Shown here: one piece after another, positions 1-64,000 of the stretch | Position numbering within the stretch: position 1 is the first letter of the stretch | How the letters are laid out: every line of letters begins with the position of its first letter | Assembly (NCBI GenBank): GCA_951406725.2 | Contig: OX597815.1 | Coordinates: 14,880,001 to 14,944,000, forward strand | DNA: 64,000 nucleotides | Direction of reading: 5' to 3' | From: Octopus vulgaris | Taxonomy: Eukaryota | Notes under the pieces: model-generated | What the model was told of the DNA's origin: nothing | Seen by the model: the letters and a program-made list of their open reading frames with translations, nothing else | Databases searched by the model: none | Position numbers and translations under genes: made by a program

Positions 1-27
1 TCATCACACATCAAGCTATACCAATTG

Positions 28-248
28 AATGTATGTATGTATGTATGTATGTATGTATGTATGTATGTATGTATGTATGTATGTATGTATGTATGTGTGT
101 ATGTATGTATGTATGTATGTATATATGTGTGTATGTGTGTATGTATGTATGTATGTATGTATGTTTGTATATATGTGTGTATGTATGTATGTATGTATGT
201 ATTTATGTATGTATGTATGTATGTGTGAATGTATGTATGTATGTATGT
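28..248. repeat. (TATG)n microsatellite
   Basis: Direct tetranucleotide run; source of the MYVC ORFs. Confidence 0.97.
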
Positions 249-800
249 CAGGTCACTTTCGAGTGCTACTCGTAACATGTAACCCAGTACAACCTGTTGC
301 ATGGTCGGGTCGTCGGCGACTAAACCGGCAACCCCACCAAGCTTGCTTGGTGAGGAGGGTGTTTATTGGACACCCTGCAGAATGAAAAACAAAACCCGTC
401 AAAGAGCGGAGGAACTCTTGAGAGTCAACGGCCATCCAATAAATGTCTTAAGGCTGTATCATGCGCGGGGAAATAGAAATAATCGGACTGAATACCCGAT
501 CGCGTGATTAAACCATTAGGAGTGAAGGACTCATAGCCTTTGTTAGGGCATCCTTCTAGGAGAAGGTAACTTAGGTAACTGGGATAACTCCGAGATAAAA
601 CCTGCGGCTCAGTGGTTACCGATGATGTTGACTTGTTCTTCTTTTCGGATTATGGCTGCTGTTGTTTAGTGAGTGGGATTGACTCAGTGCACAGCCTTTC
701 CTCACTTTAAAAAGGAAATCTTCTTGCACAGGCATTGCACGATAACAACATTAAGCTTCGTGCAATGGCCATACTCGATAACGAGGGGGCAGCCACCATG
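249..800 (+). mobile_element. Probable non-autonomous RTE-derived retroelement (5'UTR-like part plus RTE-type 3' end)
   Basis: GGGCATCCTTCTAGGAGAAGG resembles RTE 5'UTRs; ends ATGGCCATACTCGATAACGAGGGGGCAGCCACC followed by TATG repeats; flanked by TATG on both sides. Confidence 0.45.
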
Positions 801-841
801 TATTATGTATGTATATGTGTGTGCGTGTGCGCGCGTGTGTG

Positions 842-1293
842 TCATTATTCGGTTTTATTGCAATATTCTCTGCCAATAAAGAGACAGTTTCTAACCTAGG
901 TCCAAAGCTTCTTCACTGGAATTTCTTTCAACTACATCACAGGGTATTTTTGCATGTATGCATTTATATGTACAGTATTTGAAGCCAGTGCACGTGCAAA
1001 TTTGTATGTTTTGTTTTATGTGTGTATTCTCATGCATATACACTCATGTCAAGACATACGCATATATACTTAAATGATAAACTTCTGAAAAGCTTTACAA
1101 AATTTTGACAGTTCCAGTGATGGCTTGGATCTGTAATCCCCCAATCAGCCTTCTTCTTTCTGGTTTGGAGAAGCCTAATTTCTCAAGATTGGTACTTAGG
1201 CAGTGCCCCAATAATTACAAGCATAAACCTGAACTTGTAATCCGGATAGAGCAACTGCAGATTTCTCAATAGTTCAGTGTATGCGTGGTCTTT
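842..1293 (-). mobile_element. R4/Dong-like (RLE) non-LTR retrotransposon, 3' fragment
   Basis: Minus translation EKDHAYTELLRNLQLLYPDYKFRFMLVIIGAL; paralogous to 1870-2431; followed by 3'UTR. Confidence 0.8.
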
Positions 1294-1304
1294 TTCGCTG
1301 TATA

Positions 1305-1716
1305 GGCGCAGGCGTGGCTGTGTGGTAAGAAGCTTACTTCTCAACCACATGGTACCGGGTTCAGTCCTACTGCGTGGCGCCTTGGGCAAGTGTCTTCTAC
1401 TATAACCTCGAGCCGAACAAAGCCTTGTGAGTGAATTTGGTAGGCGGAAATTGAAATAAGCCCATCGCGTATATATGTATATGTATATAGGTGTGTGTGT
1501 TTGTGTCTGTGTTTGTTCCCCCATTACCACTTGACAACCGGTGTTCGTCGGTTACGTCCCTGAAACTTAACGGTTCGGTAAAAGATAGAATAAGTACTAG
1601 GCCTTAAAAGAATAAGTTCTGTGGTCGATTTGTTCGACTAAAAGCCTTCAAGGTGGTGCTCCAGTAGGACTGTAGCCAAGTGACAGAAATGAGTAAAAGA
1701 GTTAAAGATTAAAGGA
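1305..1716 (+). mobile_element. tRNA-derived SINE, family A (diverged)
   Basis: Head GGCGCAGG.GTGGCTGTGTGGTAAG, B-box-like GGTTCAGTCC, internal TA/TG repeat, GAAA.AAGTAAAAGAG tail; more than 12 copies in window. Confidence 0.9.
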
Positions 1717-1729
1717 GTATGTATGCATG

Positions 1730-1763
<34 letters not shown>

Positions 1764-1866
1764 TGTATGTATGTATGTATGTATGTATGTATGCATGTAT
1801 GTATGTATGTATGTATGTATGTATGTATGTATGTATGTATGTGTGTATGCATGAATGTATGTATGT
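1717..1866. repeat. (TATG)n microsatellite abutting the R4-like 3'UTR
   Basis: Direct run. Confidence 0.95.
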
Positions 1867-1869
1867 CTG

Positions 1870-2431
1870 TGTACAGATTTGTATGTTTTGCTTTATCTAT
1901 GTATTCTCAAGCATATAATTTCAGATTTAGACATATACTCAATATATATTTAAATGAAAAACTTTTGGAAAGTTTTACAGATTTTTACAGTTCCGGTTGT
2001 GGACTGGATCTGTAGTCTTCGAATTAGCTTTCTCCTTTCTGGTTTTGATAAGACTAATTTCTCAAGACTGGTATTTAGGCAGTGTGTTACATATCCCAGT
2101 GCCCCAATAATAACAGGTATAAATCTGGACTTGTAATCTGGATAGAGTAACTGCAGATTTCTCATTAGTTCAGGGTAAGTATTCTCTTTTTCACTGATCT
2201 TCAGCTTTATGTTAACATCCGCTGGGCAGCCGATTTCCACAACTGTACACAGTTTATCTTCTCTATCTCAAATCATTATATCAGGTCTGTTGCACTTACA
2301 TTTTATTGAGGTCTTCACTGGGACATTTCAGTAGTACTCCTTTTTATTGTGAGTGGCTATGGCTTCTACTATACTGTGGGTTCTTATTTCTTTGTCTTCG
2401 GGGTTATCCTTCCGACAGATTTCATTATAGT
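1870..2431 (-). mobile_element. R4/Dong-like retrotransposon, restriction-like endonuclease domain (pseudogenised)
   Basis: NRPDIMI*DREDKLCTVVEIGCPADVNIKLKISEKENTYPEL...FIPVIIGALG...GTVKICKTF is a PD-(D/E)xK RLE C-terminus; in-frame stops. Confidence 0.85.
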
Positions 2432-2487
2432 GTCCTATTATCAATATTGCTGCTGTTCCTCTTGCAATTACCATGTATGTATGTGTA

Positions 2488-2523
2488 TAGATAGATAGAC
2501 AGACAAACAGATCGATAGATAGG

Positions 2524-2579
<56 letters not shown>

Positions 2580-2600
2580 GATGTATATATATATATATAT
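2488..2600. repeat. (GATA)n/(TA)n microsatellite
   Basis: Direct run. Confidence 0.95.
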
Positions 2601-3139
2601 GTATACATCTATGTAGGTATGATATACATACAAACATATATATATACCTCCTCTACTCCCACTATTCTATCCTATTACTCTGTCACTCTCTCTCCCTCAC
2701 TCTTCTCGCTTGCTCACGTGGATCACATGTGACCATCGGCCATCTTTCTTTCTCCCCGTTGTAGCTGGAACAAGGAAGACGTGTTCTTGTTTGTTTCCTT
2801 CCTAGCTTGATTTACGCGTTCACCACCACAACCTCGTTTAGGGTTAGCAGCCCTTCCTGTTTGTTTTCACTGTCCTGTTTGTGTCATCTATTTTGACCCT
2901 CCGCAAAATACCAAATTCTTTTTTAATTTGCTTTGCGGTAGCAACTGTTTTATTGAAAGCGTATATTGTTAAATGCTCGAAATACGAGACTAGAAAAACA
3001 GCCAACAACTGATGAAGGGTCGTTCTTTATGTTGTTTGTTTTGATTACTAATGATTAAACTTCTGGTGTTTTTTACATATTGCCACAGTCACGTTGTTAT
3101 TGGCTTTTAACTGTAATCTCTTCATGAGCTGTTTCCTTT

Positions 3140-3480
3140 CTATATCGTTACATTTGAGGATGATCTCTTTTTGCCAAATGAACATACGCACTATATATTC
3201 GTTCTTGGCGTCAGATTTATTTCATTATTGTCCTTATTTTGTCCTTTGTTTGGAAATTTTTTCGTCACAACCTGAAAGACGGGATGAACTAAACAGGACA
3301 CGAGGAGACACATGGGATGGAGAGTCGCTGAGGAGGTCACAGGAAGTGTGACGACAGATTTCCAGACAATGGTCATAAAAAAATAAGAACAATAATAAAC
3401 AAGTGAAGAACGAATATATAGTGTATGTGTTTTATTGGCAAAAACAAAAAAAAATGACGATCCCGAAATATAGCAATATC
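3140..3480. mobile_element. Old fold-back PLE-type terminus with decayed hammerhead motif
   Basis: 3140-3275 is a diverged reverse complement of 3340-3480; CTGAGGA-G-GTCACA/TGTGAC-GACA at 3328-3356; same family as 33240-33420. Confidence 0.6.
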
Positions 3481-3559
3481 TGTTTCAACACACGACTTCG
3501 CATCAGGAATCTTGCTAGACAAATGCGTTTCGTTTCTAGTTTTATGAAATCCACCTCCT

Positions 3560-4070
3560 CAAGATTGGCCCAAAGGCAGTTAGTTTACATTTCCAAATGT
3601 CCAAATAATTTCAGATAAAGATCTATACCTTTATAATCCGATCGGAGTATCTGAAGATTTTTCAATAGTTCGGCTCTTCTTTCTTTATGTCTGGTCTGTT
3701 TTCTCAGCATTTACTGTGGATTTTGACAGAATCATTTTAATTACATTCATATCAGTGATTATACCCTTCACATCACAGTAATTTTTTTGTTTCTTTAATG
3801 CTATTCCTTCTACATATTTTATAGTACAATATCTTGACCACGATATTGTATGCCATTAGCAGAAAGTATTGTGATGACATTTTTGGACAGCTGCTTATGG
3901 TGTGGGATGACATCCGTATTTATTCCACAGAAGCTGCATAGTTTATCTTATAGGTTTTTTGCTTTTGGTGCATCAGGTATTTCGTTTTTATCTCCTGTTC
4001 CTGGAATTGAAGAGTGTGCCCTTCCAAGTGAGAAAACTAAATATACTTGTCATTTATACAAGGTAGGCTA
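3560..4070 (-). mobile_element. Decayed R4/Dong-like fragment (CCHC knuckle to RLE)
   Basis: Minus strand DKLCSFCG...(frameshift) HISSCPKMSSQYFL; 3635-3672 matches the ELLRNLQLLYPDY-coding segment of the upstream copies. Confidence 0.65.
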
Positions 4071-4224
4071 GTTTGGTTATCCAATATTGTGACTTTGAAG
4101 TTTTCTGTACATTATCGTGGCAAAATCAACTGATCAATGGCTACATAAAACCATACAGAGAAATCAGCTTTGATTACAACAAAACCTTTGGTGCCAAATG
4201 GAAGAACAGTCGGTATTAAAATTC

Positions 4225-4572
4225 TTTCTCCTTTTTTTTTCTTTTTCTTTTTCTTTTTCTTTCTCATTTTCTTTCACTTCGTTTTGATTTTCTCTCTTTT
4301 TCTTTCTTTTTTATTTATATTTTTTCCTTTCATTGTTTGAATATTTTTTTCCTTTTCGTTTGTTACTTAATTCCTTTTCTTCTTTTTCCTTCCTATCTTT
4401 TTCTATTCATTTCGTTCTATTTTCGTTCTTCATTGTTTTTTCTACATTCATAATTCTTTTTCTCTTTCTTCATTTCCTTCTTGTTTTCTCCCCTTTTTCA
4501 ATTTTCTTTCTTCTATTATTTTTCCTTCATCTTTCTATTCACTTCTTATTCATTCATTTATTTATTTGTTTC
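4225..4572. repeat. Polypyrimidine low-complexity tract
   Basis: T/C-rich degenerate run. Confidence 0.85.
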
Positions 4573-5510
4573 CCCTGTTGCCATTACAGTTATCCGAATC
4601 TGGTAAAAGTATCTGGAAATTGGTGCAAGACCCTTATATTCTATTAGTCTCTGGTAAGTACAAGCACAAAATGTCTCTGACAGGTCAGCGGTGATACACA
4701 CGTACAATCTTTTTATGTGGGGGTCGGGGTATCCAGCCCAGGGAGTTTACCTCTTTTATACTCAAAATGGCCAGATTTCACATCTCACATCAACACTACA
4801 ATGTTATTCCAAAAATAAACAATTATATCATAAAACTCTAGAAGCCGCGTGATAATGCATGATTAATTCAAAACAATAGGAATAAATAAGCATTACGTTT
4901 CACAGAATAATCTGAATGCTAAAGAGTTAAAGTATACGCTTGTGATCAAGAGATGTAAGTAGATACACTTGGTCAAATGTAAACAATTAGCTATCTTTTC
5001 TTTTCTTTTTTTTTTTTTTTTTGTTTTTCGGCCTTGTAACAGAAAAGGTGGGATTAGCTTCAAATGGTTTCGTTCACGAAGAAATCTCAACTCTGATAAA
5101 ACTTGGTTAGGTCAATCTCTTTTATTTCTTTCTCTCTCTCTTTTGTCAACAGAGAGATAGTCCGCTAAAACTTTCAGTTTTTAAAGGTATAACTTAATGT
5201 ACGGTTTAAAGTATTGAATACATATAGCTAGCAATTATAGCTAGCATATAATTGTTTCAATGGAGAGCTTTAATGAATTACAAAGCAATAATACTGAATG
5301 AAGGGCTCGGCACATTCTCCATTCATCTCACATGTTACAAATACTGGTTTTACTTCACTAATAAAGGGCAATGAACTGGCAGAACTGGTGAAGCCATTGC
5401 AGTATTAAGTTACAACGTTTTACATCCTGAGTTCAAATCCTGTCGAGGTCAACTTCACCTTTCATTCTTTCATTCTTTCGCTAGCAACAAAATAAAATAC
5501 CACTCAAGTA

Positions 5511-6032
5511 CCGTAAATCCTCGAGTATAATCCGCACTTTTTTCCCAAAATTTAAAGGTCAAAATCCCTAGTGCGTACTATACACGAGGTTAAAAATAAA
5601 AAATATTTTCTAAGCAATGTCTAAGTCTCTATTTGCTGTCTGGCAATGTTTATTCAGACGCATTTTGTGATGTCAGGCGCGAAAATACCTTAAGTTAAGC
5701 CTGAAAGCAATGAAATCATAAAAGAATCATCCATAACTTGCAGTAAGCAACATTTATCAAAATAAAATTATTCAGAATACAGAATAACATATAACAAAAA
5801 CAATTTGCAAACATATTTACATTCCCATATAACAGTTAAGAACATCACTATTATTGTATTACGCATGCGCGGAAGTCTTTGTTCGACTAGGTGCTACTGG
5901 CTTAATTATGCACGACTCAAGTTAGAGAAGTGGTTCGTATTATACACAAGGTTTAGCTTTTTCAGAGGTACAGCCCCCTAAAAATCCCCTGCATATTATA
6001 CTCAAGGGCGAACAATACTCGAGGATTTGCGG
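5511..6032. mobile_element. Tc1/mariner-superfamily (pogo-like) MITE
   Basis: TA|CCGTAAATCCTCGAGTAT...ATACTCGAGGATTTGCGG|TA; second copy at 32057-32571 in the opposite orientation. Confidence 0.88.
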
Positions 6033-6228
6033 TATATATATATTGATATAGTCGACAGTATATTTGCTTTTGAAATCAATAATGAGATGATTTATTCTAC
6101 TCTGATGTTATTCTTTGCATTCCAGGAGCCATAATGCTGACAACTATTGCGTTGTCAAGTCTTGAACCAACGGTACCAATTTGGATAATGCAAACTATGA
6201 ATGCGGAAAAGTGGCAAATAGGTGAGTC

Positions 6229-6262
<34 letters not shown>

Positions 6263-6492
6263 TAATACGCAAACACACACTCACACAAGCACTTGTATAT
6301 ATATTTCATGTGTGTGTGTTATATGCAAATATACTTTTACAGAGTTCAGTCTTTGGACTGCAGCCATGCCGGTGCACCAAGATATTTTTAGTTTTATTGA
6401 TCCAGAAGTTAGTCCGATTTTATGATGGTGATAAATTACGGCGGAAAAGCCGAAAATAGGCTTCATTTGTTGTAAAATTACCATTGCTAAAG

Positions 6493-6900
<408 letters not shown>

Positions 6901-7265
6901 AAGCAATCTGGCAGAATCGTTAGCATGCCGGGCAAAATGCTTAGCAGCATTTCATTCGTCCTTACAATCCAAGTTCAAATTCAAGTTCATTCTTTTGGGG
7001 TCTATGAAATAAGTACCAGTCGCGTACCAAAAGTTGCAGGCCTTGTGCCTATAGTAGAAAGAATTACTTTCATTAGTTATTAACATTCTTTTAACTCGGG
7101 TTCTGTTAGAACTCCAGGAGTTTTGCATGCGTAATGGCCTTACTGCCCGCGGCCTACAGTACCATGCTATCTGTTCTTTTCAAATATCGAATAGCCTACT
7201 AATAATCCTGGTCGTGCCAAGGAGGCAAACCTTTTGCTACCGAGCACTCTGTTCCCAATCAGCGT

Positions 7266-7628
7266 GGAGGCGCAATGGCCCAGTGGTTAGGGCAGCGGAC
7301 TCGCGGTCGTAGGATCGCGGTTTCGATTCCCAGACCGGGCGTTGTGAGTGTTTATTGAGCGAAAACACCTAAAAGCTCCACGAGGCTCCGGCAGGGGTGG
7401 TGGTGATCCCTGCTGTACTCTTTCACCACAACTTTCTCTCACTCTTACTTCCTGTTTCTGTTGTACCTGTGTCACTCTCTGTATCACGCTGAATATCCCC
7501 GAGAACTATGTTAAGGGTACACATGTCTGTGGAGTGCTCAGCCACTTACACGTTAATTTCACGAGCAGGCTGTTCCATTGATCGGATCAACCGGAACCCT
7601 CATCGTCGTAACCGACGGAGTGCTTCCA
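7266..7628 (+). mobile_element. tRNA-derived SINE, family B
   Basis: Head GGAGGCGCAATGGCCCAGTGGTTAGGGCAGCGGACTCGCGGTC...GGTTTCGATTCCC (A and B boxes); other copies at 29367, 35770, 56571. Confidence 0.9.
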
Positions 7629-7904
7629 TAGGAGGTCGACCTAACTGTTCATCCTTTCTGGGTCGACAAATAAGTACCAGTTGGATGCTGGGATCGATGT
7701 AATTACCCCTACCCCGAAATTGCTGGCCTTATAAAATAACTATAAAATAACTTTTTTCGGTTTATTGGACTTCGATATGGGAAAAATTTACAACTTTCTA
7801 CGTCAATGAACCGTTATTGTTCCTGAAAGTTGTTTTTCATATTTTCTGCTGACTACTCGAAGCTGACTAACTTCCTACACTTTGATCCTTGGATCTTACC
7901 TTTA

Positions 7905-7983
7905 CATATACACACACATATATATATACACGCACACGTATACACACAGACACGCACACACACACGCACACACAAGCACACGC

Positions 7984-8014
<31 letters not shown>

Positions 8015-8046
8015 CGCGCACACACGCACACACACACACACACACT
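7905..8046. repeat. (CA)n/(CG) compound microsatellite
   Basis: Direct run. Confidence 0.9.
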
Positions 8047-8059
8047 CGCAAATCCCGAG

Positions 8060-8740
8060 TTGACATCTATTCTTCTCTCCATTCTCGCGAACTCATTTCA
8101 CCCTTTTTGGATAGACTTGTGACTGGTAACGCAAAACAGATCTTCTATCGAAATGTTAAACGTCGTAAATAGTGGCTTGGTAAAAGGGAAAAAGCTCAAC
8201 CACAACCGAGAATGGAACTTCATGGGGAAAAGGTTCTTCTCTCTGTCTGGTGGGATTGCAAAGGAGTAATTTACTTTGAATTGTTACCACCTAATGCAAC
8301 AATCAATGCTCAAGTCTACTGTCAGCAATTAGAGCATTTGAACGAAAAGGAGTGATGTTTCTTCAGGACAATGCGCGACCCCACACTGCAAAGATCACAT
8401 CACAGAAGATCGATGAGCTTGGATGGGAAAAATTCCTCATCCACCTTATTCTCCCGACCTTGCTCCTTCAGACTACCATTTGTTTCGTAGTTTACAGAAT
8501 CATTTGGGGGACATAACTTTTTGCAAGCCAGGAGGAGGTCGAAACTGACATTTCAGAGTTGTTCGCTTTGAAACTCAAAGAGTTTTACATTGATGGGATT
8601 AAAAAGCTTGTAAATAGATGGAAGGAAGTCATAGATAATCAGGGAAAGTACATTGATGATTAAATTTCAATTAAATATAACATTTGATCACTTGTTTTCT
8701 TTATTAAAAATTCGGACAGAACTTATGGGATGACCTGATA
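8060..8740 (+). mobile_element. mariner (DD34D) transposase relic, 3' half with right TIR
   Basis: FLDRLVTG..., KVLLSVWWDCKGVIYFELL, QDNARPH, HPPYSPDLAPSDYHLFRSL; frameshifts; ends GGGATGACCTGA|TA. Confidence 0.93.
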
Positions 8741-9081
8741 ACTGAAGAAATTGGGGTCAAGAAAGAGTAAGTTTGGACAGTTATTTTTTAATCACTACAA
8801 TTGTTTCCACCCCACGTGTTTCTCCAAAAATACAGGTATTTGATTATGCAACCGTTTGTTTGTATAACGAGATTCAGTTGTGTTTCCTCAGGTGGTATTC
8901 AAGTGTTGTCTCTGTTAGTTTAAAATCTTCGGCTTCATACATATAATATTTTTATTTCTAATTTCAGGCTTAGCATTTGTACCTGATAGTGTTGGCTATT
9001 TAATCGGGACCAATGGATTCGGTGTGATAGCCAGAAGTCTGGGAAGGTAAATCAGATAATGCGTCACTTTTATTACCCTCC

Positions 9082-9238
<157 letters not shown>

Positions 9239-9804
9239 CATTTTCTGTCGTTTGGTGTGTTTCACTTCGTTATATTCCTTGTTATTAGACTAACTTAACT
9301 GTTATCGCGATAAAATGTCTCGACTTACTTTTAGCCTTATAGTATATAGGTCGAAGCATTTCAACACGATAATGAGTAGGATAGTCGAAGAAGAAGAAAC
9401 AAACAGATAAACAATTACTTAATTTGGATTGTTGACTGAAAACAAAATATCACATATATATGTGTACACACACTCGCTCAAACACCGATGAATGTGTCCG
9501 AGTTTCTGTAGGTGTGTATCAGTAACTGTTGTGTATCAGTAACTGAGTATCTATGCGTTGGTGTTTATTCATATTAAACAATAGTAAAGTATGTGATGGA
9601 CTATTTCATCCTATTTTCAATTTACAAGTATCACTTAAGAATGTGTTGGTTTTTAATTTTCTTTTCATATTGATTTGACTGTTAATCTACAATAGGGAAG
9701 TAGGCTGCGCGCCAAATAAACTAGCGTTGGTAGCACCCACGTTATTTTTATTTTGTTATATCTTGTAAAATGAAGTTGCAAGTGTTTAATAATTTTAAAT
9801 GACA

Positions 9805-9963
9805 GGCGTAGGAGTGGCTGTGTGTGTGGTAAGTAGCTTGCTTACCAGCCACATGACTCTGGGTTCAGTCCCACTGCGTGGCACCTTGGACAAGTATAGC
9901 CACGGGCCGACCAAAGCCTTGTGAGTGGATTTGGTAGATGGAAAGAAGCCCGTCGTATATATG

Positions 9964-10023
<60 letters not shown>

Positions 10024-10233
10024 TGTGTGCCTGTGTTTGTCCCCCCCAACATCGCTTGACAACCGATGCTGGTGTGTTTACGTCCCCGTAACTTAGCGGT
10101 TCGGCAAAAGAGACCGATAGAATAAGTACTAGGCTTACAAAGAATAAGTCCTGGGGTCGATTTGCTCGACTAAAGACGGTGCTCCAGTATGGCCGCAGTC
10201 AAATGACTGAAACAAGTAAAAGAGTAAGAGAGT
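9805..10233 (+). mobile_element. SINE family A
   Basis: Same head, body and tail as other copies. Confidence 0.92.
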
Positions 10234-11323
10234 AAACTAGAAACGGACATGGGAGTCGCTTTCTTGAGAAATGACAATTAAAATAGGGGAATTTCAACCG
10301 TATTTCGTGGTCTGCTACCACAACAGCTCCTTTATCGGATCCAGTTAGCTCAAGACATCATCAGGAGGAACCACGTCCAGTTTCGGCCCCTACTCTTCTA
10401 CTGTTTTGACGTGGCGGGGCCCACCTTTCGGAGGTATCTTCAGCTCTGGTGTTGGGTGCATGTCTTCTTTCTTCTTCTTTCTTCTGTTCCCTGGCCTCTT
10501 CGATGTAGCAGCAACGAGTGTCAGCGGGCGACTGACTGACTTGTCGAATTTTCCCTTTAAATACCTACTGCTAGGCTCCAGCAGGCAGCCCCAGCAAGTT
10601 GTCACGTGAGGCTGTCTCAACTTTGACTATTTGAAAACTGAAAGGTTTCGATAGAGACGACGAAGCAACTTGAAATAAACGAAGCAGCTGAACGAACAAT
10701 TAAAAAAAATTACAGAAATCAGAACCAGTGTAATTTCAGTGGATCTTCAGTAAGTTCAGCACGTACACTATACATACATAGGAACATTGCGGAAACGATG
10801 GGAAATGCGCAATTATTTTAGACATTAAGCTGGAGCACAAATAGGAATACCAATGGACAGCTTTGCAGCATGTCAAAATACAGTAAAAACATTTAATCAA
10901 TACACATGGCTGCATTAAACATATATGAAAGAAGGCGTAGTTACGAAATACAGATGACTGTTTTGTTTGTGTTTTCAACTGAAAACGGTGGGTCAATAAG
11001 ATAAACATTGCGAACAAAGGCCTTCCGAACTTTGTAGGGTGGGACGGTGGAGACGACCCTCAAATGTTTTAGTCAACCTCGGCAGGTGTTTCAGTCTGGT
11101 ACTTTTGTATCGATCTATGTCAAACCACTTGTTTCTGCTCATAATGTTAGACAATGAAACAACAGCAGTCCTTATACTGATGTATAAGACACAGGCACAT
11201 ATACATACGCATGTATATGCTCATACACACACACGTGTGTGTAATCTTGGACTGCTAACGTTCCCTATGTATATACACTTAACATCAGTTTGTATATGTC
11301 TATGTGTACAAATATATATTTAT

Positions 11324-11716
11324 GGAGTGGCTGTGTGGTAAGTAGCTTGCTTACCAACCACATAGTTCCGGGTTCAGTCCCACTGCGTGGCACCTTGGGC
11401 AAGTGTCTTATACTATAGCCTCGGGCCGACCAAAGCATTGTGAGTGGATTTGGTAGACGGAAACTGAAAGAAGCCCGTCGTATATATGTATATATTTATA
11501 TAGGTGTCTGTGTTTGTCTCTCCAACATCGCTTGACAACCGATGCTAGTGTGTTTACGTCCCCGTAACTTAGCGGTTCGGCAAAAAAAAAACGATAGAAT
11601 AAGTACTAGGCTTACAAAGAATAAGTCCTGCGGCCCGATTTGCTCGACTAAAGGCGGTGCTCCAGCATGGCCACAGTCACATGACTGAAACAATTAAAAG
11701 AGTAAAAGAGTAGAGT
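11324..11716 (+). mobile_element. SINE family A
   Basis: Family match; followed by (CATA)n. Confidence 0.92.
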
Positions 11717-11728
11717 ACATACATACAT

Positions 11729-11761
<33 letters not shown>

Positions 11762-12032
11762 TACATACATACATACATAAATACATACACACACACATAC
11801 ATACATACATACATACATACATACATACATACATACATACATACATACATACATACACACACACACATACATACATACATACACACACATACATACATAC
11901 ATACATACACACACATACATACATACATACACACACATACATACACACATACATACATACATACGTACATACACACATACATACATACATACATACATAC
12001 ATACATACATACATACATACATACATACATAC
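11717..12032. repeat. (CATA)n/(CA)n microsatellite
   Basis: Direct run. Confidence 0.97.
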
Positions 12033-12398
12033 GTATTCCCGAACCTAATCCTATCCTTTTTACCATATTTTCCAGGTGGATATGTACTCTCTGCTGTATG
12101 TTAATTATTGGACTGTGCTGTTTCTTTGTAAGTATCTTCTCTCTGATCATTATAATCCAATTCACGCAACTATTAATGTGATCATCTCTTAAAAAAAAAA
12201 AAAAAGACATCGTGACTACTAAAGCGATAAAATAAATCCCAGTGCAGTAGCGGAGTCAACAGTGTCGGCTGTTCTCTCTTCGAAAGAAAACTAATTGAAC
12301 TGATCATCCGTTGTTAAATATCACTGATCACTCAAATGTCAAGCAAATCTTAATTATCCACACAAAAGCCTGAATAAATAAATGACAACTGTTATTAA

Positions 12399-12671
12399 CA
12401 ATTGCAGCGTGGAAGGTGTTTATAAACCATTTAAGAAACACACAAAAAACCCCGTTAGATTCACTTCAACATTTAAATTTAATGTCATTGAACGGGTCGC
12501 GGTCTCAAAGCGACGAAAATATTTTGACAAATTAAATTTAAATGTTGAAGTGAATCTAACGGTTTTTGTGTGTTTCTTAAATGGCTTATAAACACCTTCC
12601 ACGCTGCAATTGTTTTCGTTCCAGCACACGATCTAAGATCAAGTCACTCGCTATGCAAGTAGACCACCGTA
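12399..12671 (+). mobile_element. Fold-back PLE-type insertion with hammerhead-shaped centre
   Basis: Arms 12397-12487 and 12525-12614; tail 12615-12671; TSD AACTGTTATTAA at 12387-12398 and 12672-12683. Confidence 0.82.
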
Positions 12672-12936
12672 AACTGTTATTAAGCTCTTGGTAAACTCTG
12701 ACCTCGTAGGCCTATGATCAAAAGCAGTCCAGTCATGACCATCCCCATCTCCATCTTGCAAAAGAATGATTGCATTGCCAGAACGTATCCTTTTATATAT
12801 TTAAAACGGTAGGGCGTGATTCGAGGGAAATTTAACTGCTGTTTGTAACAGGTCGAGTAATTCCCCCAACACCCCTCCCTTGTCGTGAATAGTCTGTCAA
12901 AGACAATGTATTTCAGATAGTAGGTGTATCGTTCTT

Positions 12937-13720
12937 AAGGCGGCGATCTGGCAGAATTGTTAGCACGCTGAGCGATATGCTTAGCGGTATTTCGTCTGCC
13001 ATTACGTTCTGAGTTCAAATTCCGCCACGGTCGACTTTGCCTTTCATCCTTTCGGGGTCGATTAAATAAGTACCAGTTACGCAGAGGGGGCGATATAATC
13101 GACTTAATCCGTTAATTTGTCCTTGTTTGTCTTCTCTGTGTTTAGCCCCTTGTGGGTAGTAAAGAAATAGGTATTTCGTCTGTCGTTACGTTGTGAGTTC
13201 AAATTCCGCCGAGGTCGACTTTGCCTTTCATCCTTTCGGGTTCGATAAATTAAGTAGCAGTTACGCACTGGGGTGGTTGTAATCGACTTAATCCTTTTGT
13301 CTGTCCTTGTTTGTCCTCTCTGTGTTTATCCCCTTGTGGGTAATAAAAAAATAGGTATTTCGTCTGCTGCTACGTTCTGAGTTCAGATTCTTCCGAGGTC
13401 GACTTTGCCGTTCATCCTTTCGGGGTCGATTAAATAAGTACCAGTTACGCACTGGGGTCGATGTAATCGACTTAATCCGTTTGTCTCTCCTTGTTTGTCC
13501 CCTCTGTGTTTAGCCCCTTGTGGGTAGTAAAGAAATAGGTATTTCGTCTGTCTTTAACTACTAAATTCAAATTCCGAAGATGTCGACTTTGCCTTTCATC
13601 CTTTCGGGGTCGATAAATTAAGTACCAGTTACGCACTGGGGTTGATATAATCGACTTAATCCGTTTGTCTGTCCTTGTTTGTCCTCTCTGTGTTTAGCCC
13701 CTTGTGGGTAGTAAAGAAAT
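12937..13720 (+). mobile_element. SINE family C, one head plus four ~184-bp tandem body units
   Basis: Head AAGGCGGCGA.CTGGCAGAA; units start GGTATTTCGTCTG at about 12987, 13170, 13354, 13538; core GCCTTTCATCCTTTCGGGGTCGATAAA..AAGTACC resembles the Meta-SINE domain; TSD TAGGYGTATCRTTCTT. Confidence 0.88.
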
Positions 13721-14068
13721 AGGCGTATCATTCTTGTATATTTTCCAGTTGCCTTTCGCATCATCAATATCACAACTCATAATGCCACACTTTGGAATCG
13801 GCCTGGGCTTAGGTAAGTCATAGTAATTTCATACCATAATAATTTGTATTAACAAATACTAATTGTTTTACTGGCTTCCACTGGTGCATGTTTATTTCAC
13901 TTTGTCTTTCATTAGTGTGAAAATTCCAAATAAAAATGTATATATATATAAGTATAGGTACAAAAATTCAGGGTGAATACTTGATAATTGTAAGCACCTG
14001 TATATACCATTAGTGGTGTAGTTGATAGAGTATATTAATCAAAATAAAAACATGATTGAAAGGATTTA

Positions 14069-14158
14069 GCGGTACATATGTTTCGGGCCTTTATTAGACG
14101 GTTTTATAACAATGCATAATTGATGTAAATGTGTGTGTCTATGGCCTTCTTCAGCCGC
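14069..14158 (-). ncRNA. Putative type I hammerhead ribozyme
   Basis: GCGG-CUGAAGA-A-GGCC[long loop]GGCC-C-GAAA-CAUAUG-UA-CCGC; palindromic stem III ACAUAUGU; GUA cleavage triplet. Confidence 0.72.
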
Positions 14159-14498
14159 GTACAATTACTACTTCAAGGACATATATTACATTATAAGTTT
14201 TACGTTGGGGATGCAAATCCTCATAGTCGCGTACGACAGAGTGGGGTACCAACACGAAATCGAAGCGTCCATCCCGCTTTTGACTCGATGTAGAATGAGG
14301 AAGTTGAATCTTCAACCCCCCAAACCCCTTCCCTCTCTAGCTCAACATCCAAACTTCCTCATTCTACATCGAGTCAAAAGCTGGATGGACGCTTCGATTT
14401 CGTGTTGGTGCCCCACTCTGTCGTACGCGACTATGAGGATTTGCATCCCCAACATAAAACTTATAATGGAATATATGTCCTTGAAGTAGTAATTGTAC

Positions 14499-14586
14499 GC
14501 GGCTGAAGAAGGCCATAGACACACATTTACATCAATTATGCATTGTTATAAAACCATCTAATAAAGGCCCGAAACGTATGTACCGC
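14499..14586 (+). ncRNA. Putative type I hammerhead ribozyme (mirror copy)
   Basis: GCGG-CUGAAGA(14503)-A-GGCC...GGCC-C-GAAA(14571)-CGUAUG-UA-CCGC. Confidence 0.65.
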
Positions 14587-14679
14587 TAAATCCTTTCAAT
14601 CATGTTTTTATTTTGATTAATATATATATAAGTATATATATATGTATATATTTCGGAAATATAAAATTATATATAAAAA

Positions 14680-14714
<35 letters not shown>

Positions 14715-15231
14715 CTTTTAAAAGGAAAATGTCATCAGTGACTTCAAAGTTTTGGTTTGCTTGCTGTCACCATACTGTGATTTACATTCGATCTTTCCCG
14801 CTTTATGTAATCTTTGGTAGGTTATTTTTAAGGTGGAGTAATGTGAATGATAATTAGACATGGTGTTGGAAGACAATGGAATCAAGGAAGATAAGAAGAA
14901 AGTATGTTTGTAGGGTGTGAGTTGATAGTGTTATATAATCATCACAACAAACATGAACAATCAACGTCGCCCATTGTCTCCCTTGATAAAAGGACTTTCA
15001 GTTTGTTTCCCGCCAAAACAATTAACTTGTACAACAACGGCAGTCGAATAAAGTATCTCGTATCGTTAACACGTTGTTTCAGTCTCTCTCATTTTCTTAA
15101 TCTTTCATACTAAATACTCACTACTTCCTTTAATACTCAATACTATTTATATATAACAACAACAGATAGAAGTCTATAGTGAAGAGATTTATTTTCGTTT
15201 GATATAGAATTTTATCATCGTTTAGGAATCA

Positions 15232-15372
15232 GTTTTGACTATTGAAAAAGGTTGCAAACGCAACGAAAATTTTAGGAAAATAAAAATAAAAAATAAGTGG
15301 AAATTTTACCGGTGAGTGTGTTACATTATAAGGCACAAAAAGAAAATGACTCTCCCCAGACACAACAGAATA
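15232..15372 (+). mobile_element. PLE-type terminus (same family as 23332-23705), not inverted
   Basis: CTATTGAAAAAGGTTGCAAACGCAACGAAAATTTTAGG...CCCCAGACACAACAGAATAT matches 23522-23657. Confidence 0.75.
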
Positions 15373-15396
15373 TATATATATTTATATATATATATA

Positions 15397-15455
<59 letters not shown>

Positions 15456-15465
15456 CATACATGCT

Positions 15466-15523
<58 letters not shown>

Positions 15524-15524
15524 C

Positions 15525-15932
15525 TCTCTTTTACTCTTTTACTTGTTTCAGTCATTTGACTGCGGCCATGCTGGAGCACCGCCTTTAGTCGAGCAAATCG
15601 ACCCCGGGACTTATTCTTTGTAAGCCCAGTACTTATTCTATCAGTCTCTTTTGCCGAACCGCTAAGTTACGGGGACGTAAACACACCAGCATCGGTTGTC
15701 AAGCAGTGCTAGGGGGACAAACACAGACACACAAACATATACACATACACTTATATATATATACATATATACGACAGGCTTCTTTCAGTTTCCGTCTACC
15801 AAATCCACTCACAAGGCATTGGTCGACCCGGGGCTATAGCAGAAAACACTTGCCCAAGATGCCACGCAGTGGTACTGAACCCGGAACCATGTGGCTGGTT
15901 AGCAAGCTACTTACCACACAGCCACTCTTGTG

Positions 15933-15935
<3 letters not shown>
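15525..15935 (-). mobile_element. SINE family A
   Basis: Reverse-complement family match. Confidence 0.92.
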
Positions 15936-15965
<30 letters not shown>

Positions 15966-16416
15966 TTCTATCTATATAGATATGCATGTATGCACACATA
16001 TGCGCGTACATAAATGCACACATAAGTGCACAGATACACAAATACACGCACATAGGTACGTACATAAGGCATATAATCGTACATATATATACATACGCAT
16101 TATAACCTTCAATCCGATAGTTTATAAACGGCTCATGAGTCCGATACTGTAATCGTCAATTTTCATGTGACCTTTGATCTGGTTTCTGACGTAGATACTT
16201 TATCTTTGTATTTTGTTTGTTGCTTTGAGCTATGACATCATGTTTTGAAATAACTAGCTTGTAATACTTCTTTAATTAATATCAGTGATTTTGTAAAATG
16301 TTCAGTTTGAGCGAATTTTTCGTGTGATTACGGTTTGCATAATTACCAAGTATTGTTATGGAGATGCATCAGTATTTGTCTTGTTGAGAAATGGATTCAT
16401 TTCACAAATGAATATA

Positions 16417-16811
16417 CGCGCAGGAGTGGTTGTGTGGTAAGTAGCATGTTTACCAACCACATGGTTCCGGGTTCAGTCCCACTGCGTGGCACCTTGGTTA
16501 AGTGTCTTCTACTATAGCCTCGGGCCGACCAAAGCCTTGTGAGTGGATTTGGTAGACGGAAACTGAAAGAAGCCCGTCGTATATATGTATATATATATAT
16601 GTTTGTGTGTCTGTGTTTGTCCCTCTAGCATTGCTTGACAACCGATGCTGGTGTGTTTATGTCCCCGTTACTTAGCGGTTCGGCAAAAGAGACCGATAGA
16701 ATAAGTACCGGGCTTACAAAAAAATAAGTCCCGGGGTCGAGTTGCTCGATTAAAGTGCTCCAGCATGGCCGCAGTCAAATGACTGAAACAAGTAAAAGAG
16801 TAAAAGAGAGT
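16417..16811 (+). mobile_element. SINE family A
   Basis: Family match. Confidence 0.92.
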
Positions 16812-18245
16812 ATACGTCATTGATAGCGACAGTTTGGCACACAAATGTACTATTTTCTAATCATATAAAAAATTTGTAATCGTTATGAGGTCGTGGCAGC
16901 TGTGTATTGCCTATGCGTCACTGAGGAGGACAATTAATACCGAAACATGTCCAGAGTTTTCAGCATAACAACTAAAGATCATATTCCTTCCCCCTCTGAA
17001 TATTGCCATTTTCGTTTTTGTCAATTGACATTTCCAGTGTTTTCTCCTTTGCTTATTTTGAGAATAATTGTATGAATGCCCATGACTTACCTTCTCTTTA
17101 CGGCTAAAATTTCAGTTGAATAAAAAATATTTCTCATCACCCAATTGACCATGATCGCCCGCAGTTAACAATATTTTCTTCATAAAGAAGACATCCTTCG
17201 AAAATGCATCAGTGTCATTATTTTCTTTAGAACTAAATATCTGTTCTAAATATTATTTCTCCTTTATAGGAGAAATAATATTATTTCTCCTAATAATATT
17301 ATTTCTCCTAATAATATTATTTCTCCTTTATAGGTATCACTGATGCTGCTCTCATGCCTCTCCTGGCTCTATTGGTGGACAGACGACATAACGGGGTATA
17401 TGGTGGAGTTTATTCCATATCACAAATTGCTGTTTGTTTGGCCTACGCTTTAGGTAAACCTTCTCTAACTTGTTTTTAACATCACAAGTTTTGTTTCTCC
17501 GAATGAAAACAACATCAATGTATTTCACTGTCAAGGAAAGGAAAAAAAATATTGACTTTTCGGACAGTTTACTTTTCTCAGTCTTTTTATCTGACAAGCT
17601 GTCGAAAAGTCAATATTGCCTCATTTCTTTTGAGTGCTTTGCACTTTTTTGTTCGTTGTTTTTTTAAATAAGTGTGAGAGAAGTTGTATGTGAATGTGTG
17701 TGTATGTGTATAAGAAGTGAAAGGGAGAGTGACAGGATGAGAGAGAGACAGTCAGAGACAGAGATAGACAGACAGACAGACAGAGTGGAAGAGATGAAAC
17801 CAGTGATGGCGACTCGGGCTTTAACGATATCATAGCGTGTAAGTGTGACATTGACGTAACAGAATGCTGTGATATTGATATAATAAGATAGTGTGATGTT
17901 CACATAACATAATGGTATGATATTGATGGCGTAATGGAATCCAGGTGATGATAGCATGAAACTCTGAACAAAAAGATTAACATCAATTTCTCGAACAGCG
18001 GTGGTGCCCCAGCATGGCCGCGGCCTTCGGGCTAAAACATTTTAAAGGATATAAGGATGCTTTCAGTATTTTTACTCCGTTTATACGTCGAAAAGTATAA
18101 ATTCCGACAAAATAAGGAAACATGCATGATGACAGTTAAAACGGTTTTATTCAGATTGTTGTTAAGGTATATTGAGTATTTAAAATGTACATCTAATGAG
18201 ACTCTGTTTTCAGCATCAAAGATAAATATACAAAGTACATGCATG

Positions 18246-18312
<67 letters not shown>

Positions 18313-18315
<3 letters not shown>

Positions 18316-18570
18316 GTTGTCTACTTCTTATGCAGATTTTGACCACCGCCTGTACCTACACCTTAACACCATCATGGCATCTAATGTGACTTTTTAAACC
18401 AGACAATGTTCTGAAAAGACATCCACATAGATTGCACCTCCGATTTGGACCACCAAGGGCTGCAGATAAGTTCTGCTCTTTGTGGATCTTAAAATGTCTT
18501 TTGAGGTCTCCGTTGGATTTGCAAACCTTCTGGCATACACTGCATTCAAAGGTGTACACAAACATATAGG

Positions 18571-18572
<2 letters not shown>
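18313..18572 (-). mobile_element. 3' end of probable RTE-clade LINE with two C2H2 zinc fingers
   Basis: FECSVCQKVCKSNGDLKRHFKIH...CNLCGCLFRTLSGLKSHIRCH, stop, short 3'UTR, (TA)n on both sides. Confidence 0.6.
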
Positions 18573-18606
<34 letters not shown>

Positions 18607-18648
18607 AAAAAATGAAGTTTGAAAATGCTGCAATATTAGACAAATTTT

Positions 18649-18700
18649 AATTTTTAACATGTTTCGGTTCTTGAAATGACGAACCTTATCAAAAGAAATT
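18649..18700 (-). ncRNA. Putative type I hammerhead, U3-A8 core variant
   Basis: UU-UUGAUAA-GGUUC[GUCAUUUCAA]GAACC-GAAA-CAUG-UU-AAAAA. Confidence 0.55.
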
Positions 18701-20225
18701 ATATATAATAAAGGGAGTTCATGCTATATGTTTAAAGAGTATGATGTAATAGTTTATAATTGTGACATATATTCAATAGAGTCAAATATAAAAAATTCAT
18801 ATATAATAAAGGGAGTCCATGCTATATGTTTAAAGAGTATGATGTAGTAGTTCATAATTGTGACATACATTCAATAGAGTCAAATATAAAAAATTCATGT
18901 TCTTGAAGAGGCAAGGAGTTCATTTTAGATTTTACCTTGTGTTCCAATGGGAGCAACAGTAATGATTTTTGGTCGGTGTCTGTTCGCATAATTTTGGTGA
19001 ATTTTGTGATTGTTGGGTTTATATCAGCTCAGCTAGGCTGTGGTCACTTGCACTTTTCACTGACGTCATATAGTTCCAAACCAATCAAAACCCAGTCTCA
19101 ACGAATATAGTGAAAAGACTCCTAAAGGAAACCAACCAAGCGGAGCGACAGTTTGGCCACGGAAGAAATACGTCATCATTTTTTTGACGAACCGAAATTA
19201 GATCTGACCCATGACTGTATTCTGTTAGGTGGCTAGTCCAGCAGAACGAGACGTCATCAATATTTTGACCAATCATCCTGTTAGGTGGCTAGTCCAGCAG
19301 AACGAGACGTCATCAATGTTTTGACCAATCAGAATCGGGTCTGACCCATAGCTGTATCGTGTGGGGAAACCGACCAAGCAGGGTGACAATAGCTTGACCA
19401 CTGAGGTAATACGTCATCAGTTTTTTGACGAATCAGGATTAGATCTGCTCGTTGAGAAAGAGATCTTTTTATAAATTTTTCCTTCCCGTCAGCGTGAGTG
19501 ACTGTTTAAGGATCTGAGAAATTGTAATTCGCCCCACCTCCATTATTATAGTTCTCTCACTGTGGCTGTAGCAGCTATGGGTTAGACCCGATTCTGATTG
19601 GTCAAAACATTGATGACGTCTCGTTCTGCTGGACTAGCCACCTAACAGGATGATTGGTCAAAACATTGATGACGTCTCGTTCTGCTGGACTAGCCACCTA
19701 ATAGAATACAGTCATGGGTCAGATCTAATTTCGGTTCGTCAAAAAAATGATGACGTATTTCTTCCGTGGCCAAACTGTCGCTCCGCTTGGTTGGTTTCCT
19801 TTAGAGTCTTTTCACTATATTCGTTGAGACTGGGTTTTGATTGGTTTGGAACTATATGACGTCAGTGAAAAGTGCAAGTGACCACAGCCTAGCTGAGCTG
19901 ATATAAACCCAACAATCACAAAATTCACCAAAATTATGCGAACAGACACCGACCAAAAATCATTACTGTTGCTCCCATTGGAACACAAGGTAAAATCTAA
20001 AATGAACTCCTTGCTTCTTCAAGAACATGAATTTTTTATATTTGACTCTATTGAATGTATGTCACAATTATGAACTACTACATCATACTCTTTAAACATA
20101 TAGCATGGACTCCCTTTATTATATATGAATTTTTTATATTTGACTCTATTGAATATATGTCACAATTATGAACTATTACATCATACTCTTTAAACATATA
20201 GCATGAACTCCCTTTATTATATATA

Positions 20226-20276
20226 ATTTTTTTTGATAAGGTTCGTCATTTCAAGAACCGAAACATGTTAAAAATT
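20226..20276 (+). ncRNA. Putative type I hammerhead, U3-A8 core variant
   Basis: UUUUU-UUGAUAA(20233-20239)-GGUUC/GAACC-GAAA(20260)-CAUG-UU-AAAAA; palindromic stem III ACAUGU. Confidence 0.6.
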
Positions 20277-20349
20277 AAAATTTGTCTAATATTGCAGCAT
20301 TTTCAAACTTCATTTTTTACAAATATATACCCACTCGTATACGAGCTAA

Positions 20350-21610
20350 TCTTATTATATATATATATATATATATAGCGAGGCTATGAGAGGTATTGGT
20401 ATCTAGAAGACTCAAAGACTGGCAAGTAGCGCTAAATAAGTGCTGCGTGTGTGTGTGTGTGTTTGTTTCCTCTATGCACAGCCAAACTGCTGGATCAATC
20501 TGTAACAAATTTGGCATGAAGGTTTATCATTACTCGGGGAAGATTCTAGTGAGGTCAAATGTTGGCCCTTGCTCATATAGGCTGTAGCCTTCCGACCCAC
20601 ACGACCCTTCCGATTTTTTATCAGCGGCACAGTAGTTTCACTTTTATTCCTTCACTTTGACTTCCGATTTGTTTTTCCAGCAGCTTAATATTGTTTCACT
20701 TTTATTCTTTCACATTTGATAAGACTATAATAATACTACATACATACAACTGCTTACAAAAATAGAGATTAATGTATATTTTTTTTCTATGTTCAAAATT
20801 GTTTGCTTATGCCACCAAAGAAAAGATGCAATCTCTCCAGAAACAATTATAAAGCAAGGAAGATTGTAGAAAATCATAGACGAGAGTCTCAAGAGAGATA
20901 GGAAATGAGACTTTCCCAAGATCAGCAAAGACATACTGTAGCATGTCAAATGGAGTCTCAAGAGAGAAGGCAGATGAGACTTTCTTAAGATCAGCAAATG
21001 CATGTTGCAGCACATCAAAAAAAGAGTTTCAAGACAGAAGTGAGATGACACTTTCTCAAGATCAGCAAAGACATTCTGCAACACGTCAGATGGAGTCTCA
21101 ATATAGAAGGGAGAGGAGACTTTCCCAAGATCAGCAAATGCATGTTGCAGTATGTTTTGGAGTCTTAAGACAAGCGAGATGACACCTTCTCAAGATCAGC
21201 AAACGCAAGCTGTAACACATCAGATGGAGTCTCAATACAGAAAGGAGATTAAACTCTCCCAAAATTTCCAAATGAAACTAATGGCATGCGCTGCTCAGAT
21301 GGTAAGGTAAGATTGCCAGCACTACCAACTCCTCCTCAACATTTTATAGATCTTCTGGAAGGCACTTCCATCCAGTCAAAGGATTTTCTGAACACTATCA
21401 GACAATACAACTCTGTATTTCGAACGACATCGTTTGGTGCATCTAAGGCGATAGGTGAACATGGATTTACGCCAACGTCTAAAGTTCAAGGTCAAGTCTA
21501 TCACCTCATTGGTTCCCTGTAACCCACAATAGAACAATTGAACTTCCTCCAAATTTGCTTCGCGAGTGATGTAAGACAACAAACCCAAAGGAGGTGTCAA
21601 AACGTCAGAC
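20350..21610 (+). mobile_element. Helitron 5' fragment (TC start, 23-aa repeats, RepHel N-terminal region)
   Basis: A|TCTTATTATATA start; CSDGKVRLP..PP...FLNTIRQYNSVF..TSFGA...KVQGQVYHLIGSL is characteristic of Helitron RepHel; disrupted. Confidence 0.88.
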
Positions 21611-21912
21611 GATGGGTTGTGTTAGACGCAGCACCGACTGCCGCAAAGGAGAGTATATCCACTGACATCTTTTCGGCGAGTTAAAAAATCACATAACCCC
21701 CACCCCCAATTTCCATGACTGGTTAGGGCCTGAAATACTCCAAACAGAGACATGACGTGTCGCTTAGTAGAATTAGCCCATCATTTACTCTACAAATGTT
21801 TTGTTGTCAATGTTGCACTTGCCCGTATCACCTGTTTCAACACAACTGTAATATATATACAAATTATGCCACTTTAATCCCAAGTATCTCTGGGTATCTC
21901 TGCTAGTGTGTG

Positions 21913-21962
<50 letters not shown>

Positions 21963-21967
<5 letters not shown>

Positions 21968-22172
21968 ATCCAAACATGAAAACACAAAGAGAAAACACAA
22001 CAACGCGAGGACGTGGAACAAATATAGTATTATTGGACGCTCAAGAAGGAAGGGAACAAGGAGGGTTTAACGTTTCGAGCGGAGCTCTTCGTCGGAAACA
22101 TAGAAGAAAGATCCAGAGAAGGGAAGACAGAGGGAAAAAAATCGCCAACTGTACACACGCGGTCACAAATTA
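21963..22172 (-). mobile_element. PLE-type 3' terminus with hammerhead-shaped motif (22065-22099)
   Basis: Minus: GUUU-CCGACGA-A-GAGC[UCC]GCUC-GAAA-CG-UU-AAAC; ends in (TA)n. Confidence 0.62.
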
Positions 22173-23331
22173 GCACTTTCATACTTAGTATAATAATCAA
22201 ATTCAATGATTACACTATGTATGAAAGCGCTAATTTAACTTTATGGACATTAGAAAATATTTTTATGATGTTAAAATACCATAATGGAAAACGTGAAAAC
22301 CAGACCATGTTTTCACTTTATTCAACTGATGTATTATTCTATACACATTCACACAAATTAGAAACGAAATACACTCATTCACGCGCCCACACACACACAC
22401 ACCCACACCCACACACACACACACGTATGTATGTAATGGTATATTTTTATATATTTGTAGGTCCATCTATTTCCGGCCATGTAGTGAAATCATATGGATT
22501 TGTTACGTAAGTCAATGTTTATATAATTCTCATGTTACTGTAGTATTTGATTACTAATTCGTAAGCTGCAAGAGCAACACAAACTAGTCTGGATATTTGT
22601 GATGAAAATAATCTTCAATTTAAGGATATGCCTGAGAGAAACAGGCAGGACATTCTGTCGATATGGAGATCTAAGGGTGATGGGTTGGCATAATCGGTAG
22701 GGCACAGGGCAAAATGCTATGCACCATTTAGTTGTGACTATTTATGTCGAGGGTCTAAATCTTGTCGAGGCCAACTTTGCTTTTAATCCTTCCGGTGTTT
22801 TACATCACCCAATTTCTTTTTCTTTTGTGGATATAGTTCATTAGCTGAACCCCAGCTGATAAATAGAATGTTTCGGATGCTACTGAGGTTCATATAATAC
22901 CTGACCGCTGTGGTCTAATCTAATATCAGCAAAGGGGAAATTGTTATGGTCTTGTCCAGTTATGGACAAACTGCGACCCGCGGGACTTTCGGGTGGCACG
23001 CCAAACGAATACTAACCTTGAAATTTTTTAGTAATGCGTTCCGCTTCTCAAAAAAGTTTGCCTATTAATTAAAACTTCGGTTTTCATTCCTTATCTTTGT
23101 TTTATTAGTCATTATAGATAAGTATTATCCTCATTACTATATATTTAATTTTAATTGATTAACATTTCTTGGCTTACATCAAGAGTGCAAGCATCATTTA
23201 CTATTAACAGCAATTGGTAGGATTCAGTCAGGACCAGGTTCCATCAAAGAGGGAAATCTAGATCTACATCGGCATACTTTGATGCAGGGTTACCAGATTA
23301 TGTAGCTTTTCAAGACTACACACCAATTTTT

Positions 23332-23705
23332 TGTTGTGTCTGGGGAGAGTTATTTTCTTTTTGTGCCTTATAACGTAACACACTCACCGGTAAACTTTCC
23401 ACTTTTTACCTTATTTTTATTTTCTTAAAATTTTCGTTGCGTCTTGCAACCTTTTTCAATAGTTTTGACTCAAACTATTGAAAAAGGTTGCAAGATGCAA
23501 CGAAAATAGTTTTGACTCAAACTATTGAAAAAGGTTGCAAGATGCAACGAAAATTTTAGGAAAATAAAAATAAGAAAAAAGTGGAAATTTTACCGGTGAG
23601 TGTTTTACATTATAAGACACAAAAAGAAAATTACTCTCCCCAGACACAACAGAATATGCTTCAACACACGAACTCACATAAAGAATCTTGCAAACCAAAA
23701 ACGAA
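23332..23705 (+). mobile_element. Fold-back PLE-type insertion with hammerhead-like motifs
   Basis: Arms 23332-23465 and 23472-23651 (with a 47-bp duplication); tail 23652-23705; TSD ACACCARTTTTT at 23320-23331 and 23706-23717. Confidence 0.82.
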
Positions 23706-26285
23706 ACACCAGTTTTTGTTTTTCTATTTAATTTAAGTTACTCCCTCAACAAAAATCTCGTTGAAAATCAGAATAAAGTATCAACTAAGTAAATTAGAAC
23801 CGACCTACTTGCAAGCCTTAAGTGTATGTATGGCTCTGAGGAAGCTATAAGATGTCGCCACTGGTATTTAACACTGAGTGCACGCTTACTTAAAGAAGGA
23901 ACTGTTGTCAGCCAATGAAAATATCATGTGGCTCCTGTTCTTTTGTCGTTCGTTTATTGAACATATATATCTGTATGTGATTGTGTGTGTGTGTGTGTGT
24001 AGAGAGAGAGAGAGAATGAGAGAATGAAAGAGAGAGAAGGGGGCTTAGACGTCACTTGCACTTGCTAGTTGTTTTTGTTGCCTATGTAGTCTCGAGCAGA
24101 CATAGACACACTCACTCTTATCTCTCCTACCCTTAACCCAGCAAAACATCGATAATGCAACAGATGTAGGAAGAAAAAAGGAGAGAGAGAGAGGGGGGAG
24201 AGTTGCACCAGTCAGTAGTCGACTGGTACTTGTTTTCAGTTAAGTAGACTTGAGTAACATGAAATGGAGTGCTCAAGGAAACAATGGCCTGCCCGGTCAA
24301 AAAATCGAACCAACACCGTAACCTCATTCTCTCTCTCAATACACAAGCACACATACATACATATTTAAAAAAAAATTTTTTTTATTTTATCTAGTTTCAG
24401 CTCACGAGCTGTGGCCATGCTGGGGCACCGCCATTTGGTCACGTTCGTCTATTCTCCTGCTCAGTTTTTTAAGACTTCCCATTTCTCCCTTGCGTCAGCC
24501 TACTATGTTCGTCTAATAGTCGAGAGACCCTTTCTGTTATTGATTTGTGTTGTAAATGTATAATTACTTTCCTTTTGTTGTATAGCCGAACGGCGTTTTT
24601 CTGTTGTATATGTATAATTCTTTTTATGATACACTTGTATTATTATTTCATCACATTGTATTGTATAGTAATTTTTTTTTAGCTTTCTTGTTCTTGTATA
24701 CGTTCGTTTGCTTTTCCCAGAAGCTTAATGCTTTGGCGCTTGACCGAATCGAGCGGTTTCAGTGGTAAAAAGCGCGAAACTGCTAGGACTTTTCGGAAAT
24801 TTACTGACGAGGAAATCTGCTGCAAATATCCCGTGTATCTTGTTTTTGCTTAGTTTCCCGTTTGTTATGTTATCGTCAAGTTTTCCGTATATTTCCGCTT
24901 ACTGTGTTTTCTCCTTGTGTTCTTTCTGTTCAACCCTTGATTTGTGTGTGTATGTGTGAAGAAGGAAAATAGGGATTAAATAAATCCAAGCAAATCCAGT
25001 TCTAGCAAATTCATTCTCTCTTCTATGATTAAGTTGCAGTTAAGGACATCAGATTTAATTGCAACTCTAAACTGAGAAGATAAATACAACTGCTGGCTGT
25101 CATTAAACTTAGAACATCTGATAAAGGTATTTCCCCTTGTCTATAACACAAACACTGGACAATAAAAATGGAGACAGTGGTCTGGAATTTATTGCTTGTA
25201 AACCCCCTTCTTTATCTCAATGTATACAAAATTTAACACAAGCATTCTGCCTATGGAAAGAAAAGCATAGCAGCTATGTGCTCTGTATCTCTGGAAATTT
25301 AGTCGATCAAATGAAGGTTCGATTGAATATGCAATGAGCAGCGCTTGCGTTGTGCCAGGCTATTCGAAACGCGTGTAAGCTAAATAAATTGTTGATACCG
25401 TCTTTTCATTGTTTGTTTTACACACATACACTCTCTCTCTCTCTCTCTCACTCTCTCTGAAATTAATTAATTTGGCAACCCAGTTTCGCTTATATAAATC
25501 CCCTTTTTACCCTTAATCCCAGTTAAATTGATTAACACAAGCGAGATGTTACTCAGTGTAATCTTCTTGTCACTAATATGCATTACGGTGCGAGTTCAAA
25601 TCTCACTGAAGACAACTTTGTCTTTCATCTTTCCAAGGTCGATAAAATATAGTACAGATCATGTAATGGGATCGTTTTTCATCTACTTAATTTTCTTTAC
25701 AAAAATGCATGGCATTGAACCAGCGTTATTAATCTATAATATAAAATATTCAAACCGACATACCGCATTATGTAAATATAAAACAGCATATGGACGTGCG
25801 TGAAAATATAGATATTTATTGGACAGAGTGAGAGAAAACAGATGACATACCTAACCAACAACGGTCCTGTTAGAAATAGCAGCCAAATATTTTTCAAATG
25901 GACCATTTCGTCTTAAAATTAAGGAAGAATACATCGGATAAATTAAGTTACAGACATATCATGTATGAAATAAATGACGAAATGGTCATGTCTGGAATCT
26001 CCTTGATGTATGTCTATTTAATTTTGAGCAGACCTGGGACTAAAAGTGAACATACAAGATGTCACTCCTTTAAAAATAAAAATTTACATGTAAAAAAACA
26101 ACTCTGTAGAGTTTAATTTGAGAGTGATTTGGTTATTACGTGCAGTAAGTCGAGCGATCGCCTAATTTATTGTTCAATATATTTTTAAATGTTCCAGTTT
26201 CTTTTTTTTTTTTTTTTGTCTGTGTGTCATTGCTTTATTTATGCTCCATTAATTCGAGCTGTTTTGAAATCTTGTTTATTTACAA

Positions 26286-27470
26286 CTAGTAGAAGTACCC
26301 GGCATTGCTCGGGGTTCAAATACTACAATGTTTTTGATACTTACGTTAACGTCAAACTGTAACAAAATTGATCGCTTATTGTAACAAAGTTATAGCAAAT
26401 TGTAACAAAATTGGTCGCCGGGTACCGCTGAAGCCAAGAAGTAACAGTTTGATACGAAGTCTTGAGAAGAACCTTAATGCGTTCTAAGATGGTGTAACAA
26501 TCACGGGTAAAGTAGCCCTGCAAAAGGCTTTTTTGTCATTCTCACAGCAGTAGCAATTTGATAAAAAGCCTTGAAAAGGACTGGGATCTTTTCGGTTTGA
26601 ACGGCAGTTTTTTCTAGCGGTGTCATATGAAATTGTCACCCATAATTATGACCCTAGTATCGATCTATTGCATTTCAATCTGTTTTAGGGTTAGGGTTAG
26701 GGTGGGGGAAAGGTATCTTTTTTTTTCTTCAGAAATGTAAATAAACCCAATCTGTTTCTTAAACGAGGGACATATTCATACGGCACAGAATGTTTTCACC
26801 TCAATAGACGTCATTGATTGGTTGAAATTGCAGAAATTGAAGAAGAAAAAACAACAAATATTTTACAAACTATAGAATTTTCTCAATAAAGCCAAGAGAA
26901 AAAGATGTTTTATAAACACATTCTACCAGTATACGAAGTTTAAATTTTTTTAGTTACCTAGAAATTATTTTAAAAACTGCCGTTCAAACCGAAAAGACCC
27001 AAGAACTGTGATGTGTTCTCGGGTGGTGTAACAATTGTATATGAAAATTGACCCTGAAAAGGGTCTTTTTTTTCGCTTACACCGAAAGCAACGGAACTGC
27101 TTAAATGTAAACTCTGTAAAAATAGATGACAAACCTAGGTTGGACAAAGGAAAAGAGAAACATGGTTGAAGAAAGTTAGAAACTTTGAAAGCATGACTAC
27201 AATAGTACTCGCCACATATCAGGTCTGCAAGGCTGCACTGGTGTAGTGGAGACCTAGAGGCTCACGAATTTGAAAAGAGGTGTTGGAAGGCTGGAATTCC
27301 TTCCAACACCTCTCTGTAGACCACATTTTTCGTTTTGCCATTAGGAGTAAGTACGAATAGATTTTTGTTTGCTTCCAACTCTGGAGAATCCGACATATAA
27401 CTGGCCATGAAAGAAACGTGGCTTGCCCTCCTTCTTTTGGCAGCAGAAAGCAGGCTCTGTTTTACAACCA
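26286..27470 (-). mobile_element. Helitron 3' fragment (Pif1 helicase C-terminus, hairpin, CTAG end)
   Basis: FHGQLYVGFSRVGS (frameshift) KNLFVLTPNGKTKNVVYREVL; terminus CCCGAGCAATGCCGGG-TACTTCTA-CTAG|T. Confidence 0.88.
26584..27000. mobile_element. MITE, Merlin-like, with internal (TTAGGG)3
   Basis: TIR GGATCTTTTCGGTTTGAACGGCAGTTTT; 8-bp TSD AAGGACTG/AAGAACTG; nested in the Helitron. Confidence 0.8.
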
Positions 27471-27596
27471 AGGCGCCTTCTTTTCTTAGTTGGCATGGCG
27501 GTAGTATTGGACTATGTTTGAAATGCGAGTTTTAAAAAACGGGCAAAAAGGGACACAGAAAAGCAAATTTGGCACGATGTAAAAAAGTGAATCTAC

Positions 27597-28011
27597 GGAT
27601 CTTTTCGGTTTGAACGGCAGTTTTTTCTAGCGGTGTCATATGAAATTGTCACCCATAATTATGACCCTAGAATCGATCTATTGCATTTCAATCAGTTTTA
27701 GGGTTAGGGTTAGGGGTGGGGGGAAGGGTATCTTTTTTTCTTCACAAATGTAAATAAACCCAATCTGTTTCTTAAACGAGGGACATATTCATACGGCACA
27801 GAATGTTTTTGACCTCAATAGATGTCATTGATTGGTTGAAATTGCAGAAATTGAAGAAAACAAATAAACATCTTACAAACTATAGAATTTTTTCAATAAA
27901 GCCAAGAGAAAAAGATGTTTTATAAACACATTCTACCAGTATACGAAGTTCAAAAGTGTTTAGTTACGTGGAAATTATTTTAAAAAACTGCCGTTCAAAC
28001 CGAAAAGATCC
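27597..28011. mobile_element. Second copy of the Merlin-like MITE
   Basis: Same TIRs and body; no clear TSD. Confidence 0.8.
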
Positions 28012-28541
28012 AAGACCTTCCATATAAAACATATCAACCTAACCTTCTTCAGCAGTATCAAATCATGTCACAACGTATATCAAATAAACAGTCCTATGTT
28101 TCACTCTGAGTTACGAACAACGAGATCCATAATAAACTTTAGATGAAATAGAGCGTACTTAGGACACCTATAGAAAAGAGGTATCACGGGGTTTTTGCTG
28201 TGACGGATGTACCAAGATTCAAGTAGAACAGTAGAACAAGGGCAGCACACTGCTTAAAATTTGTATTTTTTTTTTCCCTGTTACCTAGCTATAATTACAT
28301 AATTCACTTACAATATTTACAACAGTGATCCTCAGACTTACGTAGCGCCGTATGGTGCACTGAAAAAAAAAGCAAGACAATAAAACAAACTGATTTTGTG
28401 CAGTGTATTTGCTTGGTGCAATGCTTCTTGCATGAAATCTTGTTGTAAATTACATAAACAAGCCGAGATCTTATATAATGGTTTACAATTTTGGGCACAA
28501 GGTCTTGTGAAGTGAAATTATATTTGAATATGAATATCATA

Positions 28542-28706
28542 GGCGCAGGAGTGGCTGTGTGGTAAGTAGCTTGCTTACCAACCACATGGTTTCGGGTTCA
28601 GTCCCACTGCGTGGCACGTTGGGCAAGTGTCTTCTACTATAGCCTCGGGCCGACCAAAGCCTTGTGAGTGGATTTGGTAGACGGAAACTGAAAGAAGCCC
28701 GTCGTA

Positions 28707-28751
<45 letters not shown>

Positions 28752-28806
28752 ATAAACACGCCAGCATCGGTTGTCAAGCAATGCTAGGGGGACAAACACA
28801 CACACG

Positions 28807-28841
<35 letters not shown>

Positions 28842-29047
28842 TGTGTGTGTTTGTCCCCCTAGCATTGCTTGACAACCGATGCTGGTGTGTTTATGTCCCC
28901 GTTACTTAGCGGTTCGGCAAAAGACACCGATAAAATAAGTACTGGGCTTACAAAGAATAAGTCCCGGGATCGATTTGCTCGACCAAAGGCGGTGCTCCAG
29001 CAAAGCCGCAGAACAACTGACTGAAACAAGTAAAAGAGTAAAAGAGT
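28542..29047 (+). mobile_element. SINE family A with an internal inverted duplication
   Basis: Family match; 28754-28810 is the reverse complement of 28835-28893. Confidence 0.9.
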
Positions 29048-29317
29048 ATCATCTTTTTTTTTTTTTTTTTTTGCTCACTTATAATACGTGTCCTATTTAT
29101 ATTCTAATTTCAACAAAGACTTGTTTTTCTTTGAAATATATAAGTAATGTTCCTGGTGTAAACATTTTATTTCAAAGAAAGTAAAAATTCTCAATATCCA
29201 ATGTCCTTGGGCGTGCCGTTGACTTTTGTGAGTCGGTTGTTATCGCACGTGTTACGAACCACTGGTTTTAAACACCATAATAGTCGAAGTGATTTTTTTT
29301 TTTTTTTTTTTTTTTTT

Positions 29318-29533
29318 GTACTTGTTTCAGTCATTTGACTGCGGCCATGCTGGAGCACCGCCTTTAGAGTGGTGAAAGAGTACAGCAGGGATCACCACAT
29401 CCCGCCGGAGCCTCGTGGAGCTTTTAGGTGTTTTTTTCGCTCAATAAACACACACAACGCCCGGTCTGGGAATCGAAACCGCGATCCTCCGACCGCAAGT
29501 CCGCTGCCCTAACCACTAGGCCATTGCGCCTCC
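29318..29533 (-). mobile_element. SINE family B head joined to a family A tail fragment
   Basis: 29367-29533 matches the B head; 29318-29365 matches the A tail. Confidence 0.8.
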
Positions 29534-29756
29534 AAAAAAAAAATTTTATTTTTCTTTGAAATGTATTTTTTCTTTGAAATGTATTTTTCGTTGAAATGCA
29601 ATGCACTTCAACGAAAAATCACAGATGTCAATATCCAACGCTCCTCTGTTGTGCCGCTGACATTCGTGCCTCGGTTGTTACTGCACATGTTAAGAACCAC
29701 TGATTTTAAACCTCATAGTAGTCCAAGTAATATTTATGGCTTGTATTTACACTTGT

Positions 29757-30525
29757 AAGGCGGCGAGCAGGCAGAAAAGTTAGCACGCTGGGTGAAATGC
29801 GTAGCCGTATATCGTCTGCCGTTACGTTCTGAGTTCAAATTCCGCCGAGGTCGACTTTGCCATTCATTCTTTCGGGGTCGATAAATTAAGTACCAGTTAC
29901 GCACTGGGGTCGATGTAATCGACTTAATACCTATGTCTGTCCTTGTTTGTCCCCTCTATGTAGGGCCCCTTGTGGGTAATAAAGAAATAGGTATTTCGTC
30001 TGCCGCTACGTTCTGAGTTCAAATTCACCCGAGGTCAACTTTGCCTTTCATCCTTTCGGGGTCGATTAAATAAGTACCAGTTACGCACTGGAGTCGATAT
30101 AATCGACTTAATCCCTTTGTCTGTCATTGTTTATCCCTTCTGTGTTTAGCCCTTTGTGGGTAGTAAAGAAATAGGTATTTCGTCTGCCGCTACGTTCTGA
30201 GTTCAAATTCCGCAGAGGTCAACTTTGCCTTTCATCCTTTCGGGGTCGATAAATTAAATACCAGTTACGCACTGGGGTCGATGTAATCGACTTAATACAT
30301 TTGTCTGTCATTGTTTATCCCTTCTGTGTTTAGCCCCTTGTGGGTAGTAAAGAAATAGGTATTTCGTCTGTCTTTAACTTCTAAATTCAAATTCCGCCGA
30401 GGTCGACTTTGCCTTTCATCCTTTCGGAGACTATAAATAAAATATCAGTTGCGGGCTGGGGTCGATCTAATCGACAGGCTCCCTCCCCAAACATTTTGTA
30501 CCTTGTGCCTAGAGAAGAAAAGAAT
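29757..30525 (+). mobile_element. SINE family C, head plus four tandem units
   Basis: Same organisation as 12937-13720. Confidence 0.88.
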
Positions 30526-30560
30526 ATTATTTATGACTTGTACACAATGACAGCAAAATC

Positions 30561-30974
30561 TGTGTGGTAAGTAGCTTGTTTACCAACCACATGGTTCCGG
30601 GTTCAGTCCCACTGCGTGGCACCTTGGGGAAGTGTCTACTACTATAGCCTCGGGCCGACCAAAGCCTTGTGAGTGGATTTGGTAGACGGAAACTGAAAGA
30701 AGCCCATCGTATATATGTATATATATATATATATATATATGCATGTGTGTTTGTGTGTCTGTGTTTGTCCCCCTAGCATTGCTTGACTACCGATGCTGGT
30801 GTGTTTATGTCCCCGTGTTACTTAAATACTTAGCGGTTCGGCAAAAAAGACCGATAGAATAAGTACTGGGCTTACAAAAAGAATAAGTCCTGGGGTCGAG
30901 TTGCTCGATTAAAAGGCGGTGCTCCAGCATGGCCGCGGTCAGATGACTGAAACAAGTAAAAGAGTAAAAGAGTA
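30561..30974 (+). mobile_element. SINE family A
   Basis: Family match, slightly 5' truncated. Confidence 0.9.
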
Positions 30975-31575
30975 ACTGTACAAAACCCCAAAACATCAAG
31001 GTTTTTTGCGAGGTTGGTGGCATTTTTTTCAGTAGTTTGAACAAAATAATGAAATTAAAAAAAAAACAAAACACATTAAAGCAGTGATATTTTTTTTCTG
31101 TTTAAAAAAAAAAAATCAGAAGTAAACAAACTATATACTAACATCCTCACACCCGAACACTCACACGCCTACAGACCTAACATGGGATTTTCATGTGTAA
31201 AAAAAAAATAATGTTATTATGAGTCACTTGTTTACCACTGACTCTTGTGTTTCGTTTTATTTTTGGGCAGGTTATTGAGGTCAATCGCTGTTGTCAACAT
31301 ATTGTATGCCCCGCTTTGTTGGTTTCTCCGCGATGTGAGCACAGGAACAGAATCGGCAGTGAGTATAAGAAAAACAACGAAAGGGTCACACCCATACGTA
31401 TATATGTTTTTTTGGCGATGTTTCGGTTGTCGTAGCACATCGCCGTTTTTTTTTTTTTTTTGCACGAATGGAACAATAACAAACACACACACACACACAC
31501 ATTACGACACCACGACTAAAGACAGAAAGACACGGATACAAATAAAATATAATACACACACACAAAAGACAAACG

Positions 31576-31725
31576 TGTGGTAAGTAGCTTGCTAACCAAC
31601 CACATGGTTCCGGGTTCAGTCTCCACTGCGTGTCACCTTGGGCAAGTGTCTTCTGCTATAGCCCCGGGCCGACCAATGCCTTGTGAGTGGATTTGGTAGA
31701 CGGAAACTGAAAGAAGCATGTCGTA

Positions 31726-31801
<76 letters not shown>

Positions 31802-32015
31802 TGTTTGTGTGTCTGTGTTTGTCCCCCTAGCATTGCTTGATAACCGATGCTGGTGTGTTTACGTCCCCGTCACTTAGCGGTTCGGCAAAAAGAGACCGAT
31901 AGAATAAGTACTGGGCTTACAAAGAATAAGTCCCGGGGTCGATTTGCTCGACTAAAAGCGGTGCTCCAGCATGGCCGCAGTCAAATGACTGAAACAAGTA
32001 AAAGAATAAAAGAAA
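31576..32015 (+). mobile_element. SINE family A
   Basis: Family match. Confidence 0.9.
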
Positions 32016-32056
32016 AAATACCAATGATAAATATAAGATATAGAGATAAATATGTG

Positions 32057-32840
32057 CCGTAAATCCTCGAGTATAGTCCGCCCTTGAGTATAATACGCAG
32101 GGGATCTTTAGAGGGCTGTACCTCTGAAAAACCTAAACCTTGTACATAATACGCACCCCTTCTCTAACTTGAGTCAAGGAGGTCTATATAACGTCCTTGG
32201 TTTGTAAAACTGTATAGGGCAACGTCCTTTATTATTATTGTATATATAACATAATGCAAACGTGTAGCTTTTTTTGTGCATTTTGTTTGCAGAAAATAAA
32301 GAAATAACAGTAATAACGTTTAATAAATGTTGCTTACTGCAAGTTATGGATGATTCTTTTATGACTTCATTGCTTTCAGGCTTAGCTTAAGGTATTTTTG
32401 CGCCCGACATCACAAAATGCGTCTGAATAAACATTGCCAGACCACAAATAGAGACTCGGACATTGCTAAGAGAATAATTTTCATTTTTAACCTCGTGTAT
32501 AGTACGCACTAGGGATTTTGACCTTTAAATTTTTTTGGGGGGAAATGCGGATTATACTCGAGGATTTACGGTAAACAAAAAAACCAACTATATGATTATT
32601 TTATGACTTCATTGCTTTCAGGCTTAGCTTAAGGTATTTTCGCGCCCGACATCACAAAATGCGTCTGAATAAACATTGCTGGACAGCAAATAGAGACTCG
32701 AACATTGCTTAGAAAATATTTTTTCATTTTTAACCTCGTATATAGTACGCACTAGGGATTTTGACCTTTAAATTTTTTGGGGGGAAATGCGGATTATACT
32801 CGAGGATTTATGGTAAACAAAAAAAAAAAAACAACTATAT
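32057..32840. mobile_element. pogo-like MITE (32057-32571) plus tandem duplicate of its right half and flank
   Basis: TIRs CCGTAAATCCTCGAGTATA/TATACTCGAGGATTTACGG; about 32350-32592 repeated at 32593-32840. Confidence 0.88.
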
Positions 32841-33254
32841 AAACGGCAGGGATACAAATAATATTGTAAGCAAACAAAAACATATATAGTAACTTCACAA
32901 ACTGCCGCAACAAGTGAATAACAGCAAAACAAACAACAACAAAGATATTAACAACATGAACGAACACACAGACACAGAAAGATACAAAAGAGTCTAGAAT
33001 AGCAGCAGCAGAGAATACGTAGGTGAGGGGAGGGTAAGAGTAAAGACTAAGAACAACAATAACATAAAAGATATAAACAGTGTAGTGGGTAAAGCCCATA
33101 TAGACACATACTATCACGCATGCGAAATATATAGACACGCGAAAGCACGCACACACACACACACACAGACACACAGAGAGACGCAAACGCATGCACACAA
33201 GAATATAAGGACAGATGGGATAAAGCAGAGGAGGATGCATGTGGACGGAAAGGG

Positions 33255-33297
33255 GTCGCTGAAGAGGTCACAGAGGTGTGACGAAAGATTTCCGGAC
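33255..33297 (+). ncRNA. Hammerhead-like motif in a PLE-type terminus (about 33240-33420)
   Basis: GUCG-CUGAAGA-G-GUCACA[GAGG]UGUGAC-GAAA-GAUU-UC-CGGAC; stems I and III imperfect. Confidence 0.55.
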
Positions 33298-33635
33298 AAT
33301 GGACATGAGTTAAAATAAGAACAGTAATAAACGAGTGGAGAGTGAATATATATATAGTGCGTGTGTTAATTTGGTAAAAAAATGAAAAAAAAAATGACCG
33401 TTCTGAAATATAACAATATATAGGCGGTGCTCCAGCATGGCCACAGTCAAATGACTGAAACAAGTAATAGAGTAATAGAGAGTATATAAATACAAAATGG
33501 GACAAGAACGCAAAACATCCAAATAGACGATACAAAAAACACAGACGGGTCATTCGAAGCCTTTAATCTTTAGTCAAGAACCGGATCATCCTCGTATATG
33601 AAAATTCTTGACCCAATGATAACGGTCAGAGTATA

Positions 33636-34069
33636 TCATCATCATCATCATCATCATTTAACGTCCGCTTTCCATGCTAGCATGGGTTGGACGGTTTAAC
33701 TGGGGTCTGTGAAGCCGGAAGGCTTCATCAGGCCCAGTCAGATTTCGCAGTGTTTCTACGGCTGGATGCCCTTCCTAACGCCAACCACTCCGCGAGTGTA
33801 GTGGGTGTTTTTTACGTGCCACCTGCACAGGTGCCAGACAGAGCTGGCACAACGACCATGAATGGATGGTGCTTTTACGTGTCACCGGCACGGGGACAGG
33901 CGGTGCTGGCAACGGACACGAACGAATGGTGCTTTTACGTGCCACCGACACGGGGCCAGACAGAGCTGGCAAACGGCCACGAACGGACGGTGCTTTTACG
34001 TGTCACTGGCACGGGGACCAGCCGAGGCTGGCAACGAACACGAACGTATGGTGCTTTTACATGCCACCG

Positions 34070-34070
<1 letters not shown>
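33636..34070 (-). mobile_element. RTE LINE 3'UTR fragment with ~60-bp subrepeats and (GAT)n tail
   Basis: Matches the 3' ends of 50680-51368 and 53915-55270. Confidence 0.85.
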
Positions 34071-34102
<32 letters not shown>

Positions 34103-34177
34103 CACAAACGAGTGAGTGGATAAACGAAAGATGAGGGCATGCAACCAATTTATGGTGAGTTACATGTATTGATCACA

Positions 34178-34550
34178 TGTGGCTGTTTGGTAAGAAGTTT
34201 ACTTCCCAAACCACATTGTTCGGGGTCTGGTCCAACCCAACTGTGTGGCAACTTGGACAAATGCCTTCTACAATAGTCTCAGGCCGACCAAAGCTTTTTG
34301 AGTGCATTTGGTAGACGGAAATCTATATAATAGAGAAGGTCCCTTTATGTCCCCCACCACTGCTTGACAACTGGTTTTGGTGTGTTTACGCCCCCATAAC
34401 TTTGTGGTTTGGTAAAACAGATCGATAGAATAAGTATAAGGTCTTAAAAAAAAGTACTGGAGTCAACTTTTTCGACTAAAGTTCTCCAAGGCGTTGCCCC
34501 AATATGGCCATGGTCTTAAGACAGAAACAAATAAGAGAAAAATAAAAGAT
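34178..34550 (+). mobile_element. SINE family A (old copy)
   Basis: Diverged family match. Confidence 0.8.
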
Positions 34551-35087
34551 AAATGTGTATAACAAGAGAAAAGAACATGGGGCCTAACTTGATACTGGTT
34601 CATTCCAAGTCTTACATAGGTTTCAGTATTCAGCAGCACATGACATCACATTACAGATGTAACCAGCAGGTACTGTTTATAAGGCAAACATGGAGCAGAC
34701 AAGTAGTCAGGCAATTGATGAAAAAATACAAGCTAGAGACAAGCCGCAACCAACTTTGTATACCCAGGTAGCACATGCCAGATGGGGAAGGGGGTGGTAG
34801 GTAGGTAAGACAGTTGACATAATCGCAGGGTAAACTGGAGTTAATAGGGACGGGGTAAGACATTAGGTAAGAAAGAGGACTTTGGTTGCTTTTACTTGAC
34901 AGTAAAAGTTAGTGTTAAAATAAAACCTCTTTGAGAACAACAACATCATCCTAGTCCCAGCCGACCAGTCGGTCATTAACCAGTCAACCAGATCAAGCTA
35001 TGATCCTTCAATGAATAGGAAACAAATGATATTGTTGTCTACCTGAGTATCACCATTTTGAATACTTTTGTTTATATATTCCATTGT

Positions 35088-35330
35088 AAAAAGATTCGAG
35101 TGAGGTCGTTGCCAGTACCGCCTGACTGGCCCCCGTGCCGGTGGCACGTAAAAGGCACCCACTACACTCTCGGAGTGGTTGGCGTTAGGAAGGGCATCCA
35201 GCTGTAGAAACTCTGCCAAATCAAGACTAGAGCCTAGTGCAGCCATCTGGTTTGCCAGCCCTCAGTCAAAATCGTCCAACCCATGCTAGCATGGAAAGCG
35301 GACGTTAAACGATGCTGCTGCTGATGATGT
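35088..35330 (+). mobile_element. RTE 3'UTR fragment
   Basis: GGTTGGCGTTAGGAAGGGCATCCAGCTGTAGAAAC...GGACGTTAAACGATG; further copies at 39043-39218, 43972-44310 (-), 49035-49220, 50295-50492, 63607-63836. Confidence 0.85.
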
Positions 35331-35769
35331 AATTTCCCATCATCATACCAAAAGCCAGGAAACCTTTCACCTCCTTTTGACATGGATTCAGCCCTCTTCC
35401 CACAAAGTACAAACACATCCCTTTCTACATTGAGCATATGCCCAGCCAAAATCATTTCCCTCCTGACTCATACCGTCTTCTTTTTCTTCTTTTCTCCAGG
35501 CGATATTAAGTCACACTCAGAAAGGAAACAGTAAATACACAGATGATGAAGATAGCGGCAACTTCAGTTATCATCGATTTGAAAACGAATGATAACAAGA
35601 GCACAGTAAAAGAGATGCTGAAGAAACCACTTACCTGTGCTCAGGAATAAAATATGTTAAAACCAGTATACGGTCAAATAAAAGATGGAAAGCATCAGAT
35701 TATAACCTCAACTGCATTTAATGTTTTTTCTTTACGCTTTTTAAAAAAAATTCTCCTTATACTGATGGA

Positions 35770-36153
35770 TAGAAGCACTCCGTCGGTTACGACGATGAGG
35801 GTTCCGGTTGATCCAAATCAACGGAACAGCCTGCTCGTGAAATTAACATGTAAGTGGCTGAGCACTCCACAGACACGTGCAGCCTTAACGTAGTTCTCGG
35901 GGATATTCAGCGTGACACAGAGAGTGACAAGGCCGGCCCCTTGAAATACAGGTACAACAGAAACAGGAAGTAAGAGTGAGAGAAAGTTGTGGTGAAAGAG
36001 TACAGCAGGGATCACCACCATCCCCTGGCGGAGCCCCGTGGAGCTTTTAGGTGTTTTCGCTCAATAAACACTCACAACGCCCGGTCTGGGAATCGAAACC
36101 GCGATCCTATGACCGCGAGTCCGCTGCCCTAACCACTGGGCCATTGCGCCTCC
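35770..36153 (-). mobile_element. SINE family B, full length
   Basis: Reverse complement of 7266-7628. Confidence 0.92.
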
Positions 36154-36581
36154 ACTCATTATACTATACATTGACAGACAGGCAGGCAGTTCTAGAGTTA
36201 TATGTGGGAGACTTCAAGATTCATGCTCAGAAAGGGCAATAATACAAACGCACATAAGTCACACCATGCACGATCTGATAATCGTTCAAATTCATATGAC
36301 ATGAATACTATGTTGGAAAATATATGAAGAAACATTCTAAGAGAAAGGATGGTAATTGTATTCCTAGAAGCTAGGCTATATCCCTTTAAATTAAATGTTG
36401 AGTGTGCTAAAAGGCCAACCTACTCAGTCAGAATATTGTTAATGTTGAATATATAATGCGTTTTATCTTGTGAATATGTGTCACAAAGAATGTCAAAATG
36501 TACATCTAGCAAGGGTAGTTGAATGGTGAAAATGGTACTGACCTTTGAAAATCAAGGTCAGAGTTATTTACGAGATGTATA

Positions 36582-36950
36582 GGCGCAGGAGTGGCTGTGT
36601 GGTACGTAGCTTGCTAACCAACCACATGGTTCCGGGTTCAGTCCCACTGCGTGGCATTTTGGGCAAGTGTCTTCTACTATAGCCTCGGGCCGACCAAAGC
36701 CTTGTGAGTGGATTTGGTAAACGGAAACTGAAAGAAGCCTGTCGTATATATGTGTGTGTGTTTGTCCCCCTAGCATTGCTTGACAACTGATGCTGGTGTG
36801 TTTACGTCCCCGTCACTTAGCGGTTCGGCAAAAGAGACCGATAGAATAAGTACTGGGCTTAGAAAGAATAAGTCTCGGGGTCGATTTGCTCGACTAAAGG
36901 TGGTGCTCCAGCATGGCCGCAGTCAAATGACTGAAACAAGTAAAAGAGTA
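36582..36950 (+). mobile_element. SINE family A
   Basis: Family match. Confidence 0.92.
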
Positions 36951-37064
36951 TCTCAACATATTTCCATTATCAAGTTCGAGGACGCTTACTTCACCAGGTT
37001 AGACACATTGTTAAACACACATTTGCCCCTCCATCCCATTCAACTATCCCTGCGTGATGTAGAT

Positions 37065-37594
37065 ATTCTTTTGTACTCTAGGCACAAGGCCTGAAATTTC
37101 AGGGGTGGGAGCCAGTCAATTAGATCAACCCCAGTACAGAACTGGTACTTAATTTATCAACCCCGAAAGGATGAGAAGCAAAGTTGACCTCGGTGGAATC
37201 TGAACTCAGAACGTAAAGACAGACAAAATACCTATTTCTTTACTACCTACAAGGGGCTTAACACAGAGAGGACAAACAAATGGATTAAGTCGATTACATC
37301 GACCCCAGTGCTTAACTGGTACTTAATTTATCAACCCCGAAAGGATGAAAGGCAAAGTCGACCTCGGCGGAATTTGAACTCCGAACGTAAAGGCAGACGA
37401 AATACCGCACTGGGGTCGATATAATTGACTTAATCCATTTGTCTGTTCTTGCTTGTCCCCTCTGTGTTTAGCCCCTTGTGGGTAGTAAAGAAATAGGTAT
37501 TTCGTCTGCAGTTACGTTTTCAGTTCAAATTCCACCGAGGTCAACTTTGCCTTTCATCCTTTCAGGGTCGATTAAATAAGTACCAGTTACGCAC
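37065..37594. mobile_element. SINE family C units in inverted arrangement
   Basis: Minus units 37065-37407 abut plus units 37407-37594. Confidence 0.82.
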
Positions 37595-37839
37595 CATTTG
37601 CGCTCTCTCTCTCTCTTACCAGCAATCATTGCCTTTAGCATGTCCTCACATCATGATGCCAGTATAATGAGGGGCTGCATTGGACCCATTATGGTCTGAT
37701 ACAACCATCTATTTAGCCTTTTGTGCTACCAGCCACCATTCCACCCTCAAACCATTGTTGTTTCTTTTACCATCACAGTTTTAACTATCCATCACTCACG
37801 CTCAACCCTACCAGTCTATATACACCTTAAAATTTCAAA

Positions 37840-39030
37840 CAAATTTATTTTAATATGGGGCAGGACCGCCTTTGGAAGTAATTACAGCCTAAATTCTACG
37901 AGGTATGCACTTGTACAAAGTTTCAATTGTTTCCAAAGGAATTCTTGTCCATTCTTCAGCTAAAAGAGTCTCCAGTTCTTGTAGTGATGATAGTGGAGGA
38001 TATCGACTTGTTTTTCTAAAAATGCACCATAAATGTTCAATAATATTGGGATTTGGGGACTGAGGTGGCCAGATAAGATGTTCAACTTCAGTAGAATGTT
38101 CCTCGTGCCATTCAGTAACAACTTTAGCTGTGTGAATTGGTGCATTATCATCCTGAAAGATTGTGTTACTCTCCGGAAACAGTTCCACAACCATTGGATG
38201 AATTTGACCAGATAAAATGCTTAAATAGTCTTGATTATTAATTCTGCCTTGAAGGAAAACCATTGGGCCAGCGGATTTCCAAGATATTGCCCCCCACTCC
38301 CACTAGATCATCACAGATCCTCCTCCATGTTTAACAGCTGGAAGAAGGCAGTCTAGGTCAAATGTTTCTGTTAGCTGTCTCCACATGTATATTTGGCCAG
38401 TGGTTGGAAATATGGTAAAGGATGACTCGACTGAGAAAATAACATTCTTCTACTGCTCTAGGGACTAATTCTGTAGGTTTTTACTCCACTCTAAATACTT
38501 TGCAACGTTTGTTTTTGAAAGTAGTGGTTTTCTGATTGTAGCCCTCCTGTAAAATCTGGTTTTGTGCAGCTCCCAGCGAACAGTTTTTGTGAAAACTGGG
38601 TTCTCGGGGTGGTCAGTAAGCTCTGCAGTAATTTTGAGAGCTGTACTTTGGTGATCCTTTCTAACAATTCCATTAAGAGTCCGACGGTCCCTATCTGAAA
38701 GTTTTGGTTTTCTTCCGGAGTTTTGTTTCGACGAGGAGGTTTTTCCCTCTTTCTCAAAGGCTGTCATTACTTTCGAGACAGTACTTCTTGATACACCAAA
38801 CATTTCAGCTATTTTTGTTATGCTAGTGCCTACCATATGAGCACCAACAATTTGACCTCATTGAAAGTCAGATAGATGTAATTTTAATGAATTTTAAATA
38901 CCTTTTTCTGATGATATCTGAAAAGAAACAGCAATTTTAGCAAAACATATTAATCAACACTAATGATAAATCAAAAAACATAAAAATAAACAAGCTTTTG
39001 AGGGTTTTATAGATATTTCAAAATTATGAT
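37840..39030 (-). mobile_element. Tc1-like (DD34E) transposase relic
   Basis: HTH region SITKIAEMFGVSRSTVSKV...GRKPKLSDRDRR; catalytic region IFQDDNAPIH...WPPQSPNPNIIEHLW; stops and frameshifts. Confidence 0.93.
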
Positions 39031-39804
39031 GCTATGATACTGTTTCCGGCACATAAAAAGCACCCACTACACTCTCGGAGTGGTTGGTGTTAGGAAGGGC
39101 ATCTAGCTGTAGAAACTCTGCCAGATCAAGATTGGAGCCTGGTGCAGCCATCTGGTTCGCCAGCCCTTAAGTCAAAATCGTCCAACCCATGCTAGCATGG
39201 AAAGCTTTGATGATGATGTCCAACCCCTGTACTGCTGCCATTCTTACCAGGGAACATGTATTTATTTTCAGTGTTTCTCTCCCATTTTGCCTTGCTATTA
39301 GTTTCGCTTCATTACTCCTAGCCATTTCTTGCATTTCTATTTCCTCGTTCATATAGTGCACTCTAACCAACCTGTTTTTCTTTCAAACTCTTACATTTTT
39401 CTTTCTCTTACCTATTTCATCTTCTGTTCTACCCACTCTAGAGATCACGTTGCTTTTACTAGGGACAATCTATAACAGGGAGAAATATTTATATGGGATA
39501 CAAGGCAACCACAATAGTGTTGTTGCCACAATGAAAATGCACATTTTACTATCTAAAATGGCTGGCAAATAATTGGGATCTCCCTAACTAAAGACAAGTA
39601 TTTAGTGCCACAAAGAAACGTATCCAGTGTTAAGAAGTGTGTCGAACAGTCCAACAATCAGAAGAAAAGAAAGAGGTGATATGCATTTCCATGATGCATC
39701 TAAGACGACAGAAACTCGAGTGTATTACTGAAGAATAATCTATCTTGGTGTTAAATAGCTGATGGATTATCTGTGAAACAATTGAGATATATGTGGTGAT
39801 AGTC

Positions 39805-40197
39805 TGAGTGGCTGGGTGGTAAGTAGCTTGCTAACCAACCACATGGTTCCGGGTTCAGTCCCACTGCGTGGCATCTTGGGCAAGTGTCTTCTGCTATAGC
39901 CCCGGGCTGACCAATGCCTTGTGAGTGGATTTGGTAGACGAAAACTGAAAGAAGCCTGTCGTATATATGTATATATATATATATAAGTGTGTGTGTATAT
40001 CTTTGTGTTTGTACCCCTAGCATTGCTTGACAACCGATGCTGGTGTGTTTACGTCCCCGTCACTTAGCGGTTCGGCAAAAGAAACCGATAGAATAAGTAC
40101 TGGGCTTACAAAGAATAAGTCCTGGGGTCGATTTGCTCGACTAAAGGCGGTGCTCCAGCATGGCCGCAGTCAAATGACTGAAACAAGTAAAAGAGTA
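39805..40197 (+). mobile_element. SINE family A
   Basis: Family match. Confidence 0.92.
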
Positions 40198-41461
40198 ACC
40201 AATAAATATTTATAGTAATTAATTTAATATAACGGAGATAACCTATCACTTGTTGGGTTTACTTGAGATGCATCTGCTGCACATCTTTTTCCTCAGTATT
40301 AATCATAAGTGTGCACCTTTGTACATGACTTGAATGGCACTCATAAGCCAGCCATCTGACCCCTAGTTTTAGCAACCACTAGATTACAAAACGAACGACC
40401 CTGTCAAAGGTCTTTTTTCAGAGGTCAACAAATCCAGTTCTTTTGCAGTAACATCTTGACTTACTTTTGCACCAAAGTTAAAATCGAAAAGACTCATACA
40501 AGAGCTGTAAGTAAATACTGTGAAGAATTCTCTTTGACTCCGTTGCTTCTGCCAGTCCGCTGCCAAAGTATCAATTGTCTCAACAGATCAACAGAAAGTA
40601 AAATTAAAACAAAATAAAACAGCAAATACAGAATATAATTTATTAGATTTCTTTGGCCCAAAGGTTATATTGTTCAACTGAAAAAAAGCTACTGGATGTG
40701 TATTCCAGTACGTACAGGCAAATTAAATGCATAAGTAACTCATATACCCACATACATACATACATACATACATACATACATACATACACACACATTCGCA
40801 CCCATATACACTTACATATACAAATACACATGTTCATACATATTTAATCCCCTATTCTTAGCTGACCTTAGTGGGCCAGAGATGTGTACAACATGTATGC
40901 ATGTCTCTGATATTGTGTGAAGCTGTAGATAGATGTATGATACATATAGAATTTATAGATGAGAATAGATATTTATGTAGGCGTGACATGTTGAATTTTT
41001 TTCTTTGCTGTTGCTGCTGTTGTTGTTGTTGTTGGTGTGGTCCATCTCCTCTTGTGTGATTTCTCATTTTTGCCATTCCACATATGAACAACCACTGGTA
41101 AAACACAACATAGGTTTGGTCAAACAAAGCTGGAAGAGGTACACATAAAAGAAGGCAGTGAGTGTTGTTATATCCAACGGAAACACTCACCTGTGTTTAT
41201 CAAAAGCTACCGGCTCCTATTTAAGATTCCAACCATTTCAAACAAGCACCAAATGTTTATATTAATGCTAACTACAACACTTTGATGCCATGAAATTTCG
41301 AAACCCTTTTGTTTTTATGTATTTTATCCAATTAATGCTTTCATACAACAACAACTCTTATTGGTGTTGTTTTCACTGTTCTTTTTTCTTTGTAATAAAT
41401 ATATTTAAAAAGTATCTATAACCAATGGCGAAAAAAATCTTAAGCCACAGAAATCTTTCCT

Positions 41462-41710
41462 TCAAGACGATAAAGGTGCCATAGCATTTATTTCTCGCTC
41501 TGACATTGGCATGGATCTTTTGAAAAACCAGGAAATTGCACTGGCCGAGGAATTCAAGTCAGATGCAGGTTGCTTATGGTCCGAGGAATCTCTTTGAAGC
41601 ATAGAGATCGGCTCCGCATGGTTTGTCGAGGGCTTAGAGAATTTCTGTAAAAGTGAAGATTCCTCCATGCCGGAGGTAATCTTTCTCTCTGGTCCAGACA
41701 TGGTGTACAT
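41462..41710 (-). CDS. Candidate small host ORF or terminal coding exon (82 aa from first ATG), unknown product
   Basis: Non-repetitive, more GC- and CpG-rich than flanks, preceded by acceptor TTTTTACTTAAATTTCAG at 41738; no recognisable domain. Confidence 0.4.
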   Translation of the reverse strand: MYTMSGPERKITSGMEESSLLQKFSKPSTNHAEPISMLQRDSSDHKQPASDLNSSASAISWFFKRSMPMSEREINAMAPLSS

Positions 41711-41959
41711 TGGGAAATCCAGAAGTCCAGAAAAATTCTGAAATTTAAGTAAAAATATTAAAATTTTCAAAAATAAAAACAAAGGCAATAGACACATATA
41801 TAATCATTATACATATATAAAAATAAAGGTGGTTAACAGAGATGGGATTTTATACATATTACACACAGACACACACAATCACAGTTTCTTAAGCACTATC
41901 CATGTATTAGTGTGCATTTTGGTAGAGGTGGACAGGCATTCTGTAGCACCATATATTGA

Positions 41960-42370
41960 TGTCAGTATGTTTTTTTTTTCTTTTGTTACTTTCTCTGGAA
42001 GATGTAGCATTTTCAGGTCAACCTTCCCTCTTTTGTCCTAAGCCTTCTTTGGTCATTTTGTTCCACAACTTCCATTAATTTGGAGCATGTGGCCCCTTTA
42101 TATGCAACAGTCATCTTCCATATGCCTCACTGGCCCTTTACAGTACAGCAACCTCTTTTGCACACTACACCCGATTCCTTTTATACCCAGGTTTTCTCTT
42201 AGCTCATTTATACTCTGGTGTTCATGCACACAAACACTACACACCCATCACAGCGTTTCTTTCAAGTCTCCAGCAGTTAAGGCCCACGTCTCGCTACTAA
42301 GCAAACTTCACTGTTCTAACAAGTGTTGTACAATCTGATCTTCACCCTGCACTTATTGATGGCAGGCATC
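41960..42370 (-). mobile_element. Decayed RTE ORF fragment
   Basis: SETWALTAGDL...ELRENLGIKGIGCSVQKR; paralogous to 54290-54620. Confidence 0.75.
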
Positions 42371-42669
42371 CAGAGTACTGTTTAGGATTAGTAAAGGATG
42401 TTGATACATCTATTTCTGTTTATGTGTGTTTTGTTCCCTTGGATGACATTGGTGGGAGGGAGAAAGGGAGATTTTCTACCCAGACAACTGCTGGTCTTCC
42501 ATGAAGAAACTTTGCACAGTAAAGTGACCTAGACAGGAACTTTCTAGGTTTCATGCCCCTACTTACTATAACCCCCTTACATACCTCTATATCTCTCTCT
42601 CTCCCCACTGCTCCAACACTTTGCACATCACTCAGCAACATTCTGATCTATACCCCTTCCTGAAACCTC

Positions 42670-42860
42670 TTTTCTTCTTCTTACAGCATTCACCCGGGGT
42701 GGGTTGAGCTGGCTTCATTCATCCTCAATGCTGCATCTCTCACAAACACCGACCAGTCCTGGCAATTTGAGGCTAACAACTGCATGATCTCCAACCACTC
42801 CTTATTCCAGCGGCGAACGCCGTAGATATGGGGGCCTTCCCAAAACACTACTATACATCT
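42670..42860 (-). mobile_element. RTE 3' fragment, family related to 52193-52758
   Basis: GPHIYGVRRWNKEWL...VRDA...EASSTHPG* parallels GPQVV...NRDWL...VRDA...EADSTRPG*. Confidence 0.7.
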
Positions 42861-43109
42861 CACCTTACCCATCTCCACACTTATTTCCCTCAACAGCACC
42901 TCCACCCTTGTTCATCACACACTACATTCACCTCCAGTGGCAGCCACTGGAAGGTCTCCTCTTGTTTTTGTGCCCTCGGGTGTTAAAATCAACACCCAGT
43001 GATACATTAGCAACATTCTGGAAGTTGAACCATTTCCATGGGTGAATAAGCACTTTAAAGGTATACCTTGGAGTATCCAGCAGGACTTGACACCATCCCA
43101 CAGTTCCAA

Positions 43110-43500
43110 ATAGATACAACACTGGATTCAGAAAAACATTGTCATTCATAGGTAAGGATGTATGGCCCTCAAGAAACCCCTATCTCAACCCGATGGATTT
43201 TTGTGTTTGGTCCAATTTGGAGATGTAGGTCTCAAGCACTCCTCATGCTTAGCTCAATGCTCTGAAGGCAAAACTGCACCAGGAATGGGCTTTGATTCAG
43301 CAAGAACAACTGCGTGCCATGTGTGAAGCATTCACACCTAGACTTAAGGCTGTGATTTGAAACAGAGGTGGTCATATCGAATAAATGTGGCAGTGTCCTG
43401 ATTGTGTTTAGTATTGCACTGCAACACTCAGACCCGAAATTATAACAATTATTTTGCTTTGGTAAAATTGGAAAAAGTTGGTTTCCTTAATTTTGGGAGT
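43110..43500 (+). mobile_element. Tc1/mariner-superfamily transposase C-terminal relic (DD37D/DD41D-like)
   Basis: WPSRNPYLNPMDFCVWSNLE...CEAFTPRLKAVI*NRGGHIE*. Confidence 0.8.
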
Positions 43501-44908
43501 GTGTGTGTGTGTATGGGTATGTATATATGTATGTGTGTGTCTGTATGTATACATAGTTTCCATTTACCAATTTCATCCAAAAGACATTAGCCAATCTGAG
43601 GCTTATAGTAGAAAACATATGCTCATAGTTTCACACACTGGGATGGAACCCAAAATCATGCAGTTATGAAGTGAAATTTTTATCTGCATGACCATACATG
43701 TATCTAGGATTCAAAATCAAAATTAGAAAGAAAAAAAGACTAGTTTCTCAGAGATATAACATAAACATGACAGTGATGAACTTTAACAGAAAGACAAAAC
43801 TTCTTTACAGATTACCAAAATAGAGAAAATGTATATCAGATTCTCCTCTGTAATCACTAACTCCTGTTGCCACTGCACACCACCAGATTATACTAAATAG
43901 GCCATGAGATTAGGATCAAGAAAAACTAGTATTCCATCAAAATATTTCTAAGTTAATATTACTATTATATTCATCATAATCATCATTGTTTAACGTCTGT
44001 TTTCCATGCTAGTAAGGGTTGGACGATTTGACGGAGGACTGGCAAACCAGATGGCTGCACCAGGCTCCAATCTGATCTGGCAGAGTTTCTACAGCTGGAT
44101 GCCCTTCCTAACACCAACTACTCCAAGAATGTAGTGGGTGCTTTTAAAGTACCACCGGCACAAGAGCCAGTCTGGCGGTACTGGCAACGGCCACGCTCGA
44201 AAATGGTGTTTTTTACGTGCCACCTGCACAGGAGTCAGTCCAGCAGCACTGGCAACGACCTCGCTCGAATGTTTTGTTCCGTGCCACCGGCACAAGTGCC
44301 AGTGAGGCGAGTAAATAGAAACTTCAAAGTAACAAATGATATTACTACATTATAGAAGATATCAATAACTGTTGCTTAGGCATAACAAACCAATAAGCAA
44401 GCCTGATTCTACCTGCTGGAAACGGTGGCTTATTGTCTTTGAAGGAAAAAAAAAAAAGACATGAAATAGTGTAATATTAGATATAATGTCTAAAGAGAAA
44501 GGTCATGACGGTCATGGTTGAATTGTTTTGATTGTAGGTTCTGCTTGATCAAGGCTATTTCTCTTGTATCAAACACTACTAGCTAATGCACTCAAACCAT
44601 TCACATGTTCAAAAGAATGTCTAATGAAATCAATAAAAATCAATAGATACCTGGATTAGTTCACAATAAAATCGATCTTAAGGAATCAAGATTGGGTGTC
44701 TGTGTTTGTAGTAGATATGTGTCTGAAATCTAAAAGAAAAAAAGGTGAAAGAAAGATTAGATTAAATAACATTAAAAATAAAAAGCAATTTTAATGAATT
44801 AATTCCTCAATGTTCATTTTATATCTCAGTTTTCCTTTATTTCAGCAACTTTGATGGGTGCAGAAAGTAAGTTTAAGTCACAGCTTTATTTAAAGGACAA
44901 CAGGTATA

Positions 44909-46117
44909 TCAGGTCATTAAGAATAAAATGTCTGATTTTGAATTGAGAGTTTATTTTACTTTATTTCAACAAAAAGCAATGCAGTTAATCAAAGTATGCA
45001 CCTAAATTATCAACACAATTTTGTCATTTTATCAGTAGCTTATGCCGACAGCGAAGAATTCTGGAGAGCAAGAGGTAATGAAATCACAAAAGGCTGTTTT
45101 TCCACCTTCAGATTTGAAATTTTTTTCCTTGCAAAAAGTTGTCTAATGCCTGGAAGACGTGATAGTCAGTTGGTGCAATGTTTGGTGAATATAGTGGATG
45201 ACAGAGTTCTTCCAAGTTCAGTTCCTGTAACTTGAATTGCGTCCTTTGTGCAACATGTGGTTGAGCATTGTCTTGCAAGAGAATTGGCCTGTCTCTATTG
45301 ACCACCAATCTCAGTTGTTTAATTGTAAGTTCACTCATCATTTCATCCAGTTGATTGATGTATACATCCGCTGTAATTGAGTCAACAGGTTTTATGAAGC
45401 TGTAGAGGATGACACCAGTGCTGGACCACCTAACAAACACCATTAGCTTTTTTTTGGTGAATATTCTTTTTGGATTGTGTTTTGGCACTTCATCTCTATC
45501 CGACCACCATGCAGAACACTTGCTATTGTTGAAAAGAATTCAATTTTCATCACACATAACAATACAATGCAAAAATGATTCAGTTTTATTCCGTGACAGC
45601 AAAGAACAGAAAGTTTCAAGATGACGTGTCATTTGATACTCGTTCAGTTCATGTGGTACTCATTTGTCCAGCTTCTTTACCTTGCTGATTTGTTTCAGAT
45701 GGTCCAATACAGTTGGAATTGAAACATCAAACTTTGCTGCTCACATGTAGTTTGAGATGTATCTGCTTCCACTACAGTTTCCAGCTCCTTATCCACCTTG
45801 GTCTCAGGTCTACCACAAGACTGATTTTCAAGAGTAAAGTCACCAGACCAGAACTTCTCAAACCATTGACATAAAGTGTGTTCATTTGCCACATCTTCAC
45901 CAAATACCTCACTGATATTTCGAGCTGTCTGGGATGCACTGGTTCCTTATTCATTAACAACACAAATTTTTGACCTCTTCAAGGGTTCACAAAAATTGAC
46001 TTACAAAAGAAAACTCAATATAATCAGACACCATGAATAGCACTTCAAAAAGTGATGATGTAACTCTGTCAAACTTGGTACATAAGATAATCAGACATTT
46101 CATTCTTAATGACTTGA
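44909..46117 (-). mobile_element. Near full-length defective mariner element
   Basis: TIRs TA|TCAGGTCATTAAGAAT.AAATGTCTGATT and AATCAGACATTTCATTCTTAATGACTTGA|TA; LLQDNAQPH, HPLYSPNIAPTDYHVF. Confidence 0.93.
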
Positions 46118-46952
46118 TATATATATACATTTTAAATATATATACATGAAATAGTTCAAAGTAACCTTAAAACTATCCAGACACTGATTTAACCAGGTAT
46201 AAGTTAAGCTTTAATCAAGAGATGTATAGTACAGCTGTTCTTGGTCACTTTGGATCACATCATTTCATCATTCCGCATTCAGTACAACACAACCCCAAAT
46301 ATCTAAATCACTGATTGAAGCATTTTGTTTCAGTTAAAACAACTGGTATTGCCATTCCATAAGCATTGCAATTTTTGTCTTACAATTATTCAGTCAACAA
46401 TAAAGCTTGAAGAGTTAATATAGAAATAGAAGACGTTACTGGTTAGCTGTAATCAGAAATTGCTATGTTGTTTATCTGTGTCTAGAATTTTTACTATTGT
46501 GCAAATCATTTGAATTCTTTCATTTTCTCTGTCATTAATTACCAAAGAAAGTGTTATATGATGAAAGCTGATACAGATAGTACAGAGTAGTTTCTGGCAG
46601 CTAAAGGCATGTAATCAGTCTTATACGGTTTCATCAGCAAATTAACTTGCCTGCAAAGAAATTTTCTTCTAAGAATCAAGCTTTATGAAATTCTTAATTT
46701 CTAAAAATTATTTCCTCTTTTCTTTGGCCTTCATAAACAGTTACTATAAGATTTGTTTTCTTTATTTCATTTAAAGGGGCAATCTCAATTGACAGTGAAT
46801 ATTCTGTGTTTGTCTTTCACTATGTCATACAGACTTTCATTCCTCATCCCTACCAAAATAAAGGGCTTCTTTTAACTCTTGGATTTTTATAAAGAGATTA
46901 AGGTACATTATTTACATTTGATAGATATTTGTCCTCATCTTGTTTGTTGTTA

Positions 46953-46996
46953 ACACAATGTTTCAGCTGATATACCCTCCAGCCTTCATCAGGTGT
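46953..46996 (-). ncRNA. Putative type I hammerhead
   Basis: ACAC-CUGAUGA-A-GGCUG[GAGGGUAUAU]CAGCU-GAAA-CA-UU-GUGU. Confidence 0.65.
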
Positions 46997-47223
46997 CTTG
47001 GGGAAATTTCAGACCTGGGTTCTCATTCCTAAAGTATTTTTCAGTGTTATTATAATTCAGGTCACTGCCTGGAATCGAACTCGGAATCTTGGGGTTAAGA
47101 GCGTGGGCTACTAACCAAGATTCTGAGTTTGATTCCAGGCAGTGACCTGAATAATAATAACAATAATAATAATGTTGAAAAATACCTTAGGAATGAGAAC
47201 CCAGGTCCAAAATTTCTCCAAGA

Positions 47224-47267
47224 CACCTGATGAAGGCTGGAGGGTATATCAGCCAAAACGTTGTGTT
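47224..47267 (+). ncRNA. Putative type I hammerhead (G12 mutated to A)
   Basis: ACAC-CUGAUGA-A-GGCUG/CAGCC-AAAA-CG-UU-GUGU; the two arms together imply ancestral CAGCC-GAAA-CG-UU. Confidence 0.6.
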
Positions 47268-49818
47268 AACAACAAACAAGATGAAGACAAATATCTGTCA
47301 AATGTAAATAATGTAAATAATTCCTCATCTCTTAAATATAGAACAGAGATTAAGGTGTTTGATGTAGATGTAAGTGGTAGGGTACAGTGATGTGGGCCTG
47401 GGCAGAAGTAAAGGGATTGGAAGAGGGCGAACTAAGTAGAACATATGTCAGAGGTGGTTATGTGTGAACAGTGGACAAAATTTCATGAGTAGTGAACAGT
47501 AAAGCTAAGTAAACTTGCTGTATATGATAAAGAGACAAAAAAAAAACCGAGACAGATTTGCTGAATGTGAAACACTAGACACAACACAGTTGGAATAGTA
47601 AGGTATTTTGTTAGCATATGGCTTCTATGTTATTTTCAAGCTTAGTAGATCTTCTCTAAGCATATCACCGATTAGCTACATTCAGTGAAATCAAGTGTCA
47701 CAATTCCATTATTAGTCCTGGCAGGAATTCAGTAAAGGTATGAGCTACTCAACAATCTAATTAAAACTACCATCATTTCCTGCTCATTAGCAATCAATAT
47801 TATTTGATCCACTACTTTATGACATCATGGGTCTTGGTACACAAATCCAGTTTATGTCAAGTGACCCCATTCCAGTGGTTATCTGTCTTCATTTTCGCTC
47901 CAGCTACCATTAAACACAACTTCTTCACTAACATTAGGAAGACTCTGTAATGCCTTTTGATGTGCAAGAAATGGCAGGTAAATCTCTTTTAAAATACACC
48001 TTACTGTCTCAGAAAAATAAGTGATACCAGATACACCATATCTGAAAAACAAAGACATGATGGTCCCAGAATGTCCTTTAATCAAAGATTTGATCAGAGT
48101 TGATCTGGAGAATAAACAGCTTCATAAACCCAAATCACAGGTCCTTACCAAATATAACAAATCAATGCACTTTTCCTCCCCACTCCCTCACAACTTCTTT
48201 AACACACTAGACCAATTTTGTACATGAATTCAGCTGTAATGAAAATGACTATTCAATTGGTATCTACCGCTGAGCTGTATGAAATCTCATATTAAGTGAT
48301 CAAATTAACAAGTAAGAGAATCCTATTAAATTAAGCCAGATCACAATTCTACAACCTTGACAGGTGGAAAATAATCCAGTTGAATTAGCCAAGGTGGCTC
48401 TTTATGTACTTTTAACCAGGAAGAACAAACACCAACCAGAAGACAGAAACACTATTTTAGAACAAAACTAACAAGATTGACTACACAATTTAAACAGTAG
48501 GATTACCATGGGAGAAGAAATGAAGTAGGAAATAAGCAAGGACAAGTCAACAGTTTATATTTATTGTGCCTTAGCTATGCACAAGTTTTGTAAAATGGAA
48601 GAATGTTGTGATTTGAGAGAGATTTGACCTATTTCTAGCATGTCAAGCTATCATGTAAAGCAGGCATGAGTAACCATTTTCAACTTCAAACAAGCTGCAT
48701 AAAAAAAAAAAAAAAGATTCCAGGTAATTTTCTGATTGGCATGCCATTCAGGAAGTCTCACAAGCTGCAGTTTACCCATGACTAATGTAGAGGCTCTTTC
48801 AATGGCTTGAGACTTAAGACGCCAGACTCAAAAAGTTTGTGAGTTCAAATTCTCTAACTCTGAACAAGACATAATTCGGCACACATTAGTTTACAGTATC
48901 TGAATGAAGAAAATAACTTGAATGGTCCAGCATCCTCTCCAAAAGAAAAGTTTGTCTCTAAAACAATGGTACAAAAAAATCTGGAAAGAAATATATACAC
49001 AAACAGTAGCTTTATTCATGTAGTTCGCAGAATTCTGATATTTATATAATATATACTACACTCTCAGAGTGGTTGGTGTTAGGAAGGGCATTCAGCTGTA
49101 GAAACTCTGCCAAATCAAGATTGGAGCCTGGTGCAACCATCTGGTTCGCCAGCCCTCAGTCAAAATCATCCAACCCATGCTAGCATGGAAAGCGGACGTT
49201 AAACGATGATGATGATGATGATATATATATATATATATATATATATGTAATCAAGGAAGACTTAGCCACTGTATTAATGGATTAAGGTGCTTACGTTGGC
49301 TCTCACATTTCCTTGACATTTCTGACGTAGGTTATCATAACATTTCTAGCATACACAAGCTTTCACATCATGACCTCTGATTTTAAGAATTAATCAACAA
49401 GTGAAATAATGATGATTGAGTAAGCTGCTTATAAAGAAGGTATAAGAGATTGTTTAAGAAACTACTTTTCCCTATTCCTCACTCACTATCTGCTCCATAT
49501 TCTCCGAGGAAGTGTTATGCACAGTGAGATCTGAACAAAAGCTAAGAAACATACTAGCTTTAAGGAAAACTCTAAACATTTCACTTCTGTTTACAAATTA
49601 TAATTATAAAAATCACTCAACTACTCAATAACCTTGGTGATATATATACTAACTATTCTAATTAACTGTTATTTGTAAACAATATTGTTTCATTTACAAG
49701 TAAACATTTTATTTACAACAGTTTCGCTCATTTATTAATAAGTGGTACAAAAAATTCTACACATATTAAGAACCCTTGACATATGAAATATTCATTGATA
49801 AATAACTGACCCTATTAA

Positions 49819-50039
49819 CCCATTCATTACCAACCCGGCTGAAACTGGCTCTGGCTCTTTAGTACAGATGTCTTGTTTTCATAAGTTTTGAATTAAAATC
49901 TTCCACCAAACTTTAGTCACAATTTATGTTCCTAACACTAGCTGAATGATAACTAAGTTATTTTACTAAATGTTTTGTTATATTTAAAGTAATTGAAAGA
50001 AACACTGAGCATCTCAAAATAAGTACAGTAACGAAAGGG
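49819..50039. mobile_element. piggyBac-type MITE
   Basis: TTAA|CCCATTCATTAC...GTAACGAAAGGG|TTAA. Confidence 0.85.
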
Positions 50040-50679
50040 TTAAGTGGCTGAGTGGTTAAGAAGTTTCTTGTCAACCACATAGTTTTGAGTTCAGTCCGAC
50101 TGCATGACACCTTTGGTGAGAGTCCCCTACTACAGACCCAAGTCAACAAAAGCTTTTTCAGTGGATTTGGTAGACTGTAACTGAAAGAAGCCACTGTCTG
50201 CCATGAGTGTTTTTCACCACCAGAGGGACCAGTCTCTGCAGAGAGAAGTGTTAAGATTGGTCCCTCTGGTGGTGAAAAGTATTGTGGCTGGGTCGTGTAA
50301 AAGTGCCCATGCGGTGTCACATAAAAGCACCCAGCACACTCTGAAGTGGTTGGCGTTAGGAAGGGCATCCAGCCAGAGAAACCACGCCAAATCAGACTGG
50401 AGTCCGGTGCAGCACCCCCAGCTTGCCAGGTCGGTCAAACCATCCAACCCATGCCAGCATGGACAATGGATGTTAAATGATGATGATGATGATAATATAT
50501 ATAGATATATGAACGTGTGGTGTGCCTACTTGCCTTGACACCACATGATAGCCATAAACAAGTGTCTGTCATAGGCGCGGTGTCATTCATTTCTAATATT
50601 CTGAGTCTAATGAGTGAAACAAATAAAAGACAAATAAGCATTACATTTGACAGTAACTTGAATTCTAAAGGGTTAATAA

Positions 50680-51368
50680 GTTCCTACATGTACCTTGAGA
50701 GAAAAGTTGGACTTAAGAAGCATCAGTTGTAATGTGCAAGAGAGACAATGGCGCTGGTATGGTGATGTGGCGAGAATGGATGAAGATAGTTGTGTGAAAA
50801 AGTGCCACACCCTAGCGGTTAAGAGAACCTGTGGAAGAGGTAGACCCAGGAAAACCTGGGACGAGGTGGTGAAGCACGACCTTCGAACATTAGGTCTCAC
50901 CGAGGCAATGACTAGTGACCGAGACCTTTGGAAGTATGCTGTACGTGAGAAGACCCGGCAGGACAAGTGAGACCCTAACCCATGGCATCTACCTGGGATG
51001 TAGCCAGCCCACTTATGTATTCCTTTCCTTCTTGGGACACAAAACTCTGCTTGCGAAGACCTGTTGAGGCAAGTGAAATCGGAATCGAAATCGCTCAAAA
51101 ATCAATGGAAATTGTAGTTGTGATACCAGTGCCGGTGGCACGTAAAAGAACCATCTGAACGTGGCCGTTGCCAGCGCCGCCCCGACTGGCCTCCGTGACG
51201 GTAGCATGTAAAAAGCACCAACCGATCGTGGCTGTTGCCAGCCTCACCTGGCACAAAAAAGGCACCCACTACACTCACAGAGTGGTTGGTGTTAGGAAGG
51301 GCATCCAGCTGTAGAAACACTGCCAGATCAGACTGGGCCTGGTGCAGCCTTAAACGATGATGATGATG
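50680..51368 (+). mobile_element. RTE LINE 3' end
   Basis: RQWRWYGDVARMDE...GRGRPRKTWDEVVKHDL...DRDLWK*, then 3'UTR and (GAT)n. Confidence 0.9.
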
Positions 51369-52192
51369 TAACAGTTGCTGAACTAAGCAATGAAATAAAA
51401 AAACACTTGCCAATTTACAGTTCTACTACAGCTTACAGCAGGAGAAAACCAAAGTGAAATGAAATTAATGTATTGTCTATTGCTGGGTATATTAAGCAGT
51501 TTGGGAATTAAGTAACCTAACTATACACACACCGCAGTACTGTTAACAGTATACCAGACTCTCACCTCCATTATCTACAAAATAAAGTTTTAGACCCTGC
51601 CTCCCACTCTGTCTCCTTTAATGAGAAGGCAAAATAAGAGTTTGCATTAGCGTCATTCTGTTTTCACCACGGTGCTAAACAAGTTTAAAAAGTTTAAAAC
51701 CATCTAATTTAAGTAAACAGCAATTTGCCCACCTACTCTTCATTCCTCACCACCTCTTACTGAGAACCAATGAACTAGGCCATGTTATGAGTGAGTGAAA
51801 GGAGGCAGACAGAATCAGAGAGATAGATAAATTTAGAAAATTAAAAAGTGTAAAGAATTCTTTGCTTGTTACTATTTCAACTCAAGTGTGCCAACGTCCT
51901 CAATGTGTGAACAGAATTCTAAGTTACAGCAAAATACTATCAAGTTTAATTACAAGGTCTTAGAATAAGAACTGAAGAGCTAAATAAAATTTTTCATGAA
52001 TAACACTGTTGCTTAGACAAAGTGAAAAGGGAACTCACAGTAGAATATTGTATGTGGAAAGTGAAAAAGTCACAATAATATGAATTTTAGTCCCTTTTTT
52101 TTTGACTGACCTCATAAGATGTGATGTCCAGCGATTTGTCCTAAATACTAGAGATAGTTCACAAAGCCAAACCTTTCATTAGAGAATATTCC

Positions 52193-52758
52193 ACAGTGTC
52201 TGTGGGACCAAAGGGAGACCTCATTGGTGACCAAAGGGCGAATATATCAGGCCGTCGTTCGTACAGTACTTCTTTATGGCTGTGAAACGTGGCCTATGCG
52301 GGTGGTCGATCAATGAAGGATGGAAGTCTTCGACAATAACTGCCTCCGGTGCATTCTTCGCTGCCATCGGGTGAACCGAGTTCTCACCGCCAATCTCCGA
52401 CTTCGCCTGTCTCTGCGGCCCCTTCCATCTGTCCTTCAGCAATGGCTATTGCGGTGGTTTGGCCATGCATGTAGGCGTCCGGTGAGTGAACTGAGCCGTG
52501 ATATCCTTCCCCCAACTGGCGGAAACGCGTGGACAGGCAGCTGATGACCTGGGTTACGACGATCAAAGAGGACCTCTCCGGGCTCACGGGACCACAAGTG
52601 GTCAGCCTGCACCAATAGAACCGTGACTGGCTCGCGATCTCCAGTGAACTGGCGCAGGACCGTCATGCATGGGCTGCCATGGTTCGAGATGCCTCGAGGG
52701 TGGTAGAAGAAGCTGACTCAACCCGCCCAGGGTGAATGTCGCCACAAGTACAAGTAAG
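52193..52758 (+). mobile_element. 5'-truncated RTE LINE with TSD
   Basis: [21 protein letters not shown]...LRWFGH; tail CAAGTACAAGTAAG; 14-bp TSD TTAGAGAATATTCC at 52179-52192 and 52759-52772. Confidence 0.92.
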
Positions 52759-53914
52759 TTAGAGAATATTCCTACAAAATGGTTGGCATTAGGAAGGGTA
52801 CACAGTCATAGAATACCAAAGCAGACATTGAAGCATGACGTCTTCTAACCTGTTGAACTGTCTAACCACACGCAATTTTGAATTTATGATTTACACCCGC
52901 ATTCCTCTATATTCCAACCTCACTGTTTGGATAATCAATAGTCATCAAACAGCTTTCACTGTATAGTCATGAAACTACTGATGAGGGGAAATGTCTGAAT
53001 TCCTCATATAACTACGCATTAAAACAACTTCCACATAGACTACACCCACTAACTTCTACACAACGAAACAAAATATACTAAAAACAAAAGACCAGCTGGA
53101 CATGACATATGAGAGGTACAGCTTCTTACTGCAGAATGCTTCAACCACCACAATTTCTGTCACATGTAAACACCAAAATACACAACAATATCCACTAAAG
53201 ATACTTTATCTCTTGTTCGGTCCAGACAAAAATAAGGAGTATAGAGTCAATAATAGCTACAGCATTGTATGTCTCACTGGCCAATAAATACTGTACTGGG
53301 ATCATGTCCAACAATAAGTGTACACAAACAGCAACTGTTGGGCTTTGAGTTCACCTTGCTTGCCTCTGCTGTGGCCCGCATCAGAATCTATGGACGTATA
53401 GAGATAGAACAAAGGAAAGAGAGTAATATATGCAGAGTGTCACAATATACCTCCCATATGAGGTAATTACTGCATGTCAGAGTGTGCATTATGGTCCTCA
53501 ACCAAACTGAGATACAGCATAGCTGAGGAGATGCAATTGGCACTTGGTAGATTCTAGTAACTCACTTTCGTTAACAACGTGTTTATCTTGAGTTAATTTC
53601 TCTGTCCTTCAGTTAACTTCATCACATGGTGATTATATGGATGGGTTTTTGTTATGTAGGACAACAAGTTCACACATCTTAAAAGAAATTCTTTAAAAAT
53701 CCACGTCAGAACTAAAGAGAAACTCATGTAACAGTGGGCACAATACTATAAGATACCTCGCAGTTGTATAGCACTGACCAAAGGAACATACAATGAAAGA
53801 TATCCCATCACCCCGCTCACCAGCAATAGTGTACTTCCACTGCCTCCGTGCAATGTCACTCGGTGTCTTTTTTTTAAGGATATAGTTTGAATGAGATTTG
53901 GTGGCTATTTCTAG

Positions 53915-55270
53915 CAGCCCATCCATACAATTTAGAAAAGGTGTAGGTAGAAACTCCATAAGATGTACCCAGTGTAAGCTATGGACACATAAGATGGACC
54001 ATCAAAGGAAAATTAACCGAGAAGATAGCTTTCGTGTGCGGCAGATGCACAGGGGCAATAGACACCATTGATACTCAGAAAACAGATTCCATTACACTCC
54101 TGGAGTAGTTGATAGTTTCCGCTACCTAGGTGACCAAGTTAGTAGTGGGGGTGGATGCTCAGAGAGTGTTACCACTAGAATAAGAATAGCCTGGGCAAAG
54201 TTCAGAAAGCTCCTACCCATACTGGTGACAAAGGGTCTCTCACTCAGAGTGAAAGGTAGATTGTACGAAGCATGTGTGTGAACTGTCATGCTTCATGGTA
54301 GTGAAACATGGGCTGTGACTGCAGAGGACATGCGTAGGCTTGAAAGAAATGAAACTAGCATGATCCGCTGGATGTGTAATGTCAGCGTACACACACGACA
54401 GAATGTAAGCACCCTGAGAGAAATGTTGGATACAAGAACAATCGGATGTGGCATGCAAGAGTGACATCTGCACTGGTATGGTCATGTACTACGGATGGAT
54501 GAGGAGAGCTGTGTGAAGAAGTGCCACTCCCAAACAGTTGAAGGAACCCGTGGTAGAGAGAGACCCAGGAAGACATAGGATGAGGTGGTCAAGCATGACC
54601 TTCAAATGTTAGGTCTCACAGAGGCAATGACGGAAGACCGAGACCTCTGGAGATATGCTGTGACTGCGAAGACCTGACAAATAATGTGAGTTCATGGCTG
54701 TTTCCTGCACCACATAGAAGCCCAAGCCCTTTCAAAGTGCCTTGGATCGTCGGGTGACCTGCTGTGCTTGAGGAGACCTATTGAGTCAAGTACATCAGCA
54801 TCAAAGATCAAATGGAAATTGTGGTTGCGATACCTGTGCCGGCAGCATGTAAAATGCACCATCCGTATGTGGCCGATGCCAGCGCCACCTTGACTGGCTT
54901 CCGTGCCGGTGGCACGTAAAGAACACCAACCGTTCGTGGCCGTTGCCAGCCTACCCTGGCACCTTTGCCAGGTGGCACGTAAAAAGCACCATCTATACGT
55001 GGCCGATGCCAGCACCGCCTTGACTGGCTTCCGTGCCGGTGACATGTAAAAAGCACCAACCGTTCATGGCTGTTGCCAGCCGTGCCAGTGGCACGTAAAA
55101 AGCACCCACTGCACTCACGGAGTGGTTGGTGTTAGGAAGGGCATCCAGCTGTAGAAACTCTGCCAGATCAGACTGGAGCCTGGTGCAGCTTCCTGGCTTC
55201 TCAGACCCCGGTCAAACCGTCCAACCCATGCTAGCATGGAAAACAGACGTTAAACGATGATGATGATGAT
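53915..55270 (+). mobile_element. RTE LINE 3' portion (RT end, C-terminal domain, 3'UTR)
   Basis: VVDSFRYLGDQVSSGGG...RIRIAWAKFRKL...LHGSETWAV...WYGHVLRM; stops; (GAT)n tail. Confidence 0.92.
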
Positions 55271-55899
55271 TATTAATTTTACCCTGGTGATATAATTCTA
55301 TCCCTGATAGTAAACTGCAGTTTTTTGTGGAATTTTACTCGTTGGCACACGTGGGTGAGTGAGGAGGAATAAGAAATCTTATTCGACTGTTTCAATTTGG
55401 AAGTACTGGTCGTTGGATATACGTTGTCTGATGTCGCTTGATCAGATAAGTATGTTAATTATCAGTGATCTCAAATTTAAAATCTTGAATTACTGTACTG
55501 AAGAAGAGAATGAGAGAGTAGAAATAGGATTTTAAATTTTTCACATCTCTCTAACTCTGAAATGCTTATACAATTGATCAGAGCCCGGTGGATTCGTTAT
55601 TTTTTTTCTCTTTACCTGCGTGAGTCGTTGAGTATTGCTGTCTGGGAAATTTTCTCATGGTAGTAAAATAGTATTTTAACTGCTATTTCTAAATTTCAGT
55701 ATGTGGTGAAGCATATTTTGCTGAACCCTAATTATAATTATACTCATAATTATAGAATTTTTGTATGTATATATATATATATATATATATAATAATAATA
55801 AATATTAAGGAATAAATCCAAATTTACAGGGAAAAATCAGATTTAGGATTAAATCCAATTTTATAGTAAAATATTATATAATATAATGGTTTTGTCTCG

Positions 55900-55947
<48 letters not shown>

Positions 55948-56230
55948 CATGACTGCCCGTGGGATTGCACCTAGAAAGTTACCATACCAGGCACAAGTCT
56001 GGGCAAGATTGTTTATGGAAGACCAGCAGTCGCCCATGTCTACCGGCCCGCCCTCTCCACGCCACCAGTGTTAGCCAAGGGAAAGGCAACAGCAGATACA
56101 GCTTGGCACCTGTGACGTCGCAACTCATTTCTACAGCTGAGTGAACCGGAGCAACGTGAAATAAAGTGTCTTGCTGAAGAACACAGCATGCAGCCCAGTC
56201 CGGGATTCGGACTCAACCTCACAATTGTAA
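55948..56230 (-). mobile_element. SINE family D (CORE/V-domain-like centre)
   Basis: Minus TGTGTTCTTCAGCAAGACACTTTATTTCACGTTGCTCC; its 3' half recurs on plus at 56848-57040. Confidence 0.7.
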
Positions 56231-56351
56231 CCACAAGATGGCAGAGGTAACATGGACCGTACCCCCTTTTTTGGGGGTTTTTTCCTACAGAAACCCACTT
56301 TTTCAACTGCAGAGATTCCGAATCTGTGAAAACAATTCGGCATTTTAAAAT

Positions 56352-56539
56352 TTTGACTGCAGCCATGCTGGAGCACCACCTTTTAGCCAAACACATCAAC
56401 CTCAGGACTTATTCTTTGTAAGCTTAGTACTTATTCCATTGGTCCCTTATGCCGAAGCGCTAGGTTATGGGGACGTAAACACAAGATGGAGGAGGGACAA
56501 ACAGACACAAACACACAAATATACACACACATATATAAT

Positions 56540-56571
<32 letters not shown>

Positions 56572-57186
56572 GAGGCGCAGTGGCCCAGTGGTTAGGGCAG
56601 CAGACTCGCAGTCGTGTTTATTGAGCAAAAACATCTAAAGCTCCACGAGGCTCCGTCAGGGGGGTGGCGGTGGTGAACCCTGCTGTACTCTTTCACCGCA
56701 ACTTTCTCTCACTCTTTCTTCCTGTTTCTGTTGTACCTGTATTTCAAAGGTCCAGCCTTGTCACACACTGTGTCACGCTGAATCTCCCCGAGAACTACGT
56801 TAAGGGTATACGTATCTGTGGAGTGCTCAGCCACTTGCACGTTAATAAATGAGCCGCGACGTCACTGGTGCCAAACTGTATCGGCCTTTGCCTTTCACTT
56901 GGATAACATCGGTGGCGTGGAGAGGGGAGGCCGCTATGCGTGGGCGACTGCTGGTCTTCCATAAACAATCTTGCCCCGACTTGTGCCTCGGAGGGTAACT
57001 TTCTAGGTGCTATCCCATGGTCATTCATGACCGAAGGGGGTCACAATATATATACCACAGGCTTCTTTCAATTTCCATCTAACAAATCCACTCACAAGGC
57101 TTTGGTCAGCCCACGCAGTGGAACTGAACCCGGAACCATGCGGTTGGGAAGCAAGCTTCTTGCCACACAGCCACGCCTGCGCCTAT
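56352..57186. mobile_element. Nested SINEs: minus family A copy split by a plus B/D chimera (56571-57040)
   Basis: A head 57050-57186 and A tail 56352-56535 flank B (56571-56845) fused to the D 3' half. Confidence 0.78.
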
Positions 57187-59074
57187 AAAATTTTTGACAA
57201 TCTATTTTTAAATCTCAAAATAATTGTAGAAACCGAGAACGGAAAAGTTACGCACAATTTTGCGCGACATGAGAAAAAAATAGCAGCTATGGTTTTGTGT
57301 GGTTGGGAATGCTGTGTGTGAAATTACTTCAAAAAAGTCACAGACAGTTATATTATGTATTCTCTTTTATTGTTTAACCTAAAATAACCCGATGAAGGAT
57401 GTTGAACTCTTCAAAGTAACGCACAGTTTCGCGCAAAAGCGCGGCGTACAAAATAAAACGAAAAAGAAAAAAGTCACAGCCAGTCACGTACCGATTAGGA
57501 AATCCGCCTTTTTTTTTTTTTTTTAAACCTCTCTCTCTCTCTTCCTGCTATTGTTTGACCCAAAATTACCTGCTGAAGCAAGCTGATGACAGAGGCTTTA
57601 TTTAGCCATTCAACAAGTTTAAAACAGCTACCAAAGTCAGGGGCCTTAATAAATAAGGATATACTACTGAACAGTAATAAACTCTGACATGCAAAGAAAC
57701 GGAATGTCCACAGCTAGAATGCTTTTGATCCTTGCTCTGCTAGATATGAACTAACTTGGGGGTTAAGCAGAAAAAAAAACAAAAAACATTCGTCTGATAC
57801 TTTTCATTTCATCCCGAGATGAATAAAGCTTTCAGTAATTTTCTAAGCTAGGCTTTCATTTCACGAAGTTCCATATTCATGGATGTATAATCTCAAACTA
57901 CTTTTGAACTAAGAAACTTTATTTTTAAATCAAAAATAAATAAAAGCTACCACGGCCCTAATAGTTGGTGGTGGTTATTTAGATACGTGTCATGTCTCAC
58001 CGAGCAGAAACTATTATCGAACGACATGCCAACCGGGACTATCACATATTATATTCAGACACTGTATTCAATATCCTACTACATTATTCAAGTGTGCTTT
58101 CACTTCATAAAAATGTCGAAAGGACTTTGGCTGACATTTCTAGAAGTCGAGCAGCTGACATTGAAAGGAGACCGGAAAGCCGTAAACAACGAAAAAAAAT
58201 AATAAATAGAATGAAGTTAATCAGATGTTTTTAATCTTTTTTATGGGTTAGTGAAATGGGGGAAAGGGCAACATTTTACAGGACCTTAAGTACTGCTAAA
58301 GAGTGACGGTATCTCAGACTCCAGTTTATTATTAACCACTAACCACTTCGATCCCTGTGAAATAACCTAGGTGGAGGTCGATAGTTGGAGGTGGGCCTGC
58401 TAGGCAACCTCCTGGTGCTTTTCTTACGAGATCAGACTCCACAGCATCTGGTGGAAAGCTTTTGATGGAGAACAAATTGTAAATGTGTAATCACACCGGG
58501 TCTAATGATTAATACGGAATGAACTTTGCCAATAACATACCAAGGCCAAATGGATTATTTCTATATTGTCAAACGCACAGGTGGATTATGTATGTTTGTT
58601 AAGCCATACAAAAATAAAAAAATAAAATAGCAAACAGTTGCTTTGTGGAGAAAACATAAATAAAAGACAACAAAACGATCTGACTGTGGGGGTTATTATT
58701 CACTGCTTTCAAATGGGTTTCTTTATTTATGTGTCGTCACAATCATCTCTGGAAGTCGGTTAAAAAAGTCACAGCACTATGACAAATTATTGTAATACTC
58801 GTAAATAACGAATAACTTTTGGATACTGGCACATGACTACGAATTTGGTGACGGGGGGGGGGTCATAGATAGTTTATTGATCTCAATAATAATTCTTGTT
58901 TCGAATTTAGAACAAGACCAGCAAAAAGGCTGGCGGTTAGTGGTCGATTAATTCGACCTCAGTGCATGAGTGGTACTTTATTTTATCGATTTCGAAAAGC
59001 TGGAAGGCAAAACTGATCTCAACGGGATTTGAACTTAGAACGTCAATAGTCAAAATAAATACCGTGGGGGCAGT

Positions 59075-59480
59075 TTCTTATTTCTTTATTGCCCACAAGG
59101 GGCTAAACATAGAGGGGACAAACAAGGACAGACATAGGTATTAAGTCGATTACATCGACCCCAGTGCGTAACTGGTACTTAATTTATCGACCCCGAAATG
59201 ATGAAAGGCAAAGTCGACCTCGGCGGAAGTTGAACTCAGAACGTAGCGGCAGACGAAATACCTATTTCTTTACTACCCACAAGGGGCTAAACATAGAGGG
59301 GACAAACAAGGACAGACAAAGGGATTAAGTCGATTACATCGACCCCAGTTCGTAACTGGTACTTAATTAATCGACCCCGAAAAGATGAAAGGCAAAGTCG
59401 ACCTCGGCAGAATTTGAACTCAGAACGTAACGGCAGACGAAATACCGCTGAGCATTTCGCCCGGCGTGCTAACGTTTCTA
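59075..59480 (-). mobile_element. SINE family C, head plus two units
   Basis: Reverse-complement family match. Confidence 0.88.
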
Positions 59481-60076
59481 CGACGCTTCATCGATTTGAC
59501 CAATCTATTCACCCTCTCGTTATTTTTAATTTCAGGGATAAGGCTGGCAATTTGAGAGGAATGGGATCAGTCGATTACATCGCCCTCCATACATGACTAG
59601 TGCTTTGACTCCGGGAGAACGAAAGTTCAACCTTGGTGAGATTCGAACCCAGAATATAAAGAGCCGAGAGGCATGAAAGTCTAGCCATGTCTGTATTAGC
59701 CAGGATTTTGTCGGTAATCGTTGTTTACTTCAGTGATAGCACCTGTGGTTTATTTTTGCGTCAGCGTCATCACTGAATACCAAGTAACCCTCGTAAAACC
59801 GATCTGATGATGCAATGAAACAAACAGGTGGCGAACGAGATGGCAACCAATCGAATTAAACGTTATATATAGTTAAAGGCGACTCCATGGGATATAAAGT
59901 TACTCAACAAATTAATTGCATTGTGAATTCAGCCAACGCTGATTTTTTTATTAAAAAGTTTATAACTGACAAAAAATATTTCTCATCATTAAGATTTATT
60001 AGACAGAATGGTGTCCTCATACTGGTGACGTTTTATCACAACACCCTTCCACTTAATCAGTTATAAGCTTTTATTT

Positions 60077-60115
<39 letters not shown>

Positions 60116-61213
60116 AGCAACAAGGATATCCTTTGATTATATATATATATAAGCAACAAGGATATCCTTGTTGCTTATTTTGACAATAATCAACCGATTT
60201 TGAATTATATGGATAATACCATACTAAATTCCGGTGCCTTTAACTTAAGTACCATATTCAACTGGTTCTAAATTTTTACTGAACTTATATATATATATGC
60301 ATGCGCACGTACACACAGACTAGAGACAGAGTAATTTCCAAGAGTTTATTAATTAATTAGCCCTATTATCCCTCATGTTTGGTGAGTAGGGAAATCTGTC
60401 GAGTTATAGAGAGCAGTGCCCCAAGGTTTGTACAGCGCAGAATTTCCAGTCCCTTTCAGCTATACGAGATAAATAAATACAATACTGTGAGCTTACTTGT
60501 GATTATAAAATGGTGTTTTCTACCCTCTTGAAATAGTAAAAAAAGAACATCACATTCATAATTACATTTGAAATGGGGTTTTTTTAATCTTAAAATCTAC
60601 TCAATCAGGAAGACAAGGGCCAAGAAAACAACCAGATTGTCTCCTTATGCCAGTGTTTTTCACACACACACACACAAAAAAAAATCCTGGAGTTTCGAAA
60701 AAATTTCTTAAATACGATTCTGTAAATAAAAAAAAAATGGCATTCAACCATTCCAAAGTAATGAAACTTTTCATACTCTTTTTATGAATATATCTCACCC
60801 TATGTTTCATCTCTCATTAAAATTAGAGTGGCGAGGAGGGGTTGTCCATAAAATATGGGTTCTTAAATTTCGGTGGGGGAAATCATTTAAGAATTCACGA
60901 TAGAATAAGTTTGGAAAGTGGTGTCATCATGCTCATAACATGTGTGTGACAGACGTGACCAGTGGACAATAAATAGGCTTTAGTTATTTACGGCGAATGG
61001 ATTAAACAGAAACATAAGCAATAAATAAAATTCCCAAAGCTTTTACTAAATGCACGTACTATATATATATATATAGAACAAATATATAAACGTAATATAT
61101 ATATATAGATCGCTTGGCCAGCGTGGTGGCGTGTCATTCGAAGGCTAAAACAATGCGAAGCGCATTGTGACCAGCGATGTGTAGCAACATCTGATAGCCT
61201 GGCCGGTCACGGT

Positions 61214-61254
<41 letters not shown>

Positions 61255-61510
61255 CAAATATACGACTTTGGTATTTTATTGTTAATTTAATTTTAATATT
61301 CCTATTATATGTAATTTCCTAGGTTGTGTAATTTACTTGTTTATTTTGAATTGATAAAAGGTGGTTTCTTTCTAATTTTTATATATATATATATAGTACC
61401 CAATGGCGGTGCCCCAGCATGGCCACAGCTCGTGAGCTGAAACTAGATAAGATAAGATAAATAAGAAGAAGTGATTTCAATGATTTATATTATGACTTTT
61501 ATAATAATTT

Positions 61511-61929
61511 TTATTTATCGACCCCGATGAAGGATGAAAGGCAAAGTCGACCTCGGCGGAATTTGAACTCTGCCGTAACGTTCTGAGTTCGAATTCCGCC
61601 GAGGTCGACTTTGCCTTTCATCCTCTCGGGGTCGATAAATAAAGTACCAGTGAAACACTGGGGTCGATATAATCGAATTAATCCCTTTGTCTGTCCTTGT
61701 TTGTCCCCTCTATGTTTAGCCCCTTGTGGGTAGTAAAGAAATAGGTATTTCGTCTGCCGCTACGTTCTGAGTTCAAATTCCGCCGAGGTCGACTTTGCCC
61801 TTCATCCTTTCGGGGGTCGATAAATTAAGTACCAGTTTCGCACTGGGGTCGATATAATCGACTTAATCCCTTTGTCTGTCCTTGTTTGTCCCCCTCTGTG
61901 TTTAGCCCCTTGTGGGTAGTAAAGAAATA
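61511..61929 (+). mobile_element. SINE family C dimer with 5' inverted segment
   Basis: 61511-61570 is the reverse complement of 61585-61642; TSD TATAATAATTT at 61500-61510 and 61930-61940. Confidence 0.85.
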
Positions 61930-62694
61930 TATAATAATTTGTATTCTTATCTTATACGTATTGAATTATAAGATACATATGTATGCTGTTAAGGTTCTCA
62001 TTTTGTTGAATGAATAAATAATCCAACATTATAAGAGCCGAGAGTTGATGAACAAACTAAATTTGTCTCATATATATATATATATATAATATTTTATTGG
62101 CTAAACTGGCAAAAATGACCATTCCTACCTAACTACAACCAATATCTTGTTTCAACACATATCTGTTTCACATCAAAAATCTTGCAAAATAAATATATAA
62201 ACGTAATATTTATATATATATATATATATATAAGGTATAATTTCACCTAAATAGATTGATAACTAGATAAAATCATGGTAAAATTATGGTAAAAATCATG
62301 ATGAAACCCAGGCTGGTCGGGTTTTTGCAATAAAAGCGACATTGAGGTGAATTTTTTTTAGACAAAAGCCTTAAAAAAACAGACAATTAAACATAAAAAA
62401 ACAAAATTATGTAAATTATATTAATAAAGAATATCAAATATATGGAAGCACAAAGGCAATTAAGCATGAATATATATGTATATCTATGTATATATTTACC
62501 AATTCCATCTTTTGTGGTAAAATAATCCAAGAATGAAGTTTCGAAGAAATGAAAAAATTCAGGTTTGAAGAAAACCGATTCGAAGCGGAAGTGCTTCAAT
62601 TTCACGGATTTTTACGAACGTTCACGAAGTTCACGGAGTTCACGGAGTTGCGGCCGACGACAGCCGGTCGTAAGTTACGGAAATTTCAAAACGT

Positions 62695-62752
62695 TTATTT
62701 ATTTATTTATTTATTTATTACTTTTATTTTTTCTATTTATTTGTTTATTACT

Positions 62753-62787
<35 letters not shown>

Positions 62788-62801
62788 GTTATTTATTTAT
62801 T
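62695..62801. repeat. (TTTA)n microsatellite
   Basis: Direct run. Confidence 0.93.
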
Positions 62802-63017
62802 CAAAATCTCGCGCAGTAGGAAAATGTAATAGCTATGGTTTATTTGTTAACACAGCCGGGTACACACACACGCACACACATATACACACATACACACACA
62901 CACACACATACACACACGCACACACACACACACACTTATATACATTTATATATATTTGCATTGTTTTATTGTTCTCTTCAGTTAGCAAAAAGTTACAAAA
63001 GTGATTGAAGGGTTTTA

Positions 63018-63424
<407 letters not shown>

Positions 63425-64000
63425 CTATATGATATATATATAATTTAATGTACACAATAAAAAAATATGAGCTGCTTGTAGTTTCTTGCATTAGGGATGC
63501 AGGTCTAGGCAGGTTGTATCCTCAAACTGTGAACATCAAATGGTAATTATTTCTCACTGGATGGAGTACATTTTTTGTTGACCTTACCTTAGCAGAACAG
63601 TAAACTATTGCTTGCGAAGACCTATTGGGGCAAGTGAAATCGAAATTGAACCAAATTCGATGACTGGCGCCTGTGCCAGTGGAGCACTAACAGCTCTATC
63701 TGAGTGGGATCACTGCCAGAGCGGCTAACTGGCTTCCGTGCCGGTGGCATGTTAAAAGCACCATTTGAACGTGATCATTACCAGCGTCGCCTTACTGGCA
63801 CGTGAAAAAACATTCGAGCGAGGTCGTTGCCAGTGCCTCATAAGACTGTAACAACTTCTTGATACACTCTTGGTAATCTAGTACCTGTGTGTTACCAAGG
63901 AAACCATGAAAGGCTGACTTAAATGCTCTCGGTTCCTTTAAGGTAAGAAGTTTCTCACAGTCTTTATACTTCAGCACCTCTCAGATCTGAGGTCCAATGA

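Follow-up and report, generated by a model that had tools for sequence, protein, structure and literature searches.

Six palindromes in an Octopus vulgaris contig are very probably head-to-head 3′ ends of coding Penelope-like elements

Insertions with an inverted pseudo-LTR (pLTR) have been described for Pen2a of Adineta vaga and other EN+ Penelope-like elements (PLEs), where an inverted, 5′-truncated copy lies at the 5′ end of the insertion (PMC3846280; PMC8557442, Figure 2 legend). The same accounts include a single tailed inverted pLTR, target site duplications (TSDs) of 8–10 bp, head-to-head palindromes, and solo pLTRs. The pLTRs of PLEs also carry minimal hammerhead motifs, and dual motifs on opposite strands, 100–700 bp apart, have been ascribed to truncated PLEs (PMC4209133). 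Two other kinds of element are similar in part. Animal non-LTR retrozymes are short hammerhead units tied to PLEs (PMC7229834; bioRxiv 10.64898/2026.07.22.740005), and schistosome SINE-like elements combine a promoter with a hammerhead (reviewed in PMC6765202), as one of the families described below may do.

We analyzed a window of 64,000 nucleotides of Octopus vulgaris contig OX597815.1 (positions 14,880,001–14,944,000; coordinates below count from the first letter of the window). An earlier note, made from the letters alone, had described six palindromic insertions in it as a non-coding class of hammerhead-bearing units from at least six unrelated families, mobilized by PLEs. Self-alignment of the window recovered all six inverted repeats, here called E1–E6, where they had been placed. 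We conclude that they are very probably the 5′-truncated pLTR 3′ ends of six coding PLE families with a GIY-YIG domain, arranged as head-to-head pairs that were likely built from two separately primed cDNAs. Mobilization by PLEs, with frequent head-to-head integration, a one-sided tail and a TSD, was thus borne out. Their anatomy (an inverted 5′-truncated copy, a tail on one arm, and a TSD varying from 8 to 17 bp) is the PLE insertion structure already published (PMC3846280; PMC8557442), so that E1–E6 represent a known system with modest new detail. Beyond the published accounts that we found, this detail consists of an exchange of the hammerhead 3–8 pair by family, a count of tails together with arm asymmetry, and clustered 5′ ends of short copies. 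Unlike Pen2a and the other EN+ PLEs, the inserts studied here hold pLTR sequence only, their tails measure 30–74 nt, and single tails and unequal arms were counted over 50 insertions.

E1 is an old fold-back on the plus strand (3143–3526; arms 73% identical) with an inverted arm at 3143–3274, a sense arm at 3288–3526, a tail from about 3480 to 3526, and a TSD identical at 11 of 12 positions (3131–3142 and 3527–3538). Its minimal hammerhead-shaped motif (3324–3367, plus strand) has a C3–G8 core at 3328–3334, and the GAAA is decayed in this copy. E2 (12399–12671, plus strand; arms 84% identical) has an inverted arm at 12399–12483, a sense arm at 12483–12671 ending in a 57-nt tail (12615–12671), and a perfect 12-bp TSD (12387–12398 and 12672–12683); its motif (12483–12529, plus strand) carries mutations at positions 3 and 9. 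E3 (13957–14624, minus strand; arms 92% identical) consists of a tail-bearing arm on the minus strand (13957–14305, with a 74-nt tail at 13957–14030) and a tailless arm on the plus strand (14311–14624). Its hammerhead cores are at 14148–14154 (minus) and 14503–14509 (plus), and a 16-bp duplication (13941–13956 and 14621–14636) lies in a (TA)-rich target.

E4 (18596–20360, plus strand) has arms that are 99% identical and (TA)n flanks. Its tailless inverted arm (18596–19573) takes in what had appeared to be a 217-nt loop, its sense arm (19572–20360) bears a tail from about 20330, and its U3–A8 cores are at 20233–20239 (plus) and 18686–18692 (minus). In E5 (23326–23705, plus strand; arms 87% identical) an inverted arm (23326–23471) is followed by a sense arm that runs to 23705 with a tail from about 23652. 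The hammerhead of this copy is duplicated in tandem with a 47-nt unit (23458–23554; U3–A8 cores at 23478 and 23525), and the TSD (23320–23333 and 23706–23718) is imperfect. E6 (46905–47344, plus strand; arms 85% identical) joins an inverted arm (46905–47092) to a sense arm (47093–47344) with a tail from about 47315, C3–G8 cores at 47227–47233 (plus) and 46986–46992 (minus), and a perfect 12-bp TSD (46893–46904 and 47345–47356). It retains the remnant of a tRNA-like head (47093–47145, plus strand) with a B-box-like stretch at 47125–47136; the A-box part was lost at the inversion junction. Two solo copies are also present on the plus strand, one of the E1 family (33255–33419) and a tailless one of the E5 family (15239–15373), which stops at the inner fixed end of its family and adjoins (TA)n. 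Other inverted pairs in the window (15520–16814, 28752–28894, 33637–35329, 37140–37588, 55946–57031, and 61510–61643) had no match to the six families and look by eye like other repeats.

The evidence for coding parents comes from longer genomic copies. As the earlier note had reported, the window lacks PLE coding sequence: tblastn with the parent peptides gave no match at an E value of 0.01. When the families were extended 5′ in the genome, as that note had proposed, copies of all six ran into PLE reading frames, so the elements do not form a non-coding class. A GIY-YIG frame was found 5′ of every family and RT frames for E3, E4, E5, and E6, with no complete and intact parent ORF seen for any family. 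The E4 parent (L195) has an open frame of 615 aa that matches RVT_1 (E 6.9e-08) and GIY-YIG (E 2.8e-05). The E5 parent (L273) has a 665-aa RT-EN frame, and 25 of 30 EN loci have the E5 end downstream in the same orientation. In all four long E2 loci fetched (L270, L271, L272, and L275) an EN 40–49% identical to that of E5 lies about 1.1–1.4 kb upstream; the RT evidence for E2 is a short RT-like stretch in L270. The E1 parent retains a decayed GIY-YIG (EN) fragment (L176/L178) that is 33% identical to the E5 parent, and no RT frame was seen in its parent loci. Two other loci considered as long E2 copies (L053 and L061) were rejected, as translation of 950 nt and then of longer stretches revealed no PLE frame. 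For E6, a tRNA-like head and then the hammerhead follow the end of EN (in 29 and 23 of 30 EN loci, respectively). The E3 parent (L191) has an inverted pLTR, a pLTR, broken RT/EN frames, and another pLTR, and thus shows the partial-tandem layout, in which the ORF is flanked by pLTRs. Pfam returned no family for six E3 parent frames and only sub-cutoff matches for L273 and L272; these frames were assigned from motifs read by eye and from BLASTP.

In published PLE clades, DKT with a CxCx5C linker marks Hydra, absence of the linker finger marks Poseidon, and a CX2-5CxxC linker marks Neptune/Nematis (PMC8557442). The E3 parent shares DKT, the RW motif, the CxCx5C linker, and (TA)n targets with the Hydra clade. 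E4 and E5/E2 have the linker motif and E6 has no linker finger. By these motifs rather than a tree, E3 would be Hydra-type, E6 Penelope/Poseidon-type, and E4 and E1/E2/E5 linker-bearing (Neptune/Nematis) types. The six families are not unrelated, as had been claimed, because the E1 and E5 tails are 74% alike over 81 nt and the E1, E2, and E5 parent proteins are 33–49% identical. E1/E2/E5 are related and E3, E4, and E6 are of distinct types, which makes four lineages.

We then compared fold-backs across the genome. The outer ends of the arms fall at two fixed positions in each family, the end and the start of the tail, and the inner junction differs from copy to copy, many junctions having overlaps of 1–7 nt. 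Many copies have no inverted arm. Among 50 contiguous fold-backs, counted after leaving out raw counts with false microsatellite arms (notably in E4), 49 had one tail and none had two. The queries for E2, E5, and E6 included the tail, so that units with two tailless arms were not sampled there; E3 with a tail-free query gave eight one-tail, one no-tail, and no two-tail units. The tailless arm was the longer in 16 of the 49 one-tail fold-backs, the tail arm in 24, and the arms were equal in 9. In window E4 the tailless arm is longer by about 230 nt. The one-sided tail described earlier is confirmed, on six elements rather than four, since E1 and E4 also bear one (ending at 3526 and at about 20360, respectively). 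The reported 12–16 bp TSDs held in perfect form for E2 and E6 and nearly so for E1 and E5 (12–14 bp), with a (TA)-rich 16 bp at E3 and E4 lying inside (TA)n. TSDs of at least 8 bp outside simple repeats were found in 8 of 11 E5, 10 of 15 E6, and 6 of 15 E2 copies, compared with 3/110, 2/210, and 10/210 mismatched pairs. For E1 such TSDs were not above the control (1/6 vs 1/30). This comparison covered E1, E2, E5, and E6; the targets of E3 and E4 are (TA)n.

The one-tail rule and the longer tailless arm in 16 of 49 cases favor two separately primed cDNAs joined head-to-head. As an integration route, paired nicks followed by priming at two sites and joining of the two cDNAs is in our judgment somewhat probable. 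The RT/GIY-YIG protein of the element would nick both strands of AT-rich DNA 8–17 bp apart. Reverse transcription primed by one nick would begin at the outer site and give the tail-bearing arm; primed by the other, it would begin at the inner site and give the tailless arm. Synthesis of both cDNAs would then end prematurely or at the 5′ end of the RNA, and the two would be joined through microhomology. As a comparison, PAc, a Poseidon element of Anolis and of the same clade type as E6, likewise has a tail delimited by two RT start sites and AT-rich targets, and both strands are cut and extended in vitro (PMC11167929). No difference in start site between the strands was seen for PAc, whereas nearly every genomic fold-back here combines an outer start with an inner one. 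The arm asymmetry could instead come from later deletions in palindrome centers.

An alternative with the same PLE origin is that one strand primes itself or snaps back to form the palindrome, with the tail left by endonuclease resolution. Snap-back has been proposed for an antisense template (PMC3846280). It would account for the strict one-tail rule, for the overlaps at the junctions, and for the 33 of 49 fold-backs in which the tail arm is equal or longer. However, snap-back from one fixed strand predicts asymmetry in one direction, and the 16 longer tailless arms and window E4 go in the other. We regard it as possible but rather unlikely. The one-tail rule, together with the finding that either arm can be the longer, sets a countable limit on models of PLE integration.

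A minimal type I hammerhead motif, reported earlier for each element, is clearest at the family level, and most single window copies are decayed (in E3 there is a bulge in helix II). A strict descriptor was passed in the window only by the plus-strand arm of E4 and the solo E1-family copy (core at 33259), with no match in 30 shuffles of the window; a first descriptor had matched E4 alone because single copies are decayed. By family, it was passed by 17/30 E2, 25/30 E4, 18/30 E5, 3/30 E6, 1/30 E1, and 0/27 E3 copies (0 of 1,080–1,200 shuffles each). The motifs share the type I minimal fold, the unpaired base before helix II, G10.1–C11.1, the palindromic helix III, and the U3–A8 variant with those of other PLE pLTRs, and the dual arrangement on opposite strands is also the same (PMC4209133). 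Unlike those, E3 combines its bulge with a loop II that measures about 50 nt, and E2, with a 7-bp stem I and a 5-bp stem II, has G3–C8, known to us otherwise only from an engineered rescue mutant (PMC11167929; PMC8495972; PMC3884650).

In copies whose core frame is intact, the 3–8 pair is C–G in E1 (15/16), E3 (24/25), and E6 (13/14), U–A in E4 (27/27) and E5 (24/25), and G–C in E2 (21/23). This exchange across families suggests selection on the active fold. Within E2 there is no covariation at 3–8, since 95 of the first 100 matches (out of 7,054 exact genomic matches to the core) are G–C and the other five are unpaired. We found no report of G3–C8 as a natural core, and an earlier record may exist in supplementary data. 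A natural G3–C8 core, if true, would broaden the descriptors used in ribozyme searches and would point to selection for catalysis in PLE hammerheads. The E1–E6 hammerheads are the usual pLTR minimal type, which is predicted to be active solely as a dimer or with help from protein. RNA reads placed on an E2 copy (1,084–1,438 per run from three raw runs of one study, about 6% of each run sampled, and one contig set) covered both strands about equally and had no site with many molecule ends; such fragmented RNA-seq is silent on cleavage.

The idea of non-autonomous units survives in a weaker form: short copies whose 5′ ends cluster are far more numerous than long ones, and the short copies of E6 begin at the tRNA-like head. 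Such units could propagate themselves in a SINE- or retrozyme-like manner, with their own transcription start, PLE protein in trans, and the E6 head as a Pol III promoter, a view that is compatible with an origin from coding PLEs and that we hold to be doubtful. The 5′ ends of 25 of 29 short E6 copies fall at −164 to −197 from GAAA, the head starting near −181, and those of 22 of 29 E2 copies at −35 to −56; the 7,054 matches of the E2 core compare with 193 for the 28-mer just upstream. A-box-like and B-box-like stretches are present in 14 and 24 of 30 E6 units, respectively, and TTTT in only 3 of 30; of 484 window tiles, 108 are free of TTTT. E6 short copies thus have sequence features of tRNA-derived SINEs (5′ A and B boxes and no internal T4), and the tRNA-like head is a likely promoter. 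However, the head belongs to the coding element in nearly all EN loci, short copies and the ends of long ones are 90–97% alike, clustering would also result from RT reaching the 5′ terminus of a transcript initiated in the pLTR, and the truncation points of E3 and E4 are spread. ARAGORN found no tRNA gene in 10 E6 loci and Rfam no tRNA; a relaxed ARAGORN call covers E6 at 47062–47147, one among 37 such calls.

The units do not form a separate retrozyme-like class either, each being the 3′ end of a coding family with a published structure (PMC3846280; PMC8557442). Retrozymes are head-to-tail tandem repeats with no coding parent, and E1–E6 are head-to-head, with the 47-nt duplication in window E5 as the sole exception, and are continuous with PLE ORFs upstream. 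A bolder combined reading, to which we give a little less than an even chance, is that E2 is a natural, functional G3–C8 ribozyme present in thousands of copies, within a three-way 3–8 exchange in one PLE lineage, that cDNAs are coupled from two sites, and that E6 captured a Pol III promoter and spawns a SINE. A tRNA-type promoter inside a pLTR, if true, would provide a way for PLEs to give rise to SINE-like elements.

That the palindromes are assembly artefacts is very improbable. Palindromes are a known artefact of long reads, and the 99% identity of the E4 arms would fit, but the other five arm pairs have diverged to 73–92% and TSDs enclose the whole units. Joints between opposite strands of the E2 family also occur in raw reads of the three runs and in contigs of a fourth, to which cDNA template switching could contribute. 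Equally improbable are MITEs or foldback DNA transposons with the arms as terminal inverted repeats, which the palindromic shape and high copy number recall, given that symmetric fixed repeats and a fixed-length TSD were not found and that the tail is one-sided, the junction variable, many copies lack an inverted arm, and the units run on into RT/GIY-YIG frames. The main value of coding PLE parentage is correct annotation, as palindromes of this kind readily end up among the MITEs or unknown repeats, and their hammerheads escape Rfam; a scan of the window gave 122 matches at E values up to 10, none of them a hammerhead. The miRNA matches in that scan mostly correspond to microsatellite palindromes.

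The window (14880001–14944000 of contig C2 in the 2.8-Gb animal assembly G000) has a GC content of 33–44% and many microsatellites. One parent ORF of the families described below has two named octopus proteins among its relatives, in line with the octopus-like look of the repeats. Comparing the window with itself, we recovered all six palindromes of the earlier note as local inverted repeats in the places it gave; these units, after which the repeat families are named, start at 3143 (E1), 12399 (E2), 13957 (E3), 18596 (E4), 23326 (E5), and 46905 (E6). Tails and target-site duplications (TSDs) had been claimed for four of them. One-sided tails were present on all six and flanking duplications on five, with E4 sitting in (TA)n. 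Each family gave 1,146–3,385 first-look candidates, of which 40 were scored and 30 fetched, the window's own copy being counted in each set; removal of three second arms left 27 copies for E3.

As the earlier note stated, Penelope-like element (PLE) coding sequence is absent from the window by our search. The units are not a non-coding class, as had been proposed, because longer copies traced 5' reach PLE coding sequence in all six families. In the E4 parent (L195), an open frame of 615 aa matches RVT_1 and GIY-YIG, both above Pfam cut-offs, and the window's E4 arms align with the stretch directly downstream. The E3 parent (L191) contains an inverted pseudo-LTR (pLTR), a direct pLTR, broken reverse transcriptase (RT) and GIY-YIG endonuclease (EN) frames, and a 3' pLTR. 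Six E3 parent frames gave no Pfam match; the DKT and CxCx5C motifs of the L191 frames are those that PMC8557442 describes as marking the Hydra clade. One E5 parent (L203) has a GIY-YIG frame about 0.8 kb upstream of the E5 end, another (L273) has a 665-aa RT-EN frame with sub-cutoff Pfam matches, and in 25 of 30 EN loci the E5 end lies downstream of EN in the same orientation. In four long E2 loci, EN lies about 1.1–1.4 kb upstream and is 40–49% identical to E5 EN; E1 loci L176 and L178 retain the decayed remnant of an EN frame, with 33% identity to the E5 and E2 proteins. In 29/30 E6 loci a tRNA-like A/B-box stretch (the head) comes after the EN end, and in 23/30 a hammerhead does; the E6 protein is without the linker finger, as in Penelope/Poseidon. 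Comparison of families and parent proteins thus replaced six unrelated families with four lineages, since E1, E2, and E5 share one.

Long (CATA)n/(CA)n-rich stretches separate the ORF from the pLTR in E2, E3, and E5 parents (L240–L269 upstream of the match; L191:2350-3100; L203:6850-7480), so PLEs of these families may seed microsatellites. A LINE-type RT element adjoins an E2 parent copy (L272:4209-6649, minus strand). The E4 3' region carries internal tandem duplications of 98 and 56 bp that are family sequence (window 18696-18898 and 19222-19331, plus mirror copies).

Measured from GAAA, the inverted arm has its outer end at a position fixed for each family: +92 to +98 (E2), +101 to +110 (most E5 copies), +53 to +67 (most E6 copies), and +50 (E3). 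The inner junction varies among copies, commonly with 1–7 nt of overlap. Among 50 contiguous fold-backs (arms at most 60 nt apart; 15 E2, 12 E5, 14 E6, and 9 E3, with E1 and E4 left out), 49 had one tail, one had none, and none had two, although the E2, E5, and E6 queries included the tail and so left no-tail units of those families unsampled. This count excludes two unmappable rows and seven with wider gaps, each of the seven having one tail. TSDs of at least 8 bp outside simple repeats (range 8 to 17) flanked 8/11 E5 fold-backs vs 3/110 mismatched pairs, 10/15 vs 2/210 for E6, 6/15 vs 10/210 for E2, and 1/6 vs 1/30 for E1. Nine head-to-head pairs occurred among the first 100, unranked, of 7,054 E2 core matches, and E2 opposite-strand joints were also present in raw RNA reads (three runs of one study) and one contig set. 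These units have a PLE origin, two fixed outer ends, a variable junction, and a TSD.

According to PMC11167929, a PLE protein acts on both strands of AT-rich DNA, cutting and extending each, and its RT has two start sites, which bound the tail. We lean slightly toward a mechanism where each DNA strand would prime at a different RT start site and the two resulting cDNAs would be joined head-to-head. Self-priming, proposed in PMC3846280, is less favored. Of the 49 one-tail fold-backs, the tail arm was longer in 24, the arms were equal in 9, and the tailless arm was longer in 16; these last 16 speak against self-priming unless later deletions account for them.

Inverted copies with a one-sided tail and TSD are already described for PLEs (PMC3846280, PMC8557442, in part), and PMC4209133 notes truncated PLEs as a source of paired hammerheads on opposite strands. 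The six units belong to this known kind of insertion. Retrozymes are characterized in PMC7229834 and bioRxiv 10.64898/2026.07.22.740005 by tandem units and no coding parent, a description that E1–E6 do not fit. Three leads deserve tests: the one-tail rule, the tRNA-like head, and a G3-C8 hammerhead core.

The 5' ends were clustered in E2 (22/29 copies at –35 to –56) and E6 (25/29 at –164 to –197), spread in E3 and E4, and in E5 formed a cluster confounded by the query start. The E2 core had 7,054 exact genome matches vs 193 for the 28-mer just upstream of its 5'-end cluster. The E6 cluster coincides with the head, where A-box-like (14/30) and B-box-like (24/30) stretches were found with few T4 runs; tRNA finders called no tRNA there. 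The parts of the literature covered, including PMC6765202 and PMC8969392, showed no tRNA-headed pLTR; SINE-like elements that combine a promoter with a hammerhead are known from schistosomes. The clustered ends are compatible both with run-off where the transcript begins and with independent SINE-like amplification. Contig C16 (58.8 Mb; L240–L269) is enriched in longer E2 copies, with 34 of the best 40 matches; the upstream 28-mer has at least 25 exact matches there vs 45 on eight other contigs (about 1,109 Mb together), approximately a tenfold density. We found no literature linking this concentration to a sex chromosome.

A hammerhead-shaped motif had been claimed for each unit. An Rfam scan of the window found no hammerhead. 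A strict descriptor, requiring a Watson-Crick pair 3-8, G10.1-C11.1, at least 4 bp in helix II, a palindromic helix III, UH, and at least 3 bp in helix I, passed 17/30 E2, 25/30 E4, and 18/30 E5 copies and few or none of E6 (3/30), E1 (1/30), and E3 (0/27), these failures being due to decay (E6, E1) and a helix II bulge (E3); family alignments of all three retain the motif. None of 1,080–1,200 shuffles per family passed; two window sites did, vs none in 30 window shuffles. Where the core frame is intact, copies of E1 (15/16), E3 (24/25), and E6 (13/14) have C-G at pair 3-8, those of E4 (27/27) and E5 (24/25) have U-A, and those of E2 (21/23) have G-C. Helix II differences among E1, E2, and E5 are paired changes, and covariation is between families and not within one. 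Hammerhead cleavage is predicted. Of the first 100 E2 matches listed genome-wide, 95 had G3-C8, and no alternative letter was listed at these positions in four sequencing runs. U3-A8 occurs in natural hammerheads (PMC3088659, PMC4209133, in part). Targeted literature searches turned up G3-C8 only as an engineered variant (PMC3884650, PMC8495972, PMC11167929), and an earlier natural record, for instance in supplements, is possible. At window 23458-23554, two E5 hammerheads stand head-to-tail through a tandem duplication of 47 nt, an arrangement that would permit dimer folding.

Shorter palindromes at 60114-60177, 50213-50276, 28752-28894, and 22167-22236 matched none of the E1–E6 families; one has (TA)n at its center, within another repeat. 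A unit of 184 bp that includes a B-box-like stretch occurs at 12986-13723, 29807-30475, 59079-59446, 61569-61929, and 37140-37588, sites where the descriptor passed no hammerhead. Its copies form tandem arrays of 2–4 and also inverted arrangements (37140-37588, 61510-61643), and it looks as if it were another repeat inserting with inversions.

Follow-up and report, generated by a model that had tools for sequence, protein, structure and literature searches.

Hammerhead motifs of two Penelope-like element families

The window, that is, the whole 64,000-nt stretch of Octopus vulgaris DNA that was analysed (contig OX597815.1, positions 14,880,001–14,944,000), contains hammerhead motifs of two main families, A and B, the coordinates of which are collected in Table 1. 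The family letters A–I are labels of this analysis, and residue numbers follow the hammerhead standard, which the cited papers also use. The motifs of both families are minimal type I hammerheads located in the pLTRs of Penelope-like elements (PLEs). In family A, the core U3-U4-G5-A6-U7-A8-A9 reads UUGAUAA and is followed by stem II (GGUUC/GAACC) and GAAA, while stem III is the palindrome ACAUGU, the predicted cut lies after U17, and stem I consists of A/U only. UUGAUAA occurs in both arms of the 1.7-kb element, as had been reported in the earlier note, and one pair of stem I is broken by a C in the left, minus-strand copy. The arms (18596–19354 and 19572–20329) are 99.1% identical over 759 bp. 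The element proved to be a single head-to-head insertion of two 5′-truncated PLE ends, and consequently its two arms are not independent. Both fragments match, at about 92%, the 3′ UTR of locus L061, which sits behind an RT/GIY-YIG ORF. To the right of the element, approximately five diverged tandem units of 70 bp occupy positions 20883–21274.

Table 1. Positions of the PLE ends and hammerhead motifs of families A and B in the window
Feature	Position	Strand	Details
Family B single 3′ end with hammerhead, then (TA)n	15238..15373	+	core 15242–15248
(TA)n target microsatellite, left flank of family A element	18573..18602		
Left fragment, inverted 5′-truncated PLE 3′ end	18596..19573	−	978 nt, without tail; 91.5% identity to L061 7201–8172
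Family A hammerhead, inverted twin	18649..18699	−	core 18692–18686; motif runs from 18692 to 18649
Right fragment, 5′-truncated PLE 3′ end	19572..20356	+	785 nt, with tail; 91.7% identity to L061 3′ UTR
Family A minimal type I hammerhead	20226..20276	+	stem I 5′ side 20226–20232; core 20233–20239; stem II 20240–20259; GAAA 20260–20263; predicted cut after 20269
PLE tail	20330..20356	+	about 27 nt, one end only; in full-length relatives runs on into the ORF1 leader
(TA)n target microsatellite, right flank of family A element	20357..20378		
Family B head-to-head pair of 5′-truncated PLE ends	23326..23706		inverted 23326–23657; plus-strand tail to about 23706
Family B hammerhead, inverted copy	23424..23464	−	core 23459–23453
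Family B hammerhead	23520..23560	+	core 23525–23531; stem II 23534–23548; GAAA 23549–23552; predicted cut after 23556

All four UUGAAAA copies of the second family (the 23.5/15.2-kb family of the earlier note) could be located, at 23525 (+), 23478 (+), 23459 (−), and 15242 (+). In family B, stem II is GUUGC/GCAAC followed by GAAA, stem III is the palindrome AAUU, and stem I has only 3 bp. The copy at 23478 is a duplicate that has lost stem III. The spacer between A9 and stem II has two bases (AG) in four of four B copies of the window and one (G) in most genomic copies. The G10.1-C11.1 pair closing stem II is present in the window copies of both families.

The family A motif has the arrangement of the minimal PLE hammerheads, a N3-UGA-N7-N8-A9 core, GAAA and UH placed round three stems. 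It lacks the features of a canonical type I hammerhead (a match to the Rfam model and a stable stem I with loop–loop contact), as its stem I is short, and the 71 matches obtained at E ≤ 1 in an Rfam scan of the window included no hammerhead. A strict hammerhead descriptor matched the window once, at 20226–20276, and gave two matches, neither of them U3-A8, in 100 dinucleotide-shuffled windows. For the family A monomer, a non-hammerhead fold is preferred by prediction (−7.4 kcal/mol versus −4.7 kcal/mol for the hammerhead fold). The palindromic stem III duplex AACAUGUU has −6.4 kcal/mol and is intermolecular in the cofold, where two family A copies are predicted to join through an 8-bp intermolecular stem III. 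The whole window element is predicted to fold as a long hairpin burying the motif. In contigs from four runs with four organism labels, the core at 20233–20239 showed no alternative letter, which is neutral with regard to cutting.

U3-A8 is the family state in A and B

Family members were counted in the genome (2.8 Gb) with patterns blind to the 5′ core, since best-hit DNA searches are biased to the query; being exact over their fixed part, these patterns limit the counts to well-kept copies. The states of the 3–8 pair were tallied by eye among the matches listed (the first 100 per family). Family A gave 123 matches, and U3-A8 was found in 94 of the 100 listed, in 80 cases exactly as UUGAUAA; the others listed were two C3-A8 copies, which are both ends of one tandem, and four truncated or irregular ones, with no G8 among them. 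In the wider A lineage 15 copies lacked A8; none of these was C3-G8, and CUGANGA was absent. For family B (3,099 matches), U3-A8 was present in 84 of the 100 matches listed, the remaining ones being four C3-A8, two A3-A8, four with C8 or U8, and six irregular copies. Genome-wide, 29 B copies carried G8, and three of them were C3-G8, where independent change would give about 1.2 (P = 0.11). A C3-G8 subfamily within B was considered and rejected, as these three copies share no common diagnostic letters and look private. A spreading clade of G5-dead A copies was rejected likewise: five of the nine G5U copies could be placed, and they fell into different subfamilies. We concluded that U3-A8 is the family state in A and B and not a private mutation. 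The consensus is accordingly fixed for this pair, a point that the earlier note had proposed to check, and the opposite outcome that it had named, a CUGAUGA consensus with private changes in the window copies, was not encountered.

Sister families carry other states of the 3–8 pair

Family C, the sister of family B, is G3-C8: among its 4,978 matches, C8 was seen in 95 of the 100 listed, and G3 in 20 of 20 loci. No C3-G8 branch was detected in this family, as C3 did not occur in 100 listed copies of the 261 non-C8 ones. Among these listed non-C8 copies G8 was about as common as U8, although G8 is a transversion. Examples of family C are L195–L214 and L239, and a decayed copy lies at 12488–12530 inside an inverted repeat (12397–12614). 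Family E (332 matches) is C3-G8 in 89 of the 100 matches listed, with one private U3-A8 copy; canonical C3-G8 hammerheads of this family are found in the window at 3328 and 33259 (+) and in L275–L304 as well. The 3′ ends of families B, C, and E are homologous (the B–E alignment score is 70 versus 24 ± 4, reached in 0 of 500 shuffles), and their ORFs are related (37–49% identity). In a tree of short C-terminal fragments the B/C/E group had a support of 99, but the supports of 47–86 inside the group do not order its members.

Family D, the sister of family A, combines U3-A8 with C13: among the listed 100 of its 1,852 matches, 96 had U3-A8, 98 had C13 and none had A13. This family (L180, L182, and L260–L274) has GCAA for GAAA, is very homogeneous, and its ORF is 63% identical to that of A. 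Within the A lineage UUGAUAA is kept while stem II shifts in a compensated manner (GGUUC/GAACC, GGUUU/AAACC, and GCAU/AUGC), and the A-lineage subfamilies and sister families with UUGAUAA have ORF identities down to 63–65%. The 3′ UTRs of family A and its sister L183 can be aligned over the hammerhead end only.

Among the families met incidentally, C3-G8 was found in six of six copies of G, 14 of 15 of H and 15 of 17 of I. Taken as family states, none of the nine (A, L183, D, B, C, E, G, H, and I) has a mismatched 3–8 pair. An inverted pair of family G (46904–47315) carries canonical C3-G8 hammerheads with cores at 46992 (−) and 47227 (+). A family H hammerhead at about 22050–22105 (−) is C3-G8 with C4, the latter being present in 9 of the 15 incidental copies. 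The family I hammerhead (L061 5017, L192 2967 and 15 other incidental copies) is C3-G8 and has U6 in 16 of 17 copies. Family F is represented by a single U3-A8 copy (L236 8225, +) with different stems and no ORF link.

The PLEs behind the two families

In family A, a GIY-YIG frame was found upstream of the hammerhead end in L003, L020, and L022, and the ORF ahead of the end in L061 matched RVT_1 (E = 7e-8) and GIY-YIG (E = 3e-5). L130 is a tandem, in which two family A hammerheads 4.4 kb apart enclose the ORF. Family A has the RT-then-GIY-YIG order of C-terminal EN+ PLEs, together with their pLTR, inverted 5′-truncated copy, one-end tail, and microsatellite target. In full-length copies (L305, L308, L310, and L312), the 781-aa RT-EN frame is preceded by a separate ORF1 of about 466 aa. 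The first AUG of ORF1 lies about 130 nt past the predicted cut and the RT-EN frame then follows in another frame; of 16 full-length candidates, 5 had a hammerhead motif ahead of ORF1. Recent activity of family A is suggested by the open 781-aa frames, of which there are at least 16. The intact-ORF subfamily has G-U at 10.1–11.1. In 16 of 30 copies (L069–L098), stem I is longer and has a 12-bp distal helix, which is deleted in the subfamily of the window. Behind several other A-related ORFs (eight labelled none), no hammerhead was found. Two ideas on the start of translation were given up: the AUG in stem III is followed by a stop within 2–4 codons in full-length copies, and a tail encoding the N-terminus was withdrawn for family A, as ORF1 begins after the tail.

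Family B consists mostly of short ends, and its long copies follow remnants of a different PLE ORF. This link is based on four loci from three places (L109/L143, L136, and L142/L144), where the upstream ORF is preserved as broken RT-thumb and endonuclease remnants (L143, L136, and L144); a Pfam search of the family B reference ORF, L062, gave no match. The A and B proteins share 20% identity over 205 aligned residues. The linker before GIY-YIG contains a CX4CxxC motif in family A and a related, partly decayed one in B and C. Thus, the "two unrelated families" of the earlier note are indeed distant lineages, but both are PLE ends. The ORF links of one family C copy (L218) and of two family I copies are doubtful and probably incidental.

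The assignment of family B to short non-autonomous elements or retrozymes was rejected because of the long copies found. Non-LTR retrozymes are short tandem repeats that have a single hammerhead in each unit and no ORF, and the copies observed here are dispersed, inverted, and ORF-linked. A retrozyme-like arrangement was noticed in L129 (1500–2000), where three family B hammerhead ends form a 111-bp tandem. Piling of 5′ ends at the cut site was not seen: anchors without the motif numbered 1 of 74 in A, 14 of 104 in B and 5 of 53 in C, in a sample that was itself picked by the presence of the hammerhead motif.

Probable selection on the 3–8 pair

Dispersed copies decay without compensation, therefore the evidence for selection must come from between families. 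That the related families B, C, and E have U3-A8, G3-C8, and C3-G8 is better evidence for selection than a C>T/G>A pair taken by itself. The core is also retained while stems and 3′ UTRs diverge, and selection on the 3–8 pair is likely when judged from these comparisons of sequence. The caveat that C>T and G>A are the commonest neutral changes fits U3-A8, but G3-C8 requires two transversions and falls outside it. Only about three independent lineage-level swaps could be counted, and under a crude model the chance that all of them are paired is 0.016–0.036, so their statistical weight is modest. The data support the view that selection acted on the source elements and not on the truncated copies in the window, which narrows the earlier suggestion drawn from the paired change. 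As A and B are both PLE ends but distant lineages, and as the sister group of B includes C3-G8, U3-A8 appears to have arisen twice, and the two states are probably convergent.

Resemblance to a hammerhead by chance in AT-rich repeats can be regarded as refuted. A and U make up stem I and a large part of the core, and the Rfam models recognised no hammerhead, but the shuffled windows never yielded U3-A8, the stems are compensated across families, and the position, the extra base after A9 and the palindromic stem III fit the published PLE consensus (PMC4209133). It is also quite improbable, and the comparison of families has already weakened the idea, that AT-biased C>T and G>A changes arose on a few master elements in which the hammerhead was no longer important and were then merely amplified. 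The region has 33–44% GC, one private U3-A8 copy did occur among the 100 listed copies of the C3-G8 family E, and copy number reflects amplification rather than independent events. Against this, no mismatched family state exists among the nine families (F was seen once), G3-C8 runs counter to the AT bias, and the core is still retained where the flanking UTR has diverged.

A more serious contender, albeit still unlikely, is that the motif persists for its role as a folded RNA signal, for example for protein binding or as the region where reverse transcription starts, with a 3–8 pair of structural function and little or no cleavage. The fixation of C13, U6, and C4 in successful families and the G-U at 10.1–11.1 in the intact-ORF A subfamily would be accommodated by such a role, and conservation spans the segment from the hammerhead to the tail, not the core alone. 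Furthermore, insertion of a lizard PLE in vitro did not require cleavage, with no RNA ends at the cut site in the experiments described (PMC11167929). On the other hand, the catalytically active fold contains the 3–8 pair (PMC9901934; PMC3884650), and all family representatives seen retain G5, G12, A9, A14, A15.1-U16.1, and a residue 17 other than G. For the minimal hammerheads of PLEs, cleavage has also been reported, either of dimers or in the presence of protein (PMC4209133; PMC11167929).

Considering these data, we find it probable that the window holds ends of two PLE lineages with minimal hammerheads, in which U3-A8 likely replaced C3-G8 independently and was likely kept by selection on the source elements for a slow self-cleavage assisted by dimer formation or by protein. 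Where a source element is a tandem of pLTR-ORF1-ORF2-pLTR structure, the two hammerheads of one transcript would pair via the palindromic stem III, and U3 would pair with A8 as C3 does with G8. In known hammerheads the 3–8 pairing places residue 8 as the acid and G12 as the base (PMC6155905); here, G12 and the 2′-OH of residue 8 would promote the cut after U17, about 130 nt before the ORF1 start codon, by which the element RNA would be trimmed from a read-through transcript. The copies in the window are most likely truncated side products left by reverse transcription at (TA)n; the head-to-head arms would form a 759-bp hairpin, and these copies are probably inert.

Several facts speak against simple catalysis. 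Normally invariant positions are changed (C13 in D, U6 in I, and C4 in 9 of 15 copies of H), and stem I is weak, with A/U alone in A and just 3 bp in B. When all double mutants of a type III hammerhead were scanned, activity was rescued by the G3-C8 swap only, the remaining doubles, U3-A8 among them, being low (PMC9901934), and hammerhead mutants of the lizard PLE had no effect on insertion in vitro (PMC11167929). A tentative reading, which we hold to be possible at most, is that the core rules are looser for the PLE hammerheads here than for free ribozymes, the former being folded by the element protein, and that the loss of G8 freed A13. On this reading, the 3–8 pair flips among C-G, U-A, and G-C, while D fixed C13 after the U3-A8 swap and others fixed U6 or C4. 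If these RNAs still cleave with their own protein, nature would have provided in them a deep-mutational series of a ribozyme that works with protein assistance. Family D (U3-A8, C13) offers a test case for the core rules that hold under such assistance.

Relation to known hammerheads and PLEs

U3-A8 has already been published for PLE hammerheads, hence the present finding adds members and not a new kind. Cervera and De la Pena (2014; PMC4209133) reported approximately 1,300 U3-A8 matches in the minimal hammerheads of Schistosoma PLEs, with an extra base after A9, a palindromic stem III, and low activity as dimers. The hammerheads of the S. mansoni PLE Cercyon described there share with ours the type I topology, the short stem I, the palindromic stem III, the location in the pLTR, the inverted pairs, the U3-A8 covariation and the mostly truncated copies; the extra base after A9 is shared with family B. 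In contrast to Cercyon, the host and the PLE lineages are others here, U3-A8 occurs in two distant lineages, family A has no extra base after A9, and the sister families seem to add G3-C8 and U3-A8 with C13. The same compensated pair is known from the natural U3-A8 hammerheads of Perreault et al. (2011; PMC3088659), which were active in vitro according to earlier work cited there. Those motifs, recorded in a general survey, are standalone, whereas the ones here are minimal, of the dimer type and located in retroelements. In the literature searched, neither G3-C8 nor C13 was reported as a natural variant of PLEs, only laboratory swaps being found, and earlier hammerhead studies may hold such variants.

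Poseidon PAc of Anolis (Frangieh et al., 2024; PMC11167929) also has a hammerhead in the pLTR, a one-end tail, and AT-rich targets, and its ribozyme needs protein and the 3–8 pair. It differs in having C3-G8 and an ORF that starts inside the ribozyme, while family A has a zinc-finger motif in the linker and an upstream ORF1 that begins about 130 nt past the predicted cut. By motif and layout, the elements resemble the Neptune/Nematis EN+ PLEs (Craig et al., 2021; PMC8557442), which likewise have RT followed by GIY-YIG, a CX2-5CxxC linker, two Cys in GIY-YIG, an inverted 5′-truncated copy, a tail, and (TA)n targets. Over the stretch of protein that was compared, families A and B diverge by 80%.

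The role of the ribozyme in PLEs is still debated (PMC8557442; PMC11167929), and the C3-G8, U3-A8, and G3-C8 sister families lend natural support to selection on the tertiary 3–8 pair, hence on the active fold, in these elements. The earlier note had predicted that CUGANGA-based searches would miss such ribozymes. Such descriptors do miss some of the most abundant hammerhead families of this genome (B, C, and D with 3,099, 4,978, and 1,852 exact-pattern matches, respectively), but a descriptor for the U3-A8 variant already exists.

Other repeats in the window

Besides the PLE ends, the window contains an interspersed repeat of about 400 bp with a SINE-like layout (1301–1710, 15520–15940, 16410–16810, and about ten more copies). 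Two more inverted or direct repeat elements, in which no hammerhead was recognised, lie at 14031–14624 and 26584–28018. A 184-bp tandem and inverted repeat family is present at 12986–13723, 29807–30475, 37114–37594, 58943–59446, and 61510–61929.
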